The notes under the pieces: generated by a model | What the model was told of the DNA's origin: nothing | Databases searched by the model: none | Seen by the model: only the letters and a program-made list of their open reading frames with translations | Shown: positions 1 through 62,701 of the stretch, in pieces | Layout of the letters: every line of letters begins with the position of its first letter | How positions within the stretch are numbered: the first letter of the stretch is position 1 | Program-made: the position numbers and the translations under genes | Assembly (NCBI GenBank): GCA_903888765.1 | Contig: CAISVF010000039.1 | Coordinates: 1-62,701, forward strand | Direction: 5' to 3' | Length of the DNA: 62,701 nt | Origin: an uncultured Verrucomicrobia subdivision 3 bacterium | GTDB lineage: Bacteria > Verrucomicrobiota > Verrucomicrobiia > Limisphaerales > UBA11358

Positions 1-1169
1 AGACCGCCGTCATCCTCGACAGCAGCGCATGCTATGCTGAAATGGGCGGCCAGGTCGGCGACACGGGTGAATTGACCGGCAGCGGCCAACTCTGGCGCGT
101 AGTGAACACGCAGAAGAGCGGAAACACTTTCCTGCATTTCGTCGAAGGCGGAGACGCTCCGTCGGTGGGTGCCAGCGTGACGCTGGCGGTGGAAAAAGCC
201 CGCCGCGATGCGATTCAGCGTCATCACACGGTAACACATCTGCTGCACTGGGCCTTGCACGAAGTGGCCAGCCACGAGGCTTCGCAGAAAGGTTCGTTTG
301 TCGGGCCCGACAAGTTGACGTTTGACTTTAACAGCGCGCCGCTCACGCCCGCGCAAGTAGCGGATATTGAGAAACTCGTCAATGAGCGCATTGTGGAAAA
401 TGCCCCGGTTTCCTGGACCGAAGTCGCCCACGCCGAGGTCAAGCAACGCAAGGACGTGATGCAGTTCTTCGGCGACAAATACGGCGACACCGTCCGTGTG
501 GTGCAAATCGGCGGCGAGGCCAATCATTTAAACGGCTATTCGATGGAGCTCTGCGGCGGCACGCACACGCGCGCGACTGGCGAGATCGGCCTGTTCCGCA
601 TTGTCGGCGAAAGCGCCATCGCCGCCGGCGTCCGGCGCATCGAAGCCGTGGCCGGTCTGGAAGCCTACGGCGTGGCGAACGAGCAATTGCAGCTCATACG
701 CGCCATCGCGGGCAAGCTCAATTCACCCGTCGGTGAACTGGAAAAGAAAGTGGAAGCCCTGCTCGCGCACCAGAAGGAATTGGAACGCCAACTCAAGGCC
801 GCGCAGCAACGCGAAGCCGCCGGCTGCGCCAAGGAATTGGTGACCCAAGCGGAGACGATCAACGGCATTCCCGCCCTCCTCGTCAATCTCGGGGCAAGCG
901 ACGGCGACACCTTGCAGTCCATTGCCGACGCGCTCAAGGCGCAGTTTAAAGGCGTGGTCGTGCTGGGCGGCGCAGCGAACGGCGCGGTGACTTTGATTGC
1001 CACGGTTTCAGCGGATTTCACCGCAAAAATCCAGGCTGGAAAAATCATCCAGCAAATCGCGCCCGTCGTGGGCGGCAAAGGCGGCGGCAAGCCGGACAAC
1101 GCACGCGGCGGCGGCAAGGACGCGGCCAAGCTGGACGAGTCGCTCGCAAAGGCGAAGACTTTATTTTAA
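1..1169 (+). CDS. alaS: Alanine--tRNA ligase, C-terminal part (5' end lies outside the window)
   Basis: The reading frame is open from base 3 (TAVILDSSACYAEMGGQVGDTG...). It contains the editing-domain HxxxH/CxxxH signatures (HHTVTHLLHWAL, ELCGGTHT) and a C-terminal DHHA1-like GGGK...RGGG segment. Stop at 1167-1169. Confidence 0.9.
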   Translation, partial: TAVILDSSACYAEMGGQVGDTGELTGSGQLWRVVNTQKSGNTFLHFVEGGDAPSVGASVTLAVEKARRDAIQRHHTVTHLLHWALHEVASHEASQKGSFVGPDKLTFDFNSAPLTPAQVADIEKLVNERIVENAPVSWTEVAHAEVKQRKDVMQFFGDKYGDTVRVVQIGGEANHLNGYSMELCGGTHTRATGEIGLFRIVGESAIAAGVRRIEAVAGLEAYGVANEQLQLIRAIAGKLNSPVGELEKKVEALLAHQKELERQLKAAQQREAAGCAKELVTQAETINGIPALLVNLGASDGDTLQSIADALKAQFKGVVVLGGAANGAVTLIATVSADFTAKIQAGKIIQQIAPVVGGKGGGKPDNARGGGKDAAKLDESLAKAKTLF

Positions 1170-1173
1170 AAGT

Positions 1174-2103
1174 ATGGCTGTTCCTGATTATCAAAGCTTC
1201 ATGCTTCCAGTTTTGCGCTTTGCCAACAGAACTCCTAACGAGGCAATTCCAACAAAGGTTTTGGTCAATGAAATGGCTAAAGAGTTTGCTTTGAGTGGTG
1301 ATGACTTACGAGAGATGCTGCCTAGTGGAATCAGCACCACATTAGGAAACCGCGTGGGATGGGCAAGCACCTATTTAAAAAAAGCGGGGTTGCTCTCCGC
1401 ACCAAAACGAGCTCACATTCAAATCAGCGAAGCAGGACGAAGAGTGTTGGCGGAAAAACCGAAAATTATCAACACGGCGTTTCTCAAGCAGTTTCCAGAA
1501 TTCAACGTGTTTCAAAGCAAAACAAAAAAAGCAGATGCCCAAGAATCAGAACATAGCGAAGCAATACCCGGTAAAACTCCGGATGACATGATCGCAGCTG
1601 GCTACCAAAGTCTTAGGGCAACATTAGCAACTGATTTACTAGAGCGAATTATAAATTGTACCCCATCATTTTTTGAGCGGCTAGTTGTAGAGCTAATTGT
1701 TAAAATGGGCTATGGTGGCTCCCGGGCCGATGCTGGGAAAGCTCTCGGTCGTTCGGGCGATGGTGGGATTGATGGAATTATTAAACAAGACCGTCTTGGC
1801 TTGGATGCAGTTTACACCCAAGCTAAACGATGGGCCGATAAACCCGTTGGCAGACCTGACGTGCAGCAATTTCAAGGAGCACTTTCGGGGCATGGTGCTG
1901 GCAAGGGCATTTTTATAACTACCTCCTATTTTTCAAAAGATGCAATCGATTATGCAGCGGGATTGCGGAACAGCAGAATCATTTTAATTGATGGAGAACA
2001 ACTAGCTGAATTAATGATCGATTATGGTATTGGGGTAGCGACTGCGGCAGTTTATGAAGTGAAACGAGTGGATTCTGATTATTTTGCAGAAGGGGAGGAT
2101 TGA
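1174..2103 (+). CDS. mrr: Mrr-family type IV restriction endonuclease (Mrr_N winged helix plus Mrr catalytic domain)
   Basis: ATG at 1174 (MAVPDYQSFMLPVLRF...). The upstream extension of ORF 997..2103 overlaps alaS and is Arg/Ser junk. The core GDGGIDGII...D..Y.QAKRW is typical of the Mrr/PD-(D/E)xK fold. The gene is visibly AT-richer than its flanks. Confidence 0.8.
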   Translation: MAVPDYQSFMLPVLRFANRTPNEAIPTKVLVNEMAKEFALSGDDLREMLPSGISTTLGNRVGWASTYLKKAGLLSAPKRAHIQISEAGRRVLAEKPKIINTAFLKQFPEFNVFQSKTKKADAQESEHSEAIPGKTPDDMIAAGYQSLRATLATDLLERIINCTPSFFERLVVELIVKMGYGGSRADAGKALGRSGDGGIDGIIKQDRLGLDAVYTQAKRWADKPVGRPDVQQFQGALSGHGAGKGIFITTSYFSKDAIDYAAGLRNSRIILIDGEQLAELMIDYGIGVATAAVYEVKRVDSDYFAEGED

Positions 2104-2108
2104 TTCGA

Positions 2109-2663
2109 ATGGAGCCGTTACCACCAGCCCGCCGCAAGCGCAGCAAACCGCTGCCGTCGGTTGACATCCGGGAGATGGAATTGCGCGACGTATCGGCGGT
2201 GTTTGACCTCGGGCAAAAGCTCTTCACCGCTGAGGAATGGCCGACGCTGTATCGCTCATGGGATGACCACGAACTGGCGCAGTTATTCAGCACCGAGGCG
2301 GAGACCTGCCTGGTTGCTGAGGCGGAAGGCCGGGTCATCGGCTTCGCACTCGGCCGCGTGATGCAAAAGCCGCGCAGCGCGTGGCGCTATGGCTGGCTGC
2401 TCTGGCTGGGGGTGGACCGCCGCTTCAAGCGCAACGGTATCGCCACGCGCCTGGTGAAACAACTCACAGGCCTGTTTATTGAGCGAGACGCGCGGATCAT
2501 GCTGGTGGACACAGCGGCGAAAAACCACAGCGCCATTAATTTCTTCCGGCGCAACGGCTTTGGCCAGGAAATCCGGCATGTCTATCTGTCCCAGAATCTG
2601 GAGAATGATCCCCGCTATATTGAGCGCAACGACGATCCAACCAATGATGACACGGAAGATTGA
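2109..2663 (+). CDS. GNAT-family N-acetyltransferase
   Basis: ATG at 2109 lies ~10 nt after a GGGGAGGA Shine-Dalgarno-like run; an alternative TTG sits at 2100. The acetyl-CoA binding signature is present (VDRRFKRNGIATRLV = Q/RxxGxG/A-like), followed by ...NHSAINFFRRNGF. Confidence 0.75.
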   Translation: MEPLPPARRKRSKPLPSVDIREMELRDVSAVFDLGQKLFTAEEWPTLYRSWDDHELAQLFSTEAETCLVAEAEGRVIGFALGRVMQKPRSAWRYGWLLWLGVDRRFKRNGIATRLVKQLTGLFIERDARIMLVDTAAKNHSAINFFRRNGFGQEIRHVYLSQNLENDPRYIERNDDPTNDDTED

Positions 2664-2772
2664 GCAATGCCCCCAGGCATTTCCGCGCCGGGGCGATTGA
2701 ATGTGCAGGTAACCAACCCGGGCAACATATAGCCCGTCGGTTACCAAGAGCGGCGTGCAGAGGACTGCCCGC
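2646..2772. repeat. Direct repeat copy A (~127 bp), covering the last codons and stop of the GNAT gene and the downstream sequence
   Basis: gatgacacggaagattgagcaatgcccccaggcatttccgcgccggggcgattgaatgtgcagg...agcccgtcggttaccaagagcggcgtgcagaggactgcccgc aligns base-for-base, with scattered mismatches, to 3006..3135. Confidence 0.85.
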
Positions 2773-3005
2773 TTTGCCGTGAGCCTGGCGGGAATCTCAT
2801 GATTTTAAACCCTTCCTTTTTGCATTTTGGCCGAAGGTTTAGCGTTAAGCACCTTAGGTAAGGCTTATTGCATTTGACTAGATCGAAGATGTCGCTCCGA
2901 CGGAGCTTTGTTGTTTTTATGGTTTGGGAAACTACAAATATTCCAGCCCTACGGGCTTCCAAAAGTCATAGCCAAACACGTCACAAAATGTGGCAAACAT
3001 TAGGT

Positions 3006-3135
3006 GATGATAATGCGGAAGATTGAGCAATTCCCCCAGGCATTTCCGCGCCGGGGTGATTGAATGCGCAGGCAAACAGCCTGGGTAAAATATAGCCCGT
3101 CGGTTACCAGGAGCGGCGCGCAGAGGACTGCCCGC
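3006..3135. repeat. Direct repeat copy B (~130 bp)
   Basis: gatgataatgcggaagattgagcaattcccccaggcatttccgcgccggggtgattgaatgcgcagg...agcccgtcggttaccaggagcggcgcgcagaggactgcccgc. It includes a ghost copy of the GNAT C-terminal codons (..DDNAED*). Confidence 0.85.
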
Positions 3136-3168
3136 CCAACCGTGGCGACCCGTTTTTGCGGGGATGAA

Positions 3169-4305
3169 TCACTTGCCCACGGCGCGAAACTGGCGCAACG
3201 CGCAGAAGACATCCAACCGCGCCAGCAGGAAATAAGCCCAGCGCTGCTGCCAGCGCTGCCAAGCCGATTGGGTGGCACGCCAGTGCGCCAAATCCAACTT
3301 CCGGCAATGGCGCAAGGTTTCGTCGAAAATCTTCCGCGCGGAGGCGACGCTGGGGCGATGTTCCAAGCGCAACATCAGCTCATAGTTCAACTTGAGGCTG
3401 CGAACATCAAAATTGGCAGAACCGGCATAGGCAACCTGATCAACCACCAAGAGCTTGGCGTGCAAAATCTGCGGCTGATATTCATAAATCTCCACGCCGG
3501 CAGCGAGCAGGCGGCGATACAAATTACGACCGGCGAGCTGAGCCAGCAGCACATCCGACTTGCCGGCGAGAATCAACTGCACGCGTCCGCCGCGCCGCAC
3601 CGCGCGCAACAGGTCACGACGGAGCTTCCGCGGGGGCAGGAAATACGCGGTCATGATCCGCACATCACGAGCCCGGACAAGATCATGATGGAGGGCGGAG
3701 TACAGCGGGCTGCCCTGATTGCCCGGCCGGCTCCACAACGACACCCGGGCAGGGAGCACGCGGGAATTGCGCCGGTGCCGGAAAACGCGCAGGCGCAGTA
3801 GCGGGCGGCGGCGGAAATCAGCCAGCGCAAACAATTTATCAAAAGTAGTGCCCAGCTCGGCAACCAATTCGGCATTATCAACCCGGAAGCCAAGGTCACA
3901 CCAGCCGCCGGTGACCCCATCGCCATCATATTCATCCGACAAGTTAAAACCGCCAGCAAAAGCGGTGTGGTCATCACAGACCAGTAATTTACGGTGATCT
4001 CGCACGCCAAAGCGCCAAAACCGCAACGGATTGAACCGGCGGACATTCCCCCCGGCCGCAACCAGGGCGGCAAAATAATCACCCGCCAATTGCCAGGACC
4101 CCAGCGCATCCACCAAAACAGAAACCCGCACGCCGCGCCGGGCGGCAGCAATGAGCGCGTCCCGAAAGCGGCGCCCAACGTCGCCGTCGGAATAAATATA
4201 GGTTTCCAGCCGCACAGAAGTGCGCGCCTCATGGATAGCCGCAAGCATGGCCGGAAAAACTTCGCGGCCCGTACGCAGCCATTGAGGTGAGATAAGAACG
4301 GACAT
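3169..4305 (-). CDS. Phospholipase D family protein, ClsB-like cardiolipin synthase (two HKD motifs)
   Basis: Two HxKxxxxD motifs: HRKLLVCDDHTAFAGGFNLSDEY and HAKLLVVDQVAYAGSANFDVRS. I prefer the start at the internal ATG 4305 (MSVLISPQWL...). The longest ORF begins at 4386. Confidence 0.8.
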   Translation of the reverse strand: MSVLISPQWLRTGREVFPAMLAAIHEARTSVRLETYIYSDGDVGRRFRDALIAAARRGVRVSVLVDALGSWQLAGDYFAALVAAGGNVRRFNPLRFWRFGVRDHRKLLVCDDHTAFAGGFNLSDEYDGDGVTGGWCDLGFRVDNAELVAELGTTFDKLFALADFRRRPLLRLRVFRHRRNSRVLPARVSLWSRPGNQGSPLYSALHHDLVRARDVRIMTAYFLPPRKLRRDLLRAVRRGGRVQLILAGKSDVLLAQLAGRNLYRRLLAAGVEIYEYQPQILHAKLLVVDQVAYAGSANFDVRSLKLNYELMLRLEHRPSVASARKIFDETLRHCRKLDLAHWRATQSAWQRWQQRWAYFLLARLDVFCALRQFRAVGK

Positions 4306-4401
4306 CCGCTTTCTGATGGCCGACCGGCGAACAAATAACAAGCAGAAACGGCCATTGTTACCAATGGCCGTTTCGCGATGACTCAATTCCGACCGGGCTT
4401 A

Positions 4402-6219
4402 TCAGCCGATGCGCTGGCTCAGGCTGGCGAGCTGGTCCTTCAAGGCCTGGGGCAATTTATCCCCCAGCTTGGCATAATTCGCGGCGACGTCGGCAATTTC
4501 GTTTTTCCAGCCGGGGAGATCCACCTTCAGCAGTTCCTCGATATTGCCGGCAGGTAGATTAAGGCCCGCCAAATCCAGCGCGCCGGGCGCGGGCAGGTTG
4601 CCGATGGGAGTGGTTACGGACTTACCGGTGCCTTCCACGCGTTCGCAAATCCATTTCAAAACCCGGCTGTTGTCGCCGTAGCCGGGCCAGAGGAATTTAC
4701 CTTCGTCACTGCGACGGAACCAGTTGACAAAATAAACTTTGGGCAGCTTGCTCCGGTCGGTCTTTTTCGCGAAGGAAAGCCAGTGGGCGAAATAATCCGC
4801 CATGTTGTAGCCGCAGAACGGCAACATGGCAAAGGGATCGCGGCGGAGCACGCCAGCCGCGCCGAGAGCGGCGGCGGTGGTTTCGGAACCACAGGCGGAC
4901 CCCATGAAAACCCCGTGCTCCCAGTCAAACGCTTCGTTGACGAGCGGAATGGTGCTGGGACGGCGGCCGCCGAAAAGGATGGCTGAGAGCGGCACGCCTT
5001 CGGGACTCTGCCACGCGGGATCAATGACCGGGCATTGTTCCGCCGGGGCGGTGAAACGGGAATTCGCATGGGCACCTTTCTTGCCGCCAGCCGGCGTCCA
5101 GGGATTGCCTTCCCAGTCAATGCCGGTGGCGGGCGCGGGCACACCCATGTCTTCCCACCAGATATCATTATCCGGCGTGAGCACGACATTGGTGAAGATG
5201 GTGTTTTTGGCACAGGACGTAAGGGCGTGAGGATTCGAATTGGCGGAAGTTCCCGGGGCGACGCCGAAGAACCCGGTTTCCGGATTCATGGCCCAGAGCC
5301 GGCCGTCTTTGCCAACCCGGATCCACGCGATATCGTCGCCGAGGGTGGTGACTTTCCAGCCAGGCAGCGTGGGCTGCATCATGGCCAGATTGGTCTTGCC
5401 ACAGGCGCTGGGAAAGGCGGCGGCAACGTAGTGTTTCTGACCGGCCGGCGAGGTGAGCCCCAGAACAAGCATATGTTCGGCCATCCAACCTTCCCGCTGC
5501 GCGACCGTGGAAGCAATCCGGAGCGCGAGACATTTTTTGCCGAGCAACGCGTTGCCGCCATAGCCGGAGCCATAGGACCAAATGGAAGGTTCGTCGGGAA
5601 AATGGACAATATATTTCTTTTTGGGATCGGGTTCGCACGGCCAGGAAACGTCTTTTTGTCCAGGCGACAGGGGCGCGCCAACCGAGTGCACACAGGGGAT
5701 AAATTTGCCATCCGCACCGAGCTTGTCCAAAACCGTCTGCCCCATGCGGGTCATGATGCGCATGTTGACGACCACGTAGGGCGAATCAGTAATTTCAATG
5801 CCGATTTTACAAATAGGCGATTCCAGCGGTCCCATGGCGAAGGGAATGACATACAGCGTACGCCCCTTCATGCAGCCCTTAAATAAGGCGAGCAATTCCG
5901 CTTTCATCGCCACCGGCTCAGCCCAGTTATTGGATGAGCCAGCCTCCTCTTTGGTACGGGAGCAGATAAACGTCCGGTCTTCCACCCGGGCAACGTCACT
6001 CGGATGCGAGCGAGCCAGGTAACTGCCGGGCCGCTTCTTTTCATCCAGCTTGATAAATGTCCCCGCCTGGACCATCAGGTCGCAAAGCGCCTGATTTTCC
6101 TGAGCGGAACCGTCGCACCAATGGATGGCCGAAGGCTGGCAGAGCGCGGCCATTTCCTGGACCCACGCCACGAGAATTTTATGAGATGTATTTGGTTGAT
6201 TTGATGTTGTACTAGTCAT
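4402..6219 (-). CDS. pckG: Phosphoenolpyruvate carboxykinase (GTP)
   Basis: 605 aa with GTP-PEPCK hallmarks: [10 protein letters not shown] kinase-1a P-loop, GDDIAW, FGGRRP, NWFR. Confidence 0.95.
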
Positions 6220-6306
6220 GTTGTTTTAATTAGAAAAATCCTGCCAAAGGTTGCCATAAAACAGACAGACTTAACAATCGCAAAAATTGGCCAATGTTTT
6301 CCTTTT

Positions 6307-8676
6307 TTGGCGTCGCACTGGATGACCGATCCTGTTAAAGATAATAGCAATATGGCTGCGACCTCTGCTCATCCAGCCGCCCGCACCCGGGCGGAGGAGC
6401 GCTGTCTTGCGCGTTCGCTGCTCCACACCCTGGCCGAGGAACCCACACTGGAGGCGGTAACGATTGATCGGGCGAATCAGAAAATTTCCGTGGCCACCCT
6501 CGGACGCACAGACGTGGAAAAGCTCACCGCGCGGATCAGTCACGACCTGGAAACCGTCCAGTCGGTGAGCCAGCAACAGCCCTGCCGGCTGCTCGACGGT
6601 CAGGACCGGTGCGACATCTGCGACACGCCACTCTCCGCCGCCGAGCGCAGCACCATCACGATCCGGTCCGAGCATAACACGACCACGATCGCCCGGGTCA
6701 CCTGTCCGACCGCACCCAAATTCTGGCGCTGGCGGGAACTGCCGTTCCCGAAAATTGTCCAGCGCGATGTGGAATTTCTTGAGCACGCCGAAGAACACGA
6801 CCATGCCGACGAATGGAAATGGCAACTGCTGCTCGCAGGCGTCTGCGGCATAGCGGGTTTACTCGCAGCGGTTGGGTTTCCGGCGGCACGCATTCCGCTG
6901 TTTATGCTAAGCTACCTCGCCGGCGCGTGGTTTCCCGCCGAGGAAGTATGGGAGCGGCTGCAAAAGCGCACCCTGGACGTTCACTTTTTGATGCTCGCCG
7001 TCGCCGCCGGCAGCGCGATCATCGGCGCATGGGGGGAAGGCGCCACCCTGCTCTTTCTCTTTTCGTTTTCCGGCGCATTGGAACACTATGCCCTGGGCCG
7101 GACGCAAAAAGAAATCCGGTCGCTTTTCCGGGATGCGCCGAAGACAGCGACGCTGATTGACCGGGACGGAAACGAACAAGAGTTAGCGGTGGAAAAAATC
7201 CCCGCCGGAGCGCGCCTGGTCATCAAGCCGGGATCCCAATTTCCCGTGGATGCGGAAATCGTCAAAGGGACCACGGCTGCAGACGAATCCAATCTCACCG
7301 GCGAAGCCACGCCGGTTGAAAAAAAGATCGGCGACCTGACGCTAGCCGGCACCATTAATTTATGGGGCGCCGTGGAAGTCGTGGTTACGCGCCCGGCCGC
7401 GGAAAGCTCGCTGCAAAAAATCATCACGCTGATCCGCGAAGCGCAGCAGCAAAAAGCGCCGGCCCAGCAATTCGCCGACCGGTTCAGCACCTATTACACC
7501 TACGGAGTGATAGCCCTCTCCCTGCTGATGTTTTTCGTGTGGTGGCAGGGCTGGCAACTGCCGGCGTTTACTTCGTCCCCGGGTGAACAAAGCGCTTTTT
7601 ACCGGACCATGACATTGCTCGTGGTTTCCTCACCCTGCGCGCTGGTGCTATCCATTCCGTCGGCGGTACTGGCGGCCATCGCCTTTGGCGCCCGCCATGG
7701 AATTCTATTTCGCGGCGGCGCGGCCGTGGAAAAACTGGCCGAGATCAACACCGTCTGCCTCGATAAAACCGGCACGCTCACCACGGGCGAACTGCGGGTG
7801 GAAACCGTAGAGAGCATTCCACCAGGTCGGGAAAAAGAAATCATTCAGCTCGCTTACTCGCTGGAAAAACTATCCACCCATCCCCTGGCCCGTGCCATCA
7901 CCCGCCATGGCAAACAGCAGGGACTGGATGTCATCGAGTTTCCGTCCTTCGAATCGGTCACCGGCGAAGGCTTGAAGGCCCGACATAACGGCCGCGAGAT
8001 TTATCTCGGCAAGCGCGAGTGGATCGAGTCGCTCAAGGGGCGCGGGACATTGGCCACGCCCCAATCCGGCGCGGGCACTTCCGAAGTGTGGGTGGCAGAT
8101 GGGGCCCTGCTGGGGCGCGTCATTTTGCGCGACGACATCCGGCCGCAGGCGGCAGCGGTCATCTCGGAGTTACGACAGGCGGGCTTAACCTCGGTGGTCC
8201 TGACCGGGGATCGCGCCGCGGCCGCCGCGCATCTCAAAGCGGAATTGCAACTGGATGACGTGCGCGCCGAATTGAAGCCGGAGCAGAAAGTTGCTGCCAT
8301 CCGCGAATTGAACGACCATGGCAAATGCGTCGCCATGATCGGCGACGGGGTCAATGATGCCCCGAGCCTGGCGGTCGCGCATATCGGCGTGGCCATGGGG
8401 GCGCGTGGTTCTGACGCCGCCCTGGAACAGGCAGATGTGGTGCTGATGCACGACCGGCTGGAGAATTTCCTGGCGGCGTTTCACTTAAGCCAGCGGGCCC
8501 GCAGTGTGATCCGGCAAAATCTTTTCATCTCACTCGGCACCGTCGTGGTGCTGGTCTGTTTTGCGCTAGCAGGCAAAATTCCGCTCACGATTGGCGTCGT
8601 GGGACACGAGGGCAGCACGGTGGTGGTGGTGATGAACAGCCTGCGACTGCTCTTTGACACCCGCAAAAAGCGGTAA
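6307..8676 (+). CDS. Heavy-metal translocating P1B-type ATPase (SPC transmembrane motif, Co/Zn-type candidate)
   Basis: Contains DKTGTLT, TGD, GDGVNDAP, the TM6 motif SSPCAL (SPC) and a C-terminal HEGSTVVVVMNSLRLL. The N-terminal ~170 aa lack a classical GMxCxxC fold but carry CRLLDGQDRCDICD and HAEEHDHADE. The start is uncertain (TTG 6307, ATG 6322 or ATG 6352). Confidence 0.9.
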   Translation: MASHWMTDPVKDNSNMAATSAHPAARTRAEERCLARSLLHTLAEEPTLEAVTIDRANQKISVATLGRTDVEKLTARISHDLETVQSVSQQQPCRLLDGQDRCDICDTPLSAAERSTITIRSEHNTTTIARVTCPTAPKFWRWRELPFPKIVQRDVEFLEHAEEHDHADEWKWQLLLAGVCGIAGLLAAVGFPAARIPLFMLSYLAGAWFPAEEVWERLQKRTLDVHFLMLAVAAGSAIIGAWGEGATLLFLFSFSGALEHYALGRTQKEIRSLFRDAPKTATLIDRDGNEQELAVEKIPAGARLVIKPGSQFPVDAEIVKGTTAADESNLTGEATPVEKKIGDLTLAGTINLWGAVEVVVTRPAAESSLQKIITLIREAQQQKAPAQQFADRFSTYYTYGVIALSLLMFFVWWQGWQLPAFTSSPGEQSAFYRTMTLLVVSSPCALVLSIPSAVLAAIAFGARHGILFRGGAAVEKLAEINTVCLDKTGTLTTGELRVETVESIPPGREKEIIQLAYSLEKLSTHPLARAITRHGKQQGLDVIEFPSFESVTGEGLKARHNGREIYLGKREWIESLKGRGTLATPQSGAGTSEVWVADGALLGRVILRDDIRPQAAAVISELRQAGLTSVVLTGDRAAAAAHLKAELQLDDVRAELKPEQKVAAIRELNDHGKCVAMIGDGVNDAPSLAVAHIGVAMGARGSDAALEQADVVLMHDRLENFLAAFHLSQRARSVIRQNLFISLGTVVVLVCFALAGKIPLTIGVVGHEGSTVVVVMNSLRLLFDTRKKR

Positions 8677-8761
8677 GGGTCAGCCAGAGTTGATCGCAAG
8701 TGCGGGAAAACCGGGAATAAAGCGCGCTCCCACGAAGGTGACCAGAGTTAAATTTACTCTC

Positions 8762-9229
8762 ATGAATCCAGACTTCATGCGCGAAGCCATCCGGCTTTCG
8801 CGCCAAAAAATGCAAGCGGGCGCGGGCGGACCGTTCGGAGCGGTGGTGGTGCGAAACAATGCAATTATTGCGCGCGGATGGAACCGCGTCACCTCCGCGA
8901 ACGACCCCACGGCGCATGCGGAAGTCACGGCCATTCGCGCAGCCTGCAAAAAGCTCCGGACCTTCCAATTGGATGACTGCGAATTATACACCAGCTGCGA
9001 GCCTTGTCCCATGTGTCTCGCCGCCATTTATTGGGCGCGTTTCCAAAAGGTCTTTTTTGCCAACTCGCGCAAAGATGCGGCGCAGATCCAGTTTGACGAC
9101 GACCTGATTTACCGGGAAGTGGCGCGCCCCATATCACGGCGGAGGATTCCGATGACGCAATTGCTCCGGCCGGAAGCCCTAAAAGTATTCGCAGAATGGC
9201 AAGCCAAGCCGGATAAAGTTCGCTACTGA
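8762..9229 (+). CDS. guaD: Guanine deaminase (cytidine/deoxycytidylate deaminase fold, GuaD type)
   Basis: MNPDFMREAIRLS..., GGPFGAVVV, NDPTAHAEVTAIRAACKKL, LYTSCEPCPMCLAAIYWAR and FDDDLIYREV closely follow the Bacillus GuaD pattern. The upstream part of ORF 8654..9229 overlaps the ATPase 3' end. Confidence 0.85.
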   Translation: MNPDFMREAIRLSRQKMQAGAGGPFGAVVVRNNAIIARGWNRVTSANDPTAHAEVTAIRAACKKLRTFQLDDCELYTSCEPCPMCLAAIYWARFQKVFFANSRKDAAQIQFDDDLIYREVARPISRRRIPMTQLLRPEALKVFAEWQAKPDKVRY

Positions 9230-9338
9230 AGGCGAGAGCGTTCCCCGCCAGACCAGTTAACCGGGAAACCAAAATTTTGTCGAACGGCGGCGACAGGGGC
9301 TTGTCGGAGGAAAAAAAATTTGCAAGACTGGCTGCATC

Positions 9339-10175
9339 ATGATTGAAGCTTCCATCCGACGCACCCCGCGCCCCCAGGATATAGTGGGCATGTCCACCCA
9401 GGAACTGCGCGACACTTTTCAAATCTCCCGGCTATTTGTGCCAGGCGAAATCACCGGTCATTTTACCGACCTGGACCGGCTGGTGGTCGGCGGGGTCATG
9501 CCCACGACCAACCCCATCGAACTTCCCAACCATAAGGAAACCGGACGCACCTTTTTTCTGGAACGCCGCGAATTGGGAGCCATCAACGTGGGCGGGCCAG
9601 GCAAAGTGATCGCCGATGGTAAAACCTTCAGTCTCGATAAGCAGGACTGTGTGTATCTGCCCATGGGCACCAAATCAGTGGTGTTCACAAGCAGCAGTGC
9701 GGCGGAACCAGCGAAGTTTTATTTTCTGTCCTGCCCGGCGCATGCCGCCCATCCGGCCGCCATGATGAAAGCCGCCGAGGCCACTCCGGTAGCACTGGGT
9801 TCATTGGAAACCGCAAACAAGCGAACGATTTATAAATTCATCCATCAAGGCGGCATCCCAAGCTGCCAACTGGTGATGGGCCTGACCGCCCTGGAACCCG
9901 GCAGCGTGTGGAACTCCTTTCCACCGCATACCCACTGGCGGCGCACCGAGATTTATTTCTACTTCGACCTCGGCGACAAGGTGCTATCACATTTCTTCGG
10001 GGAACCGACCGAGACACGGCATGTCTTTTTGCACGACGACGAAGTGGCCTTGTCTCCCAACTGGTCCATGCACTTTGGCGTAGGTTCCGGCAATTATAAA
10101 TTCATCTGGGGCATGGCCGGGGAAAACCAGGTGTTCGACGACATGGATGCCGTCAAGCCGCTGGATTTGCGATAA
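9339..10175 (+). CDS. kduI: 5-dehydro-4-deoxy-D-glucuronate isomerase
   Basis: 278 aa, collinear with enterobacterial KduI: DRLVVGGVMP, FFLERRELGAINVGG, HTHWRRTEIYFYF, FIWGMAGENQVFDDMD. Confidence 0.9.
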   Translation: MIEASIRRTPRPQDIVGMSTQELRDTFQISRLFVPGEITGHFTDLDRLVVGGVMPTTNPIELPNHKETGRTFFLERRELGAINVGGPGKVIADGKTFSLDKQDCVYLPMGTKSVVFTSSSAAEPAKFYFLSCPAHAAHPAAMMKAAEATPVALGSLETANKRTIYKFIHQGGIPSCQLVMGLTALEPGSVWNSFPPHTHWRRTEIYFYFDLGDKVLSHFFGEPTETRHVFLHDDEVALSPNWSMHFGVGSGNYKFIWGMAGENQVFDDMDAVKPLDLR

Positions 10176-10204
10176 GATTCATTCCATCAAGAAAAAATTA
10201 AAAT

Positions 10205-10987
10205 ATGAGCACAAAAAGATTCGCCAATAAAGTGGCCATCGTCACCGGCGCCAGCCGGGGTATCGGCCAAGCCATCCTCCTAGCCTTCGCCCGCGAAGGC
10301 GCACACTGCGTCAGCGTGGACATCGGCGACCAGACCGAGACCGGCAAGCAGGCCAAAGCCCTTGGCGCAAAGTACCATGCTTACACCGAGGATTTCGGCA
10401 AGCTTACCCAGAAAGGCGCGGCTGACCTCATCGCCAAAATCATCGCTGACACGGGCCGCGTGGACATTCTCGTGAACAACGCCGGCATCATCCGCCGCGC
10501 GCCCATCGTGGATCATCCGGAAGCCGACTGGAATGCACTGCTGCAAATCAATTTGTCCGCGCCGTTCTTCCTTACGCAGGCTGTGGCCAAGTGGTGGGTC
10601 AGTGGCGGCCGCGAGAAATCCCCCGCCGAAGCGCGTCTGAAGGTCGTCAACATCGCCTCGATGCTGTCATTCCAAGGCGGCATTTTTGTGCCCGGCTACA
10701 CGGCGGCCAAGAGCGGCATCGCCGGCATCACCAAAGCGTTCGCCAACGAACTGGCCAAGGAGCGCTGCAACTTCAACGCCGTCGCTCCCGGTTATGTGGC
10801 CACCGAGAACACCCGGCCGTTGCGCGAAGATGAGAAGCGCAGCGAATCCATTTTGGCCCGGATCCCGGAAAACCGCTGGGCGCAGCCGGAAGACATTGCC
10901 GAACCGATCCTGTTTCTCGCGTCGAAAGAGGCCGACTACATGAACGGCACAATCATGAATGTGGACGGCGGATGGCTGGCACGCTGA
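10205..10987 (+). CDS. kduD: 2-dehydro-3-deoxy-D-gluconate 5-dehydrogenase (SDR)
   Basis: TGASRGIG, NNAG, NIASMLSFQGGIFVPGYTAAKSG, APGYVATENTRPLREDEKRS and the C-terminal DGGWLAR match KduD end to end. The gene lies adjacent to kduI. Confidence 0.88.
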   Translation: MSTKRFANKVAIVTGASRGIGQAILLAFAREGAHCVSVDIGDQTETGKQAKALGAKYHAYTEDFGKLTQKGAADLIAKIIADTGRVDILVNNAGIIRRAPIVDHPEADWNALLQINLSAPFFLTQAVAKWWVSGGREKSPAEARLKVVNIASMLSFQGGIFVPGYTAAKSGIAGITKAFANELAKERCNFNAVAPGYVATENTRPLREDEKRSESILARIPENRWAQPEDIAEPILFLASKEADYMNGTIMNVDGGWLAR

Positions 10988-11143
10988 CCGGGGAGAAATT
11001 CAAGGCCACCACTTGAAGCCGGCTTTTCGATGGGCCTGGCCAGCCAGCAATCCCCCGGCAGAAGCCGGGGTTTTGACCTTTGAAAACATCATCCGGCGCG
11101 GAAGCGGCTTCCGCCTTCCGCGCCGGGTGGATTTTGAGCGAGC

Positions 11144-13036
11144 TTATGGTTTCCAGATCATTTCTGCCACGGTCTTGCCGGCCGGAATGAACGGAATAAC
11201 GTGGGTGGTGTAAGGCACGATAACGTCGAGCACATAAGGCTCATCGGCATCCAACATGCGCTGAATCGCGGCCCGGAGATCTTTTTTATACATCACGCGC
11301 TCGCACTTCACATTGAAGGAATTACAAACGCGGACGTAGTCAGGATATACCTGGGCACGGCTGTCAGGATTGCCGAGGTAGGTATGACCGCGGTTGCCTT
11401 TGTAGAAATTATCCTCCCACTGCACCACCATGCCAAGGTGCTGATTGTTGAGAATAATAGCCTTGATGGGCAGTTTTTCGACATGCGCAGTGGCGAGTTC
11501 CTGGATATTCATCAGGAAAGACCCATCACCATCAATATCAATCACCTGCTTATCAGGATGCGCCACCTTCACGCCAAGAGCCGCCGGCAAACCGTAGCCC
11601 ATTGAGCCAAGCCCGCCGCTCGTGACGAGCTGGCGCGGAAATTTATATTTATACCATTGCGCAGCCCACATCTGGTGCTGTCCCACCCCCGTGGTGATAT
11701 AGGCATCGCCCTTGGTGAGATCGCAGAGGGCTTCAACAACCATCTGCTGGAGAATCACTTCGTTCTCGTGACCACCCAGGTGATCCTTCATGTGATCACT
11801 ATTGGCAATCTCAGAGGTGATGGCGTAGGCGAACGGACCTTTCTGCTTCCATTCTTCAATCTGCGCAAGCCAAGCCGTGTGTTTCTTGGCAATGGGCCGG
11901 GCGGCGATCAATTTATTGAGCCGCGTTAACGCATCCTTGATATCCCCGACGATGGGCAGATTCGCCTGGCGATTCTTATTCAATTCCGAGGCATCAATGT
12001 CCAGATGAACAATCGTGCCATGCTTGCAGAATTCCTCAAACTTGCCCGTCACGCGGTCATCAAAACGCACGCCGAAAGCGAGCAGGAGGTCCGCGCCATC
12101 CTTGATTTTCACCATCGGGTCGGCGGGGTTTTTGCGGTATTCGTATTCGCCGTTGACGGCCCAGTTGGCATAAGCCGCGCCATGCATGCCCAACCAGCGG
12201 AGGGAAAGCGGATGGGTTTCCGGGAATGCCCCGATGCCCATCAGCGTGGTGGTGACGGGAATATTGGCGGCTTCGGCAAATTTTTTGAGTTCCGCCGCCG
12301 CACCGCTGCTGATAATGCCGCCGCCGCAATAAAGCACCGGACGCTCGGCCTTCTCGATGAGACCAATGATCTCATTGAGGGCGATGTCATCGGCTTTCAA
12401 ATCCGGCTGCGTATAGCCAGGCAAACCATTTTTAATCTGCTCCAGCGTGGGCCAGACCGGCTGGGTGCGGGCCTGCTGAATATTCTTGGGAATGTCAATC
12501 ACCACGGGACCGGGCCGGCCGGATTGGGCGATATAAAACGCCTCCTTCACGATGCGCGGCAAATCGTTCACGTCGGTCACCAGATAGCTGTGCTTAACAA
12601 TGGGCAGCGTCAGGCCGATCATGTCTGTCTCCTGAAACGCCCCGCGACCAATCATGCTCTGGTTTACCTGGCCGGTAAGGCAGACCAGCGGGGTGGAATC
12701 CATGTAGGCATCGGCGATAGCGGTGACCAGATTCGTCGCGCCCGGACCGCTGGTGGTGAGACAGACGCCAGCCTTGCCGGTCACGCGGGCATAGCCCTCC
12801 GCAGCGAAGCTGCCGCCCTGCTCATGGCGGGGCAGAATGGTCCGGATTTTTTTGGAAGTGGTGAGCGCCTGATGAATTTCCATGCTGGCACCACCAGGAT
12901 ACGCAAAGATGACCTCGACCCCTTCACGTTCGAGGGCTTGCACCAGGATGTCGCGCCCATACATCAGCGGGCCGACCTCGGCACGGGCGCGGGCGTTCGT
13001 TTTCTTTTTAGCGACAGATTCAGTTGTCTTACTCAT
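11144..13036 (-). CDS. ilvB: Acetolactate synthase (acetohydroxyacid synthase) large subunit
   Basis: ThDP enzyme signatures: GGASMEIHQAL, TSGPGATNLVT, and GLGSMGYGLPAALG...DGDGSF.MN.QEL (ThDP-binding motif). I prefer ATG 13036 (MSKTTESV...). The longest ORF starts at 13075. Confidence 0.9.
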   Translation of the reverse strand: MSKTTESVAKKKTNARARAEVGPLMYGRDILVQALEREGVEVIFAYPGGASMEIHQALTTSKKIRTILPRHEQGGSFAAEGYARVTGKAGVCLTTSGPGATNLVTAIADAYMDSTPLVCLTGQVNQSMIGRGAFQETDMIGLTLPIVKHSYLVTDVNDLPRIVKEAFYIAQSGRPGPVVIDIPKNIQQARTQPVWPTLEQIKNGLPGYTQPDLKADDIALNEIIGLIEKAERPVLYCGGGIISSGAAAELKKFAEAANIPVTTTLMGIGAFPETHPLSLRWLGMHGAAYANWAVNGEYEYRKNPADPMVKIKDGADLLLAFGVRFDDRVTGKFEEFCKHGTIVHLDIDASELNKNRQANLPIVGDIKDALTRLNKLIAARPIAKKHTAWLAQIEEWKQKGPFAYAITSEIANSDHMKDHLGGHENEVILQQMVVEALCDLTKGDAYITTGVGQHQMWAAQWYKYKFPRQLVTSGGLGSMGYGLPAALGVKVAHPDKQVIDIDGDGSFLMNIQELATAHVEKLPIKAIILNNQHLGMVVQWEDNFYKGNRGHTYLGNPDSRAQVYPDYVRVCNSFNVKCERVMYKKDLRAAIQRMLDADEPYVLDVIVPYTTHVIPFIPAGKTVAEMIWKP

Positions 13037-13069
13037 TTTCTGTTTTAGTTGTGGTGGCGCGGCGTGAAT

Positions 13070-13102
13070 AAACAAAAACCCACGACCGTTGCCAGCCGTG
13101 GG
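13070..13102 (-). terminator. Intrinsic terminator (attenuator) in the ilvB 5' leader
   Basis: The minus-strand RNA is cccacggcuggcaacggucguggg followed by uuuuuguuu. It lies 18 nt after the leader-peptide stop and ~35 nt before the ilvB ATG. Confidence 0.6.
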
Positions 13103-13120
13103 TGATTGTTAAATTTACGT

Positions 13121-13192
13121 TCAACAAGCGCCAACGGCATCGCCGACTACGACGACTACCAGAATGACAGCTTGGGTTACGTTTTTCAACAT
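13121..13192 (-). CDS. ilvB leader peptide, 23 aa: MLKNVTQAVILVVVVVGDAVGAC
   Basis: Minus-strand atg ttg aaa aac gta acc caa gct gtc att ctg gta gtc gtc gta gtc ggc gat gcc gtt ggc gct tgt tga. The run Ile-Leu-Val-Val-Val-Val-Val sits directly upstream of the terminator hairpin. The ORF is too short to appear in the supplied ORF track. Confidence 0.55.
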   Translation of the reverse strand: MLKNVTQAVILVVVVVGDAVGAC

Positions 13193-13543
13193 TGTTGAGA
13201 GACTAATCTAATGAGCAACCTGATGGCGTCAAGCCCGTTTTACGGTAATTTTCGGGACGCGGACACCGGAAAAACCCCGAGCATGACCGAGCGAGGGTAC
13301 CAGCCGGATAAAACCGGCCAAACGAACCAGCCAAACAGGTCCCATCCCGCTGGGCAGCCGGATGGTAAATTCACTGCCATGGCCGGGGAACCCACCAGAT
13401 TAAGCCCATCTAGCGATAAAACCATCCGCGAGCAACCCGGGCGCGCTTTCCCTGCCCACCGAATTTCCAGCTTCTGAATAACCAGTGAACAGGCTGCGGA
13501 GATTTTTCAGCAGGAAGTTCTTTTTTTCGTCGCGCGACTCTTC

Positions 13544-15049
13544 ATGCTATGCGGAATGATTGATTCCGTTTCCGACCCCATACCGGGAGCCACCACTGGC
13601 GAAGCCGGGGCTGATTTGAAGAAAACCCGCCGGCAAAAAGGTGAGCGGCGGTCCGCGAGCGCCGTGCCCAGCCTGGACCGGCTGCCGCCCCACGCTCCGG
13701 AGGCGGAACAGGGCGTGCTGGGTTGTGCCTTATTAGACCCCAATCAATGCATTGGGGAATGCATCGAGAAACTCAAGGACGATGGCAAACAGGCATTTTA
13801 CGACCTGCGGCATCAAACAATTTACGAAACGCTGGCGGAAATGTTCAATGCGCAAAAGCCCATTGACCTGATCACCGTGCAGCAAAATTTAAAGGACCGG
13901 CAGCTTTTGGACCAGATCGGTGGAATTGCCTATTTGAGCCAGTTGCAGGATGCCGTGCCCAGCGCCGCCAATCTAAGCTATTATCTGGATATTGTCCGGG
14001 AAAAATATCTCCTGCGGAAACTGATCCAGACTTGCACCGGCGTCGTCAGCCGCGTCTTTGAATACGAAGGGGAGGTCGAGGCATTGCTGGATGAGGTGGA
14101 AAAGGAAATTCTGCGCGTCAACGAGTCGCGCGCGCAGGGGAATATGATACCAATCAACACCCTGGTGCATGAAGCCATTGCCACCATCGAAAACTATTTC
14201 GGCCGCAATGGCCAACTGGGCGGCCTGGCCACCGGATTTGCCGATCTGGATAAAATGACCGACGGACTGCACGGCGGAGAAATGATCATCGTGGCGGCCC
14301 GCCCTTCCATGGGCAAAACCTCCCTGGCCATGAACATCGCAGAGCACGTCGTGATGGAGCTGAAGGTACCCGTGGGAGTCTTTTCGCTGGAAATGAGCGC
14401 GGCCTCACTCATTCTGCGCATGATGTGCTCGCTGGCGCGCGTAAACCTGCGGCAGATACGCGAAGGCTTCATGAGCGAGGCCGATTTTCCGAAATTGACC
14501 AACGCGGCCGGCCGGCTGTCCACGGCTAAATTATTCATTGACGACACGGCGGGGCTATCCATTTTACAACTGCGGGCCCGGGCGCGCAGGATGGCTCAGC
14601 AGCATGGCATCAAGCTGTTTGTCATTGACTACTTGCAACTTCTAAATTCTACTGCGCGGCGAGCGCAAGAAAACCGGCAGCAGGAAATCGCCGATATTTC
14701 CAGCGGCATCAAGGCGCTGGCGAAAGAGCTGAACGTGCCGGTGATTGTGCTGTCCCAGTTGAACCGTGAATTGGAAAAAGACAAGAGCCGCAAACCGCGA
14801 TTGAGCGATTTGCGGGAGTCCGGATCCATTGAACAGGACGCCGATCTGGTGGGACTGCTGTACAAGCCGGACGCAGGCGATGATGAGGACGGTTCCCCGG
14901 CGGAAAGCGACGGGGTGCCGGTGAATTTTCTGATTGCCAAGCAACGTAACGGCCCGACGGGCGATGTCAATTTGACGTTTTTAAAACCATATACGCGCTT
15001 TGAAAGCGCGGCAAAATTCAGCGATGCCGATGTGCCAGGTGGCAGTTAA
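13544..15049 (+). CDS. dnaB: Replicative DNA helicase DnaB
   Basis: PPHAPEAEQGVLGC N-terminal motif, Walker A ARPSMGKTS, LFVIDYLQL, SQLNRELE, RESGSIEQDADLV and IAKQRNGPTG. Confidence 0.95.
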   Translation: MLCGMIDSVSDPIPGATTGEAGADLKKTRRQKGERRSASAVPSLDRLPPHAPEAEQGVLGCALLDPNQCIGECIEKLKDDGKQAFYDLRHQTIYETLAEMFNAQKPIDLITVQQNLKDRQLLDQIGGIAYLSQLQDAVPSAANLSYYLDIVREKYLLRKLIQTCTGVVSRVFEYEGEVEALLDEVEKEILRVNESRAQGNMIPINTLVHEAIATIENYFGRNGQLGGLATGFADLDKMTDGLHGGEMIIVAARPSMGKTSLAMNIAEHVVMELKVPVGVFSLEMSAASLILRMMCSLARVNLRQIREGFMSEADFPKLTNAAGRLSTAKLFIDDTAGLSILQLRARARRMAQQHGIKLFVIDYLQLLNSTARRAQENRQQEIADISSGIKALAKELNVPVIVLSQLNRELEKDKSRKPRLSDLRESGSIEQDADLVGLLYKPDAGDDEDGSPAESDGVPVNFLIAKQRNGPTGDVNLTFLKPYTRFESAAKFSDADVPGGS

Positions 15050-15052
15050 AAA

Positions 15053-17512
15053 ATGAAATCCATCATTCGACCTCTGGGAGTCTCCATGATTTTGGGCTGC
15101 GCGACCGTCGCGTGGGCCCAGAGCACGGGACCGAAAATTGACCGCGTGGAAGTTAAGTTCGTGGGGCCGGCCTCGGTTAGCGAGCAGTTCATCCGCTCCA
15201 ACCTGAAAACCAAGCCGGGCACGACCTATCAGATGGGCCTGACGCAGGATGATGTGCATTCCCTCTACGGAACCGGCCAGTTTTACAACATCCGCGTGGC
15301 GGTGGATCAGACCGATAACGGCGGAGTGGTGCTGACCTACATCGTTCAAGTGCGTCCGCGCATCACCGACATCAAGCTGGAGGGCAACAGCCGGCTTTCC
15401 GATTCCAAGCTGAAAAAGAAAATCACCGTCAAGACGGGCGAAGCCCTGGATGAGCAAAAGCTTTTCACCATCGTACAGGATTTGAAGAAACTGTATGAAA
15501 AGTACGGATTGGCCGACACCCAAGTGAAATACGTGCTGAACCTGGAGGAATCCACCGGGCACGGCAGCGTCACCTTTCACATTGAGGAAAGCCCTAAAGT
15601 TAAAATCAAGGAGGTCAGTTTCCTGGGCGCCTCGGCTTTTCCGCAAAAATCCCTGCGCAGCGAAATCAAGACGCGGCGGCGCTGGGCTTTTTCCTGGCTG
15701 ACCGGCAGCGGCTATTTTGAACAGGATGAATTCGATGCTGATCGTGACCGGCTAAACGACTTCTATCGCAACCACGGATATCTGGATTTTGAAATCAAGG
15801 ACGTCAAACAGGACCATCCGACCACCAATACGATGGCCCTGAAGTTTTACGTTTTTGAAGGCCGGCAATATAAGGTCGGCGACATAAAAATCACCGGCAC
15901 TAAAATATTCTCCGATGCGGAAATTCTCAAGGGCCTGCAATTCATTCATGATTACCAGCATTCCAAGGCCAAACTCGGCTCGCATGCCCTGCCGATGGAT
16001 TCCGGAGACACCTTTACCCCCGACGGCTTAAGCAAGGACACTGAACTGGTTCAGGATTTTTACGGCAGTCGCGGGTACATTGAAATCGCCCAAGGCCACG
16101 CGCTGCGCGTTAACCGGGTGCCCAACGTCGAAACCGGCACGATGGATCTGGAGTTTGTCGTGGAAGAGAGCCAGAAATCCTACGTTCAAAAAATCGAAAT
16201 CCGCGGCAACCTGAAAACCAAGGATAAAGTGCTGCGCCGCGAACTGGCCATCTCCCCCGGCGAGATCGTGGACATGGTGCGCGTGAAGATCAGCAAACAA
16301 CGCCTGGAAGGCCTCCAATATTTTGAAAAAGTGGACATTCGTCCCGAGCCGACCGACCCCGTAATTCCCGGCCGGAAAAATCTGGCCGTCAACGTGGAAG
16401 AACGCAGCACGGGGAATTTCACGGTGGGAGCTGGTTTCAGTTCCGTGGATGCTTTGGTGGGCTACGCCGAGGTTTCCCAGCAGAATTTCGATCTGTTTCA
16501 TCCGCCCTATTTCACCGGCGGCGGACAGGCCGCCCGCGTGCGCGTGCAGATCGGCACGCAGCGGCAGGATTATGAAATTTCCTTCAGCGAACCATGGTTT
16601 CTGGATCGCAAACTGAAATTGGGTGTGGACCTCTACCGGCACCAGTTGAACTTTGAAAGTCCGAACAACATTTACGATGAAACCCGCACCGGGGCGAAGC
16701 TCAGCCTCACCCGCGCACTCGGCAGCGACTTCCTCATCGGCAGCGTCCATTATGGGATTGAGGACGTGGGTATTTCCCTTAACAGCGGCTGGCACAACCG
16801 GCTTCCCAACATAGCGCCCACTCCGACCGATGCGCGCAACGTACCCGACGCCATTCTCAAGGAAGTCGGGGATCATTTCTACCAGCGCATTGGCACATCG
16901 CTGGCCTACGATACGCGGAACAGCACCCAGTTGCCCAACCACGGCCAGCGTACCGAACTGGCTGGCGAAATAACCGCTGGTGACAAGACTTATTACAAGA
17001 TTGACCTGACCTCGGCCTGGTATTTCCCCGGCTTCTTCAAGGGGCATGTATTGGAAGTCGGCGGACGCGGCGGCGTGACCGACAGTCTGGCCGGCGGCGA
17101 CGTGCCGTTTTACGACCGCTATTATTTGGGAGGTCTCTATTCCCTGCGTGGTTACAAATTCCGCGATGTGGCGCCGCGGGAAAGCTTCGACCCCACAGCT
17201 CCGAATGTCGCCAATGAGCCTATCGGAGGCGACAGCTACTGGTTTGGTTCGCTGGAATACAGTCTGCCGATTTTCGAGAAAGATGGTGGAGTTGGCCTGC
17301 GATTTGCCATGTTTTACGATATTGGGGCCGTTAGCACGTCACCCTACTCTTTCCAAACCAGCTACAGCGACAATTGGGGCGCAGGCATCCGCCTGAACAT
17401 TCCCCATCTCGGGCCCTTGCGGCTGGATTACGGCATTCCCATTACCCACGACAAAAACAATAGCGACAGCGGCCAGTTCCAATTCGGCGTTGGCTTTGAA
17501 CGTCCTTTTTAA
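15053..17512 (+). CDS. bamA: Outer membrane protein assembly factor BamA (POTRA repeats plus Omp85 barrel)
   Basis: 819 aa with a signal peptide, five POTRA-like repeats (I..I.F.G......L) and the barrel C-terminus ...LRLDYGIPI...FQFGVGFERPF. Confidence 0.9.
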   Translation: MKSIIRPLGVSMILGCATVAWAQSTGPKIDRVEVKFVGPASVSEQFIRSNLKTKPGTTYQMGLTQDDVHSLYGTGQFYNIRVAVDQTDNGGVVLTYIVQVRPRITDIKLEGNSRLSDSKLKKKITVKTGEALDEQKLFTIVQDLKKLYEKYGLADTQVKYVLNLEESTGHGSVTFHIEESPKVKIKEVSFLGASAFPQKSLRSEIKTRRRWAFSWLTGSGYFEQDEFDADRDRLNDFYRNHGYLDFEIKDVKQDHPTTNTMALKFYVFEGRQYKVGDIKITGTKIFSDAEILKGLQFIHDYQHSKAKLGSHALPMDSGDTFTPDGLSKDTELVQDFYGSRGYIEIAQGHALRVNRVPNVETGTMDLEFVVEESQKSYVQKIEIRGNLKTKDKVLRRELAISPGEIVDMVRVKISKQRLEGLQYFEKVDIRPEPTDPVIPGRKNLAVNVEERSTGNFTVGAGFSSVDALVGYAEVSQQNFDLFHPPYFTGGGQAARVRVQIGTQRQDYEISFSEPWFLDRKLKLGVDLYRHQLNFESPNNIYDETRTGAKLSLTRALGSDFLIGSVHYGIEDVGISLNSGWHNRLPNIAPTPTDARNVPDAILKEVGDHFYQRIGTSLAYDTRNSTQLPNHGQRTELAGEITAGDKTYYKIDLTSAWYFPGFFKGHVLEVGGRGGVTDSLAGGDVPFYDRYYLGGLYSLRGYKFRDVAPRESFDPTAPNVANEPIGGDSYWFGSLEYSLPIFEKDGGVGLRFAMFYDIGAVSTSPYSFQTSYSDNWGAGIRLNIPHLGPLRLDYGIPITHDKNNSDSGQFQFGVGFERPF

Positions 17513-17513
17513 G

Positions 17514-19943
17514 ATGAACCTTCTCGCGAAAACACTTTTTGGAGGGGCTTGGGCCGCCGGCCTAATGGCCGTTTCCTTGCCAGCTCAAACCAGCGTTGAT
17601 TTTGGCAGCCTGCCGATGCGTTTCGAAGCCAATGGAGGCCCGGTGGAAGCCGCCGAATCCTTTATCGCACGCGGACAGGACTCGGAGTTCCTGATCACTG
17701 CCACCGGCGCTCAGTTTGCTTTGCGGCAGGCTTCCGGCCAGATCGAAACGGCAACCATGCAATTCGTGGCCGCCAATTCGACGGCCAACGTTGTCGGTGC
17801 CGCACCATTAAGCGGCAAGATCAACCATCTGCTTAGGCGCCATGCTGCCGATTGGCGTACGAACATGCCGACCTTTTCCCAGGTGCGCATTGAAAACATT
17901 TATCCTGACGTCAATGTGGTTTATTACGGAAATGGCCGCCAATTGGAATATGATTTTGACCTCGCCGCCGGAGTTGATCCACGAACGATTGCACTGCGCT
18001 TCGATGGCGCACGGCAACTTTCCATCAACCAGCAAGGACAACTTGTCGTAGCCCTGAACGGCGGTTCAATCACCCAGCATCAACCGGTCGCTTATCAAAA
18101 TTCCGGCCCAGACCGCCGAATCATTTCCTGCAACTACCAATTATTGGACGACCATACGGCCACGTTTGCGTTGGGCGGGTACGATCATAGCCAGCCGCTG
18201 GTGATTGATCCGGTCTTAAGTTTTTCCTCCTATTTCGGTGGCAATAGCACTGAAATCGCCCACGCCATCGCGGTAGATACGAATGGCTGCATATATGTCG
18301 CGGGCGAAACTTTGTCCACGCTTTGGACCAATGGCGTGACCGGCAAATATCAGACCAATTTCCGTGGCGGCAGCATCACCGGGGATGCGTTCGTGGCAAA
18401 ATTTGACAGCACCGGCAAAACCAACCTGTATTTCACCTACCTCGGCGGCAGCTCGGATGATGTCATCTATGGGCTCGCAGTGGACAACTCCGGCAATGCG
18501 CATATTACCGGGGCCACTCGCTCCTCCGATTTCCCCACAAATAATGCTTTGTATGGCTATAAGACCGGCTCGCTGCCGGGCTATTACGGGCTGGCTTTTG
18601 TGGCCGAGCTAAACACCAACGGATCCCAACTGGTATATTCAACCTATTTGAGCGGGTACCTGGCTGATGCCGGCTATGCCATTGCGGTGGACGCGCAGCA
18701 AAACACGTATGTTGCTGGCTACACCGTCTCTACCGGTTTCCCTGTCACCAGCAATGCGCTGCAAAAAAACCTGGTCTGCACCAATTCGATTTATTTTAAT
18801 CGCAACGCCTTTATTGCGGAAATTTCGGCCTATGGCACCAATCTAATTTATTCCTCTTATCTGGGCGGACAGAATTACGACCAAGCCAGCGGCATAGCCG
18901 TGGACGTGGCGAATTACGTTTACGTGAGCGGATTTACCGCCTCAACGAATTTCCCCACCACCAATGCGCTGGCCGGTTTCAAGCATCTTAACGGTGCGAC
19001 CAATGCCTCGCCTTCCTATGACGCATTTGTTTGCAAATTTTATCCAGGCTTCACCAACCGGGTTTACGCCACCTTTCTTGGCGGCACCAACAATGATGCC
19101 GCCACCGGCATAACTGTGGACACCAACGGTAATGCCTACGTGGTCGGCTGGACCATTTCCACCAATTTTCCCGGAGCTCGCCAGAATGACGGGTTTACCA
19201 ATTGCACCGGCTTTGTAAACAACCAGATTACGAACAATGTGATTAACTGGCTGGGCATCACCACCAACACCTTCCTTACCGAAATCAATGCCAGCGGATC
19301 CAACATCCTGCACACCGCCGTTTTTGGCGGATTCACCATGGATATCGCCAATGGCGTGGCTCTCGACACCGCAGGCAATATTTACGTGGCCGGCAATGCC
19401 ACCTCGACCAATTTCCCGGTAACGCCGGCTGCTCTGGTGGGATCCCTTCGCTCCACCAATTCCGGCGGCAGCGATGTGTTCATTACGGCCTTTAAATCCG
19501 ACTGGTCCGCCCTGCTCTATTCCACCTATTTAGGCGGCTCCCTGAATGACGCTGGCAATGCCATTGCGGTGGATGCCACCGGTAATGCCTTTATCGCCGG
19601 CCAGACGTTTTCCCTGAATTATCCATGGTTCAATGCCGTGCAACCGGGCATCAATAACGGTTCCTTGAACAATGGTACGAGCGATGCTTTCCTGACCAAA
19701 ATAATGCCCGCCGCCCCCATACCCCATCTTCAGACCCGTTTATCCGGAACCAATGTCACGGTTTCATGGTCGCCACTCGGCGAAGAAGCACCAGCGTGGT
19801 TTGGGCTGCAAACCACCACCAATTTACTCGTTTCCAGTGCTTGGAGGCTGACGACCAATTCCGCCGCGCTGACCAACAATGCCTACACCTACACATTTAG
19901 CAAAACCAACCAGACCGGTTTTTTCCGTCTGATTAAATTTTAA
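17514..19943 (+). CDS. Secreted beta-propeller repeat (SBBP-type) protein with a C-terminal FFRL-type tail domain
   Basis: Signal peptide MNLLAKTLFGGAWAAGLMAVSLPAQ. There are at least 8 repeats of the pattern G...D.A.[GA]IAVD..GN.Y[VI][AT]G.T.S..FP.T. The protein ends ...VTVSWSP...LQTTTNLLVSSAWRL...GFFRLIKF. Confidence 0.75.
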   Translation: MNLLAKTLFGGAWAAGLMAVSLPAQTSVDFGSLPMRFEANGGPVEAAESFIARGQDSEFLITATGAQFALRQASGQIETATMQFVAANSTANVVGAAPLSGKINHLLRRHAADWRTNMPTFSQVRIENIYPDVNVVYYGNGRQLEYDFDLAAGVDPRTIALRFDGARQLSINQQGQLVVALNGGSITQHQPVAYQNSGPDRRIISCNYQLLDDHTATFALGGYDHSQPLVIDPVLSFSSYFGGNSTEIAHAIAVDTNGCIYVAGETLSTLWTNGVTGKYQTNFRGGSITGDAFVAKFDSTGKTNLYFTYLGGSSDDVIYGLAVDNSGNAHITGATRSSDFPTNNALYGYKTGSLPGYYGLAFVAELNTNGSQLVYSTYLSGYLADAGYAIAVDAQQNTYVAGYTVSTGFPVTSNALQKNLVCTNSIYFNRNAFIAEISAYGTNLIYSSYLGGQNYDQASGIAVDVANYVYVSGFTASTNFPTTNALAGFKHLNGATNASPSYDAFVCKFYPGFTNRVYATFLGGTNNDAATGITVDTNGNAYVVGWTISTNFPGARQNDGFTNCTGFVNNQITNNVINWLGITTNTFLTEINASGSNILHTAVFGGFTMDIANGVALDTAGNIYVAGNATSTNFPVTPAALVGSLRSTNSGGSDVFITAFKSDWSALLYSTYLGGSLNDAGNAIAVDATGNAFIAGQTFSLNYPWFNAVQPGINNGSLNNGTSDAFLTKIMPAAPIPHLQTRLSGTNVTVSWSPLGEEAPAWFGLQTTTNLLVSSAWRLTTNSAALTNNAYTYTFSKTNQTGFFRLIKF

Positions 19944-19994
19944 ACCGGCATTTTCTGCTCGCTAATTAAAAAAAAACTGCTTTCATTCCTGCCC

Positions 19995-20603
19995 ATGAAA
20001 AATTTACGTTCACTCATTGTGACCTTGACCTTGGTGGCAGCCGCTCTTTCGGCCGGGGCCCAGACCAAACTGGCCACCGTGGACATGAAGAAACTGTTCA
20101 ACAGCTATTACAAAACCACTCTGGCACAGAGTTTACTGGAAAAAAGCCGGGCTGACCTGCGCAAAGACCTGAAGGAAATGACCGATAATCTGGAAAAATC
20201 CCAAGCTGATTATAAACTAATTCTGGACCAATCCAACGACCCGGCGATTTCCGCAGAAGAACGGGAAAAGCGGAAACAAGCCGCGACGGACAAAGCCCGG
20301 GAAATTAACAGTTCCAAGACGGCGCTGGAACAATATCAGCGGCAGGCCGAAGCCAGTCTCAGTGATAAAAGCCAACGCATGAGCGCCAATCTGGTAACGG
20401 AAATTCAGAAATTCGTGGCCGAAGTGGCCAAAGCCGGCAGTTATTCACTGGTGTTGAATTCCGCGACCGCCGAGGTTGTGGTTTTTCATGATACCAGCAC
20501 CGATATTACGGAATCCGTTTTAAAGCAGGCAAATGCCGGAGCGCCCATTGACGTCACCAAACCGGCCGGGTTACCGCTGAATGTCAAGACCAACCTGCCC
20601 TGA
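19995..20603 (+). CDS. skp: Periplasmic chaperone Skp/OmpH family
   Basis: Signal peptide, then the KLATVDMKKLF motif and a long Lys/Glu/Gln coiled-coil region. It sits downstream of bamA. Confidence 0.8.
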   Translation: MKNLRSLIVTLTLVAAALSAGAQTKLATVDMKKLFNSYYKTTLAQSLLEKSRADLRKDLKEMTDNLEKSQADYKLILDQSNDPAISAEEREKRKQAATDKAREINSSKTALEQYQRQAEASLSDKSQRMSANLVTEIQKFVAEVAKAGSYSLVLNSATAEVVVFHDTSTDITESVLKQANAGAPIDVTKPAGLPLNVKTNLP

Positions 20604-20645
20604 CAAAACCAAAGCGAGTTAACCTAAATTCACGCTTGCCCCCGA

Positions 20646-20678
20646 GAGCGCGAAGAGGTAAATTTCGCGCTCTTTTTT
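20646..20678 (+). terminator. Intrinsic terminator after skp
   Basis: gagcgcgaa / ttcgcgctc stem followed by tttttt. Confidence 0.55.
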
Positions 20679-20694
20679 ACAATATATTTGATTT

Positions 20695-20904
20695 ATGCGA
20701 CGCCCCAAAGGTATCAAGACTAGAAAATCCGTGGCCAAGCGGTTTAAAATCACCGCCACCGGTAAAGCAATCCGCTTTCCCGCCGGCCGCCGTCACCTCG
20801 CCCAATCCAAAAACGCCAAACGCCGCCGCCGGCTGGGCAAGGCTGCCGTGGTGGACAAGACAGACCTTTACCGCATCACGCAAAATCTGCCCTTCAGTCA
20901 TTGA
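20695..20904 (+). CDS. rpmI: 50S ribosomal protein L35
   Basis: MRRPKGIKTRKSVAKRFKITATGK... Confidence 0.95.
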   Translation: MRRPKGIKTRKSVAKRFKITATGKAIRFPAGRRHLAQSKNAKRRRRLGKAAVVDKTDLYRITQNLPFSH

Positions 20905-20939
20905 CTGATTTCCGTAAACCATTAACACTTTAAAGAACC

Positions 20940-21323
20940 ATGCGTGTCACAAACTCCCCCGCTTCCCGCAAACGTCGCGGAAGAATGCTTACCGCCGCGA
21001 AAGGCTATCGCCTTAAGCGCTCCAAGCTTTATCGCTATGCCTCCGATGCCGTTGATCACGGCCGGGTTTATGCCTACCGAGACCGGCGTACCAAGAAACG
21101 TAATTACCGCTATCTGTGGCAAATTCGCATCAATGCCGCCGTCCGGGAAGTCGGTTTGACATACAGCCGCTTCATGGAAGGATTAAAGGCCGCTAACGTA
21201 GCTCTTGACCGCAAGATTCTTTCCGACATTGCCGCGACGGACGCCGCCGCTTTTAGCGAACTGGTGAACGTAGCCAAGGCTGCTCTGAAAGCCAAGCCAG
21301 GCGCTGCGCTGGCTAAAGCGTAA
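20940..21323 (+). CDS. rplT: 50S ribosomal protein L20
   Basis: MRVTNSPASRKRRGRMLTAAKGYR..., YAYRDRRTKKRNYRYLWQIRINAA. Confidence 0.95.
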   Translation: MRVTNSPASRKRRGRMLTAAKGYRLKRSKLYRYASDAVDHGRVYAYRDRRTKKRNYRYLWQIRINAAVREVGLTYSRFMEGLKAANVALDRKILSDIAATDAAAFSELVNVAKAALKAKPGAALAKA

Positions 21324-21347
21324 TAACCACTGCGTTTGATCTTGAAT

Positions 21348-21388
21348 CAACGGGCGGCCAGCAATGGTTCGCCCGTTGCTTATTTTTT
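21348..21388 (+). terminator. Intrinsic terminator after rplT
   Basis: caacgggcg / cgcccgttg stem followed by cttatttttt. Confidence 0.6.
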
Positions 21389-21432
21389 CCTGTTCCTCCC
21401 CACGCCTAACTTCTAACTTCTGCATTCAAAAT

Positions 21433-22440
21433 ATGGCAGGATTCCTTGACAATATCGAACCACTGAAACAAACCGCCCTCGCCGAGTTTAACGTCGCCGC
21501 CGATCTGGCGGCCCTCGAACAAACCAAGGGCGCGTGGATCGGGCCAAACGGCCGGTTTACCGCGCTAATGAAACAACTCGGCACGCTCTCCAAGGAAGAA
21601 AAGCCGGCTGCCGGCAAGCTCATCAACGCCGCCAAGACCGAACTCGAAGCGGCCTTGTTAGCACGGCGTGAAGAATTGGAACTCAAGGCTGCCCTGCCAA
21701 AAGAGCCGACGGATTTCACCCTGCCCGGACGCCGACGAGCACTCGGCAAACTGCACCCGCTCACACAGGTCGCCGATGACATTGTGCGCGCCTTCCGCAA
21801 AATTGGTTTCGCGGTTGCCGATGGGCCTGAAATCGAAGACGAGTACCATTGTTTTGACGCGCTGAACACTCCCGCCGACCATCCAGCGCGTGATTCGCAA
21901 GATACGTTTTATCTCCACACCACTGACAAGCGCCTGCTCCGCACGCACACTTCATCCGTCCAGATTCGCGTGATGGCAAAACAGCCCCCGCCAGTGCGCA
22001 TCATCGTGCCGGGGCGCGTGTATCGCCGCGATAATGCCGATGCCACCCACAATCCCACCTTTCACCAGATTGAGGGACTCTACGTGGACAAGAACGTCAC
22101 CGTCGGCGATCTCAAGGGCACGGTGGAATTTGTCTTTCGCGAACTCATGGGTAGCGACGTGAAAATTCGTTTTCGCCCTCATTATTTCAGCTACACCGAG
22201 CCGAGTTACGAGATTGATTTTACCAACGCACTGGTAAAGAAAATGGGCAAGGACTGGCTAGAAATCGCGGGCTGCGGCATGGTGCATCCGCAAGTATTCG
22301 AGACCGTGGGTTATGATGCGGAAGTCTGGACCGGCTGGGCCTTTGGCTTCGGAATTGAACGCATCGCCATGCTCCGCTACGGGATCAACGATATCCGCCT
22401 GTTTTATGAAAACGATATGCGGTTCTTGAAGCAATTTTGA
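21433..22440 (+). CDS. pheS: Phenylalanine--tRNA ligase alpha subunit
   Basis: ATG at 21433 (MAGFLDNIEPLK...). Class II motifs are present: HPARD.QDTFY, RTHTS.VQ, FRPHYFSYTEPS, GCGMVHP, and GWAFGFGIERIAMLRYGI.DIRLF. Confidence 0.95.
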   Translation: MAGFLDNIEPLKQTALAEFNVAADLAALEQTKGAWIGPNGRFTALMKQLGTLSKEEKPAAGKLINAAKTELEAALLARREELELKAALPKEPTDFTLPGRRRALGKLHPLTQVADDIVRAFRKIGFAVADGPEIEDEYHCFDALNTPADHPARDSQDTFYLHTTDKRLLRTHTSSVQIRVMAKQPPPVRIIVPGRVYRRDNADATHNPTFHQIEGLYVDKNVTVGDLKGTVEFVFRELMGSDVKIRFRPHYFSYTEPSYEIDFTNALVKKMGKDWLEIAGCGMVHPQVFETVGYDAEVWTGWAFGFGIERIAMLRYGINDIRLFYENDMRFLKQF

Positions 22441-22826
22441 TTGAGGTTTGCGTTTGGAATCGCGCTGTGGCCGGAAAACACTTTCTCCCCGGTCAGCCAT
22501 TTTTGTTTGGTGGCTGGCTGGCAAAGAACTGTTACCCGAAAACACCGACTCCGGAGTCGATCACCCGCTGGCGAACCACTGATTCCAGGCCAGCGCATCC
22601 TCGAAGGCCAAATCCAAGTCGTGCCCTAGTTTTTTCAGGGTCATTTGCCTCACCGTCACGGCCAGAAAGAAGAGCAAGCCGTAAACCCCAGAGCAACCGG
22701 CCAAGCAGGCGCAAGGCGGTCGCGCATGCCGCCTCCCCCGGTCGAATCGGCTCCAAATCCAGGCACCAGCAAATCGGCTATTGAATTTTGACGCCTATCC
22801 CCGGAGACTGTTTGCGGCATTTATTT

Positions 22827-23726
22827 ATGTTATATCGCAAGCTTGGCCAAACCAAATTCAGGCCTTCCGTCATTGGTATTGGCACCTGGCAATTCGGCGG
22901 CGAATGGGGTGTTCAATTTTCCCAGGCGGAAGTGGACGCCATACTGGATGCCGCCGATGGAGCCGGCATCAACTTCATCGACACCGCTGAATGTTACGGT
23001 CCCGACCACCTCTCTGAGCGCCTCATCGGCGACTACCTTTCCCGGCGCGACCGTTCGCGCTGGATTATTGCCACCAAGTTCGGCCACCACTTCAAAGGCT
23101 TTTTGAACCGGACGGACGATTTTTCGATTAGCGGAGTTCAAGCCCAACTGGACGCCTCCCTGAAAGCCTTGCGCGTGGACAGCATTGATCTGTATCAATT
23201 TCATTCCGGCTCTGACGCATTGTTCCAAGACGAACCGCTCTGGAACTTTCTCGCCCGCCAGAAAACCGCCGGTAAAATCCAGGCACTGGGACTTTCTATT
23301 CTCCAAAAAGGCAGTGCGCTGCAGGCCGGCGAGGCCGCACGATACGGGGTGGAGGCCTTGCAGGTCTTCTACAACCGTCTGGACCGCCGGCCAGAACAAT
23401 TATATTTTCCGGCAGCCCGCCAGAGCGGCTTGGGCATCATCGGGCGGGTGCCGCTGGCCAGCGGTTTGCTTACCGGCAAATATCAAGCCGGGGTGACCTT
23501 TGCCCCCGATGATGTGCGCTCCAAAATGGATGCGGATAAATTACAGTGCGATCTCGCCGAAATCATCCGTCTGCAACAAGAAGAATTGCCGCCCGGTGTT
23601 TCGCTGCCAAATTGGGCCATCGCCTGGTGCCTGGAAGATCCGCTGGTGGCCTCGGTGGTTTGCGGCTGCAAAAACCCGGCGCAAGTCAAAGCCAACGCCC
23701 ACAGCGCCACGTTGCTGAAAGCGTAA
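22827..23726 (+). CDS. Aldo/keto reductase
   Basis: MLYRKLGQT...IGIGTWQFGG.WG, INFIDTAECYG, and the IDLYQFH pattern of AKR family enzymes. Confidence 0.85.
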   Translation: MLYRKLGQTKFRPSVIGIGTWQFGGEWGVQFSQAEVDAILDAADGAGINFIDTAECYGPDHLSERLIGDYLSRRDRSRWIIATKFGHHFKGFLNRTDDFSISGVQAQLDASLKALRVDSIDLYQFHSGSDALFQDEPLWNFLARQKTAGKIQALGLSILQKGSALQAGEAARYGVEALQVFYNRLDRRPEQLYFPAARQSGLGIIGRVPLASGLLTGKYQAGVTFAPDDVRSKMDADKLQCDLAEIIRLQQEELPPGVSLPNWAIAWCLEDPLVASVVCGCKNPAQVKANAHSATLLKA

Positions 23727-23873
23727 AAACTGAGTGCAAAACCATCGGATCACTGGCAGGGAAAGTGGAAGCGGATTTTTTGGCGCGATTCGCAGTTGAT
23801 TTTTTACCGCCGGTGAAGCACTGTGCAGCCAGCACTTTACGCTAAACTATAAACAAAAATAGATTACAACACT

Positions 23874-24482
23874 ATGCCATACGAACTACCAGCCCTGCCC
23901 TACGCCAAGGAAGCCCTTGAACCTCACTTTGACGCTTTGACCATGGAAATCCACCATGGCCGTCATCACAAGGCCTATGTGGACAACCTGAACAAGGCTA
24001 TCGCCGGCAATGCAGCCCTTGAAGCAAAATCTCTTGATCAGCTCATTGGCGATCTTTCGGTGGTGCCCGATGCGGTGCGGGGTGCCATTCGCAACAATGG
24101 TGGCGGCCACTGGAATCACTCGTTTTTCTGGAATATTCTCGGACCGAACGCCGGCGGGGCGCCCACCGGAAAACTGGCCGACGACATCAAAGCCGCCTTC
24201 GGCAGCTTCGACGAATTCAAAGCCAAATTTGAAGCCGCTGGTATTGGCCGATTCGGCAGCGGATGGGCCTGGCTGGTCGCCAATGGCGGCAAGCTGGAAA
24301 TCGTTTCCACCCCGAATCAAGACAACCCCCTCATGGGCAAAGCCGTCGCCGGATGCGAAGGCAAAGTAATTCTCGGAGTGGACGTCTGGGAACATGCTTA
24401 TTACCTGAAGTACCAGAACAAGCGCGCCGACTACCTCAAAGCCTTCTGGAACGTGGTGAACTGGAATGCCGTGAAATACTGA
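23874..24482 (+). CDS. sodA: Superoxide dismutase, Mn-type by signature residues
   Basis: [39 protein letters not shown] (Mn-type Gln position) and [18 protein letters not shown]. Confidence 0.9.
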
Positions 24483-24505
24483 TTCGGTTTTACCTCAAAA
24501 ATGCG

Positions 24506-24537
24506 ACGCGCCGGTGCTCACCGGCGCGTTTCCATTT
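24506..24537 (+). terminator. Intrinsic terminator after sodA
   Basis: GC-rich palindrome cgcgccggtg..caccggcgcg followed by tttccattt. Confidence 0.5.
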
Positions 24538-24776
24538 GGAATTTTCACACTCAGCCGCACGGGTTGCCTGGGAGGAATCTCTGCGGCATAGCCGGACACA
24601 GCAGTGTTTTAGGCTGTCATGATATTGCCGGTTTCTGATTTCTCGCCGCGTGCCACACGCAAATGCTAACCCATCGGGAATACCGCCAAGCGTTTTTGCA
24701 GCCCGAAACATTTGCAACATTTGCTTTACGTTCACTTTTTTCCATATATTATAAGCACTCAATTTTTATACATCAA

Positions 24777-25361
24777 ATGGCAAAAACTGAAGTCATCCTC
24801 ACGCACAACATTGTAGGCCTTGGCAGCGAATCCGATCAGGTCAAAGTGGCCGCCGGTTACGCGCGCAACTTTCTTTTCCCCAACCGCCTGGCGGTGCCCG
24901 TCACCTCAGCGAACAAGCGCCAGCTCGAAGCGCTCAAGCAGCGCCGTGCTGAACGCGAAGCCCATGAGTTCAATACCATGACCGAGTTGTCCCGGGCATT
25001 GTCCAAGCTCATTTGCGTTATCAAGGTCAAGACCGGCGAAGAAGGCAAGCTGTTCGGTGCCGTCACTGCCGGGATGATCGCCGATGAACTGAAGCATCAG
25101 TTCGATATTGCGCTTGACAAGAAAAAGATCCATCTTGAGCACTCCATCCGGGCCACCGGTGAGTTTGAAGTGGAATTGAATCTGCATGCTGAAGTCAAGG
25201 GTACCTTGAAAGTCCGCGTGGAAAGCACCACTCCAGCCGCTGCCGTGGTGGAGGTGCCCGCCGAAGTGAAACCGCACTCTGAGAAGCGCGGAAAACACAC
25301 CGAGGCCGCTGATTCTAAACCCAAAGTTGAGAAAAAAGCACGGGTGGAAAAGAAAGCCTGA
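24777..25361 (+). CDS. rplI: 50S ribosomal protein L9 with a ~45-aa Lys/Glu/Ala-rich C-terminal extension
   Basis: MAKTEVILTHNIVGLGSESDQVKVAAGYARNFLFP... The tail ...EVKPHSEKRGKHTEAADSKPKVEKKARVEKKA extends beyond the usual L9 length. Confidence 0.9.
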   Translation: MAKTEVILTHNIVGLGSESDQVKVAAGYARNFLFPNRLAVPVTSANKRQLEALKQRRAEREAHEFNTMTELSRALSKLICVIKVKTGEEGKLFGAVTAGMIADELKHQFDIALDKKKIHLEHSIRATGEFEVELNLHAEVKGTLKVRVESTTPAAAVVEVPAEVKPHSEKRGKHTEAADSKPKVEKKARVEKKA

Positions 25362-25388
25362 ATTGGCTAGCTGAACACCGCAATTTCC

Positions 25389-25420
25389 GGCCACGAAGAT
25401 TTTGTCTTCGTGGCCTTTTC
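25389..25420 (+). terminator. Intrinsic terminator after rplI
   Basis: ggccacgaaga-ttttg-tcttcgtggcc followed by ttttc. Confidence 0.65.
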
Positions 25421-25549
25421 GCTAATCAGACACCGCTACACGCGGAGTGGAAATCCACTTAATTAAATCCTTTGACCCGCATCTGCAACTCTGTTTTCAT
25501 GCTGACTTGATTTAGCGCATTCACAGAAACACGCAAACTTGGGCCGCTG

Positions 25550-27079
25550 ATGAATTTTTTTCAATCCATACTGGATCATCCCAACCTGCTGGTGAGCACC
25601 TGCTTGGTGATGGTCATCACCGCCTATTTTTTGAAAAACCCCCTCGGGCACAGCCGGTGGTTTATGATCCGGCGTTTTATTAATTGGTTTCCCCTGGGGA
25701 TGACCTATTCCTTCCTGTACATGGGCCGCTACAATCTGACCGTGTCCAAGAAAGCGCTCGGCAGTCTAATGACCAAGGAAGATTTCGGGACTATTTTTGC
25801 TGTCGGCACCACCGTTTATGCCTTTTCCTTCCTCATTAACGGGCCGCTGGTGGATAAGATTGGGGGCAAGAAGGGAATGCTGATTGCAGGTGTCGGCTCC
25901 GCCCTGGCCAATATTTTACTCGGGGTTCTCACTTATTTTACAGTAATGGGACAACTCAAAGTCAATTTGGTGATGGCCTATTCCACGCTCTATGCGCTAA
26001 ATATGTATTTCCAAAGTTACGGCGCAGTTTCGATCATCAAGGTGAAGGCTTATTGGTTTCATGTGCGCGAGCGCGGCGTTTTCGGTGCCATCTTTGGATC
26101 GCTGATCTCCATAGGTATTTATTTCGCCTTTGATTGGGGCCAGCAAATCGTCGAATTTACCAAAGCTGGCTCCGGAGGCGGCTGGTTAGCGCACCTGCTG
26201 CAAACCCTTTTTGCCTCCAATGTTCTGGTTGAAGGCAAGTTGGTGGACGCCACTTGGGCGGTCTTCTTTATCCCGTCAGCCATCATTCTCTTCTGGGTCT
26301 TACTCGATTGGTGGCTCATCAAGGACTCTCCCGAAGAGGCCAATTTTCCGGCATTTGACACCCATGATGCCTCCTCCGGCCAGATGCATATCGAACTTTC
26401 CACCCTGGATCTGTTGAAAAAAGTCTTTGCCAGCAAATTGATGCTGCTCATTGCGCTAATCGGTCTGACTTCCGGGGTATTCCGCAACGGTATTCAAAAC
26501 TGGTATTTCATATTCGCTGATGAAGTAAAGCAGCCGGGAGCTGAGTTTTATAAAATGCACTGGGGGTTGCTGCTTTGCCTGCTGGGCATTGTCGGCGGAT
26601 TTTTTGGCGGCTGGGTTTCCGACCATTTCTTTCAATCCCGGCGAGCGCCTCCGGCGGCCATGCTCTCGGCACTGGTCGTGGCCCTGACCGTATTGATGGT
26701 GCTTTACCTGTCATCCGCACCCATCTTGCTCGGCTTGTGCTGCGTGTTGGTGGTCATGGCTTCAGTGGGCCTGACCTCGCTAATGTCCGGCACCGCCGCG
26801 ACAGATTTTGGTGGACGCAAGGCCACTGCAACCTGTTCCGGGATCGTGGATGGCTGCACCTACCTCGGCAGCGCGATCCAATCTTATTTCATCGGCAATC
26901 TTACCCCGGCGGAAACCAAGGGTCAGTCCGCCACTTTTCTAGGGGTCACTCGCGACTGGCATTGGTGGCCGGCCTTTATGATCCCCTTTGCCATCCTTGG
27001 ACTGCTGGTGGCCATGAAGCTCTGGCATCAATTGCCCGAAGCCACCCGCCGATACAATGCTTCCATTAAGCCAAAATGA
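25550..27079 (+). CDS. MFS transporter (organophosphate:Pi antiporter-like N-terminus)
   Basis: 509 aa with ~12 predicted hydrophobic helices. The LYMGRYNL motif after TM1 resembles the GlpT/UhpC-family signature. Confidence 0.7.
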   Translation: MNFFQSILDHPNLLVSTCLVMVITAYFLKNPLGHSRWFMIRRFINWFPLGMTYSFLYMGRYNLTVSKKALGSLMTKEDFGTIFAVGTTVYAFSFLINGPLVDKIGGKKGMLIAGVGSALANILLGVLTYFTVMGQLKVNLVMAYSTLYALNMYFQSYGAVSIIKVKAYWFHVRERGVFGAIFGSLISIGIYFAFDWGQQIVEFTKAGSGGGWLAHLLQTLFASNVLVEGKLVDATWAVFFIPSAIILFWVLLDWWLIKDSPEEANFPAFDTHDASSGQMHIELSTLDLLKKVFASKLMLLIALIGLTSGVFRNGIQNWYFIFADEVKQPGAEFYKMHWGLLLCLLGIVGGFFGGWVSDHFFQSRRAPPAAMLSALVVALTVLMVLYLSSAPILLGLCCVLVVMASVGLTSLMSGTAATDFGGRKATATCSGIVDGCTYLGSAIQSYFIGNLTPAETKGQSATFLGVTRDWHWWPAFMIPFAILGLLVAMKLWHQLPEATRRYNASIKPK

Positions 27080-27258
27080 TTCCAGTACGGATTTCGTTCG
27101 TGTGATATTCTGCAGGTTTTAGCCGTTTTCACCCAGCAGAAGTGGACTCCTCACCATTTAGTTCTTGTGCGCCAGCAAGAAGTCTCGAAGCATGCCAATT
27201 TTGTGGAAGTTCCTTTTCACTTTCGTGCTCTTGCCCGAGGCAGGCTTACCCGAAACGG

Positions 27259-29004
27259 CTAATCCACCTTCGCTTTAGCGGATGTTTTGCTTCCGGCACT
27301 CTTTTTGCCCGCACCTTTGGCTGGCATATCCTGCATCGCCAACTCGTGAAGTTCCTCAGCATGTTTGAGCCAGGCCTGCTCCATAGCTTTGACCCTATCC
27401 GGATAAACCTCCGCCAAGTCTGTAGTTTCAGAACGATCCTTGGTCAGATTATATAATTCCCATGGCTTTTTGTGATCGGCGACCAGCTTCCACCCACCAA
27501 TGCGGATGGCACGGTTACCGTCGTGATCAAACCAGAAAAAATCATGCTGCACGGTGTTGTCCCGGGCAAAAACCGGCACGAGGCTTTTGCCCGGCAGCGG
27601 TGGCACCGGCAATTCTGCCACGGTCTGCGGCTGTTTGCCGCCGGTGAGTTCCAAGAGGGTCGGCATCAGATCAATCAAATGGCCGGGGTTGTCTCGCAGT
27701 TCGCCATGCGCCCGGATCCCCGCGGGCCAATGGACGATCAGGGGCGTCGCATTGCCCCCTTCATGCTCCCACGATTTATAAAGCCGGAAAGGCGTATTAG
27801 CCGCGCTCGCCCACCCGGGTCCGATACCTAGATAACTATAGGCCGATCCGATCGGTGCCCGCGGGTCTTCCCCCAAGCCTCGGATGATTTGCTCAGCTGA
27901 GGCACCATTGTCCGACATAAAACAGATAATGGTATTGTCCCAAGCTCCCATTGCCTTCAGTTGGTCCAGCACACGGCCGATTTCCTTGTCCATGCGATGA
28001 ATCATGGCGGCATGCACCGACATCTTCGCCGACTGAAATTCTTTCTGTCCGGCGGTCAGGCTAGACCACGGCACGGCATGCCCGATCTCATTCAGGCCAA
28101 TTCTCTGTTGCAGTTCCGTTTCCGGAAGATTCCAGTGTGGTATCGTCACCGGATCGAGCTTGGATAAATCGCAATGAATCAGTCCAAGCTTTTTCATACG
28201 ATTAAAACGGCCCTGACGGATCGCATCCCATCCGGATTTATAAGTGTCCTGATAAACCGCAATATCCTCCGGCAGTGCCTGGATCGGAAAATGCGGGCTG
28301 TGGAAAGCGACGTATTCAAAGAACGGCTGGCTGGCATATTTGGCAGCGTGCTCCTTCAAATACTTGATGGCATAATCGGCAACGGCGATGGTGTTGTAAT
28401 AGCCCTCACCCACTTTGATCGTCGGCAATTTTTCGTCATCCTCGTTGGCTCCGACCTGCGTGAAATAGCCATCGTCATTCATCTCCAAATAGGAATGGTC
28501 AAAACCGTTATTCAACGGCTTTCCATCCACGTGCCATTTGCCCGAATGATACGAGCGATAGCCCAGCGGCTGCAGATACCTCGGCAGCAAGGCAGCCCAG
28601 CGTGGCCGCACGCCAGCCGCTCCGCCGCCCGTATTGGCACCGAAGTCGCCCGTAAAATTATCCCGCCGCACTGACTGGGCATAATAGCCGGTCAGGATGC
28701 ACGCCCGCGATGACCAGCACCGCGCAGTGTTGTAAAACTGGGTAAAGCGCAGGCCATTAGCCGCCAGGCGATCCAGATTTGGCGTCTGAATTTCGCTGCC
28801 GTAAGAACCGGCATCAGAGTAGCCCATGTCATCGGCGAGAATGATCAGGATATTGGGTCTGGCGGACTGATTTGGTTTGGCTGCGTCGGCGGCGTTGACC
28901 ATTTCAAAGCGAGCCAATAACAGGGAGAACAGTAGGATTTTTTTCACGAGGAGGATAGGGAATGGTTTATGGATAAATTTCGATCTCGCTAACCTGCGCC
29001 GCAT
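27259..29004 (-). CDS. Secreted arylsulfatase-family (S1) sulfatase
   Basis: PNILIILADDMGYSD, active-site stretch ARCWSSRACILTGYY, SGKWH, and FMSDNG. The start is uncertain because the ORF overlaps the upstream gene by 38 nt. A GTG at 28947 would give VKKILLFSLLL... Confidence 0.85.
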   Translation of the reverse strand: MRRRLARSKFIHKPFPILLVKKILLFSLLLARFEMVNAADAAKPNQSARPNILIILADDMGYSDAGSYGSEIQTPNLDRLAANGLRFTQFYNTARCWSSRACILTGYYAQSVRRDNFTGDFGANTGGGAAGVRPRWAALLPRYLQPLGYRSYHSGKWHVDGKPLNNGFDHSYLEMNDDGYFTQVGANEDDEKLPTIKVGEGYYNTIAVADYAIKYLKEHAAKYASQPFFEYVAFHSPHFPIQALPEDIAVYQDTYKSGWDAIRQGRFNRMKKLGLIHCDLSKLDPVTIPHWNLPETELQQRIGLNEIGHAVPWSSLTAGQKEFQSAKMSVHAAMIHRMDKEIGRVLDQLKAMGAWDNTIICFMSDNGASAEQIIRGLGEDPRAPIGSAYSYLGIGPGWASAANTPFRLYKSWEHEGGNATPLIVHWPAGIRAHGELRDNPGHLIDLMPTLLELTGGKQPQTVAELPVPPLPGKSLVPVFARDNTVQHDFFWFDHDGNRAIRIGGWKLVADHKKPWELYNLTKDRSETTDLAEVYPDRVKAMEQAWLKHAEELHELAMQDMPAKGAGKKSAGSKTSAKAKVD

Positions 29005-31276
29005 TTGGATAACGCGGATTGGCGGAATTGCGGATCACCAGCCGGAATAAATCGGTCACCACCGGCTGAATTTTCGCATGGTATACCTGCGATTCCTTGT
29101 TGTCAGGCACATGAATGACCTCGCGCTCCTGGCCGTTTATGCGCACGAAGCCCGTGAAACTGGTCGGATAACCAGCCGGGTCAGCGAAATGTATGACAAT
29201 GGTGGAAATTCTCGAGGCCTTGGCCAATTGAACCTCGATCCAATGGGGGTGCGGCTGCTCCACGGAGGAATGCCAACGATTCAAAAATTCCTCCGGCGTT
29301 GCGATCACGCCATCAATCGCTTTATCCGTGCACCCCGGTTCCCTGGCATACTCACCGTCTGAACGGGCGTGCGCTCCGTTGGCAGCCAGCGCCAAATCAG
29401 TCTGCGGGTTTTGCACATGCGGCCTCGGCCTGGGCGGATTCGTCCAACTCTGGCGATGCGATAAGGTAAGTACCTTAGATCCGGTTTCATACAGAGTTGC
29501 CCGGTCCAACGGCTGGGGTAGCCACGTGCGAAAAATGTTCTGCTCGCTGAAGGCGTTACCGGCGGAAGCATAATCACAAAACGTCAGTCCGGCCACGTCG
29601 AACGCCATCCATGCGCCGATCTGCGCCGCCGCTGCCGGGTTGGGCTTTAAATCGGGGGCTTTCCCCAGCGTCCACTGCCCAACATTGGCCGGCGTGAGCC
29701 GATTGTCCACGGACAAAACTACCGGGCCACGCTGGAGGGCGACCTGCCCATTGCATTCCGCCACCCTGGCACGCATATCAAAACGCATATCCACCCGGTC
29801 ACCCGAGTGCCACGTCCGGCGGATTTTGACATAACCGGAATGAACCCGCTGCACCCGACCATTCACCTTCAGCTCGGTTTGCTCACTCCAGGCCGGCACG
29901 CGCAATGACAAGGTAAACTCGCTGGATTTATCCGGCGTCACGATAATTTGAACCTGGTCGTTTATGGGATAATCCCCGGTAATTTCCAGCTTCACCGCAC
30001 CAATCCGAGCCGTGGCTGGCGCATAGAGATTCACCACCGGGCCGTCAGCATTTTGCATGAATACCCAGAACGGCGTCAGCATCAGGGCACGCGGACCGTT
30101 CGCCACACAGCAACTCAAGGGCACATCGCACTGGGTGGCACTCGGCACCCGAAAACCCATCAAGCCGCCAAAGTAGGCCCACCATCGTCCATCCGGCATC
30201 ATCCCGCTCAGGAGTCCGTTGTAGAGATTTTTTTCCAGTTCATCGGCGTAACGCGCGTCCCCCGTCAAGCGCAGGAGTTGATTACAGAGTTTCATCCAAG
30301 TCACTGTTACACAGGTTTCCATCGGTTTGTCCACCAGGCCGGTTTGGCGCTTCGCTCCACCAAACCAAACTTCCTTGCTCGTGCCGACTCCAACCAGGGT
30401 TGCTTCCTCGCGCAAAATGCTCTCAGCAAGCTTCACGCACGCGTCAAGATAGTCGTGCAGGCCGGTCACGCGGTAAAGTTCGCACAACCCCTCGAAGCAC
30501 GACATCATTTCGTAAGCTTTCGGCGCACACATCTGCGTCGGTGCTTTACCGGCCAACGCATCTTCCACCAGTCGCATGCCCGCCGGCACGCGTTTCGACG
30601 GCATCTCCCAGCAGGCTACGATATGTTCCGCGAAATCCCGGTACTTTTTCTCACCCGTTCGATCATAAAGCAACACCACCGGTTCCAACACCGACGAAGC
30701 CGCCAGTCCGTTATGTTCGCCGACATCGGCGATGCTGGTACGGCCCGGGCCGAGTTCTGCAATCAGAACATCCGCGTGCCGGCGTGCCGCGTTCAGCACC
30801 TTGACATCATGGGTCTGGTCGTAGTCCGCAATCAGTCCGAGCAAAACATATTTGCATCCCCAGACATCCCAGCCTTGTAACCGATTAGCCGGCACATGTG
30901 TGCCAATATAACCATCGGGGACCGCCGTCGCCAACAACGCTTGCACCACCTGGTCACGCATGGCCCGCGTGGCCGGCGTGGAGTGATAGGCATCGGCCAG
31001 AGTCAGCGACGTGAACCACTTTCCCCAAAACTCACTGTCCCACCCTCTAGTTTCGATCTTCGCCCGGAAAGGAGCGATGAGATCCTCGGTATCCTGCGCC
31101 AGAATGCGGTTGGTGATGCAGCAGTCCAGCTTCCCCCCCAGACGTCCGCTGAAATGCACCGATTCCGGACGAGCGGGCGTTAACACATCCTTCGCCAAAA
31201 ACTCCGCAGCCGACACACTCAAGGAGATCCAGAACAGGCAAGCGGGAAAATATATATTCATCAGGTTTCTTAACAT
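28967..31276 (-). CDS. GH127/GH146-like (DUF1680) glycoside hydrolase with a C-terminal discoidin (F5/8 type C)-like domain
   Basis: Signal peptide, then ETCVTVTWMKLCNQLLRLTGDARYADELEKNLYNGLL and SCCVANGPRAL, which match the beta-L-arabinofuranosidase family pattern. The C-terminal ~150 aa (..INRWHSS...HWIEVQL...NAAQVSEIEIY) look like a discoidin-type CBM. Confidence 0.72.
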   Translation of the reverse strand: MLRNLMNIYFPACLFWISLSVSAAEFLAKDVLTPARPESVHFSGRLGGKLDCCITNRILAQDTEDLIAPFRAKIETRGWDSEFWGKWFTSLTLADAYHSTPATRAMRDQVVQALLATAVPDGYIGTHVPANRLQGWDVWGCKYVLLGLIADYDQTHDVKVLNAARRHADVLIAELGPGRTSIADVGEHNGLAASSVLEPVVLLYDRTGEKKYRDFAEHIVACWEMPSKRVPAGMRLVEDALAGKAPTQMCAPKAYEMMSCFEGLCELYRVTGLHDYLDACVKLAESILREEATLVGVGTSKEVWFGGAKRQTGLVDKPMETCVTVTWMKLCNQLLRLTGDARYADELEKNLYNGLLSGMMPDGRWWAYFGGLMGFRVPSATQCDVPLSCCVANGPRALMLTPFWVFMQNADGPVVNLYAPATARIGAVKLEITGDYPINDQVQIIVTPDKSSEFTLSLRVPAWSEQTELKVNGRVQRVHSGYVKIRRTWHSGDRVDMRFDMRARVAECNGQVALQRGPVVLSVDNRLTPANVGQWTLGKAPDLKPNPAAAAQIGAWMAFDVAGLTFCDYASAGNAFSEQNIFRTWLPQPLDRATLYETGSKVLTLSHRQSWTNPPRPRPHVQNPQTDLALAANGAHARSDGEYAREPGCTDKAIDGVIATPEEFLNRWHSSVEQPHPHWIEVQLAKASRISTIVIHFADPAGYPTSFTGFVRINGQEREVIHVPDNKESQVYHAKIQPVVTDLFRLVIRNSANPRYPNAAQVSEIEIYP

Positions 31277-31286
31277 GGCGTTTGTG

Positions 31287-31309
31287 CTTGGTTATCAAAT
31301 AACCAAGCA
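31287..31309. promoter_or_regulatory. Perfect 10-3-10 palindrome gcttggttat-caa-ataaccaagc, 11 nt upstream of the GH127-like start codon
   Basis: Read directly from the sequence. Its position suggests an operator or a 5'UTR hairpin. Confidence 0.3.
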
Positions 31310-31693
31310 ACTGGCGAGAATTTTAAAAATGCCATTGCGGCCCAAGAACCAGGGTGGTTTGAACTTGCTTAGCCATCAGCGGTCAACGCCATATTGGATC
31401 CAGCCATGCTACCTGCCGTTCCCAAAAAGTGTTTCTACCGCCAGCCCTCTGCGGCAAGGCCAATCGCTAAATGGAACTTTTTACTCGGCGAAAAAGTATA
31501 TAAAAATTTAACCCAGAACCAGATCCAGTCAGTCGGTGCCAAGTCAGCCATTCCCCGAATTGGACTTTGTTTGCAGGTAAGCGACTGCGCTGACCGACCA
31601 GATAACAAGTTCGGAACTATTGCCGCGCGCCAGAATAAAACTCAAAAAACATCAACGGGTTTCTCGAATTTAGGATCCCGCTTTGCCAACTAC

Positions 31694-34261
31694 TTAGGGG
31701 GTCTGTTGGACGCGGTAGAACTTGTACCCATTACTTCCCGACGAATCAAATAAACGGTTGGTCGTCCCGTCACCGACAATCGGATTAGCCAGATTCGTCC
31801 AGGTCATAGCGCGCGTCAAATTAGTGGCCATTTGAACGGTGTAATTACTGTTAAGAATCGTGGGCCAGACAATGGCCACGCCGTGCTCCACCAAAGCCGG
31901 AACGAGATTCGTCACCAGGTTCACAGACTTGATGGACGCCAGGTTTTGGGTGGTCAGAGTGCCGGGCGCCAGAGTCATGCTGCCGATGGCGACGTTGTTG
32001 CTATAAATGGTCGCAACCTGAGGGGTGTTCAGCGGGTTAAAAGCAACCAGGGTACGCTGCGCAGTGTTGGTGTTGTAATAAACTGCGCTGGTGGGCACGC
32101 TCAGGTGGAATTGCCATTGAATCGAGCCCAGATTCCGGTAGGCGTGAGCGAAGTAGTAAGTCGAACCCGCGTACATCGGATCGGTTGCGACTGCATCGTT
32201 GCTGGCATACAACTGGTCCATCTGCGCGGCTACATAGTCAGGATTGAACTGGAGCGCATACCACAGCGCATAATTGCCCCATTGCGAGCCCATCGAACTG
32301 ATGGAATTAGAACCCACCACAGCCAACTGTTCGGCGAGCATGTTGTTGAACTGATTCTGCGCAAAAACCGGATTTTGCGCGAGATAGCTCAGCCCCGGGG
32401 ATATGGGCAACCACTGAATTCCGTGAATATAAATCGGATTAAGGCCGAAGTAGGTTTGAAAATCCTGGCCATTATCCCAGAGGATGCCAACGCAGGAACG
32501 ATTGTAAACTGGCGGCCAGACATCGGCGTGCTCGTTAAACCAGTATTCCCGCACGGCCGCCGATTCCATTACATAACCCATCGCGCCGGCAGCCCGCATC
32601 TGGTCATCCCCCAGCGCGGCTCCCAGCAAAAAGAGGCCCACCCAGGAGTTCATGGCTTCGCTGCTCGATTCCTGATTGCCGCCCCGGTTGGAGTCGGGGT
32701 AGCCGCTCGCTTGGGAATGCCCTGCCCAAATGTCGAACGTCCGGAAAAATGCGAAGTTTGTGTCGCTGCGATCCCAGTTTGCGTAATCCTTCGCCACCAG
32801 TTTGGCCATTGCCCCATAATTGTTCAGGAAATTGGTGTCATACAAACCCAGCAGCGCGGCGGCATGGGTGATATAGCCGTAGTGGAAATGCTGGTCATTG
32901 AATTGTTGTGAGCCATAGCTGGCCTGGAAACCAACGAGCGCCTTCCAGGCCGGATAAGCGGCAAAATAGTAAGTTGATTCGCCGGGTGTGTAGGTGTACC
33001 AATTCTGGAGCCCCGCCTTGAGCGTGTCATGCAACGTGGTGAACTCAGGCCTACCCATGTCATGAGCCATCGCCATGTGCTGGGCGTAGCGTAGCAGGTC
33101 CTTGCCCCCCCAGTAGGTGTCGGGAGCAATGGTGGTATTGGCCGCCACGCTGGTGAGATACGCATTCATGCGCGCCAGGACATAATCATTCGACCGGCCA
33201 GTCGGTGCCGGCGGGGGCAAGGTGGGAGGAAAGCCGGTGAACGGGTAAACGAATTGAAAGTCCGCTCCGGTGGCGCATTTCATGGGACCGCGCGCAGTGG
33301 AATAATTCATTCCGTTGAACAACAGATTATTAGTCGTGCTGCGCCAATGATGCGCCAGCCAGCCCTGAATGACGCGCGGCTCGGAGCCTTTCAATATTTG
33401 GGTCGCCAGATGCCAACTCGTGGTCACCGCGCCCGCCGCGGGATCGTAGGTCCAGTTCATCTGGCTGTCTCGCGGAACGGCGTAGGCGTATTGCGCAAAA
33501 TAGGCAAGATTGGACTTGGCGGGCAGAGCACTCACGACGAGGAACGCATTTGTGTTGGCAAAGATTACATTTACCACCCCGTTGCTCAGGGTAAACTGGG
33601 TTCCATCCGGGGCAAACACGCCCCAAAAGCGACCGGAACCGTAGGCTACACCGAAATGGTTGCCCGTGAGCGGAAATGACGCGATGCTCCCGCTGTCGTC
33701 AAAGAATGTGGCCCCCCCGGAAGGAAACGCGATTTGCGGCTGCACGCCGGTGAATTCAACCCACACCGAAGGCAATCCGTGACCGATCGTCACATCCATG
33801 AACTGGTTGACCGTCTGCTGCATGCGCAATGAAACCGTCCAATCGCCCCAATGCAATGCACGCGCATCCGCCGGCGCAAACTGCGTGCCGTGAATTGTGA
33901 TGGGACTATCCAATGGCATTTGCGGAGTGGTTCCGGAGGGCACCCAACTATTTGGATTGTAGAGGTTGATGCCTTGGGCATCCGCAGAAATGGTCAACGG
34001 CTGGGCCCACATATTGCCGGCGTATTGGCTGTTGATCAGGTCGGTCCACCATTTATTACTCGGCATCGGCGCCCCATTGTTCGCAATCACGTAAGTGGGC
34101 GGCGTCGTCGGCAGGGATCCTGCGTTGGCCTGAGACGGGGGATACGACGCATACGAACCGGCGCCGACGGGGACAACCAATTGAGCGGAAGCCCATTTCA
34201 CCCCAAGCGCTACGGCCAGAATACAGACAAGAATTTTCATAATTTTATTTCTTTCGATCAT
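31694..34261 (-). CDS. GH81 endo-beta-1,3-glucanase with a C-terminal FYRV-type tail domain
   Basis: GH81 signatures FNDQHFHYGYITHAAA and FRTFDIWAGHSQASG...GGNQESSSEAMNSW. A signal peptide is present. The ATG overlaps the upstream stop (ATGA); an alternative ATG is at 34240. Confidence 0.85.
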   Translation of the reverse strand: MIERNKIMKILVCILAVALGVKWASAQLVVPVGAGSYASYPPSQANAGSLPTTPPTYVIANNGAPMPSNKWWTDLINSQYAGNMWAQPLTISADAQGINLYNPNSWVPSGTTPQMPLDSPITIHGTQFAPADARALHWGDWTVSLRMQQTVNQFMDVTIGHGLPSVWVEFTGVQPQIAFPSGGATFFDDSGSIASFPLTGNHFGVAYGSGRFWGVFAPDGTQFTLSNGVVNVIFANTNAFLVVSALPAKSNLAYFAQYAYAVPRDSQMNWTYDPAAGAVTTSWHLATQILKGSEPRVIQGWLAHHWRSTTNNLLFNGMNYSTARGPMKCATGADFQFVYPFTGFPPTLPPPAPTGRSNDYVLARMNAYLTSVAANTTIAPDTYWGGKDLLRYAQHMAMAHDMGRPEFTTLHDTLKAGLQNWYTYTPGESTYYFAAYPAWKALVGFQASYGSQQFNDQHFHYGYITHAAALLGLYDTNFLNNYGAMAKLVAKDYANWDRSDTNFAFFRTFDIWAGHSQASGYPDSNRGGNQESSSEAMNSWVGLFLLGAALGDDQMRAAGAMGYVMESAAVREYWFNEHADVWPPVYNRSCVGILWDNGQDFQTYFGLNPIYIHGIQWLPISPGLSYLAQNPVFAQNQFNNMLAEQLAVVGSNSISSMGSQWGNYALWYALQFNPDYVAAQMDQLYASNDAVATDPMYAGSTYYFAHAYRNLGSIQWQFHLSVPTSAVYYNTNTAQRTLVAFNPLNTPQVATIYSNNVAIGSMTLAPGTLTTQNLASIKSVNLVTNLVPALVEHGVAIVWPTILNSNYTVQMATNLTRAMTWTNLANPIVGDGTTNRLFDSSGSNGYKFYRVQQTP

Positions 34262-35808
34262 TGGATCGACAGAACGTGAAAGAAGTTATGTGGCGGGCCA
34301 ACGGGATCGAACACCGAATTGGTGCTACCGTTGCCGGTGATGGCACTGCCCAAGTTGTTCCAAACAGTGTTGGTGGCGAGCAGTGCGCGGGACCATTGGA
34401 CCTGATAGGTGACGCTGTTGCTGGCAAACCAAGTAATGGCTACACCCGGCACAACGGAAATCTGAAATGGTATGGGACCGACGGGAGTGGCGGTCACAGG
34501 CGAACTGTCGGGGCTGGTGCCTCCCGTGCCCGTCGCCGATACCACGTAGTAGTAGGTCGTGCGGTTGTTAAGTCCGCTGGCATCGGCGTATGTCACTGTG
34601 GGAGCGGTGGTAGTGCCAACGATGCTGAAAGGTCCGCCGGAAACGGTTGACCGTTTCACGTTGTAGCTGGTCGCAAAGGAACTGGCGGTCCAGTTCAATG
34701 CCACTTGCGCGTTGCCGGCGCTTGCCGCCAAACCGGTGGGCGCGGCCGGTGCCCCGAGGGTGGGCGCGGCAGACATCGGCAAACTGTTGGTGCTCTCGCC
34801 AGCCCCATTTATCGCCGATACCACATAATAGAAGATCTGGCCGCCGAGGACGAAATCATTGTAGTTCACTAGCGGAACGGTGGTGGTGCCGATGTTGGTG
34901 TAAGCACCGCCGGAAACGGTGGACCGCTTCACATTGTAACCAGCCGGGCTGCCGTTGGCGGCTGTCCAACTCAAGGAAACCAGGTTTGTCCCGGGCGTGG
35001 CATTCAGTCCGGTGGGAGCGTTCGGTGGCACGCTGACATAGCCCACAATATCACCATAGGAGTCACCGACGCGAATCTCATCTACCAGGATGCTCCCGGC
35101 ACCTTGCACATTCAGCCCCACTCCAGTAATAGTTCCGACATCGAAGGCAACATACGACCCGGCAGCGGTCACCCCGGGCGTGGCTTGATTGACCACTGGG
35201 TTCAAATAAACCGTGACCGTATCGTTGTTGCCCGAGGTGTTGAATTGAATTTGCATCACAACCAGATAAGTAGCGCCATAGGTTCCAAGGCCCAATTGAG
35301 CGAGGCTGGAGGCTCCGAGAGCAGCGGTGCCAACCGTGTTCATGGCGCCAATACCCAACTGTCCTTGAGTGGGAGAGTTGGGACTCAACCCGAAGCCAAA
35401 CCACAAGCCCGTGCCACCGTTAGGAAAATAAACACCGTTAATATTTGCTCCGGGATCAGCGGCGCTGGTCTTGAATAGAAAGCTGATCCACTTCGTTCCC
35501 GTCGAGAGCGGGCTTGCGAAGTTCACCAATTGCCTTCCACTGCCGGAACTTAAAGCGTTGTTGGCCACCGGAAGCCCGGTGTAAGTCAGCCCGGTGATAA
35601 TCGCAGGAGTTGTCCCGCACGTCCATTTTCCAGTAAATCCCATGGCGGTGCTGGTTGTGGCATTGGGAATCGACGTGGTGTAATTAAACGGCTCGTATGC
35701 ATTTAAGCTGGCATGCCCCATGTTCGGCAAGTAGGCAAAAGTGACTACCATCATCGCTAAGGTAAAATATACCCCAACGCAGTTCAGGCAGGCATGGTTC
35801 TTTGACAT
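34258..35808 (-). CDS. Secreted modular protein: unassigned ~225-aa module, two FN3 domains and an FFHV-type tail domain
   Basis: The N-terminal hydrophobic signal is followed by NAYEPFNY...GLTYTGLP...DEIRVGDSYGDIVG (nt 35041..35703). Two FN3 repeats follow (PTGL.A..G...V.L.W......YNVKRST.SGG...). The tail is VAITWFASNSVTYQVQWS...WNNLG...NFFHVLSIQ. Confidence 0.7.
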   Translation of the reverse strand: MSKNHACLNCVGVYFTLAMMVVTFAYLPNMGHASLNAYEPFNYTTSIPNATTSTAMGFTGKWTCGTTPAIITGLTYTGLPVANNALSSGSGRQLVNFASPLSTGTKWISFLFKTSAADPGANINGVYFPNGGTGLWFGFGLSPNSPTQGQLGIGAMNTVGTAALGASSLAQLGLGTYGATYLVVMQIQFNTSGNNDTVTVYLNPVVNQATPGVTAAGSYVAFDVGTITGVGLNVQGAGSILVDEIRVGDSYGDIVGYVSVPPNAPTGLNATPGTNLVSLSWTAANGSPAGYNVKRSTVSGGAYTNIGTTTVPLVNYNDFVLGGQIFYYVVSAINGAGESTNSLPMSAAPTLGAPAAPTGLAASAGNAQVALNWTASSFATSYNVKRSTVSGGPFSIVGTTTAPTVTYADASGLNNRTTYYYVVSATGTGGTSPDSSPVTATPVGPIPFQISVVPGVAITWFASNSVTYQVQWSRALLATNTVWNNLGSAITGNGSTNSVFDPVGPPHNFFHVLSIQ

Positions 35809-35908
35809 GGATATTTGCGGTCTATGGAGCCGGAAAAATCAAAATGATGAGCCGCCCCATCCAGCAGCGGGTCACGATTTTCATACTATGGCAATGTTTC
35901 CAGCTTTA

Positions 35909-37384
35909 CTAAGCCGGGGATTTTTTCCGCCAGGCACCAAGAATCACCACCAGGAAGACTACTTCAATCGCCCCGGCAATTCCCAGCAGCATTTCATAGG
36001 ACCATTGAGACGGGGACTGCACCAGCACAATGTCCTTGGGTGAACGCAGGAGCAGGCGGAATGACTTCGCGCGCCAGTCCTTACCAGCCTGCCAGTTATT
36101 GCCGCGCTCGATCAGACAAATGCCCGTGACCATGACTTCGCTGCCGTTAAACAACCCGGGGAGTTGGTCGGCAATGGCACCCTGCGGCAGATAAGCTTGA
36201 AAAATAAAATCACCGGACTCAAGCAGGAGAAATTGATTAAGCCCGCGATCCACCCGCTCCAGCAATTTTGCCGAAACCTGCACTAGGCGGCAGTCATGCG
36301 AGCCCGACAACATATCGTTGAGATCCAGGCAGTCATGCGCGCCCGTCAATATCTTATTCAGATCCACGACGTCGGCCTTTGGCTCGGTGCCGGTGCCGGT
36401 TTTTCGATAGATCGCGTCTTCCAGAATCGGTGTGTATTCGCCCTTCGCGGGCGAGCCGAGGACTTCCACCTGATCGCCCAGTTGCACGGGTTCACGCAGC
36501 AAAGTCTGGCAATGCAGTCCATGGCTCCCATCCTGAATAAACAAGGCATTGCCCGGTTGAAAATAAACCACCGTGCCGGTCACCTTGACCCGGTGCGCCA
36601 GGCTTCCCTGCGGCGTGAATTGCAACAGGCCGTCAATCGGCTGCATCGGGGCATCATAGGGATTCGCCGGGCCCGCCTGTTCGATGACCAGTCCATCTGC
36701 GTTGGATACGAGCAGGCGGAAACCAAACAGCTGGCGCTGGTGGTTGAATAGCGTCGAGCAGACGCCGCGAACCCGCACCGTGGCGTCCAAAAGATCGTCG
36801 GGCTTGGCCACCGGCAGTTGCTTCGTGATGACATTGAACCGCTCCCCATCCACCACCACGTCAACAAAGTAATTGCCCGACGATTTCTCAAAACGCACTG
36901 CCCGGACATTCCCGTTGATTTCCACCATTTGACTGTCTTCCGCACCGCTCAAAAGCCGCTGGAGACTGGAGGGTTTGGCCTCAGGGAGATTGCCATCGCC
37001 CACGACTTTGATACTCGTGGGCATGACCACGGGGGCGAACTCACCTGGACCGGTGACGCCATCCACCTCGACCAACTGCCCCGCTTTCAACGCAAGCGTG
37101 TTGGTCACCTGCAAATAGATCCCGGCTGTGGCGTCCTGCAAGAAACGCGAAAAAAGCCCATCGTCATAAAACGTCACCACGCCGCGCAACTTGACCGGAT
37201 AATGCTTTTCTGCGTCAGCCGTCGATAGGCCGCGAACTTCGGCCACGGTGGTCAAAACCCGTTCCGGCGTCTGCGCGCTCGCCTGGCGCAGGCCAAAACC
37301 AAACAGCAGGGCCAAGCCCAAGGCAAGGGCGCTGGGAATTCCCCGGGTGGTTCCTGCCATCATCGTTGTGTTGGTCGTTTTCAT
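35909..37384 (-). CDS. Membrane-anchored, kinase-less paralog of the histidine-kinase sensor ectodomain
   Basis: Signal peptide plus a ~410-aa domain collinear with residues ~29-440 of the kinase at 58311..60398. Shared runs include LFSRFLQD.TAGIYLQ, TVRVRGVCSTLFNHQRQLF, LLQFTPQ, YTP.L.DAIYRK and NWRAKSF..LLRSP. One C-terminal TM helix follows (LLGIAGAIEVVFLVVILGAW), then only RKKSPA. Confidence 0.75.
   Translation of the reverse strand: MKTTNTTMMAGTTRGIPSALALGLALLFGFGLRQASAQTPERVLTTVAEVRGLSTADAEKHYPVKLRGVVTFYDDGLFSRFLQDATAGIYLQVTNTLALKAGQLVEVDGVTGPGEFAPVVMPTSIKVVGDGNLPEAKPSSLQRLLSGAEDSQMVEINGNVRAVRFEKSSGNYFVDVVVDGERFNVITKQLPVAKPDDLLDATVRVRGVCSTLFNHQRQLFGFRLLVSNADGLVIEQAGPANPYDAPMQPIDGLLQFTPQGSLAHRVKVTGTVVYFQPGNALFIQDGSHGLHCQTLLREPVQLGDQVEVLGSPAKGEYTPILEDAIYRKTGTGTEPKADVVDLNKILTGAHDCLDLNDMLSGSHDCRLVQVSAKLLERVDRGLNQFLLLESGDFIFQAYLPQGAIADQLPGLFNGSEVMVTGICLIERGNNWQAGKDWRAKSFRLLLRSPKDIVLVQSPSQWSYEMLLGIAGAIEVVFLVVILGAWRKKSPA
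36290..36367. repeat. Imperfect in-frame 39-bp tandem duplication inside the orphan sensor gene
   Basis: gcagtcatgcgagcccgacaacatatcgttgagatccag / gcagtcatgcgcgcccgtcaatatcttattcagatccac. This encodes ..LNKILTGAHDC/LDLNDMLSGSHDC.. The kinase paralog has a single copy (..ALKGKHDC..). Confidence 0.8.
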
Positions 37385-37452
37385 AATGTTGTTCTGATTT
37401 TATGGTTGCTGAAATTTTTGAAAAATGTTTGCTACTAAGATTTCGCTGGTTG

Positions 37453-38529
37453 TTAATCCGGATAAAGCCGGTTGCTGGCTAGCTTCGCCTTCCGATCCAC
37501 CGTGAACAATCCCCAATGCTTCTCTGCGCCGAGCGGGTCGCCGGCATCGCCCTTCCAGTCTTCGTCAAACGCCTCAAAAAAGAAAGTTGTGATATGCATT
37601 TTGCCCGTCCAGGCAAAAAGATCGTGATAATACTTTTCCTGCTTTTCTTCGCTCGCCCGTGCGCCAAATTCCTTTGCCACGGTCGCCCAGCCCGCCTCGG
37701 TGATAACGATCCGGCTTTTCGGCAGGGCATTTCGCACCGCTTGGAGATTGGCGATGGTGTAGGTCATGGCCTCGTCAATGTCCTTCTTCTCCCATTCCGG
37801 ATACGTATGCACGGAAATAAAATTCAGTTCCTGCGCCAGCGCTGTGCCGTGATGCGCCCACCAGTCGTAATTGTCGCAAACGGTCACGGGCTGCTTCACG
37901 GCCTTTTTAACTTGTCTGACATAATCGATCACCGACTCCACCGGCACCATGTGATCGTTCCAACTCACCAACGCCTCATTGCCAATGGCGACGGCCGCCA
38001 CAATGTCGCGGTACTGCTGCGCGAGGCGAATGGTGTTCTGGATTTCCGTCGCGTTTAACTTCTGATTCGCGGCCAGCACCTCCGCTGGAATCGGCTGGAG
38101 CCAGGTGCAATTCGTGTTGCTCACTTCAGCAGAAAGCCACGCACCCAGCATCACTTTGAGTTTTAATTTATTTTCCCGGATCAGCCGCAGAATGACCTCC
38201 GAATTCGTTCGCGCATCGTAAAGCCGGATCATCTTGAAAGTTCCCGCGAGGGTCAGTATATGCAGGTCTTCCAGAATTTGCTGCTCACTTGGATTAGCCG
38301 CGCCGCCGCCGCGATCTGGATGCTGACCATGGCGAAAACCTGAGTAACAAATTCCCTGCGGCAGGCCGGCCAGCAAATCCGCTTTCTTTTGCTGAAGCGA
38401 TACCAGCTTAGCATCGCCCGCATCGGGGTAGCCGGCCTGGCTTATCGGTGCGCACGAAAACAGCAGCAGCCAAGTGGTAACGATACTGGCAAACTTCCCC
38501 AAGGTCTTGGCTATGAAATGCAATTTCAT
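37453..38529 (-). CDS. Secreted clan GH-A glycoside hydrolase, GH17-like (beta-1,3-glucanase/transglycosylase candidate)
   Basis: ATG at 38529 (MKLHFIAKTLGKFASIVTTWLLLFSCAPISQA). GICYSGFRHGQHPDRG....PSEQQILEDLHIL, an acid/base-like AIGNEALVSW and a nucleophile-like VITEAGWAT are arranged as in GH17. Confidence 0.55.
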   Translation of the reverse strand: MKLHFIAKTLGKFASIVTTWLLLFSCAPISQAGYPDAGDAKLVSLQQKKADLLAGLPQGICYSGFRHGQHPDRGGGAANPSEQQILEDLHILTLAGTFKMIRLYDARTNSEVILRLIRENKLKLKVMLGAWLSAEVSNTNCTWLQPIPAEVLAANQKLNATEIQNTIRLAQQYRDIVAAVAIGNEALVSWNDHMVPVESVIDYVRQVKKAVKQPVTVCDNYDWWAHHGTALAQELNFISVHTYPEWEKKDIDEAMTYTIANLQAVRNALPKSRIVITEAGWATVAKEFGARASEEKQEKYYHDLFAWTGKMHITTFFFEAFDEDWKGDAGDPLGAEKHWGLFTVDRKAKLASNRLYPD

Positions 38530-38539
38530 CAGTACGGTT

Positions 38540-39964
38540 TCAGGAACTCGCCAGCGTTTCCGCGCCGCTGGCCAGAATGGTCTCATTATTCGGCACGGCT
38601 GGCTCTTCCCGTTGCCGGCGCTGCGCGAGTTCCTCGCGCATGGCTTTGCAGATATGTTCGTTGAGGCCATAGATGGTAAAACAAGCCGAGAGGATCAGTA
38701 GGCCACCGGCGGGAATCAGACTGTTCAGCAGGATGATGCCGTGGAGAGCATCCGGCGTCTGGACCGCATTCGGCACGTATCCAAAAGCCGAAATCAGGAA
38801 TCCGGCAAACGCCGCGCCGATGCCCATGCCGGCCTTTTGGGCGCAGGTTGTGGCGGAAAACACCACGCCAGTCGTGCGCGTTTTATATTTCCATTCCTGA
38901 AAATCAGCGGTGTCGGCCACTAGCGCCCAGAAGAGCGTGGCGTTGATGCCGGCGCAGATCATGCCGAGAACTACGAAAGTAAACACCAGCGTGGTCTGGT
39001 CCGGTTGGATCCAATAAAACGGAATCGCGGTCAGCGCCACCAGCACCAGACTGGTGATGAAGGCCGCTTTTTTGCCGATCGCCTTGACGGCGAACCGCGT
39101 CATCATCGCGCCGGAAATCATGGCCAGGCCGCTCACCAGGAAATAGGTGCCGATTTGTCCTCCGTCCCAGTGGAGATAGCTCTTGAGGTAATAGATGCCC
39201 GCCGTGCCGCGCACCACGGCAAATGTGATGTTCACAATGCCCGTGACAAACATCATGATCCAATGCCGGTTGAGAAACAGCGTCTTGAGATCTTCCGTCA
39301 TCTTCGTATGTTGATTGGCTGGCGGGTGAATCCGTTCCTTGGTCGTCACGAACGAAATCAGAAACAACACTATGGCAATGGCGCTAAAAAGCATCACGGT
39401 CCGCTGCGCGCCTAATTGCTGGTTTTGCCCGCCGAATTTGACAATGAGCACCATGAAACTGGAGTTGGCGATGATGCCGCCGATTTGCGCCAACGACATG
39501 CGGTAGGAATTCAGGCTAGTGCGCTCTAACGGGTCGTCCGTCATGACGCCCGACAGCGCGCCGTAAGGAATATTGATGGCCGAGTAGAGCAGCATCATCA
39601 GGTTGTACGTCACCCACGCCCAAACGATTTTTCCCGCAGGGCTGATATTGGGCGTGGTGAACGCCAGCACAAACACGACCGCCAGCGGCACGCACAGCCA
39701 GACGAGATACGGCCGAAAGCGACCCCACTTCGATTTGGTGCGATCAGCGATTGCGCCAATGAAAAAGTCCACCACGCCATCCGTGCTGCGGGCGAACAAT
39801 AGCATGGTGCCGGCGGCAGCGGCGGTGATGCCGAAAATATCCGTGTAGTAAAACATGATGAAATTCATCATCAGCGCCCACACGAAATTGCTCGCCGTGT
39901 CGCCCAAGCCGTAGCCGAACTTTTCGCCGAATGACAACTTCATGGATGTGGTATTGGTATGCAT
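38540..39964 (-). CDS. Glycoside-pentoside-hexuronide (GPH) family sugar:cation symporter
   Basis: The N-terminal KLSFGEKFGYGLGDTASNFVW motif is typical of MelB/XynP-like transporters. About 12 hydrophobic helices. Confidence 0.85.
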   Translation of the reverse strand: MHTNTTSMKLSFGEKFGYGLGDTASNFVWALMMNFIMFYYTDIFGITAAAAGTMLLFARSTDGVVDFFIGAIADRTKSKWGRFRPYLVWLCVPLAVVFVLAFTTPNISPAGKIVWAWVTYNLMMLLYSAINIPYGALSGVMTDDPLERTSLNSYRMSLAQIGGIIANSSFMVLIVKFGGQNQQLGAQRTVMLFSAIAIVLFLISFVTTKERIHPPANQHTKMTEDLKTLFLNRHWIMMFVTGIVNITFAVVRGTAGIYYLKSYLHWDGGQIGTYFLVSGLAMISGAMMTRFAVKAIGKKAAFITSLVLVALTAIPFYWIQPDQTTLVFTFVVLGMICAGINATLFWALVADTADFQEWKYKTRTTGVVFSATTCAQKAGMGIGAAFAGFLISAFGYVPNAVQTPDALHGIILLNSLIPAGGLLILSACFTIYGLNEHICKAMREELAQRRQREEPAVPNNETILASGAETLASS

Positions 39965-39985
39965 GGCATTGGTAATTTTTACACT

Positions 39986-42900
39986 TCAATCGCTCAAACT
40001 CGTTCGCTGAATTCCAACTGTCAGCCGCGTGATTTTACCGGCGCGCGAAAAAACCGCCTGGCTGTCAGCGTCAGATAATTTTTGTCCGGGAACCATCCGC
40101 GTGGCGCCAAAACCATCTTCAACGGCAATGGAAGCGGTTTCGGCCAGCTGGTAACAAACCGGAATCTGGCAGTAAGTGAACGCCAGGCTTTCGGCGGGCA
40201 ACCGCAAGGTCTGCTGAGCGCCGTTCACGTCCACATAAGCAAACTCCTTCGGCTCGCTAAAAAACTCCCGGCGACGCAAAAGCGTCGGCGCAAAAATCAG
40301 CGTGCCGTGGTTCACTTGAATTCCCAGTTCCGCCCAGCGCGTCAAAATTTCTTCCTTAACCTGTCCGGTCATGCCCGGTTGCTGCGCGCCGAGATGGCGC
40401 GGCGTGTGCGAGTAGGGATCGGTTGGAAAAGCGCCATAAACTTCCGGAGTCTTGGAAAAACCGAAGCCGCGGCGGATGTCGTAGTAAGCCACGCGCAGTC
40501 CGGCCACCACCTCGGGTGGTGCGCTCGTCTCCATCGCGCGGTGATGATTTTCTTCCACCGCCAGCAGCAGCTTGGCGATCATGTGCCAATAAATGCTGCC
40601 CAAGCCCTCGAACGCAAACATCGAACCACTGCGACCGGTGAACGCGCTGTGCTGGAAAACCGTTTCCCACAAGTGCAGCAACACCGCGCCATCCTGCCCG
40701 ATGGCCTGCTTCCAAAGCGCTTTGCCGGCCAGCCGGTCCAGCCGCGCCTCCAAGCCGGCGGCGTTGGCCAGGTCAGCCTGAAAATAGGCTCCCCCGTTGC
40801 CGTCCATGACGACTATGTCGCGGTTGCCGGCGACAGCGAGCGCGGCGATGGATGGAACTTGTTTTTCCCAGCCCGCCGGCAAGGTGTTGCGCGAAAGAAA
40901 CGGCACCATCTCGCGGTCGGGATACAGCAGGTAACTGTGCTGGTCGGCGCGGAATAAATCACTGTGGCGAAGTGCTTGCAGAAGCGACACCGCCTCCGCC
41001 GGCTTGAGTAGTCCGCTGCTTAACACTGCCACTTGACCTTCCAGCATCAGATTCAAGTGTCCGACCGACGCAGTTCCGCCGGAGATTCTCAGCAGGTTAT
41101 AACTGTGGAATAAACCGTCGGCACGCCGGTTGGCGGAGAGCGTCGCGTCCACGGCGCGAATGGCAGTGGCAATTAAATGCCTGATTTCAGACGTCGGCAC
41201 GGTCGTTTGTGCCCCCAGTTCGCCTTGATACACAGCTTGGCGATGATGCTCGCCCGCCTTGCCCAGCGCGGTCAGCAGTTGTAAGCGCGCGGCATCATCG
41301 GCACATTCTGACTTCACTAAAATGGCCGTAAGCTTTTTGGCAAAGCGCGCCACTTCGGCGGAAAGAATTACGGTCTCGCCCGCTGCCGCAAAAATCTGAA
41401 ATAGAAAATTTAAATAGCGGCGCAGATAGGCAACCGTGACCAGGGAAAGCCCCCAGCCGGCGAGCGCGTTGTTGGCGTCGTTCCATTCCGGCCGCTGCGT
41501 GTTCAGCCAGATGCCGCCCCCGGGCACAAAGTTGCTCAATTTGGCGAGCAGCGGCACGAGCAGTTTTTCCGCCAGCGACACCAGCAGCACATCGTGGTCT
41601 CTGCCGGTTTGCAGTTTGCCGTCGTTGCCAATTTCCCTGGCGCGGGACCAAAGATTTTTATGCAGCTCGCTGTTAAAATGAATGGAGTGACGCGGATCGC
41701 GCAGCAGTTCCGCAAAATTTTTTATTTCATAGGGAACCTGGGCGTAAGCGAAAGAATTTTCGTTCAGGCCATGCGCCAGCTTGCCCGGCTCAAAGCGTTC
41801 GTAGCTTTCCAGCAGCCGCAGCAGGTAGATAATCTGGTGATCGCCCCAATAGCCAATGTGACTCCACGGATCATGCGGGTCTTCGACTTCCCAGTCAATT
41901 CCGCCGCGCGTGATGCGATAGGGATTGTAGCCGTCAGCGGTCGAGGCGTTCAGGAAAATGGAAACCATGGATTCCAGGCACGCCGGATAACTCTGCGCGA
42001 GACTTTCCCAATTCTGGAAAATGTCGCGCCAGTTGCCCTGATAATCGTAAATCGTCTGGCCTTGCTCGTCGCGGGTGCGAATCGAAAAGCGATTCCACGG
42101 GCGGCTCGGATCGCCGTGGCGGCGGCTGAAGGTCAGCGGCAGATACTCGCGAACGAGCCGGATGAATTGCGGATCGTCCGTGGTCACGGCGCGCTGGCGC
42201 AGCGTGGCCAAATCGAGCTGCGCGGGCAACTGCTCCAACCATGACGAATACCGCGCGCTGATGGTGGCATTGCGGACGTGCAAAAACGCGGCAAAGTCTG
42301 ACGACGGAAAACGGTAGCCGTCCGGCAGCGTGCCGCCTCTCATGCAGTTGAAGAGGACATTGGCAAAATGATGAACGCTTACGGTGGTGTCAGCGGTCTG
42401 CTGGAAGCCATCCGCCGCCCCAATGCGCTGCTTCAGACCTCCTAGCGTCGCGCGCACGTCCGCTTCCACGGCATTTTTTAATAGTGTTGGGGACGCGAGT
42501 TGCTTCTGCAATGCCGTCAAGGCGCTATGATCAAGGCCGGTGTCAGCGACGGTGACCCATGCGTGCGTGGTGCTGGATTGGATTTCGACGGAGTCGCAAA
42601 TGAAATACGCGCCGGGCTCGCCGCGCACTTCGGTCTCGTTTTTCACGCGCCCGCCGCGTCGGAAATTTTCCACCTGCCGCTCGCACAGCAGCACCGTCGG
42701 ATTGGCGTGGCCAACCGACCAAGCGGCGGCGGCGCGCAGCGACTCGCACGGCTCGGCCCGGTCGCTGATGCCAGAGTTCAGCGTGAAGATGCCGAGGCCG
42801 CGCTGGTTTTCGTGACGCATATAGGCGGCGGCCAGATAGCTGTATTTTTCAAACAAATCCTGCCCGACGCCCGCCGGAAGCATCTGATTCCAGCCGTCGA

Positions 42901-43468
42901 GATAGCGAACACCAACCTTGTCGGGATTCAGATTTTCCAAGGAGCAGAAACGCACCAGACCAAACCTATCGGAGGTCGTGAGTGTCCAGGCGAAACGCAG
43001 ACCGAGGTCTTCGTTGATTTCCTCGAATATGACGCTGGTGCCGAATTCGCTTTTGTAAAGGTTCCGCTGGATGCGATAAGCGCTCGGTGCACTTTGCCAC
43101 GGTTCCCACAGCGAATAACCGTTCTTCCGCTCCACGAGAAAAACACTGCGCGCACCGCTGCTGCCGGGCTGAGCCAGGATTTTATCCGCCGTGCGATACG
43201 GGAAAATCGCGTGGTCGGCGTCGCCGCGGCCAGCGGTGAATGGTGAGTTGCTGCCGGCGAATAGCCAGAGGTTCCCGTTGCTGACAATGCTCATCAGGAA
43301 CGGCGGCATGGCGTTGACGTTGCGGATGACCACAAAAGTCTCGCCGTTGATCAAGACGGAGGAAGATTCCGCCCTTCCCGCCGCGGCGGGCAAAAGACTT
43401 GCGCCGATAAAAACGGAATCCACTTTCTTTTCCGGCAAGGATGGCTGCTCGAGTCGTTCCATTTGCAT
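39986..43468 (-). CDS. Large cytoplasmic GH94-clan-like glycoside phosphorylase candidate (beta-1,3-glucan/oligoglucan phosphorylase hypothesis)
   Basis: 1160 aa with no signal peptide. It contains RHGDPSRPWN, GNWRDIFQNWE and, further on, RPEWNDANNAL. These appear in the order of the RD..Q and DWND catalytic-region motifs of GH94-type phosphorylases. The start lies 6 nt after the upstream stop. Confidence 0.5.
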   Translation of the reverse strand: MQMERLEQPSLPEKKVDSVFIGASLLPAAAGRAESSSVLINGETFVVIRNVNAMPPFLMSIVSNGNLWLFAGSNSPFTAGRGDADHAIFPYRTADKILAQPGSSGARSVFLVERKNGYSLWEPWQSAPSAYRIQRNLYKSEFGTSVIFEEINEDLGLRFAWTLTTSDRFGLVRFCSLENLNPDKVGVRYLDGWNQMLPAGVGQDLFEKYSYLAAAYMRHENQRGLGIFTLNSGISDRAEPCESLRAAAAWSVGHANPTVLLCERQVENFRRGGRVKNETEVRGEPGAYFICDSVEIQSSTTHAWVTVADTGLDHSALTALQKQLASPTLLKNAVEADVRATLGGLKQRIGAADGFQQTADTTVSVHHFANVLFNCMRGGTLPDGYRFPSSDFAAFLHVRNATISARYSSWLEQLPAQLDLATLRQRAVTTDDPQFIRLVREYLPLTFSRRHGDPSRPWNRFSIRTRDEQGQTIYDYQGNWRDIFQNWESLAQSYPACLESMVSIFLNASTADGYNPYRITRGGIDWEVEDPHDPWSHIGYWGDHQIIYLLRLLESYERFEPGKLAHGLNENSFAYAQVPYEIKNFAELLRDPRHSIHFNSELHKNLWSRAREIGNDGKLQTGRDHDVLLVSLAEKLLVPLLAKLSNFVPGGGIWLNTQRPEWNDANNALAGWGLSLVTVAYLRRYLNFLFQIFAAAGETVILSAEVARFAKKLTAILVKSECADDAARLQLLTALGKAGEHHRQAVYQGELGAQTTVPTSEIRHLIATAIRAVDATLSANRRADGLFHSYNLLRISGGTASVGHLNLMLEGQVAVLSSGLLKPAEAVSLLQALRHSDLFRADQHSYLLYPDREMVPFLSRNTLPAGWEKQVPSIAALAVAGNRDIVVMDGNGGAYFQADLANAAGLEARLDRLAGKALWKQAIGQDGAVLLHLWETVFQHSAFTGRSGSMFAFEGLGSIYWHMIAKLLLAVEENHHRAMETSAPPEVVAGLRVAYYDIRRGFGFSKTPEVYGAFPTDPYSHTPRHLGAQQPGMTGQVKEEILTRWAELGIQVNHGTLIFAPTLLRRREFFSEPKEFAYVDVNGAQQTLRLPAESLAFTYCQIPVCYQLAETASIAVEDGFGATRMVPGQKLSDADSQAVFSRAGKITRLTVGIQRTSLSD

Positions 43469-43474
43469 TAAAAA

Positions 43475-45283
43475 TTATTCAAACCGGATGTCGTCCAGAT
43501 AAAAAGTGACCGGATGGCCCTGACTGGCGAGCGACCAGCCGAAACCGGTCTTGATGCGCACCAATGAATCGTTTGTCAACTCGATGGCATATTCTTTCCA
43601 TTCCTTGGTGAGTGTCACGCCTTCGAGGCTACCGCTGGCGGAATCAAAAAAGTTCTTGTCGTGGCCCAGCACGCCGAACTTGAACGCCACCGCTTCGCCG
43701 CCTTCCCCGCCGCGCGCCCAGAATACCAGCTTCTTTGCACCGGTCAGATTCCAACCGCCGTCGCGGTCGCCCCAATCGTCCGCTGGATCCTGCCAGACGA
43801 TTCCGCCCCATTCGCTGTCGGAGTTGAACTGAAACTGCATGCACGTTGGTGCACTGTGCGGATTTTCCGTCCAGCCCAGATTCATTTTGAGGGCCGAGGT
43901 TTTGCCCATCCAGCCGGAGGGAATAAAATGATTCTTCGCGCTCGACTGGTTTTCGTAGATGAAAAACGGCAGCGTGGCCGTCTTGCCCGGCGGAACCGAC
44001 TCGTCCTGCAAATGCACGTGAAACGGCAGGTTCGCCACGCTGGAACCGGCACCGTTGTTGGCGTAGGCAAACACGCGGTAGCCGCCTTCGTTCTTCGGCA
44101 CGCTGATTTCACAATGCTTCTCGTCGCTGCTCAAGATGGCGGATTGGAGTTCGGCCAGAACCGGTTCTTCCTGGCCGCCGACGCCGGTTTTGTTCTGCTC
44201 GGGTTGCACCACCCAGCGCACTTTGATGGGACGACCGCCGGGATCGGTGGCATCCAAATTGATCTTCAAGATTTGCCCCGGCTTGAGATCGTTCCGGCCT
44301 TCCATCCTGAGTCGCTGGATGACCGGGCAAAGATTTTTAGGCGGCTGTCCGGACCAGAGTTCGGTCATGGTATCCACTGCGTTGACTTTGGAGCCGTCAG
44401 GCAGAAACATGCCAAACCAGGTCGCGGTGGATTCCTGCTTGTGGCCCCACAAAAATGCGTAGGAGCCAACACACCAGGGTTTGTGCTCAACCGAGCCGAC
44501 ATAAGCCCGGCGATACCAATCAGCTTTCTCCGGACTGGTCGGTTCGATGGGCGCGGCCCAGGCCGTCTTGTCGCCTTCCCACGCCCCGGGCGGACCAAAC
44601 TCGGTGATGATGTAGGGTTTCTGCGGATTCAGCGCGGCGTAACGTGTGGCGATGCTCGACGCCCCGGCATAGCTGTTGATGCCAACGATGTCCACGTCCG
44701 GACAAAATCGGTTGATGCTCGGGATGCGTTTGTCGCCGATCTCCGCCATCACCGTCATCACGGGATGATTGGGGTCCAGTTCCTTCGCAAGTTTTGCGGC
44801 GTCGTTTACATTTTTCCAAATCGCCGGCTTGCCTCCGTCTTTGTAGCCTTCCATTTCGTTGCCGATGCCCCACATCAAAACGGCGGGATGATCCTTGTAG
44901 CGCAGCACGGCTTTGCGCACGGCGTCCAATTGCTGCTGGAGCATCTCCGGGTTGTCGTAACTGAATTTCTGAGTGTCGCCTTCGTGGTGCAGCCAGATGC
45001 CGACGGTGACGGTGAGGCCGTTTTTCTGCGCCTCGTCGAGCAGCGGCCCAAGGTCGTCCCCGCCCCAGGTGCGGACGGAATTTGCTCCGGCGGCGGCCAG
45101 CAAATCCAGCCGTCCGGTGCCGCCGGCGCCCTTCACAAAAAACGGCTGCCCGCCGCGCTGGAGCTGCCAGCCATACGCAGTGTGCAGTAATTCCACCTTA
45201 ACCGGCGCAGCCATGATGGGCAACGCCAGCGCGGCGATGCCACACCCCAGAACAATTTTTACCGCCGAAATAAGCATTTTCAT
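43475..45283 (-). CDS. Secreted clan GH-A (beta/alpha)8 glycoside hydrolase, Ig-like domain and C-terminal CBM-like domain
   Basis: Signal peptide, then MWGIGNEMEG (acid/base NE) and YIITEFGPPG (nucleophile E). The C-terminal ~170 aa are paralogous to the whole mature protein encoded at 45311..45925. The family cannot be assigned by eye; GH158, GH5 and GH2-TIM-like are candidates. Confidence 0.7.
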   Translation of the reverse strand: MKMLISAVKIVLGCGIAALALPIMAAPVKVELLHTAYGWQLQRGGQPFFVKGAGGTGRLDLLAAAGANSVRTWGGDDLGPLLDEAQKNGLTVTVGIWLHHEGDTQKFSYDNPEMLQQQLDAVRKAVLRYKDHPAVLMWGIGNEMEGYKDGGKPAIWKNVNDAAKLAKELDPNHPVMTVMAEIGDKRIPSINRFCPDVDIVGINSYAGASSIATRYAALNPQKPYIITEFGPPGAWEGDKTAWAAPIEPTSPEKADWYRRAYVGSVEHKPWCVGSYAFLWGHKQESTATWFGMFLPDGSKVNAVDTMTELWSGQPPKNLCPVIQRLRMEGRNDLKPGQILKINLDATDPGGRPIKVRWVVQPEQNKTGVGGQEEPVLAELQSAILSSDEKHCEISVPKNEGGYRVFAYANNGAGSSVANLPFHVHLQDESVPPGKTATLPFFIYENQSSAKNHFIPSGWMGKTSALKMNLGWTENPHSAPTCMQFQFNSDSEWGGIVWQDPADDWGDRDGGWNLTGAKKLVFWARGGEGGEAVAFKFGVLGHDKNFFDSASGSLEGVTLTKEWKEYAIELTNDSLVRIKTGFGWSLASQGHPVTFYLDDIRFE

Positions 45284-45310
45284 TTTTCGTGGAAACCGCC
45301 GCGGCCATCA

Positions 45311-45925
45311 TTATTCAAACCGGATATCGTCGAGATAGAAAACCACCGGCGCGCTTTGCCCGGCCACCGACCAGCAGAATCCGGTTTTGATTCGTGTCAG
45401 GTCTTTGCCGGCTAGGTCAATGGAGTATTCCGTCCAGTCCTTCGTCAGCTTGACATCGGCTATTTCACCTTTCGCACTGTCGGAGAATTTTTTATCCGAA
45501 CCCAGAATGCCAAACTTGAAACTGACGACTTCATCGCCCTTCTCGCCGCGCGCCCAGAACTTTAGCTTTTGAGCCCCGGTAAGGTTCCAGCCGCCGGTCT
45601 GATCGCCCCAATCATTGGCCGGATCTTGCCAGACAATGCCCGACCAGTTGTCGGTGGCGGTATATTCAAGCTTCAGGCAGGTTTTGCCGCCGTGCGGATT
45701 GGTGGAGCAACCGTCATCCATCTTGGTGGCCTTGGCATTGCCCATCCAGCCGGACGGGATGTAATGATTATTCGCGCTGCCTCGTTCATCATAAACCATG
45801 AAAGGCAGCTTGACGGCCTTGGCCGCCGGCGCGTCTTCGGCCCGGAGTGATTGAAAACCGGTGCATACGCTGACCACCACGCAGGCTATGGCGAGACCCT
45901 GACTCGATTTTTGTTGCAGTTGCAT
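45311..45925 (-). CDS. Secreted stand-alone CBM-like protein (paralog of the C-terminal domain of the neighbouring hydrolase)
   Basis: LPFMVYDERGSANNHYIPSGWMGN...GIVWQDPANDWGD..GGWNLTGAQKLKFWARGE.GDEVVSFKFG.LG.DKKF.DSA......V.LTK.W.EY.I.L......RIKTGF.WS.A.....VVFYLDDIRFE matches residues ~430-602 of the 602-aa hydrolase. Confidence 0.7.
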   Translation of the reverse strand: MQLQQKSSQGLAIACVVVSVCTGFQSLRAEDAPAAKAVKLPFMVYDERGSANNHYIPSGWMGNAKATKMDDGCSTNPHGGKTCLKLEYTATDNWSGIVWQDPANDWGDQTGGWNLTGAQKLKFWARGEKGDEVVSFKFGILGSDKKFSDSAKGEIADVKLTKDWTEYSIDLAGKDLTRIKTGFCWSVAGQSAPVVFYLDDIRFE

Positions 45926-46130
45926 ATTGTGTGTTTTTATTTTTTGTTTAACGATTTTCTACCAACCGGTGCAGACTTTGTTGCGGCGGCTTTTGACTTA
46001 GCCACACGGTTTCATGATGGCTCCTTGGCGGCGGAATTCTCCCCGCCGGGCCTTTTATTTCGTGGATTGACAGTTCCAAAACTTCGCCGTGTTTCGCTTT
46101 TGAACCGACGGCAAAAAGACATCCGGTGAT

Positions 46131-46976
46131 TTAGTGCGGGGTGTGTTGCGCCAGCCAGGCAAGATCGGCATTGTTAACACAGTTCACATAAGGAGGCCTT
46201 GTTTTGGTAACCGGCACGACTACCTGGCCCGTCTGCCATTTATGAACAGTCGAGTGGCCATCCGCGAAAGCCATTCCGCAAGAGCCGGCATGCTGGCTGC
46301 CGGGTAGTTCTACTAAAGTGCCGGTCCCGCTCGTGAAGGTGCTGCTGGCATACAACATTCCATCATCAATATAATCGGGAGCCTCATCCATGAACAGCCA
46401 GCTGTCCGATGGGCCGGGATTATTAAAGTCTCCTGATTTTTTTGCCCAAAACGGCGTGCCGCCCGTCGTTCCGGCGAGACCTTGAGCCCATTTAATGCCA
46501 TCCCCAATGGCTGCGTTCATGACAACACTGTGGGACCGCGAACTCCAGCCTTTGGCAGATTGGGGCGGGCTAACATAGACAGCGGCGGGGCAGGCAAACA
46601 CCTTGGCATTTCTTCCCATGTACCCGCCCAGCAGGGAGTAGGTATCATCCACGAGATATAACGTATTGGTGTTCTGCTGCCCAGCTGACCAGTCCATCCA
46701 GGGATTGCCGGTAATCCATGATGGCGTGCCATTGTAGGGACTGCCCGTATCATTGTTGATGGCGAGGCGTTCGGCATTGTCACCGGCATACATGATCCAA
46801 GCCAGGCCAAGTTGCTTATTGTTGCTCATGCAGGAGGCGGCAATCGCCTTTTGCTTGGCCTTGCTCAAGGCCGGCAGGAGCATCGCGGCCAGAATGGCGA
46901 TGATGGCGATGACCACCAGCAATTCTATCAGAGTGAACCCGGACTTGAATCCATGTCTATTTGCTTTCATATTCAA
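46131..46976 (-). CDS. Prepilin-type N-terminal cleavage/methylation domain protein with a DUF1559 (H-X9-DG) body
   Basis: [32 protein letters not shown] class-III signal, and a C-terminal ...[14 protein letters not shown] motif. Confidence 0.85.
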
Positions 46977-46990
46977 CTACCTTTTGGTGA

Positions 46991-47025
46991 GACGGGCCTG
47001 CCTTGCAGCAGGCCCGTCTATTTTT
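46991..47025. other. Strong 11-bp stem-loop (gacgggcctgc-cttgca-gcaggcccgtc) between the 1084-aa gene and the pseudopilin gene; the T-tract is only on the plus strand
   Basis: Read directly from the sequence. It lies 40-70 nt after the minus-strand stop at 47062 and 15-50 nt before the pseudopilin ATG. Confidence 0.4.
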
Positions 47026-47061
47026 AACGCTGCCCGCACCCTCTCATCCCGCAAAGGATGC

Positions 47062-50000
47062 TCAATATTTCAACCGATAAAACACCGCCGGGTTGGCCGG
47101 ATTGATGGTCATGATTATTTGATTGGTAGTCGTTGATCCGCTTACGTCAGACCAGGTAGCCGAAAGGCCAGTGCTCAAGGAATTGGTTTGCGACTGCAAG
47201 GTCCAACCAGTGTGATCAGCCGGCCAATGGAGCGTGAGTTTGTTGCCCTGGACGCTCATGACCAGGTTCGTCCGCGAGGTGTTCACCAGAGTGCCCACCA
47301 CCAGGGTATTCGTGCTGGCGGCGTAGAAGCTATCGCCCGAGTAAATGGCCGTGATCGTGTAAGCAGCTGGCACGACGGTGGGGCTGCTGTTGGCAGCACC
47401 GGTCGCCACGGTGCCCACACTCTGCGCCACGGTGTTGGTTTTGAAAGCCACGGTGCCGGTGGCAGCGGTCGCTGGCATTCCGTTGGTGTTTACGGTCGCG
47501 GTGAAGACGGCGCCAGACTGAACCGTGGAGGCAATCACGCTGGGTGAGCCGGAAGCGGAGGTGGTGGACAGCGAGACGTCGTCAACCAACACGCCGCCAG
47601 AATCACCGAGAACCGCGCCGGTTACGGATATAATCTGAACCAGAACAGTCGCGGCACCCGCCGGAGCCACCGCCGGGGCAATGCTGATTTGGGTCCAGCT
47701 GCTCAAGCTCGAGGACAAGGTCGTCCAACCGCTGGGATTGAGCGTGCCGAGAATGTTGCCGCTGCCGTCCATCCAGACCGGATTATATTGCTGAACCGCG
47801 CTGAATCCGGTCTTGGGAAGTGACTTGGCCCAGAAGGAGCAGCTGTAGGTATTCCCCGGGATGATGGCCGCGCCACCCTTATTATAGACGTTCTCTTCCA
47901 AAATGGACGTCTGGGCTCCTGCGGTGTCGTTGGTGACATAAAGCGATTCACAAGAGGTGCCCGTGTGAGCATCCGTACTGATCCAGGTCGGCAACGTGGT
48001 CCCCAGCAGCGACCAACTGAAACTGGGATCGCTCTCAAAGTCGCCCTGCTGAACTTCTTCCGTGGTGACCGGCGTGTCTTGCAGGACTTGATAGTAAGCC
48101 GCCGGCGCCGGGTCATAAACTGAGGTCACCGCCGAACCGGTCAACTGGCTGCCCAGATTGTTCCAGGTGCTGTTGTCGGTCGAGCTCTGTACCTGATAAT
48201 AATTGCCGCTAACCGCGCTCCAACTGATTTCCTTCCCCGAACCGACCGAGAGGGCCAGCGTCGTTGGAGCCGCACCGACGGGTGCTCCCACCACACTGCC
48301 GTAGGTGTTGCCGGTGCGAATCTCGTCGAATACATCAGCATTGCCGCCACCTTGAACGTTGAATCCAATCCCGGTGATCGTGCCTACATCGTAAGCGCTC
48401 CACACCAGATTAGCGGCTCCTGCCGGCGCGTTTGTGCCCGCTACGGGGTCCAGCCATAGGCTAACCGTATCGTTCGCCCCAGAGGTGTTGAAATCAATTT
48501 TCAAGACGATCAGATGGGCTTGGTTATAGGTTAAACCGCCATTCACTTGCTGTCCGGAGAAGGTGGTAATCCCCGTGGCTCCGGCCCCGGCGGTGGCAAC
48601 TGAACCGAGCCCCAAACTACCGGCAGTGCCACTGTAGGCAGCCGTGATTCCTACGATGAGACTGGAGGATCCGCTGCCAAAAAGCACGAGTCCATTCAGA
48701 TTTGCTCCGTTATTGCCAAGCTGGTTGAAAAGGAAACTGACATACTTCGTCCCGGTGGAAAGGGGGCTGGTCAAGGAGACCTGATCGCGGCTGCCCGTTG
48801 TGGAAATGGCGTTGTGTGAAGCAGATAGTCCGGGGTAGGTCAAACCGCTGACAATGGTTCCATTTCCGACGGTCCAGTTGCCTGTCAGTCCGTTGCCCGT
48901 GTTAGCCGAGCCGGTGGCAAAACTTCCGAGGCCATAATTAAACGACTCGTAAGCGTTCACGAAAGCGACGGGTGAGGCGCTCACTTCTGAAGAATTGGCA
49001 CTCTGGCCGGCGGAATTGGTGGCGGACACCTCATAAAAATAAGTCGTGCCGTTAGCCACGGTTAAATCCGTGAAACTGGTCGTGCCTGCAACGGCGATGG
49101 TAACTTCCGCGCCGCTGGTGGTCGAGCGTTTCACATTGTAGCCGGTAGCCGCAATACTGGCGCTCCAACTCAGCGAAACCTGACCATCACTCACGCTTGC
49201 TGCCAAGCCGCTGGGGACAGCCGGCGCGACCAGGGTTGGCGCAGCCGACACTTCCGCGCTGTTGGCACTCTCGCCGCCAGCATTCACCGCCGAAACAACA
49301 TAGAAGTAAGTTGTTCCACCGGCGACAGCATCAGTAAAATTCGTTCCCGTCACCGCGCCAGCGCTGGAAACCGTCACATAGCCCGAACCGCTGCTGGTGG
49401 AGCGCTTCACATTATAACTGACCGGGCTTCCGGCAGCGGCGTTCCAAGTCAAGTTGACGGAATTGCCGCCAGACGTGGCACCTAATCCAGTCGGAGCCGA
49501 CGGTGCCGCGACGATATAGTCAACTGCTTCAGACCAGGTGGTCCCAATGCGCAGCTCATCAAACACAAAATTACCACCAGCACCGGCGGGGTTCACAATC
49601 GAGCAGGCGCTAATGGTAAATTGGGGCATCGTAAACGTGCCGTCAGGCGTTGATTCCGTGCTGGTGTTGGCCGTAGGATTCACCCAGATGCTGCCCGTCC
49701 AACCCGCACCAGTGCCGACGAGTTTCACCACGATGAAATAGGTGTTGCCGTAAGTGATATTGGCCGTGGTGGATTCCCATTTATTGGCGGCACTATCATT
49801 GTAGCCACTCTGTTGGTTTACCCCCAATTTCCCGGTTGTGCCGGTGACCGGGGTCGTGACACCCACGAACATGCCGTTGCCGCCCGTGTTCATTTCCAAG
49901 CCAACCTTGTTGCCGCCGGGGTTGCCGCTCATGTTGAAAAGATAGCTAACATATACCGTGCCGCTAGAAACCGGACTCGCCAAATTCTCGCCGGAATAAG

Positions 50001-50316
50001 CAGCGGTTTGCTTTAATGCATTGTAGGTTGTCCCTAGGCCCGGATACGTCAGACCGGCAACGGTTGTGAGCCCGCCTCCATTATACCCGCTGCTGAATCC
50101 GCCGCCAGTCGTCTGGGTGGGCGTGCCCGAGGCATTGCTCGGTGCCGCGCCTAAAGTGTAATTATATGGCTCGTGAGCGATGAGCGACGCGAAGGCGTTC
50201 GTCGCTGCCAACAAGACGAAGGCTAAAACCAGACGGGGTATTGATAATTTGTTTGATGCTTTGCCCGGCGCATTTTGATTTTGGCCGGATATTGTTTTTA
50301 TTTTGATTTTATTCAT
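47062..50316 (-). CDS. Giant secreted modular protein (1084 aa): unassigned module x2, FN3 x2, CBM4/9-like domain, Ig-like domain and two FYRL-type domains (one internal, one C-terminal)
   Basis: Signal/anchor LVLAFVLLAATNAFA. The unassigned modules lie at nt 49519..50184 and 48286..48960. FN3 repeats show PTGL/PSGL...YNVKRST. The protein ends ...LTLHWPADHTGWTLQSQTN...WSDV...AVFYRLKY. Confidence 0.8.
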   Translation of the reverse strand: MNKIKIKTISGQNQNAPGKASNKLSIPRLVLAFVLLAATNAFASLIAHEPYNYTLGAAPSNASGTPTQTTGGGFSSGYNGGGLTTVAGLTYPGLGTTYNALKQTAAYSGENLASPVSSGTVYVSYLFNMSGNPGGNKVGLEMNTGGNGMFVGVTTPVTGTTGKLGVNQQSGYNDSAANKWESTTANITYGNTYFIVVKLVGTGAGWTGSIWVNPTANTSTESTPDGTFTMPQFTISACSIVNPAGAGGNFVFDELRIGTTWSEAVDYIVAAPSAPTGLGATSGGNSVNLTWNAAAGSPVSYNVKRSTSSGSGYVTVSSAGAVTGTNFTDAVAGGTTYFYVVSAVNAGGESANSAEVSAAPTLVAPAVPSGLAASVSDGQVSLSWSASIAATGYNVKRSTTSGAEVTIAVAGTTSFTDLTVANGTTYFYEVSATNSAGQSANSSEVSASPVAFVNAYESFNYGLGSFATGSANTGNGLTGNWTVGNGTIVSGLTYPGLSASHNAISTTGSRDQVSLTSPLSTGTKYVSFLFNQLGNNGANLNGLVLFGSGSSSLIVGITAAYSGTAGSLGLGSVATAGAGATGITTFSGQQVNGGLTYNQAHLIVLKIDFNTSGANDTVSLWLDPVAGTNAPAGAANLVWSAYDVGTITGIGFNVQGGGNADVFDEIRTGNTYGSVVGAPVGAAPTTLALSVGSGKEISWSAVSGNYYQVQSSTDNSTWNNLGSQLTGSAVTSVYDPAPAAYYQVLQDTPVTTEEVQQGDFESDPSFSWSLLGTTLPTWISTDAHTGTSCESLYVTNDTAGAQTSILEENVYNKGGAAIIPGNTYSCSFWAKSLPKTGFSAVQQYNPVWMDGSGNILGTLNPSGWTTLSSSLSSWTQISIAPAVAPAGAATVLVQIISVTGAVLGDSGGVLVDDVSLSTTSASGSPSVIASTVQSGAVFTATVNTNGMPATAATGTVAFKTNTVAQSVGTVATGAANSSPTVVPAAYTITAIYSGDSFYAASTNTLVVGTLVNTSRTNLVMSVQGNKLTLHWPADHTGWTLQSQTNSLSTGLSATWSDVSGSTTTNQIIMTINPANPAVFYRLKY

Positions 50317-50386
50317 TGAATTTACATGTTTGAGTTTATTGTTATTATGCGGGGAACAACTTAACCATACACCACCACCCGAAATT

Positions 50387-50414
50387 GCCTAGCTAGCCGA
50401 GTGGCTAGTTTTTT
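50387..50414. promoter_or_regulatory. Conserved double-palindrome motif, copy 1 (gcctagctagccgagtggctagtttttt), 71 nt upstream of the 1084-aa gene ATG
   Basis: One of three near-identical copies (see 55382 and 57658). It contains CTAGCTAG and CTAGCC-N4-GGCTAG. Confidence 0.6.
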
Positions 50415-50877
50415 CCAGATACTCACAAAAGCATTTCATGAAAAATGGCATGCCGTCACTCTTGGAACATCAGCACGCGGCTTTGCGGTTGAACTCAATT
50501 TCGACCGGCGCTGCCTGAACTTGCATCGCTTGCAGGCGGAGTCACCATACGAAAACAAACTGGTGGCTAGAAAATGACCACCACCAGCCCCGCAATTCGA
50601 AGCAAAGCAAATTTTTAAACCACCAATTGGTCGAATGCCCGGCAAAATTGCTATCATTCTATAGCGGCATAATTTCGCGTTTTTTCGCAACCAAACATCA
50701 TTGCCAGAAAGATTTGTGCTTTATTAGTGGTGCAGGCCAACGTTTATAACTTATTTGCCCTTGGCCCAAAAAATGCGGGCTTAAGGATTGGGGCACGGAT
50801 GTCAATGCTCGCATTGACCATCAGGAGTTCGACCAGGCAAATTATTATTAGAATGAATTATTTTACGTTTTTCCCGC

Positions 50878-50913
50878 AAAAGGGACGGGTTCACCAAAGG
50901 AAAACCCGTCCCT
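50878..50913 (-). terminator. Hairpin terminator candidate after the 1457-aa gene
   Basis: Minus strand: agggacgggtt-ttcctttggtg-aacccgtccct followed by tttgcggg. The U-tract is short. Confidence 0.45.
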
Positions 50914-50935
50914 GCATTATTTAGCTGTTAGCAAC

Positions 50936-53900
50936 TTACTGAATCAAGTGCAAGCGATAGAATGCCGACTTGGGAGTCGCCCCCAAGTCGCTGAAGTTAT
51001 CTACGCTAGTGACATTCCCACCCACCGGCGCGGTGATTGCTGGGAAATTGGAGATGCCAGCGGTGAAGGTGACATTGGTTGCGCGCTGCAAGGAATATTG
51101 TTTTCCGGCAATGCCAGACATCACCACCTGGGCTTGACCCGAGGTCAAACTCACCAACCCCGATCCGAAGCCAAAGTTAGCACTCGGCACCAATACCCCC
51201 ACGTTGTCGAAGCCGACCGTGGAATTGGCACCCCATTCCGGAACTACCACGACGCCGGTACAATTCGCCGGTATGGTGACGGTGAAGCTATAGGTTGTCC
51301 AGGAACCTCCGTTCAGAATCCTGGAGGGAAACATATCTCCGGTGCTTCCCGAGGGGGAAAAATCAACCTTGAGGCCGCCAATGGAATTGCCGGACATGAG
51401 CATCATATCTTCGACAAATGTATAGGTCTGGCCGGCTACCAAGCCCAATGATGCCAGCGGGATCGGGGAATTGTTATTAGCCACCCAAATACCCCAACCG
51501 CCACCGACATTAGCAATGACCCCGTAGCCTGTGGGATTGCCACCGGTAGCCAGATAACTGAAGGTATTTCCGCCTCCCTGCACTTCCACCCAAGAACCCA
51601 AACCACCTGCTGGAGACTCAAAATCACCATCTGGAACCAATATTTTGGTGAAATTACCCACGGTGACATTCACTACGGCTGATGTAACGGCGTTGCCGTT
51701 GCTGTCTTTGGCCACGACTTTCAGGCCATGAGAGCCGGCGGATGCGCCAGACACCGAGTAACTGTAAGGACTGCTGGTTGCATTTCCAAGCAATACCGCC
51801 CCGTCGTAAAAGCTCACATTGGTTACCGAACCGGGGTTGACGACAGCGGTGGCGCTAATAGTAAAGTCAGGCAAAATGGCGGCGGTGTTGGTGGGACTAG
51901 CTATTGAAGCATTCAGCGGTGTGGTGACATTGCCACCCACCACATCCCCATAGCTACCACCGACGCGAACTTCATCAATGATGGCACCGTAGGCCCCTTG
52001 AATATTGATCCCGAATTTGGTGATAGAACCCACATCGAATGAGCTGTCCACAACATTGGCATCAACGCCCGGAGCACTTACGCCTGCTGGCGGATCAATC
52101 CAGAGGCTCACCGTATCATTGGCCCCAGAAGTATTAAACTCAAGCTTCAGAACCACCAGATGAACCGCAGTATTGCTAATGGGAATTGTGCTCCCCAAGG
52201 GGGTGGCACCACTCAGTGCGGTGCTACTGACCGTGCCCAAGCCAAAACTGGTTTGGCTGGCGCTGTAGCCTCCTTCAAAACCCACGAATAGGCTGCTGGA
52301 GTTATCTCCCTGAAGAAACACACCGGCAGCAGTGGCGCCAGGATTTCCGGCACCCTGCATTAAGAAGCTGACATACTTTGTGCCATCATTTAGCGGACTG
52401 CCAAATGCCAGGGAATTTTGACTGCCTGTAGCATGATGCTGATAGGCATGGCCAGTCGTAGGAAGGCCTGGGTACGTCAACCCGGCAACAATCCCAGCAC
52501 TCGTCGGAAGCGTCCAGTTGCCAGTGAATCCCGTGCCGGTATTGGCGGTTCCGTCAACCAAACTGCCCGTCCCATAATTAAAGGGTTCATAGGCATTGAA
52601 CGACGGTATGGGGGCATTGGTCACGAAAACTGTGACCATCGGGGACGTCGCCGAATTGCCATGGCTATCGGTCGCCACCCCCGTCAGCGCATGACTGCCA
52701 GCGGCCAGACCGATGGCGCTATAACTGAATGGTTCACTGGCTGCATTGCCAAGCCACGTGGCACCATCATAGAAGTCAACCCCGGTCACAGTGGCATGTC
52801 CGACCGAAGCATTCGCCCGGATCGTAAGATTGGAATAAACCACCTGATTATTGGTTGGGCTTGAAATGGACACAGTTAACGGCGTGACAGTGTAATAAAA
52901 ATAAACGTTGTCTATGTAGAAATCACGAACCGGGTTTTCCCCGGAATTGTTTATAATCCAGCCTAATTGATTAATCTGGGTTAAATCCATTCCGGGATTA
53001 TTAGCCTTAAACTGGCTCAAGGGTATATCCAAATGCACCCAGCTATTGGAGGTAATGACGCCCCCGGCTGTCGTGTAAGTAACATCTGCGGAACCACCAA
53101 CCGCCGAAATTAAACGGACCGCAAAACTATCACCATTGGGAGTATAGACATCGACATGAAGTGTGTTATAGCCGCTCACATCATTCGCACTGTGCATGCC
53201 CACGCCAACAAACTGCAAGCCCTGATAGCCAAGCACGACATTGGTCGTGCCCGGGATTGTGTAATTGCCATGCCCTGTCCATTGTCCGGCCCACCATTGC
53301 TGGTAGAAGTCATCTACCAAAATATTGGTGTAAACTCCTCGGCTATTCCACAGTGAAAGCACCTGCCCCTGTGGGAGTGTGGGTGCAGCAGTCACAATGG
53401 CCGGGGTGGGCAATACCGTGATATGCACCACCGCTGAAGTGGTACTCAGACCATTGTTTGCATGGGCTGCAGCCGTCACGGCATGGCCACCAGCCAGGGC
53501 GGTCCAGGCGGAGCTAAACGGGCTACCAGCTGAGCTGCCAACCAGCGTGCCATCAATATAATAACCCACGTTCGTTACCGCTCCAGCCGTCATCACCGTA
53601 AGCGGCACACTGGCCCCCGTAAGTACCGCACTGCCGTCGCTTGGGCTGGTCAGAGCAACCGTCGGCGGCAGATTTGCCGCCGTAACGTGAACCACTGCGG
53701 AAGTGGCCGCAATGCCACCGCTGTCCCGCGCGACCGCCACTAGGGTATGAGCGCCGTTTGCCGCACTGGGCACATTGAAAATGAACGGTGCATTAGTCAC
53801 ATTCCCCAGCAGGGTGCTGTCCAAGTAAAAGGCAATATTGGTTACCGTGCCAGGAACCACAGAGCCCGTGGCGCTGACCACGAATCCGCCGCCGTTCACC

Positions 53901-55309
53901 GCCGCATTATTGGTCGGACTCGTGATGGAGACAGACACCGGCAAGGGCGGAACCATGACGCCAATATTGTCATAACCGACTGTCGAATTGGCACCCCATT
54001 CCGGTACGACCTTAAAGCCAGTGGTGCCTGCCGGAATAGTCACCGAGAAGGAATAGGTGGCCCAGTCGCCGCCATTCAAAATACTGGATGGAAACATATC
54101 TCCGGTGGAACCTGAAGGCGTAAAATCAATCTTGAGTCCGCCAACGGTGCTGCCGGAGATGAGTTTCATATCTTCGACAAATGTGTAAGTCTGGCCCGCC
54201 GTAAGGTTGAATGCAGTAAGAGAAATGACGGCATTGTTATTTCCAACCCAAAGTCCATAGGCTCCGCCGACATTAGCCATAACCCCATAACCACCCGGAT
54301 TTCCGCCCGTCACTGGATAGCTATACGTGTTCCCGCCACCCTGGGCAACCGTCCAGCTGCCACTGGTACCCGCAGGGCTATCAAATCCCCCATCCGGAAA
54401 CAGAGCCAGAACCGGGGTGGCAATAGTAACGTTCACCACGGCGGAGGTGACACTATTTCCACTGCCATCCTGCGCCACCGCCGTCAGCGCATGGGGCCCG
54501 TTCGCCAAACCGGTGGCGGAGAAGTTGTACGGAGCGCTGTAAACGCTCCCCAGCAGCGAACCATTGTCATAAAAATCAACGCCGGCAATCGTGCCCGGAT
54601 AAATTGAAGCCGGCGCAATAATCGTAAAGTTTCCAGAGGCCAAAGTAACGCCACTGACCGGACTCGTGATCGCCACATTTAGAGGTACCGGTCGACTAAC
54701 AAAATAGAAATTATCTATATAAAAATCTTTGCCGCCATCCAGCAAACCGATTTGGTGAATTTGTGTTAAATCTAAAGCCGGATTGGCTGCGGTAAACTTG
54801 CTCAAGGGAATATCCAAATGCACCCAAGTGTTGGCGACAATGGCCCCCGCATCGGTGTAAACATTAGCCTCACCACCCGCATAAGAAACCAGCTTGATAC
54901 CGAAACTGCTGCCATTGGGAGCAAAAACGTCTAAATGCAAATAATTGCAGGAATGAAAATCATAGCCCGCGTTTAAATTGACCCCTCCGTAATTGACCCC
55001 TGTGTAGCCCAACACCACGCTCGATGTTGAAGGCACCGCGTAAGGCCCGGCCGTCGCCCACCCTCCCCAATATTCATAGTAATTGATGTTAGAAAGATTC
55101 ACGTAGGTCCCACTGCTATTATACAAGCTTTGGACAGTCGGTGATAAATCGATCGGCGCGGATGGAACCGTGGTTGGCTGGGCCTGCCCACGCCCTGCTC
55201 CACCAAGAATGACGATTATCGTCAAGATAAGAAAAAACCATGTGTTAAGTGATTTGACCAGCACAGACTGATTCGAGCCGGACATTTTTTGTTTATTGAA
55301 TGTACTCAT
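50936..55309 (-). CDS. Giant secreted modular protein (1457 aa): CBM-like X x2, Ig-like x5, CBM4/9-like Y x2, unassigned module x1 and an FYRL-type tail
   Basis: N-terminal anchor/signal WFFLILTIIVILGGAG. The X modules are at nt 54695..55177 and 52892..53389 (..LH.DV..PNG.SF...L.S..GG.A.V.......V....WVHLDIPLS.F.A.NP..DLTQI.Q.G.....DFYIDN.YF). The Y modules are at 53948..54409 and 51185..51646. The unassigned module is at 51932..52597. The protein ends ...KSAFYRLHLIQ. Confidence 0.8.
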   Translation of the reverse strand: MSTFNKQKMSGSNQSVLVKSLNTWFFLILTIIVILGGAGRGQAQPTTVPSAPIDLSPTVQSLYNSSGTYVNLSNINYYEYWGGWATAGPYAVPSTSSVVLGYTGVNYGGVNLNAGYDFHSCNYLHLDVFAPNGSSFGIKLVSYAGGEANVYTDAGAIVANTWVHLDIPLSKFTAANPALDLTQIHQIGLLDGGKDFYIDNFYFVSRPVPLNVAITSPVSGVTLASGNFTIIAPASIYPGTIAGVDFYDNGSLLGSVYSAPYNFSATGLANGPHALTAVAQDGSGNSVTSAVVNVTIATPVLALFPDGGFDSPAGTSGSWTVAQGGGNTYSYPVTGGNPGGYGVMANVGGAYGLWVGNNNAVISLTAFNLTAGQTYTFVEDMKLISGSTVGGLKIDFTPSGSTGDMFPSSILNGGDWATYSFSVTIPAGTTGFKVVPEWGANSTVGYDNIGVMVPPLPVSVSITSPTNNAAVNGGGFVVSATGSVVPGTVTNIAFYLDSTLLGNVTNAPFIFNVPSAANGAHTLVAVARDSGGIAATSAVVHVTAANLPPTVALTSPSDGSAVLTGASVPLTVMTAGAVTNVGYYIDGTLVGSSAGSPFSSAWTALAGGHAVTAAAHANNGLSTTSAVVHITVLPTPAIVTAAPTLPQGQVLSLWNSRGVYTNILVDDFYQQWWAGQWTGHGNYTIPGTTNVVLGYQGLQFVGVGMHSANDVSGYNTLHVDVYTPNGDSFAVRLISAVGGSADVTYTTAGGVITSNSWVHLDIPLSQFKANNPGMDLTQINQLGWIINNSGENPVRDFYIDNVYFYYTVTPLTVSISSPTNNQVVYSNLTIRANASVGHATVTGVDFYDGATWLGNAASEPFSYSAIGLAAGSHALTGVATDSHGNSATSPMVTVFVTNAPIPSFNAYEPFNYGTGSLVDGTANTGTGFTGNWTLPTSAGIVAGLTYPGLPTTGHAYQHHATGSQNSLAFGSPLNDGTKYVSFLMQGAGNPGATAAGVFLQGDNSSSLFVGFEGGYSASQTSFGLGTVSSTALSGATPLGSTIPISNTAVHLVVLKLEFNTSGANDTVSLWIDPPAGVSAPGVDANVVDSSFDVGSITKFGINIQGAYGAIIDEVRVGGSYGDVVGGNVTTPLNASIASPTNTAAILPDFTISATAVVNPGSVTNVSFYDGAVLLGNATSSPYSYSVSGASAGSHGLKVVAKDSNGNAVTSAVVNVTVGNFTKILVPDGDFESPAGGLGSWVEVQGGGNTFSYLATGGNPTGYGVIANVGGGWGIWVANNNSPIPLASLGLVAGQTYTFVEDMMLMSGNSIGGLKVDFSPSGSTGDMFPSRILNGGSWTTYSFTVTIPANCTGVVVVPEWGANSTVGFDNVGVLVPSANFGFGSGLVSLTSGQAQVVMSGIAGKQYSLQRATNVTFTAGISNFPAITAPVGGNVTSVDNFSDLGATPKSAFYRLHLIQ

Positions 55310-55381
55310 AATTTTAACGTTATTTAATTTTACAATTTTGCTACGGGCTTAAGGTGCAACTTTACACCATACACCCTATGT

Positions 55382-55409
55382 GCCTAGCTAGCCGAAAGGA
55401 TAGTTTTTT
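55382..55409. promoter_or_regulatory. Conserved double-palindrome motif, copy 2 (gcctagctagccgaaaggatagtttttt), 73 nt upstream of the 1457-aa gene ATG
   Basis: See copies at 50387 and 57658. Confidence 0.6.
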
Positions 55410-55517
55410 AGGGCCGTCCTTCCTGCGTTTTTTGAATCGAATGCGGTAAAATCTGCCATGTGGCGCTAATCGGCACGGCAAAACATTCCTGAAGCCGTTT
55501 CCACGGTAAGCATGATA

Positions 55518-57581
55518 TTATTGCAACTGAATCCGGAAAAACTCCTGATGCGCCGTCACAGAATTGGTGCGTGGTGGGGTTGCTCCGCTGACCTTGGTCC
55601 ATGGCCCGGCAATGTTGCTGGCGGATTGAAGCGTGCCCGTCGGCCAGTTCAAAACCACGCTTCCCCCCACGTATTGAGCCGCCATCTTGGCCAGTGGATT
55701 GACCTTCACAAAGGTTGTCGCCGACGGCGACGCGCAGCCGCCGATGACCGCCTGCACACTGAACAACCCGGACAGGTTTGTGGTCGCATTCGTAATGGCC
55801 GGATTTTGATTGGTGGAGGTAAATCCGCTTGGGCCGGTCCAACTGTAGGTAGCTCCTGACACCGTCGAAGCCGCCAGATTTAGGTTCATGCCCGCCCAAA
55901 GCGGCCCGTTGTTGGCGGCCGTTGGGGCCGCCGGCTGGGGAAGAATGATTTCAATGCCACTCGATTTGGGCTGGTCAGCTGTACCGGCTGTGTAGGCAAC
56001 AATAATCTGTCCGCTGCCATTGGGAGTGCCGGTGAACTCGCGGATGATCGCCTTGTTCTGGCCGCCGGCCGCCGCAAAAATGTCGTAGTTCGTCAATACC
56101 TGCGTGCCATTGAGGGCCACGTTGAATTTTCGCGCATTGGCTGCGTTCCAATAATATTCGACAAAGTGTAAACGAACTTTGTACGTGGCTCCCGGCGTGA
56201 GGCCGCCAAAAGTGTAGGTAAAAGGACCGTAGCGCTCGGTTTGATAAACCGTCTGCGGAGCCGGCGCGTTCACACCACTGATGTCAATGGCGGAGGTCGT
56301 CGGTGCCGCCTGAGTACCGCCGGTAAAGTAGGCATCCGCCATGAAATGGCCGGCTGCACTCCCGCCGGAATTGACGGCCAGGGCGAAGGAGCCCAGCGCG
56401 GCGGGCTGCTCGCTGGAATTGGCACTCTCGCCAGTCGCGTTGGTGGCGGATATCACGTAGTAGTACGTGGCACAATTGGCGACGTTCGTATCCGTGTAAT
56501 TATTGACCAGCGAATTCGCAACCGTGGTGTAAGGTCCGCCGCTGCTGAGCGAGCGCTTGATGTTATAACCGCTGGCACCGGAGTTCGGGGCCGACCAGCT
56601 TAAAAACACCCTGGCGTTTCCGGGGCTCACGCCCAAGCCAGTGGGTGGGCCCGGCGGGGCAGACACGTACTTATAAACGCGGACATAATCCACCAACATT
56701 TGTTGGGGCCATACGCTTGTTCCATCAGGGTTGCCAGGCCAGTTGCCGCCGACCGCGACATTGAGCAGCAGGAATTGCGGCTGCATAAAAACCCAGGTCG
56801 AACTGCCGGGCAGGCTGGCTGGCGTGGCCGCAAAAAACAAATTGGTATCAACGAACCATTGGATTTGATTGGTCGTCCATTCCACGGCAAAAATGTGGAA
56901 GCCATCGGCGAGCGCCGCCCCGCCCGGCAGCGTATAGGTTGCGCCAACCCCGCTACCGCCATTGTAATCCCCACCCGACTGCGGGCCATGAATCGTGCCG
57001 TGCGTCGTGCCTTGATCGCTGGCCTTGCCGATGTTTTCCATGATGTCAATCTCGCCGCAGGCGGGCCAGCCGACCGAATCAATGTTGGTGCCCAGCATCC
57101 AGAACGCGGGCCAGAGGCCCTGTCCTCGGGGAATCTTGATGCGCGCCTCCATACGACCATAGGTCCAGGACCATCTGCCTTTGGTCAACATCCGAGCCGA
57201 GGTATAACTGCTGCCGCCGTAGCTTTCCTGATTGGCTTCAATGACTAGTTGCCCGCCCACCACGCGGGCGTTGTTGGTGCGCGCGGTGTAATATTCCAGC
57301 TCGTTGTTTCCCCAGCCGCCGTTGCCGGTGTTGTAAACCCAGTTGGCGGGATTGGGAGAACTCCCGTCCGGCTGGTTAAATTCATCTGACCAAAGCAGTT
57401 GCCAGTCGGCATGAACAGCCAATGGCACCGCCAGCAGGGCCCAAAGGCCGGCCAGAAAATGGATTCTTTTCATCCAACGATATTTCATATTTGTGGCCGC
57501 TCGAATCATCGTCCAGACCGGGTGGCTGGGCCTTGCAGCCAGCGAACTGCCCCCAATGACCTTTGCAAACCATGCGGACAT
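55518..57581 (-). CDS. GH16 beta-1,3-glucanase (laminarinase), FN3, malectin-like domain, Ig-like domain and an FFRI-type tail
   Basis: GH16 catalytic motif ACGEIDIMENIG together with WPAFWMLG. FN3 is marked by PTGLGVSPGNARVFLSWS...YNIKRS. The malectin-like part shows YQTERYG.FTY...YKVRLHFVEYYW....RKFNV.LNG. The protein ends ...VVLNWPTGTLQSASNIAGPWTKV...EFFRIQLQ. The signal peptide follows internal ATGs at 57488/57473, so the start is uncertain. Confidence 0.9.
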   Translation of the reverse strand: MSAWFAKVIGGSSLAARPSHPVWTMIRAATNMKYRWMKRIHFLAGLWALLAVPLAVHADWQLLWSDEFNQPDGSSPNPANWVYNTGNGGWGNNELEYYTARTNNARVVGGQLVIEANQESYGGSSYTSARMLTKGRWSWTYGRMEARIKIPRGQGLWPAFWMLGTNIDSVGWPACGEIDIMENIGKASDQGTTHGTIHGPQSGGDYNGGSGVGATYTLPGGAALADGFHIFAVEWTTNQIQWFVDTNLFFAATPASLPGSSTWVFMQPQFLLLNVAVGGNWPGNPDGTSVWPQQMLVDYVRVYKYVSAPPGPPTGLGVSPGNARVFLSWSAPNSGASGYNIKRSLSSGGPYTTVANSLVNNYTDTNVANCATYYYVISATNATGESANSSEQPAALGSFALAVNSGGSAAGHFMADAYFTGGTQAAPTTSAIDISGVNAPAPQTVYQTERYGPFTYTFGGLTPGATYKVRLHFVEYYWNAANARKFNVALNGTQVLTNYDIFAAAGGQNKAIIREFTGTPNGSGQIIVAYTAGTADQPKSSGIEIILPQPAAPTAANNGPLWAGMNLNLAASTVSGATYSWTGPSGFTSTNQNPAITNATTNLSGLFSVQAVIGGCASPSATTFVKVNPLAKMAAQYVGGSVVLNWPTGTLQSASNIAGPWTKVSGATPPRTNSVTAHQEFFRIQLQ

Positions 57582-57657
57582 AGAAAAGGTTTGGTTTTAT
57601 GGGAGAAGCGACTAATGACCCGGATGATGCGAGAAATATGCCGCTCAACTGCCAAAT

Positions 57658-57684
57658 GGCTAGCTAGCCGAGCGGCTAGTTTTA
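57658..57684. promoter_or_regulatory. Conserved double-palindrome motif, copy 3 (ggctagctagccgagcggctagtttta), 77 nt upstream of ATG 57581 and overlapping the response-regulator stop codon
   Basis: See copies at 50387 and 55382. The last three bases (tta) are the reverse complement of the regulator's TAA stop. Confidence 0.6.
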
Positions 57685-58314
57685 CAAGCCCTGTCCCTGC
57701 TTGAATTTCAAGGCCGCTTCTGTGCGCGAATGCACGTGCAGTTTCTCGTAAATATGCTGCAAATGGAATTTCACCGCCGCTACCGTCACCCCCAGGCGAT
57801 CCGCAATGGCCTTGTTGGCATGGCCGTGCATGACCAGTTCCAGCACCTCGCGTTCCCGGCCGGAAAGGTCTTCCATCTGTTGCGCCGCCGTGGCCTGGCC
57901 GCGAAACTGGCCGATCACTTTGCGCGCGATTTCCGGCGTCATCGGCACGCCCCCTTCGTGCGCCTCCTTGATGGCGGCAATCACTTTCTCCGGCTCCGCG
58001 CGCTTCAGCAGGTACCCGCAGGCGCCGGCGCGCAAGGCCTGGAAAATCCGCTCGGAATCCTCATATACGGTGACAATGACAATGTGCACCGCCGGCATTT
58101 GCTCCTTGATTTTCGCGGTGCATTCCACGCCGGTGGAATCCGGCAACTGAATATCCATCAAGATCACGTCCGGCGCGGCCTTGGGAATTTTCTTCAACGC
58201 CTCCGCCACCGTGCCACAGGTGCAGACACATTGGAAACCGGAGGTGCGGTTGAGCAGCGTCTCAAACCCTTCGCGCACGGTTTTGTTATCTTCAACAATG
58301 GCAACTTTGATCAT
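57682..58314 (-). CDS. Two-component response regulator, NarL/FixJ (LuxR-type HTH) family
   Basis: Receiver domain (IKVAIVEDN, PDVILMDIQLPD, IVTVY.D) plus the GerE/LuxR HTH LSGREREVLELVMHGHANKAIADRLGVTVAAVKFHLQHIYEKL. Confidence 0.92.
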   Translation of the reverse strand: MIKVAIVEDNKTVREGFETLLNRTSGFQCVCTCGTVAEALKKIPKAAPDVILMDIQLPDSTGVECTAKIKEQMPAVHIVIVTVYEDSERIFQALRAGACGYLLKRAEPEKVIAAIKEAHEGGVPMTPEIARKVIGQFRGQATAAQQMEDLSGREREVLELVMHGHANKAIADRLGVTVAAVKFHLQHIYEKLHVHSRTEAALKFKQGQGL

Positions 58315-60398
58315 AAGAATTTAGCCGGTAGCGGCGCGCAAAAACGGACGGTCGTTCCCTTGTGCGGGTCGCTGGTGATTTTACATTCGCCGCCGAGCGC
58401 CTGCAATCGCTCGCTCATATTGGCCAGCCCGTCTTCGCCGGGGTGCCGCTGGCGCGGGTCGAAACCGCGGCCGTCATCGGCCAGTTCCACGATCAGGCTC
58501 CCGGCGCGTGCAGAAATCCGCAGCCACACCTGCTTGGCCGTGGCGTGGCGCACCACATTGTTCAGCGCTTCCTTGAACGCAAAAAAAAGATCCTGCCGGA
58601 ATTTCGGGTCCAGCGGCAGCTCCGGCAGATCCTCCGCGATGTCCAAGCCGCACATCACTCCGGCGATGTCCAGCAACCGCTGCGCATAGGCGCCAAAATA
58701 ACTGGCCAGCGAGGCGATGGTGTCATTGCGCGGATTCACCGCCCAGACAATTTCATCCAGCGACGTCACCATTTGCGCGGCGGTCTGGGTGAGTTCGCTC
58801 AGGTAGCGCCCCTTTTCCTCCGGCGACGTAGTCTGGCTTTTGGCCAGCGTGGCGAGCATGTTCACTTCGGTGAGGCGTGAGCCGAGGTCATCGTGCAGGT
58901 CGTGGGCAACGCGGGCGCGCTCTTGTTCGATCTCCCGCCGGCGTTCGGCAAGTTGCCGTTGCTGAATTTCAATTTCCAGTTCGCGGGTCCGCTCGGCCAC
59001 CTGCCGCCGCAACACTGCCACCCAGCCAAAGGCCGCAAGCATGGCAAAGGTCAACCCGGCGGCCATCCACAGCATCTTTTGCAGCGTCCACCAGGGCGGA
59101 GATTCGAGCAGTGCCTCGTCGGCCGGCGAGCGTAATAGTATGCCGAAAGATTTTGCCCGCCAGTTTTCGCCGGCCTCCCACGTGCCTGGGTCAATCCGGC
59201 AGACGCCGGTCACGGCCACGCGGCTGCCATTGGCCGGCAGGCCGGTCGTGGCCACACCCTGCGGCAGTTTGAGGCTGGCCTGGAAAATAAAATTGCTGTC
59301 CTGCAGGATCAGAAACTGTTCGTTGCCGTGCTGGGTGACATCAATCAAACGGGCGGCAACCTGAATCAACCGGCAGTCATGTTTGCCTTTCAGCGCCTCG
59401 TCGGTCGTCAGGCGATCGGGGAAAATGCCGGTGCTGTTCGAGATTTTCCGGTAGATGGCGTCTTGCAACAGCGGCGTATAAATACCCTGGCTGACAAAGC
59501 CCAAGGCCTCGACGCGTTCGCCCACCTGAAGCGGCACACGTTCCTTGGTTTGAATTTCCACCCCGTGCTGCCCTTCCTGTAAAAACAGCACCACGCCCGG
59601 CTCATAATAAATCACCGTGCCGACGAGCTTGACCCGGTGGCCATAGCTTTCCTGCGGCGTGAATTGCAACAGGCTGCTGATGGGGCGCGCCACCCTGGCA
59701 AAGGGATTTTCGGACGCCGGGATTTCAATTTTGAAATCCTCCGGCCGCGGCACCATGAGCTGGATGGCAAAAAGCTGACGCTGATGATTAAAAAGTGTTG
59801 AGCAGACGCCGCGCACCCGCACCGTGCTATCGAGCAACTCTTCCGGCCGCGCCACCGGCAGCGTCTTGGCAAAGACCACCAGCCGGCCGCCACTAACCGT
59901 CATTTCAATCTGGTAATGGGGCGTTTTCTCCATTGGCCGGACCGATCGGACAATACCGGCAACTTCGACAAACTGACTGTCTTCCGTGCCGGCGGCCAGC
60001 TGCTCATACGTCACCACTTTCGCCGGCGGCAACGCCTGCCTGCCCGTGACCTGAATTTTTTCCACCGTCACCACCGGCGCATATTCACCGGGACTCCCAT
60101 AGCCCGTCACCTCAACCGTCTGCCCCGGATCCAACCGGGGTGGCCCAACACCGTTGGGGAATTGCAGGTAAATGCCAGCGGTGTCGTCTTGCAGAAAACG
60201 CGAGAACAAAGTTTCGTCATAATACGTCACGACCCCGTGGAGTCGGACCGGGATTTTTTGCTGTGTCTGTTCGACCGTCAAGCCGCGCACGGCCACAATG
60301 GTCTCCAGTTCCTTCGCCTGCGTGCAAATCCCGCCTGCAGACCAAAGCAAAACCAGAACGACTAAATATTGCGGCCTAAAAATGCCGGAGTTTATCAC
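58311..60398 (-). CDS. Sensor histidine kinase (HisKA_3 plus HATPase_c) with a ~410-aa extracytoplasmic sensor domain of unassigned family
   Basis: Signal/TM1 YLVVLVLLWSAGGICTQA. Sensor and TM2 lie at nt 59010..60314. H-box VAHDLHDDLGSRLT, N-box FKEALNNVVRHA and G-box DDGRGF..GLANMSERL are present. The gene overlaps the regulator gene by ATGA. Confidence 0.9.
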   Translation of the reverse strand: MINSGIFRPQYLVVLVLLWSAGGICTQAKELETIVAVRGLTVEQTQQKIPVRLHGVVTYYDETLFSRFLQDDTAGIYLQFPNGVGPPRLDPGQTVEVTGYGSPGEYAPVVTVEKIQVTGRQALPPAKVVTYEQLAAGTEDSQFVEVAGIVRSVRPMEKTPHYQIEMTVSGGRLVVFAKTLPVARPEELLDSTVRVRGVCSTLFNHQRQLFAIQLMVPRPEDFKIEIPASENPFARVARPISSLLQFTPQESYGHRVKLVGTVIYYEPGVVLFLQEGQHGVEIQTKERVPLQVGERVEALGFVSQGIYTPLLQDAIYRKISNSTGIFPDRLTTDEALKGKHDCRLIQVAARLIDVTQHGNEQFLILQDSNFIFQASLKLPQGVATTGLPANGSRVAVTGVCRIDPGTWEAGENWRAKSFGILLRSPADEALLESPPWWTLQKMLWMAAGLTFAMLAAFGWVAVLRRQVAERTRELEIEIQQRQLAERRREIEQERARVAHDLHDDLGSRLTEVNMLATLAKSQTTSPEEKGRYLSELTQTAAQMVTSLDEIVWAVNPRNDTIASLASYFGAYAQRLLDIAGVMCGLDIAEDLPELPLDPKFRQDLFFAFKEALNNVVRHATAKQVWLRISARAGSLIVELADDGRGFDPRQRHPGEDGLANMSERLQALGGECKITSDPHKGTTVRFCAPLPAKFL

Positions 60399-60940
60399 AA
60401 CAAGTGAGTGTTTAGAAAACCATGTATTAGTGCCACGGAGACCGCATTGTCAACACCCTTGTGGCACTGCAAGTCACTGAGTCCGGCAAACGCGGCAAAA
60501 AATCGAATGATTAACAAGGCTGGGATCAATCCAATACTGTGCGTACCCGGTGCCGGCCAACATGACTGGATTGTCCCAGCCATCGGACGAATTTAGCGTT
60601 CCGTTCTTTTGCGACAGGCAGTTGCAGCGGTCCTCGGTTATCCAAGCAAGTTGCCCGCTTAAGACCGGCTTGTTTTTCGTCAATGCGCCACCAACATCGC
60701 ACCGCCACCCGCAAGCGTTCGACGGCAGGTAGTGACGGAGGCATCCCAGCCAGCATGGTACCGGAAATCCGGCCGCGTGGAATTTTCCCAGCGGGCGCGT
60801 ATTCGAAAACTCGCCTGCATCAAATGACCAGACCGCGCTAACCTTGCCGCCATGCCCACGTCAGAATTTTGCTCTCGGTTGCAACATTGGGCCTCGCGCG
60901 GAGTTTATATGGCATGCGACTAAGCGATCCACGGACCATT

Positions 60941-61564
60941 ATGGATTTCCCGAAATCTAATTATTGCCGGTTGTTCACCCTGGCCCTGTTCTGCCTCCTT
61001 TTTACCGGGTGTCAGTCGCATAAAGCGATTGCGCACTTGATGAACGGCTATATCGAAGTGACGCACCGTACGCCTGCCCTCACCGTAGAGCCAGCCGTGC
61101 CGCGGGTTTCCTTCGAACATCAGCTATCGGGCGATAAATCCACCCTGATCTGGCCGTCTTTGTATGGGGTTAATGAGGTCGTCCAGGGAGATTTGGCCAT
61201 CTTCGTTGGTGATAAAACATATTTGGAATCTGGTGCCAAGGTGACCCATCCACGCCTGTTTTCCGTCAAGTATCCTGAATTGCCTGTGGACATCACCGAC
61301 GAAGTCCTGAGGCTTTGGTCGGAGTCTGCCGGCAAGAATTTGGTGATGACCCTGAGTAAATTCAGGCTCGTCACTCCCGAAGAAACCGACGGCCGCTTGG
61401 CACTGCATCTGGATTTCTATTCGAACGATAAAAACTGGCCCGACCGAAGCGATTTACCTTTAAGCTGGAGCCAGGTATCCGAAATCATGACCGTAGTGAA
61501 ACAAAGGGGGATTGTGAAAAAAGAGCTGCAATGGCACACCCTTTACCTGGACGAAAATTTCTGA
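60941..61564 (+). CDS. Hypothetical lipoprotein
   Basis: MDFPKSNYCRLFTLALFCLLFTGC is a lipobox (LFTGC). I recognise no family. GC is lower than the surroundings. Confidence 0.55.
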   Translation: MDFPKSNYCRLFTLALFCLLFTGCQSHKAIAHLMNGYIEVTHRTPALTVEPAVPRVSFEHQLSGDKSTLIWPSLYGVNEVVQGDLAIFVGDKTYLESGAKVTHPRLFSVKYPELPVDITDEVLRLWSESAGKNLVMTLSKFRLVTPEETDGRLALHLDFYSNDKNWPDRSDLPLSWSQVSEIMTVVKQRGIVKKELQWHTLYLDENF

Positions 61565-61789
61565 CGGCTGGACAGAATAAGCGCACCGGGATACCAACCA
61601 AAACTCAGCCTGTTTAACGACGCCGACATTGATAATATTTATCGGGTAAAATGGGTCCGAACCGTTGGATATTTCTCCAGACCGCAAATTAATCTCAATA
61701 AATTCGCAATTTTTTGCTTGGCGAACGGTTTTCGACCAGTTCTAATGCGGTTACGGCAAACAACCGCCGCAATAAACACTCAAAACATT

Positions 61790-62080
61790 ATGGCAAAAGC
61801 ATTAACCAAATCACAAATCGCAGCAGAAATCGCTGAGAAGAATAGCATCACCAAAAAACAGGCCGTCGAAATCCTGGAACAAATCGCCGCGTTGGCCTAC
61901 AAGCACGCCAAAGATTCGTTCACCATTCCCGGCCTCGGCAAATTGGTGCTCGTCAATCGGAAAGCCCGCGTTGGCCGCAATCCGGCCACTGGCGAAACCA
62001 TTCAGATCAAGGCCAAGAAGGTCGTGAAGTTCCGCGTGGCCAAGGCCGCCAAAGACGCCATCCTTGGCGTCAAGAAGTAA
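61790..62080 (+). CDS. hup: HU/IHF-family nucleoid-associated DNA-binding protein
   Basis: MAKALTKSQIAAEIAEK...FTIPGLGKLVLVNRKARVGRNPATGETIQIKAKKVVKFRVAK. Confidence 0.9.
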   Translation: MAKALTKSQIAAEIAEKNSITKKQAVEILEQIAALAYKHAKDSFTIPGLGKLVLVNRKARVGRNPATGETIQIKAKKVVKFRVAKAAKDAILGVKK

Positions 62081-62099
62081 TCATACCGTTCAGTTTTCC

Positions 62100-62132
62100 A
62101 GGCACTCCGATTCGTCGGCGTGCCTTTTTTAT
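62100..62132 (+). terminator. Intrinsic terminator after the HU gene
   Basis: aggcac-tccga..tcggc-gtgcct stem followed by tttttatt. Confidence 0.65.
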
Positions 62133-62424
62133 TGGCTACGCTGTGCGAGACATGTCAAACCATTCAGAAACCGGACCAGCGAATCCTGCCCCTGAACCCG
62201 GGTGCCGCCGCCGCAAGAAGGCACCAACTACTGATTCTGCATAAATGTCGGGGGTTTTTCAGCAGGGTTTTGGCGGGGGGAATCATTCGCTGGCAGCCTG
62301 CCAGCAATAACTTCTATTGGGGATCAGGATTGCGAGTTTCGGAAAAGTTATCTTCGCTGTTGGACAGTAAGCCGAGCCGGGGCAAGGCGGCGGCTTGACC
62401 CGGTGCACGGCTTGGGCCGCTGGT

Positions 62425-62701
62425 TTAGCTGGCCGTCGGCACTCCGGCCGCGGCCGCGCGTGGCGCGAGTTCCCAAACCAGGCGGCGGAGCCACCGCTTG
62501 ATGTTGCAGGCCGCGCCAGCGAAGTAGTTTTGCAGCCGGACTTTGGCCAGTCCACGGTAACGAGCCCGCCGCAAGCCATGCGCACGCACCAATTCGCTCT
62601 GCGTCCCTTCGATGGCGTTGCGATGCTTCATGCGAGCTTTGAACTCGTCGGTCTTTTGCGCTTGCCGGCGTTGCTGTAAAACGGTGTGGTATTCGCCGAC
62701 C
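62425..62701 (-). mobile_element. 3' part of an IS5/IS1182-like DDE transposase gene (continues beyond the window edge)
   Basis: The minus-strand frame is open to the window end: ...VGEYHTVLQQRRQAQKTDEFKARMKHRNAIEGTQSELVRAHGLRRARYRGLAKVRLQNYFAGAACNIKRW... This matches the C-terminal R.A.E..F..LK...GLRR.RYRGL.KV pattern of this transposase group. Confidence 0.75.

Follow-up and report, generated by a model that had tools for sequence, protein, structure and literature searches.

We found that the C-terminal tail shared by a group of verrucomicrobial proteins belongs to a very large domain family that is uncatalogued in Pfam and NCBIfam. As modelled, the tail (57–75 aa) is a self-folding β-sandwich that descends from FN3 and stops after strand F. 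The reading that we prefer, with a probability of about 0.45, is that it may function as a folded C-terminal module for targeting or docking in the envelope. The DNA analysed, hereafter the window, is 62,701 nt of freshwater verrucomicrobial sequence, read on the forward strand of contig CAISVF010000039.1 (GCA_903888765.1).

The tails of the window were searched with a leave-out profile made from 46 sequences from elsewhere, none of which reaches 50% identity with a window tail. An earlier note on this DNA had suggested a profile scan built on the window copies; the outside-only profile regained all seven copies at the places where that note had put them. The note had counted seven secreted proteins; the shared domain is real, but it is distributed over six proteins in seven copies, five of the proteins being encoded in a β-1,3-glucan locus and one elsewhere. 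The tail of the GH81 endo-β-1,3-glucanase (31697..31903, minus strand; gene 31694–34261) was detected with E = 8.5e-17, and that of a 516-aa fn3-containing protein (34261..34470, minus strand; gene 34258–35808), whose close relatives P0001–P0008 have the same end, with E = 1e-12. The 1084-aa protein (gene 47062–50316) terminates in a tail of the WPADHTGW type, called J-type here (47065..47271, minus strand; E = 1.2e-10), and holds an internal copy at residues 685–747 (48076..48264, minus strand; E = 4.5e-8). The weakest matches were the divergent tail, lacking the first Trp, of the 1457-aa Big_7/CBM_4_9 protein (50939..51163, minus strand; gene 50936–55309; E = 8.8e-4), the relatives of which (P0014, P0015 and P0025) have the same type of end, and the short variant on the GH16-fn3-malectin protein (55521..55691, minus strand; gene 55518–57581; E = 8.7e-3), which also terminates carriers in L006 and L177. 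The copy outside the locus belongs to a DUF7948-SBBP β-propeller protein encoded between bamA and skp (19722..19940, plus strand; gene 17490–19943; E = 2.5e-6). When a profile of the seven window copies was run against 862 six-frame segments of the window, only the copies themselves and weak fn3 matches in the same proteins fell below E = 1. Two to five residues separate the tail from the stop codon in every terminal copy, as had been claimed. The claim that the bodies are unrelated needs qualification: an N-terminal region with the motif SLxAxEPxNYT is common to the 516-aa and 1084-aa proteins, and canonical fn3 domains occur in the 516-aa, 1084-aa and GH16 proteins.

Searches of the isolated tails against Pfam and NCBIfam gave zero matches at E ≤ 10, and scans of the whole carrier proteins with the same libraries assigned the tail to no family. 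At 50% identity, the family comprises at least 14,073 representative clusters with E ≤ 1e-3, and 2,036 with E ≤ 1e-10. Its signature can be written as ...W...[YW]x[LV]Q..TN...W......F[YF]R[LMV]x(1-3), with Pro as the commonest residue at the end. The J-type pattern WPxDH[TLI]GWxL had at least 593 matches in species-representative genomes, the best 80 of which are mostly labelled Verrucomicrobiota. All sampled members with a named source come from Verrucomicrobiota, chiefly from subdivision 3 (Limisphaerales, Pedosphaera), a statement that covers the named members only, taxonomy from cluster names being sparse. When homologues were first sought with the tail alignment, all that came back were short fragments from contig ends, a set with usable sequences but biased architectures. 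Our literature search found no description of a verrucomicrobial C-terminal sorting domain.

The AF2 models of two subtypes, the GH81 tail and the terminal tail of the 1084-aa protein, were both all-β, with pLDDT values of 89.4 and 89.3, respectively. In the model of the 1084-aa tail, strands A, B, C, E and F are present, and the models finish with the F-aligned strand, two to five residues before the stop. Since the tail stops after strand F, the F–G loop and strand G are missing; its fold is thus of a truncated FN3 type and not a novel one. A comparison of the tail profile with a bacterial FN3 profile by hhalign gave a probability of 95.6% (E = 1.1e-8, 65 aligned columns), a match favoured by the fact that the FN3 profile was built partly from domains cross-matched by the tail profile; the alignment covers only columns 5–71 of the 94 FN3 columns. 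The Trp of strand B, the aromatic-x-aliphatic motif of strand C and the aromatic F strand of FN3 (PF00041) align with the tail, and true fn3 domains are weakly cross-matched by the tail profile. However, FN3 is about 90 aa long and has a strand G, its Pfam model did not match the seven tails even at E ≤ 10, and the tail, unlike FN3, is nearly always the last domain in the chain. The fn3 matches in the window carriers sit on other, internal domains. Foldseek searches of the two models against the PDB retrieved generic Ig/FN3 sandwiches with a best E of only 0.1, and a profile search of the PDB gave marginal matches to CBM32 and neogenin FN3.

Of 103 carrier ORFs in 1.16 Mb of related genomes, 101 stop no more than three residues past the domain. 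The same was seen for 71 of 73 representatives with one copy and for 56 of 75 with several; in a separate metagenome sample, seeded with the pilin motif, the tail was terminal in all seven tail ORFs. Most apparent exceptions proved to be cross-matches to canonical FN3 domains or to carry a further, weaker copy as the last part of the chain. The C-terminal bias claimed in the earlier note is thus borne out on material beyond the window, and it is extreme: the domain is neither placed mainly at internal positions nor a feature of cytoplasmic proteins. A single terminal copy is present in 95 of the 103 carriers from related genomes; tandem arrays of 2–10 copies with Pro-rich linkers, and internal copies, were also observed. 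Of 223 copies, 151 finish in Pro and 32 in an aromatic residue (28 Tyr and 4 Phe). The last Pro may be a mere strand breaker; a special recognition of it was rejected, Pro-rich linkers following internal copies too.

The earlier note had described the carriers as secreted; their export is supported by a signal-peptide-like N-terminus in 78 of 84 complete carriers (median length 1,365 aa), as judged by a crude test; both the signal-peptide and the gene calls in related loci come from crude home-made heuristics. Their bodies are varied and include PATR, LamG, Ig, GH16, GH28 and peptidase M6 domains, with PATR repeats on 19 of 36 carriers. Those of the commonest subtype bear PATR, LamG, Ig and peptidase domains and no glycoside hydrolase domain. 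Among the carriers is P0153, a Ser/Thr kinase that has a TM helix and, on its extracytoplasmic part, two copies of the tail. Since this kinase is anchored in the inner membrane, the tail cannot always be a sign of outer-membrane export.

The β-1,3-glucan locus contains genes for GH81, GH16 and GH17 enzymes, an MFS transporter and a GH149 phosphorylase, and has at its head a LuxR-type response regulator (57682–58314) and a histidine kinase (58311–60398), both on the minus strand. Homologues of these regulators recur near J-type tail genes, response regulators at 23 and kinases at 18 of 78 loci. Within the locus, tails occur only on the endo-glucanases GH81 and GH16 and on large non-catalytic proteins; GH17, the MFS transporter and the cytoplasmic GH149 phosphorylase have none. 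Signal-peptide proteins of the locus that lack the tail are GH17, a 602-aa GH2-like protein and a 204-aa protein. One metatranscriptome run yielded contigs that match a stretch of the 1084-aa gene, tail included, with full identity. Among GH81 homologues with at least 55% identity, the tail is kept in all but one, which looks truncated; distant homologues show at the same position no extension, a T9SS CTD (PF18962, recorded on the Ohtaekwangia homologues P0297 and P0301), dockerin-like repeats or a discoidin domain (CBM). The homologues with a T9SS CTD or dockerin-like repeats belong to other phyla. GH81-type tails have conserved Trp residues and the conserved loops GDGTTN and FDP.

Directly downstream of the 1084-aa tail gene, at a distance of 85 bp, lies a prepilin-type H-X9-DG (DUF1559-like) gene encoding 281 aa (46131..46976, minus strand), a candidate partner of the tail. 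Its product scored 32.4 bits with TIGR02532 (cut-off 16.3), matched PF07963 (N_methyl) and PF07596 (SBP_bac_10), and has an N-terminal helix similar to those of solved pilins and GspG; the H-X9-DG motif was found, so that it combines a prepilin motif with a C-terminal H-X9-DG. The same order, tail gene followed by prepilin gene, recurs elsewhere. Prepilin neighbours exceed chance in both directions of the test: a prepilin gene directly follows 27 of 100 tail genes, mostly with gaps of 4–83 bp (expected 5.5%, P ~4e-12), and a tail gene lies directly upstream of 27 of 37 prepilin genes (expected 15.7%, P ~1e-14). In the sample seeded with the pilin motif, a prepilin motif was present 67–275 nt past the stop in all six evaluable tail ORFs (P ~4e-5). 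The H-X9-DG motif occurs in 18 of 28 prepilin neighbours of tail genes. The pairing has its limits: an adjacent prepilin gene accompanies no more than about a quarter of the tail genes, and an upstream tail gene only about 8–15% of the prepilin genes, and no pilin gene was found near three non-J-type representatives on short contigs. A literature search on the function of DUF1559 returned nothing relevant.

In the reading that we prefer, the carrier would be exported by Sec, and the folded tail would then be bound by a component of the envelope, a binding that may direct the carrier across the outer membrane or hold it at the cell surface. In the glucan locus, the tail would mark the proteins that meet the polymer outside the cell, namely GH81, GH16 and the three large non-catalytic proteins. 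As precedents, FN3 domains take part in recognition by the pseudopilus-based type II secretion system, as in Pel3/PelI of Pectobacterium/Dickeya (PMC7949064), and the secreted form of a T2SS substrate lacks its C-terminal FnIII domain (PMC9190976). More speculatively, the partner could be the type-IV-pilin-like H-X9-DG/DUF1559 family, a proposal that rests on the large excess of such genes immediately downstream of tail genes; tandem arrays would in that case represent multivalent or stalk-like versions of the module. The suggestion in the earlier note that the tail is a sorting or anchoring tag is therefore retained in part: the terminal bias and the exported, varied carriers speak for it, while the truncated FN3-type fold, the tandem arrays and the membrane-anchored kinase complicate it. 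In particular, tandem arrays are unlike any established sorting signal and are typical of structural Ig/FN3 modules.

It is possible, if rather unlikely, that the tail serves large extracytoplasmic proteins only as a generic, compact FN3-derived structural element, a spacer, stalk or terminal cap, and does not itself target or bind anything; its C-terminal bias would then arise from the way in which such multidomain proteins are built and duplicated. The FN3 homology, the arrays of up to 10 copies joined by Pro-rich linkers, the internal copy in the 1084-aa protein and the tail on kinase P0153 would all suit such an element, as would its rate of evolution: between GH81 orthologues, the tail is 58% identical as compared with 75% for the catalytic body, changing faster than the latter and at about the rate of the linker. 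However, nothing in the role of a spacer would require it to stand last in the chain in more than 95% of carriers, or to be represented in 95 of 103 by one copy at the terminus. The WPADHTGW subtype, moreover, is maintained at 55–75% identity across otherwise unrelated bodies, and the excess of prepilin neighbours would be left unexplained.

We consider it unlikely, but worth stating, that Verrucomicrobiota, and perhaps other PVC phyla, have an export or display system of their own that depends on pseudopilins, with the tail as the half borne by the cargo. The tail, lacking strand G, would dock onto the H-X9-DG/DUF1559 protein encoded just downstream, possibly by edge-strand pairing, and the pilin-like protein would either push its cargo through a secretin of the T2SS type or display it at the surface on a short, pilus-like fibre.

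Two further explanations fit the data less well. By analogy with the T9SS CTD of Bacteroidota, the tail could be a cleavable secretion signal, recognised in the periplasm by a dedicated outer-membrane translocon and removed after transport. The arrangement of signal peptide, varied body and β-sandwich of about 70 aa at the C-terminal extreme has the grammar of T9SS CTD proteins, the Ohtaekwangia GH81 homologues bear PF18962 at the position of the tail, and CbsA of Xanthomonas oryzae, a T2SS substrate, lacks its C-terminal FnIII domain in the secreted form (PMC9190976). Such a signal is nevertheless very doubtful, as T9SS CTD models have no sequence match in the tail, the domain occurs in tandem and internally, a kinase anchored in the inner membrane carries it, and the genes that recur beside tail genes encode regulators and prepilin-like proteins rather than a translocon. 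Equally improbable is a small CBM-like module for binding the substrate polymer or a cell-surface glycan: the PDB sequence that matches best belongs to a CBM32 discoidin module from a Paenibacillus glucanase/chitosanase (E = 0.004), a structure also in the Foldseek list (TM 0.57), tails occur on glycoside hydrolases and beside CBM-like domains, the Trp residues and the two loops of the GH81 type are conserved, and CBMs are often in tandem, but the match is marginal and restricted to a part of the larger jelly-roll, the commonest subtype sits on bodies without a glycoside hydrolase, CBMs also occur away from the end of the chain, and the conserved aromatics correspond in the alignment to core positions of FN3.

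In lakes, soils and oceans, much of the breakdown of polysaccharides is due to Verrucomicrobiota, which are not known to have the T9SS or the SusC/D-type logic of Bacteroidota. The tail, which numbers 14,000 clusters or more, keeps strictly to the end of the chain and is borne by exported proteins, offers a practical handle for modelling, genome scans, deletion and reporter fusions. Its pairing with prepilin genes joins two very abundant, uncharacterised features of these genomes, and an export or display system based on pseudopilins, if true, would give a role to their hugely expanded prepilin-like families. Should the tail be only a structural remnant of FN3, the gain would be smaller, namely a new domain model with which thousands of "hypothetical" C-termini could be better annotated.

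Comparison with known systems places the tail beside several C-terminal modules. PEP-CTERM/exosortase signals likewise occupy the C-terminus of many exported proteins of one genome, and PATR-repeat proteins, typical carriers of the tail, are typical PEP-CTERM carriers too. The tail differs in having no PEP motif, TM helix or basic tail, as the earlier note had already recognised and the window C-termini confirm, and the chain finishes in a β-strand. Neither in the window nor in 148 representatives is the domain followed by a hydrophobic helix (ends such as ...FYRVQQTP, ...FYRLKY and ...FFRLIKF), and membership was rejected. A β-signal of outer-membrane proteins in the last strand was rejected as well, the end being usually Pro and the hydrophobic register inconsistent; no autotransporter or OMP barrel family was found on the 36 carriers examined. 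CBM32/discoidin domains are eight-strand jelly-rolls of about 130–150 aa, whereas the tail is half that size, and membership was rejected because the match is partial, covering only residues 50–117 of PDB 2rv9/4zxe, and the size is wrong; PF00754 gave no match.

The T9SS CTD (PF18962/TIGR04183) resembles the tail in being a β-sandwich of about 70 aa at the C-terminal extreme of signal-peptide proteins with unrelated bodies, and it occupies the position of the tail on GH81 homologues. The tail, by contrast, has no sequence similarity to it, forms tandem and internal copies, and belongs to Verrucomicrobiota, in which no T9SS is known. Membership was rejected, as PF18962, TIGR04183 and the type B model gave no match at E ≤ 10. 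The 62.7-kb window contains none of the T9SS machinery genes (PorK/L/M/N, Sov, PorU/V). Dockerin, SLH, GW and WxL modules are, like the tail, appended to the C-termini of enzymes and binding proteins independently of the body and in variable copy number, and dockerin-like repeats stand in for the tail on planctomycete-type GH81 homologues; their folds are different, and any cohesin-like partner of the tail is putative. T2SS substrates with FN3 domains share with the tail carriers an FN3-type domain on Sec-exported, polysaccharide-degrading enzymes (PMC7949064), whereas their FN3 domains are full-length, N-terminal in Pel3/PelI, and not a family-wide tag.

The tail, a small C-terminal domain, ends five proteins of the gene array and, outside the array, the DUF7948-SBBP protein (17490-19943, + strand), and the 1084-aa protein contains one extra, internal copy. 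The shared motif described in the earlier note stands, while its count of seven proteins is corrected to six proteins with seven copies. A profile of the seven copies, searched against the six-frame translation of the window, found nothing further except weak matches on canonical fn3 domains within the tail-bearing proteins. A leave-out profile was then made with 46 sequences from elsewhere, none of which reaches 50% identity to a tail of the window; it recovered 7/7 copies with E values from 8.5e-17 to 8.7e-3, the 1457-aa and GH16 tails giving the weakest scores. The shared tail is real, far beyond chance.

The array is a single long run of co-oriented genes on the minus strand (31.7-60.4 kb) of this 62.7-kb piece of a genome from a freshwater (lake) metagenome. 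It begins with a histidine kinase (58311-60398) and a LuxR-type regulator, followed by three proteins that end in the tail, namely a GH16-fn3-malectin protein (687 aa), a Big_7/CBM_4_9 protein (1457 aa) and the fn3 protein of 1084 aa (47062-50316). After these come a prepilin-type protein (281 aa, 46131-46976), a 204-aa protein and a GH2-like protein of 602 aa (together 43475-45925), a 1160-aa protein (39986-43468), an MFS_2 transporter, GH17 (37453-38670), a 491-aa protein (35909-37384) and, again with terminal tails, an fn3 protein of 516 aa (34258-35808) and GH81 (855 aa). The 1160-aa protein has no Pfam match and is a close homologue of a solved bacterial beta-1,3-oligosaccharide phosphorylase (GH149, PDB 6hq6, E=4e-301), which identifies the array as a beta-1,3-glucan (laminarin-type) utilisation locus and fixes its substrate. 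The tail is present on both endo-acting glucanases and on the three large non-catalytic proteins; GH17, the 602-aa and 204-aa proteins, the transporter and the cytoplasmic phosphorylase are without it. This distribution, we infer, would fit a label for proteins working on the polymer outside the cell.

Several further features of the window were observed. The longest GH17 ORF shares 131 bases with the MFS gene; begun at an internal start, the protein would read MKLHF...LLLFSCAPISQA, an N-terminus that looks like a lipoprotein signal, and, if so, GH17 would be a tail-less lipoprotein. The 602-aa and 204-aa proteins, the latter with no match in Pfam or PDB, share another C-terminal domain, about 90 aa long and distinct from the tail (...KTGFxWSxAxQxxPVxFYLDDIRFE), probably an uncatalogued CBM, and some distant GH81 homologues end in a similar way (...LDDVRFVK). 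Directly after the signal peptide, a common N-terminal region (ASL[NI]A[YH]EP[FY]NYT...) is found in the 516-aa and 1084-aa proteins; it also begins several tail carriers in related genomes (loci L003, L004, L011 and L015). The 491-aa protein resembles the histidine kinase in its N-terminal region (VAxVRGLxxxxxxxxxPVxLxGVVTxYDxxLFSR), has a hydrophobic helix and then basic residues at its C-terminus, and could be a sensor-like paralogue lacking the kinase domain. The DUF7948-SBBP gene sits in a run of dnaB, bamA, this gene and skp/ompH (13544-20603, + strand), in which bamA encodes five POTRA domains plus Omp85 and is overlapped at its end by 23 bases; a beta-propeller protein at the bamA/skp spot is reminiscent of BamB. 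In a permafrost metatranscriptome run, two short contigs align to the 3' portion of the 1084-aa gene (47075-47634), one over the tail-coding region (159 nt, 0 mismatches) and the other over 199 nt with 2 mismatches; the remaining matching contigs of that run cover only the conserved prepilin motif of paralogues.

Neither Pfam-A nor NCBIfam contains a model that matched the tails, even at E<=10. AlphaFold2, run with small alignments on two tail subtypes, predicted a confident all-beta structure for the GH81 type (pLDDT 89.4) and likewise an all-beta structure for the WPADHTGW type found at the end of the 1084-aa protein (pLDDT 89.3; strands 4-8, 11-15, 24-31, 51-55 and 62-68). Foldseek against the PDB returned no more than weak matches to generic Ig/FN3 sandwiches (E>=0.1, TM about 0.5-0.6), and a PDB sequence-profile search gave marginal matches to a CBM32 module (E=0.004) and neogenin FN3 (E=0.013). 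A relationship to FN3 was established by profile-profile comparison with bacterial FN3 (probability 95.6%, E=1.1e-8, with an FN3 profile partly picked from domains cross-hit by the tail profile). The tail covers FN3 columns 5-71 of 94, corresponding to strands A to F, with no counterpart of the F-G loop or of strand G; by this alignment, the F[YF]R[LV] motif corresponds to the FN3 F strand. The C-terminus lies two to five residues past this motif. On these alignments we conclude that the tail is a truncated six-strand FN3 derivative, which makes it a novel subfamily within an existing fold and not a fold of its own.

Searched exhaustively with HMMER, 1.84 billion representative proteins yielded a family of 14,073 clusters at E<=1e-3, narrowing to 2,036 at E<=1e-10. 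The best 148 representatives, among which multi-copy proteins are favoured because scores add up, were re-scanned locally: 71 of 73 single-copy proteins end within 3 residues past the tail, and 56 of 75 multi-copy proteins terminate with a copy. The apparent exceptions were mostly true FN3 repeats that had been cross-hit, others having an extra, weaker copy at the end; in none of them did a TM helix or a PEP-CTERM signal follow the tail. As a less biased sample, species-representative genomes were scanned for the WPADHTGW subtype, which gave at least 593 matches. The best 80 are nearly all labelled Verrucomicrobiota (subdivision 3, Limisphaerales, Pedosphaera), the few MAGs with other labels being taken to be mislabelled; as far as sampled, the source is Verrucomicrobiota. 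The 78 loci fetched (1.16 Mb) contain 104 tail ORFs, 95 with one copy and 8 with two, and 101 of 103 ORFs end within 3 residues past the tail. This end-of-chain rule bears out the positional bias suspected earlier. Among 230 terminal copies, F[YF]R[LMVI] occurs in 223, is followed by two to four residues in 200, and Pro is the last residue in 151. Since Pro-rich linkers also follow internal copies, the final Pro appears to be a strand terminator, not a recognition feature.

The carriers are exported proteins. A signal-peptide-like N-terminus was scored in 78 of 84 complete carrier ORFs (median length 1,365 aa) by a simple, self-made hydrophobicity rule, and in several of the other six the signal peptide is plain by eye. 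Pfam domains on 36 carriers include PATR repeats (19), Laminin_G_3 (10) and Ig_3 (10), as well as Big_7, cadherin-like, GH28, GH16, BNR_4 and peptidase M6. Genuine tandem arrays also occur, in which 2-10 copies are joined by Pro-rich linkers (e.g. homologues P0047, P0053, P0059 and P0060). One carrier (P0153, locus L083) is a 1409-aa Ser/Thr kinase whose TM helix spans residues 343-362; beyond it, on the extracytoplasmic side, lie WD40 repeats, one tail copy, a CBM-like domain and a second tail copy at the C-terminus. The tail can therefore occur on an inner-membrane-anchored protein. The tail is extracytoplasmic in all cases seen, yet is not strictly a secretion mark.

Tail genes also have prepilin-type neighbours. 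In the 78 tail-seeded loci, a crude, self-made gene call gave 668 genes, including 105 tail and 37 prepilin-type genes. A prepilin-type gene lies directly downstream on the same strand of 27 of the 100 tail genes having a downstream neighbour (5.5% expected, P about 4e-12), mostly at gaps of 4-83 bp, and a tail gene lies directly upstream of 27 of the 37 prepilin genes (15.7% expected, P about 1e-14). Because these loci had been picked through tails, we ran the reverse test on metagenome contigs scanned for prepilin-motif DNA (120 loci, 691 kb, 127 motifs). Only seven tail ORFs, of several subtypes, were found there; all seven tails are terminal, and the prepilin motif lies 67-275 nt past the stop in 6/6 evaluable cases (P about 4e-5). 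Of 82 prepilin genes that have an upstream ORF on the same strand, about 12 were judged by eye to come after a C-terminus of tail type. The prepilin neighbours bear the prepilin cleavage/methylation motif, and the DUF1559-type H-X9-DG motif is present in 18 of 28; in the window, the 281-aa prepilin-type gene lies 85 bp downstream of the 1084-aa gene. Although significant, the association is partial, seen for roughly one tail gene in four. Other recurrent neighbours, in the window too, are response regulators and beta-propeller-type kinases. Our literature search returned no paper on the tail domain or explaining the DUF1559-type neighbours, which is weak evidence of absence.

The ends of GH81 homologues establish modular exchange. 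All homologues with at least 55% identity retain the tail, ending in ...KFYRVxQxP. The mean identity among orthologues is 58% for the tail as compared with 75% for the catalytic body, and several loop motifs of the tail are conserved; the tail is under selection, looser than that on the enzyme. A purely structural FN3 remnant, which would be in keeping with the truncated fold, is unlikely in our judgement. At the tail position, distant homologues have no extension, dockerin-like Asp-rich repeats, discoidin or another CBM-like end, and those of Ohtaekwangia (Bacteroidota) have Big_7 and the T9SS sorting domain PF18962; these varied ends mark a position where different phyla place localisation or binding modules. 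A cleaved T9SS-like signal for a hypothetical translocon would suit the Ohtaekwangia ends and seems improbable alongside the tail of the membrane-anchored kinase. That the tail is a small glycan-binding module, as the marginal CBM32 match might suggest, is equally doubtful beside the end-of-chain rule. Dockerin-like ends (...DADGDVDLxD...) were seen on P0249, P0255, P0263, P0270 and P0284, one of them labelled Phycisphaerales. In another genome (L204, 10001-13409), a GH81-plus-tail gene stands alone, followed after 38 bp by a gene for a 269-aa protein that combines a signal peptide with a CBM-like domain and a tail of the type seen in the 516-aa protein. The pair resembles, with the order reversed, the adjoining 516-aa and GH81 genes in the window.

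We tentatively prefer to see the tail as a localisation or docking module, with a probability of roughly 0.45. Such a module would explain why the tail is terminal and why one subtype is conserved on unrelated bodies, and also its exchange for T9SS or dockerin modules and its link to pilin genes. Tandem arrays may then be multivalent or stalk versions, like other non-covalent surface-anchoring repeats. In Pel3/PelI, a loop of the Fn3 domain forms part of the secretion signal (PMC7949064), and the T2SS substrate CbsA is a secreted enzyme without its C-terminal FnIII domain (PMC9190976); FN3-type domains can thus matter in pseudopilus-based (type II) secretion. The tail does not belong to the T9SS CTD, PEP-CTERM, CBM32 or autotransporter families, defining features of which were looked for and not found. 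As compared with FN3 itself, it is a distant, truncated relative that fails the Pfam fn3 model, and, judged on the whole analysis, it appears to behave most like an appended C-terminal targeting or anchoring module.

Follow-up and report, generated by a model that had tools for sequence, protein, structure and literature searches.

Genes and motif copies in the window

The window, by which we mean the whole 62,701-nt stretch of Verrucomicrobia DNA analysed, contains a sensor kinase gene, a response regulator gene and three genes for secreted proteins that we consider candidate targets. Their coordinates are as follows.

47062..50316, minus strand: candidate target 3, a 1084-aa secreted protein with fn3 repeats
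~50877-50912: intrinsic terminator after the 50936 gene
50936..55309, minus strand: candidate target 2, a 1457-aa secreted protein with Big_7 Ig-like repeats
55518..57488, minus strand: candidate target 1, a secreted GH16 + fn3 + malectin protein
57682..58314, minus strand: NarL/FixJ-family response regulator (REC + GerE/LuxR HTH, 210 aa, phospho-acceptor D54)
58311..60398, minus strand: partner sensor histidine kinase (HisKA_3 + HATPase_c)

The closest solved relatives of the regulator are VraR/LiaR, DevR and NarL. Its NCBIfam equivalog scores all lie far under the cut-offs (e.g. 145 bits versus 250 for NarL), so it represents a distinct orthogroup. The kinase has a periplasmic domain of ~410 aa (59064-60317), predicted to form four tandem OB-folds (pLDDT 85). 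Sequence searches of PDB and Pfam with this sensor domain were uninformative, and the model matches generic tandem OB-fold proteins only, with low TM-scores; hence, no ligand can be inferred from it.

The initial annotation treated the ATG at 57581 as a conserved landmark for the GH16 gene. This did not hold up, as the codon is ATT in strain variant L004 and is absent in L055 and L065. The ATG at 57488 is kept in three of four aligned sequences and the one at ~57470 in all four, both lie just before the signal peptide, and most gene calls begin the gene at 57488. The GH16 start is probably one of these two codons rather than 57581. The 1457-aa protein shows weaker, sub-threshold matches to CBM_4_9 and CBM30. 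In the 1084-aa protein, an unannotated N-terminal domain is present in two copies, for which no Pfam family matched and a homologue search returned 6 proteins only. A model of this domain, of medium confidence (pLDDT 67), gave weak matches to concanavalin-A-like lectins (TM 0.34-0.46). Given the terminator that follows the 50936 gene, the targets in the window appear to be separate transcription units.

A palindromic motif lies upstream of each of the three genes. The coordinates and sequences first reported for the three copies were recovered exactly, and the distances of 71, 73 and 77 nt given for them to the annotated ATGs are arithmetically correct. The claim of uniqueness also stands, CTAGCTAGCC being found in the window at the three copy sites only. 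Allowing one mismatch gives 6 strand-matches, each of them inside one of the three copies, compared to 1.22 expected, and none of 100 shuffles reached 6; the copies are thus far above chance level. A window search for CTAGCC-N4-GGCTAG at 0-1 mismatch returned the three copies only. Scanning the window with the 25-nt consensus likewise gave the three copies at 0-1 mismatch, with the remaining matches at up to 7 mismatches (5-7) no more frequent than in shuffles and no copy upstream of the kinase-regulator operon. The tetranucleotide CTAG is ~6-fold underrepresented in the window (40 occurrences, where base composition predicts 238), and the motif copies account for 8 of these. The copies, as defined by the motif and consensus scans, and their parts are listed below.

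50387..50414, minus strand: copy 1, putative operator
50403-50408, minus strand: copy 1 left half-site, CTAGCC
50393-50398, minus strand: copy 1 right half-site, GGCTAG, preceded by spacer ACTC
50387-50392, minus strand: copy 1 proximal hexamer, CTAGGC
55382..55409, minus strand: copy 2, putative operator
55398-55403, minus strand: copy 2 left half-site, CTATCC (one mismatch)
55388-55393, minus strand: copy 2 right half-site, GGCTAG, preceded by spacer TTTC
55382-55387, minus strand: copy 2 proximal hexamer, CTAGGC
57658..57684, minus strand: copy 3, putative operator
57680-57683, minus strand: copy 3 A-tract
57674-57679, minus strand: copy 3 left half-site, CTAGCC
57670-57673, minus strand: copy 3 spacer, GCTC
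57664-57669, minus strand: copy 3 right half-site, GGCTAG
57658-57663, minus strand: copy 3 proximal hexamer, CTAGCC

On the gene (minus) strand the consensus reads AAAA-CTAGCC-(GCTY)-GGCTAG-CTAGGC. Copy 1 matches the 25-nt family consensus without mismatch. Copy 2 carries the palindrome mismatch (CTATCC) already displayed in the initial annotation, and copy 3 does overlap the regulator stop codon, a TAA at 57682-57684. The T-run noted earlier on the plus strand is present as well, but it is better described as a conserved A-tract of the gene strand that forms part of the site.

Promoter geometry and site architecture

In each of the three window copies, a -10-like hexamer lies 17 nt past the motif.

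50364..50369, minus strand: -10-like hexamer TATGGT, 17 nt after copy 1, inside GGTGTATGGT
55359..55364, minus strand: -10-like hexamer TAAAGT, 17 nt after copy 2
57635..57640, minus strand: -10-like hexamer CATATT, 17 nt after copy 3

The CATATT after copy 3 is kept in L004, L055 and L065. Among 73 sites, TAnnnT, a sigma-70-type -10, is found at a spacing of 17 nt in 51 and of 18 nt in 10 (61 of the 73 together), compared to 4 at 19 nt and 0-2 at nearly all remaining offsets. It had been proposed that the motif lies at a fixed distance from the ATG; across loci that distance ranges from 27 to 445 nt, and the one that is conserved runs to the -10 element. The 10-mer GGTGTATGGT, described as shared by two of the copies, does occur on the minus strand at 50364-50373 and 55366-55375, but it is merely the -10 region of copy 1, the in-register -10 of copy 2 being TAAAGT.

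Relative to the start implied by the -10-like element, the 6-4-6 inverted repeat is centred at ~-43.5. The -35 position is occupied by CTAGGC, which matches TTGACA at one of six positions, and G is enriched at ~-14 in the site alignment. A -10 at fixed distance, a centre within -41 to -44 and a weak -35 are the features of class-II activator-dependent sigma-70 promoters, and all three are seen here. In class-II activation by LuxR-TraR proteins, the lux-box is a 20-bp dyad centred near -42.5. The site described here is similar in that it comprises a ~20-bp dyad (A-N-CTAGCC-N4-GGCTAG-N-T) centred at ~-43, overlaps a poor -35, and presumably has a GerE/LuxR-type HTH protein as its reader. The regulator differs from LuxR in carrying a phospho-receiver rather than an autoinducer-binding domain, so that it would take its signal from a histidine kinase rather than from acyl-homoserine lactone.

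NarL-family regulators repress as well as activate. The same regulator might therefore act at the same site as a repressor, covering the -35 and blocking RNA polymerase until a signal removes it, and a site that spans the -35 position would serve this purpose equally well. Several features make this unlikely. The CTAGGC at -35 is itself conserved within the motif, indicating that the promoter would be weak unaided; class-II activators classically sit with their centre where this site has it, at ~-43.5; and the G enrichment at -14 fits a -35-independent promoter. Based on these properties, the site is best read as a class-II-type activator site, to which the product of the adjacent regulator gene would bind.

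Across the 73 sites, the half-site spacing of CTAGCC-N4-GGCTAG is invariant, as is the right half-site, while the left half-site varies (G>A>T) and one T of the spacer is nearly invariant. Operator variants include GGCCAG in L116/L117. This pattern bears on whether the motif acts as RNA, either in antisense, where the stem AGCUAGCC/GGCUAGUU with its U-run could be an insulator or rho-independent terminator, or as a sense-strand processing or stability element. The plus strand of copies 1 and 3 folds with -11 to -16 kcal/mol and continues into a U-run, this opposite-strand hairpin of 6-8 bp resembles a terminator, a terminator scan lists copy 1, and the commonest variant of the left half-site (G to A) retains a G-U pair in the antisense RNA. 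However, there are zero compensatory changes in the 73 distinct sites, with no pair changed on both sides, which argues that conservation acts on the sequence and not on a hairpin. Stem pair 4 is broken in 23 of the 73, pairing is lost on both strands in copy 2 and in 7 of 72 logo sites, and the spacer and positions beyond the stem are conserved as sequence. Moreover, there is no plus-strand gene to terminate, the gene strand lacks a U-run, and a hairpin leaves unexplained both the fixed 17-nt spacing to the -10 and the uniform orientation toward the downstream gene. We thus regard a role as an RNA element as very improbable. A selected RNA structure was rejected, since folding of both strands and pair counting gave no support for one, and an Rfam search at E<=1 returned no match for the motif.

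Distribution among relatives and linkage to the regulator

Relatives were sampled in two ways. A motif-first scan of 185,579 species genomes matched 49 stretches, ~38 of them labelled Verrucomicrobiota (Pedosphaera/Limisphaerales). Most of these matches directly follow an orthologous '...HVHSRTEAALKFKQGQ' C-terminus, including several in MAGs labelled as other phyla, and almost all motif-anchored matches come from the lineage possessing the regulator. One caveat here is that the collection misses at least some genomes; the site of Pedosphaera parvula fits the pattern yet is absent from the scan output. The second sample consisted of 80 metagenome loci (75 assessable) picked by regulator orthology alone, at 81-92% amino acid identity. 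With a site defined as having at most 4 mismatches over 21 scored positions, a collection criterion that inflates apparent conservation at those positions, the motif lies at or overlaps the regulator stop codon in 67 of the 75 assessable loci.

Orientation of the site is that of the regulator strand in 77/77 cases. Of 129 unique sites, 112 are followed by a co-directional ORF, and 102 of these 112 ORFs encode a signal-peptide-like N-terminus. Among 68 downstream proteins across loci, we found Big_7 in 11, fn3 in 10, GH16 in 7, PEP-CTERM in 6 and GH3 in 5, with SGBP_B_XBD also represented. Non-coding DNA flanking the sites is fully diverged, with no conservation beyond ~50 nt. The system is also found in the cultured Pedosphaera parvula Ellin514, and in a sub-clade the motif appears upstream of the kinase-regulator operon as well, suggestive of autoregulation. 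From these comparisons, the module appears to be conserved across dozens of soil and freshwater Verrucomicrobia species.

These data leave little room for a REP- or MITE-like dispersed repeat lacking a specific regulatory role, which the initial annotation named as one finding that would overturn its proposal. The motif is palindromic and occurs in several copies per genome, as such repeats do. But the window scan shows that the 62.7 kb contain three copies, each of them upstream of a gene; orientation is uniform (77/77); the site keeps its orthologous position over dozens of species; and flanking repeat structures are absent, as is conservation beyond ~50 nt. A REP-like element is effectively refuted on these grounds, and we give this explanation almost no weight.

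The regulator encoded at 57682..58314 is presumed to be the protein that binds the motif, a link based on gene adjacency and co-conservation. Properties typical of NarL/FixJ operators are seen here: a REC + GerE regulator and a HisKA_3 kinase are encoded beside the site, the dyad consists of two short half-sites separated by a short fixed spacer, and site and regulator co-occur across genomes. Another recogniser could be envisaged, either an unlinked transcription factor or an alternative sigma factor for which GGCTAGCTAG would be the -35, with adjacency of the regulator reflecting no more than conserved synteny. Consistent with this, 40 of the 129 unique sites do not adjoin a regulator gene, and the proximal hexamer is positioned exactly at -35. 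On the other hand, the -10 (TAnnnT) is of the kind read by housekeeping sigma factors, a dimeric HTH protein would suit both the 6-4-6 geometry and the dyad symmetry, and 67 of 75 regulator orthologues have the site at their 3' end despite the complete divergence of the flanking non-coding DNA. In addition, several MAGs with unlinked sites hold a regulator-linked site too. A recogniser other than the adjacent regulator therefore seems improbable to us.

Proposed mechanism, known counterparts and significance

The initial annotation suggested that the kinase/regulator pair acts through one operator to drive GH16 together with both giant protein genes. This hypothesis is well supported by the comparative evidence, specifically regulator linkage, uniform co-orientation and the fixed 17-nt spacing to the -10, although binding itself we infer. 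Most likely, the motif functions as operator-promoter module for a two-component system conserved across Pedosphaera/Limisphaerales-type Verrucomicrobiota, a prediction made from sequence comparison.

In the proposed mechanism, the kinase (58311-60398) would sense a periplasmic signal, plausibly a beta-glucan-derived oligosaccharide, and phosphorylate the NarL-family regulator (57682-58314) at D54. A regulator dimer would then occupy the inverted repeat, possibly with extra contacts to the third hexamer, and from this class-II position recruit RNA polymerase to promoters without a usable -35. As a result, three separate transcription units of the window would be turned on, encoding the GH16 protein, the Big_7/CBM giant and the lectin-like/fn3 giant. 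There is no terminator between the regulator gene and copy 3, so basal read-through from the kinase-regulator operon is possible; that this provides low constitutive GH16 expression is speculative. Autoregulation is common in two-component systems of this sort. Here, the lack of a copy upstream of the kinase-regulator operon suggests that autoregulation is absent in this window.

A broader reading, which we put forward only as a doubtful possibility taken as a whole, is that these elements make up an unrecognised glycan-response regulon spanning the Pedosphaerales/Limisphaerales. It would join a new type of four-OB-fold sensor kinase that detects beta-glucan products, a CTAG-rich operator embedded in the regulator stop codon and controlling GH16, GH3 and lectin-like giants of the cell surface, a basal 'sentinel' level of expression of the first target from read-through, and a second role of the operator as antisense terminator.

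Among characterised systems, the geometry of the motif resembles that of the ComA box of Bacillus subtilis, with which it shares a 6-4-6 inverted repeat and an extra promoter-proximal element (PMC4797271). In the ComA box, two hexamers in inverted repeat have a 4-nt gap between them, and a further, more degenerate element lies nearer the promoter; the box precedes the site of RNA polymerase, and a dimeric response regulator with a tetrahelical HTH binds it (PMC4797271). However, the half-site is TTGCGG there and CTAGCC here, the third hexamer here abuts the inverted repeat without a spacer and occupies the -35, and the regulator and ComA are not orthologous, phylum and regulon being different. 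The motif is thus similar to the ComA box in geometry and not a member of that family.

NarL/NarP, UhpA, VraR/LiaR and DevR share the protein architecture of both partners (HisKA_3 kinase and NarL-family regulator) and bind inverted-repeat sites, but the operator sequence and targets here are unrelated to theirs. The PUL regulators of Bacteroidota (hybrid two-component systems, SusR, BguR) resemble the present system in that a membrane sensor is encoded beside secreted GHs and glycan-binding proteins that it appears to control. In contrast to these, we find a classical two-protein system with a tandem OB-fold sensor, a LuxR-type HTH output and no SusC/D genes, and the glycan signal is a conjecture. 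Literature searches with the motif strings returned primer sequences only, and no account of this system came up in those on Verrucomicrobia/LuxR promoters and Pedosphaera two-component systems.

The module is not a new regulatory principle. It concerns a phylum in which transcriptional regulation is almost unstudied and a lineage known mostly from metagenomes. The analysis yields a predicted operator of ~25 bp with its promoter geometry, the kinase-regulator pair presumed to serve it, and a coherent group of targets, namely GH16, GH3 and secreted proteins rich in lectin, CBM and Ig domains. The presence of the system in cultured Ellin514 makes the prediction directly testable, and for any MAG of the group the motif could serve to identify the regulon. 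This may offer a handle on how extracellular polysaccharide degradation is controlled in the abundant Verrucomicrobia of soil, peat and freshwater.

Motif copies and transcription units in the window

All relevant genes lie on the minus strand of the window, as do the three copies of the motif.

Features of the window around the motif copies
58311–60398, minus strand, HisKA_3 histidine kinase
57682–58314, minus strand, REC + GerE response regulator
57658–57684, minus strand, motif copy 3
55518–57581 (as ORF), minus strand, GH16 + fn3 + malectin protein
55382–55409, minus strand, motif copy 2
50936–55309, minus strand, Big_7/CBM protein, 1457 aa
50877–50912 (about), minus strand, strong hairpin (GGGACGGGT...ACCCGTCCC) then TTTT, directly past the stop of the 50936–55309 gene
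50387–50414, minus strand, motif copy 1
47062–50316, minus strand, fn3 protein, 1084 aa

The three copies described in the initial annotation were confirmed, with all coordinates and sequences matching. Exact matches to CTAGCTAGCC in the window are restricted to these copies, and allowing one mismatch gives six strand-matches, all inside them (1.2 expected; six reached by 0 of 100 shuffles). Searches of the window for the 6-4-6 inverted repeat (0–1 mismatch) returned the same three sites only, and the 25-nt family consensus, used as a query, recovered them at 0–1 mismatch, the remaining matches having 5–7 mismatches, the level seen in shuffles. On the coding strand the motif reads AAAA-CTAGCC-N4-GGCTAG-CTAG(G/C)C, and the repeat search (family D3) aligned the copies without gaps over 52 nt. 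Exactly 17 nt past the last hexamer lie the –10-like hexamers TATGGT, TAAAGT and CATATT (copies 1, 2 and 3, respectively). A shared 10-mer, previously placed gene-ward of two copies, is the –10 region of copy 1; at copy 2 it is shifted by 7 nt from the –10 register, which TAAAGT occupies. The tetranucleotide CTAG is ∼6-fold rarer in the window than base composition predicts (40 observed versus 238), the expectation from trinucleotides being 55 for the whole window; the motif copies hold 8 of the 40, a fifth of the total.

The hairpin and T-run behind the Big_7/CBM gene are followed by a non-coding spacer of 520 nt before copy 1, indicating that each gene forms a transcription unit by itself and has a motif copy of its own. 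This hairpin is absent from a simple terminator scan because of its long loop. The Big_7/CBM gene also contains an internal duplication (51185–51566 versus 53948–54329; ∼380 nt, 71–75% identity, 2763 nt apart) and further, shorter repeats (families D1, D2, D5 and D10). The long N-terminal leaders of the giant proteins (50190–50316 and 55200–55309, minus strand; also in locus L026) share 'SGQNQ/SGSNQ' before the hydrophobic signal segment and may represent an extended signal-peptide region.

Conservation of the motif with the regulator

We sampled 80 metagenome loci by alignment of regulator orthologues (81–92% amino-acid identity), a set unbiased for the motif, which was scored as present at ≤4 mismatches in 21 positions. 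In 67 of 75 assessable loci the motif lies at or overlaps the regulator stop codon, and in several others it is found a few hundred nt further on. Motif and regulator share the same strand at all 77 sites. The logo reads AAAA CTAGCC GCTY GGCTAGCT AGGC, with an essentially invariant right half-site, a left half-site whose fourth base is variable (G in 50, A in 18 and T in 4), one nearly invariant spacer T and less conserved last four bases. Among 73 distinct sites, TAnnnT follows the motif at 17 nt in 51 and at 18 nt in 10; four have it at 19 nt, and nearly all other offsets are represented by 0–2 sites. G is enriched near –14. Taking the start as ∼7 nt past the –10, the dyad is centred near –43.5, and CTAGGC, which matches TTGACA at one of six positions, occupies the –35 position.

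On the plus strand the motif folds into a 6–8-bp hairpin followed by a U-run (–10 to –16 kcal/mol), and copy 1 is listed in the terminator scan, as would be expected of an RNA element or terminator. However, the six stem pairs show no compensatory changes across the 73 distinct sites, pair 4 being unpaired in 23, and sequence conservation extends outside the stem and into the 'loop'. Moreover, no plus-strand gene ends at the motif, a terminator leaves both the fixed –10 and the uniform orientation unexplained, and an Rfam search of the motif gave no match. We conclude that the element is a DNA site.

A complementary scan with AAACTAKCCNNNNGGCTAGCTNG across 185,579 species, each represented by a single genome, returned 49 stretches, ∼38 of them with a Verrucomicrobiota label, in most cases Pedosphaera, Limisphaerales or subdivision 3. 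Only three (Zhongshania, a Cytophagales MAG and an alphaproteobacterial MAG) look like chance matches. Just upstream of most matches '...HVHSRTEAALKFKQGQ..' is encoded, the C-terminal sequence of a protein orthologous to the window regulator; the TAG stop of this orthologue is often the TAG of CTAGCC. Other copies are away from the regulator, upstream of secreted-protein genes, and several MAGs contain both kinds. Eight loci (L006, L007, L016, L020, L022, L031, L036 and L048) with a Verrucomicrobia-type regulator and the motif come from MAGs labelled Bifidobacterium, Actinomycetota, Sulfotelmatobacter, Acidiferrales or Dongiaceae, which probably reflects binning or labelling errors.

Typical of the NarL/FixJ family, the regulator has VraR/LiaR, DevR and NarL as its nearest solved relatives; its NCBIfam equivalog scores are all far under the cut-offs, placing it in its own orthogroup. 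The kinase is found at 65–84% identity in >100 clusters, including that of the cultured Pedosphaera parvula Ellin514, where the gene order is kinase, regulator, motif (AAACTAGCCATTCGGCTAGCTGGGC, then TAGAGT), fn3 giant protein, TIG/fn3, DHOR and GH16-malectin. Four tandem OB-fold barrels are predicted (pLDDT 85) for the periplasmic sensor of the kinase (59064–60317, minus strand, ∼410 aa). Searches of this region gave no Pfam family, save a weak tRNA_anti-codon OB match, and no specific PDB relative; on the predicted fold, it looks like an uncharacterised sensor architecture, shared at 65–84% identity across the lineage.

Genes downstream of the motif

A co-directional ORF follows the motif at 112 of 129 unique sites, and 102 of these ORFs have a signal-peptide-like N-terminus. 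A Pfam scan of 68 proteins encoded downstream identified Big_7 (11), fn3 (10), Ig_3 (8), GH16 (7), PEP-CTERM (6) and GH3 (5), with DHOR, PA14 and SGBP_B_XBD also present. One recurrent target type opens with a 'YEPFNY' domain, which begins many motif-driven genes in other genomes; the 47062–50316 product has two copies, at residues ∼45–265 and 455–690, running from '(Y/H)E(P/S)(Y/F)NY' at the start to 'FDE(L/I)R.G' at the end. This domain matched no Pfam family, and its model (pLDDT 67, medium confidence) gave weak matches to concanavalin-A-like lectins. The motif's output is thus a set of extracellular proteins for breaking down and binding glycans, for which we infer a leaning towards beta-glucan. 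Genes for di-haem oxidoreductase (DHOR), an unexpected partner of glycoside hydrolases, are found repeatedly within motif-driven units or immediately before them (L031, ∼7000; L034; L044; L135, 18855–20576), P. parvula included.

In four loci of one sub-clade (L027, L043, L133 and L134), a motif copy also precedes the gene for a longer kinase (1145–1175 aa; C-terminal 650 aa 42% identical to the window kinase), which suggests autoregulation in that sub-clade. The consensus scan of the window found no comparable copy upstream of its kinase.

The initial annotation took the motif–ATG distance to be fixed and the ATG at 57581 to be a conserved landmark, and neither proposal survives comparison. 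Across loci the distance ranges from 27 to 445 nt (median ∼90 nt, counted from the end of the 25-mer), and close relatives do not retain the 57581 ATG, which reads ATT in L004 and is missing from L055 and L065. Two ATGs just ahead of the signal peptide are kept, 57488 (3 of 4 aligned sequences) and ∼57470 (4 of 4). The longest GH16 ORF begins at 57581, and most gene calls start at 57488. A start at 57488 or ∼57470 gives a 5' leader of ∼140–160 nt; this leader (57470–57630, minus strand) contains blocks conserved among strains, e.g. CATCATCCGGGTCAT.

A candidate two-component regulon

Sequence establishes the dyad site with its orientation and its fixed spacing to the –10, the joint conservation of site and regulator, and the nature of the downstream genes; as a cis-regulatory element the motif is real and strongly conserved. 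The phosphorylated regulator would bind the dyad as a dimer and activate from a class-II position, and the third hexamer may provide a further contact for regulator or sigma. The main rival to such activation is that the regulator represses from this site. Lux-box-type class-II sites occupy a position like that of the motif. The ComA box shares its geometry, with inverted-repeat hexamers, a 4-nt spacer and an extra, degenerate element towards the promoter (PMC4797271). The motif nonetheless belongs to neither family, since half-site sequence, regulator orthology and input domain all differ. A literature search found no mention of the motif or of this two-component system. Most likely, the motif serves as operator-promoter for a NarL-family two-component regulon, hitherto undescribed, of secreted glycan-active proteins in Pedosphaera-type Verrucomicrobiota, a prediction that is directly testable in the cultured strain.
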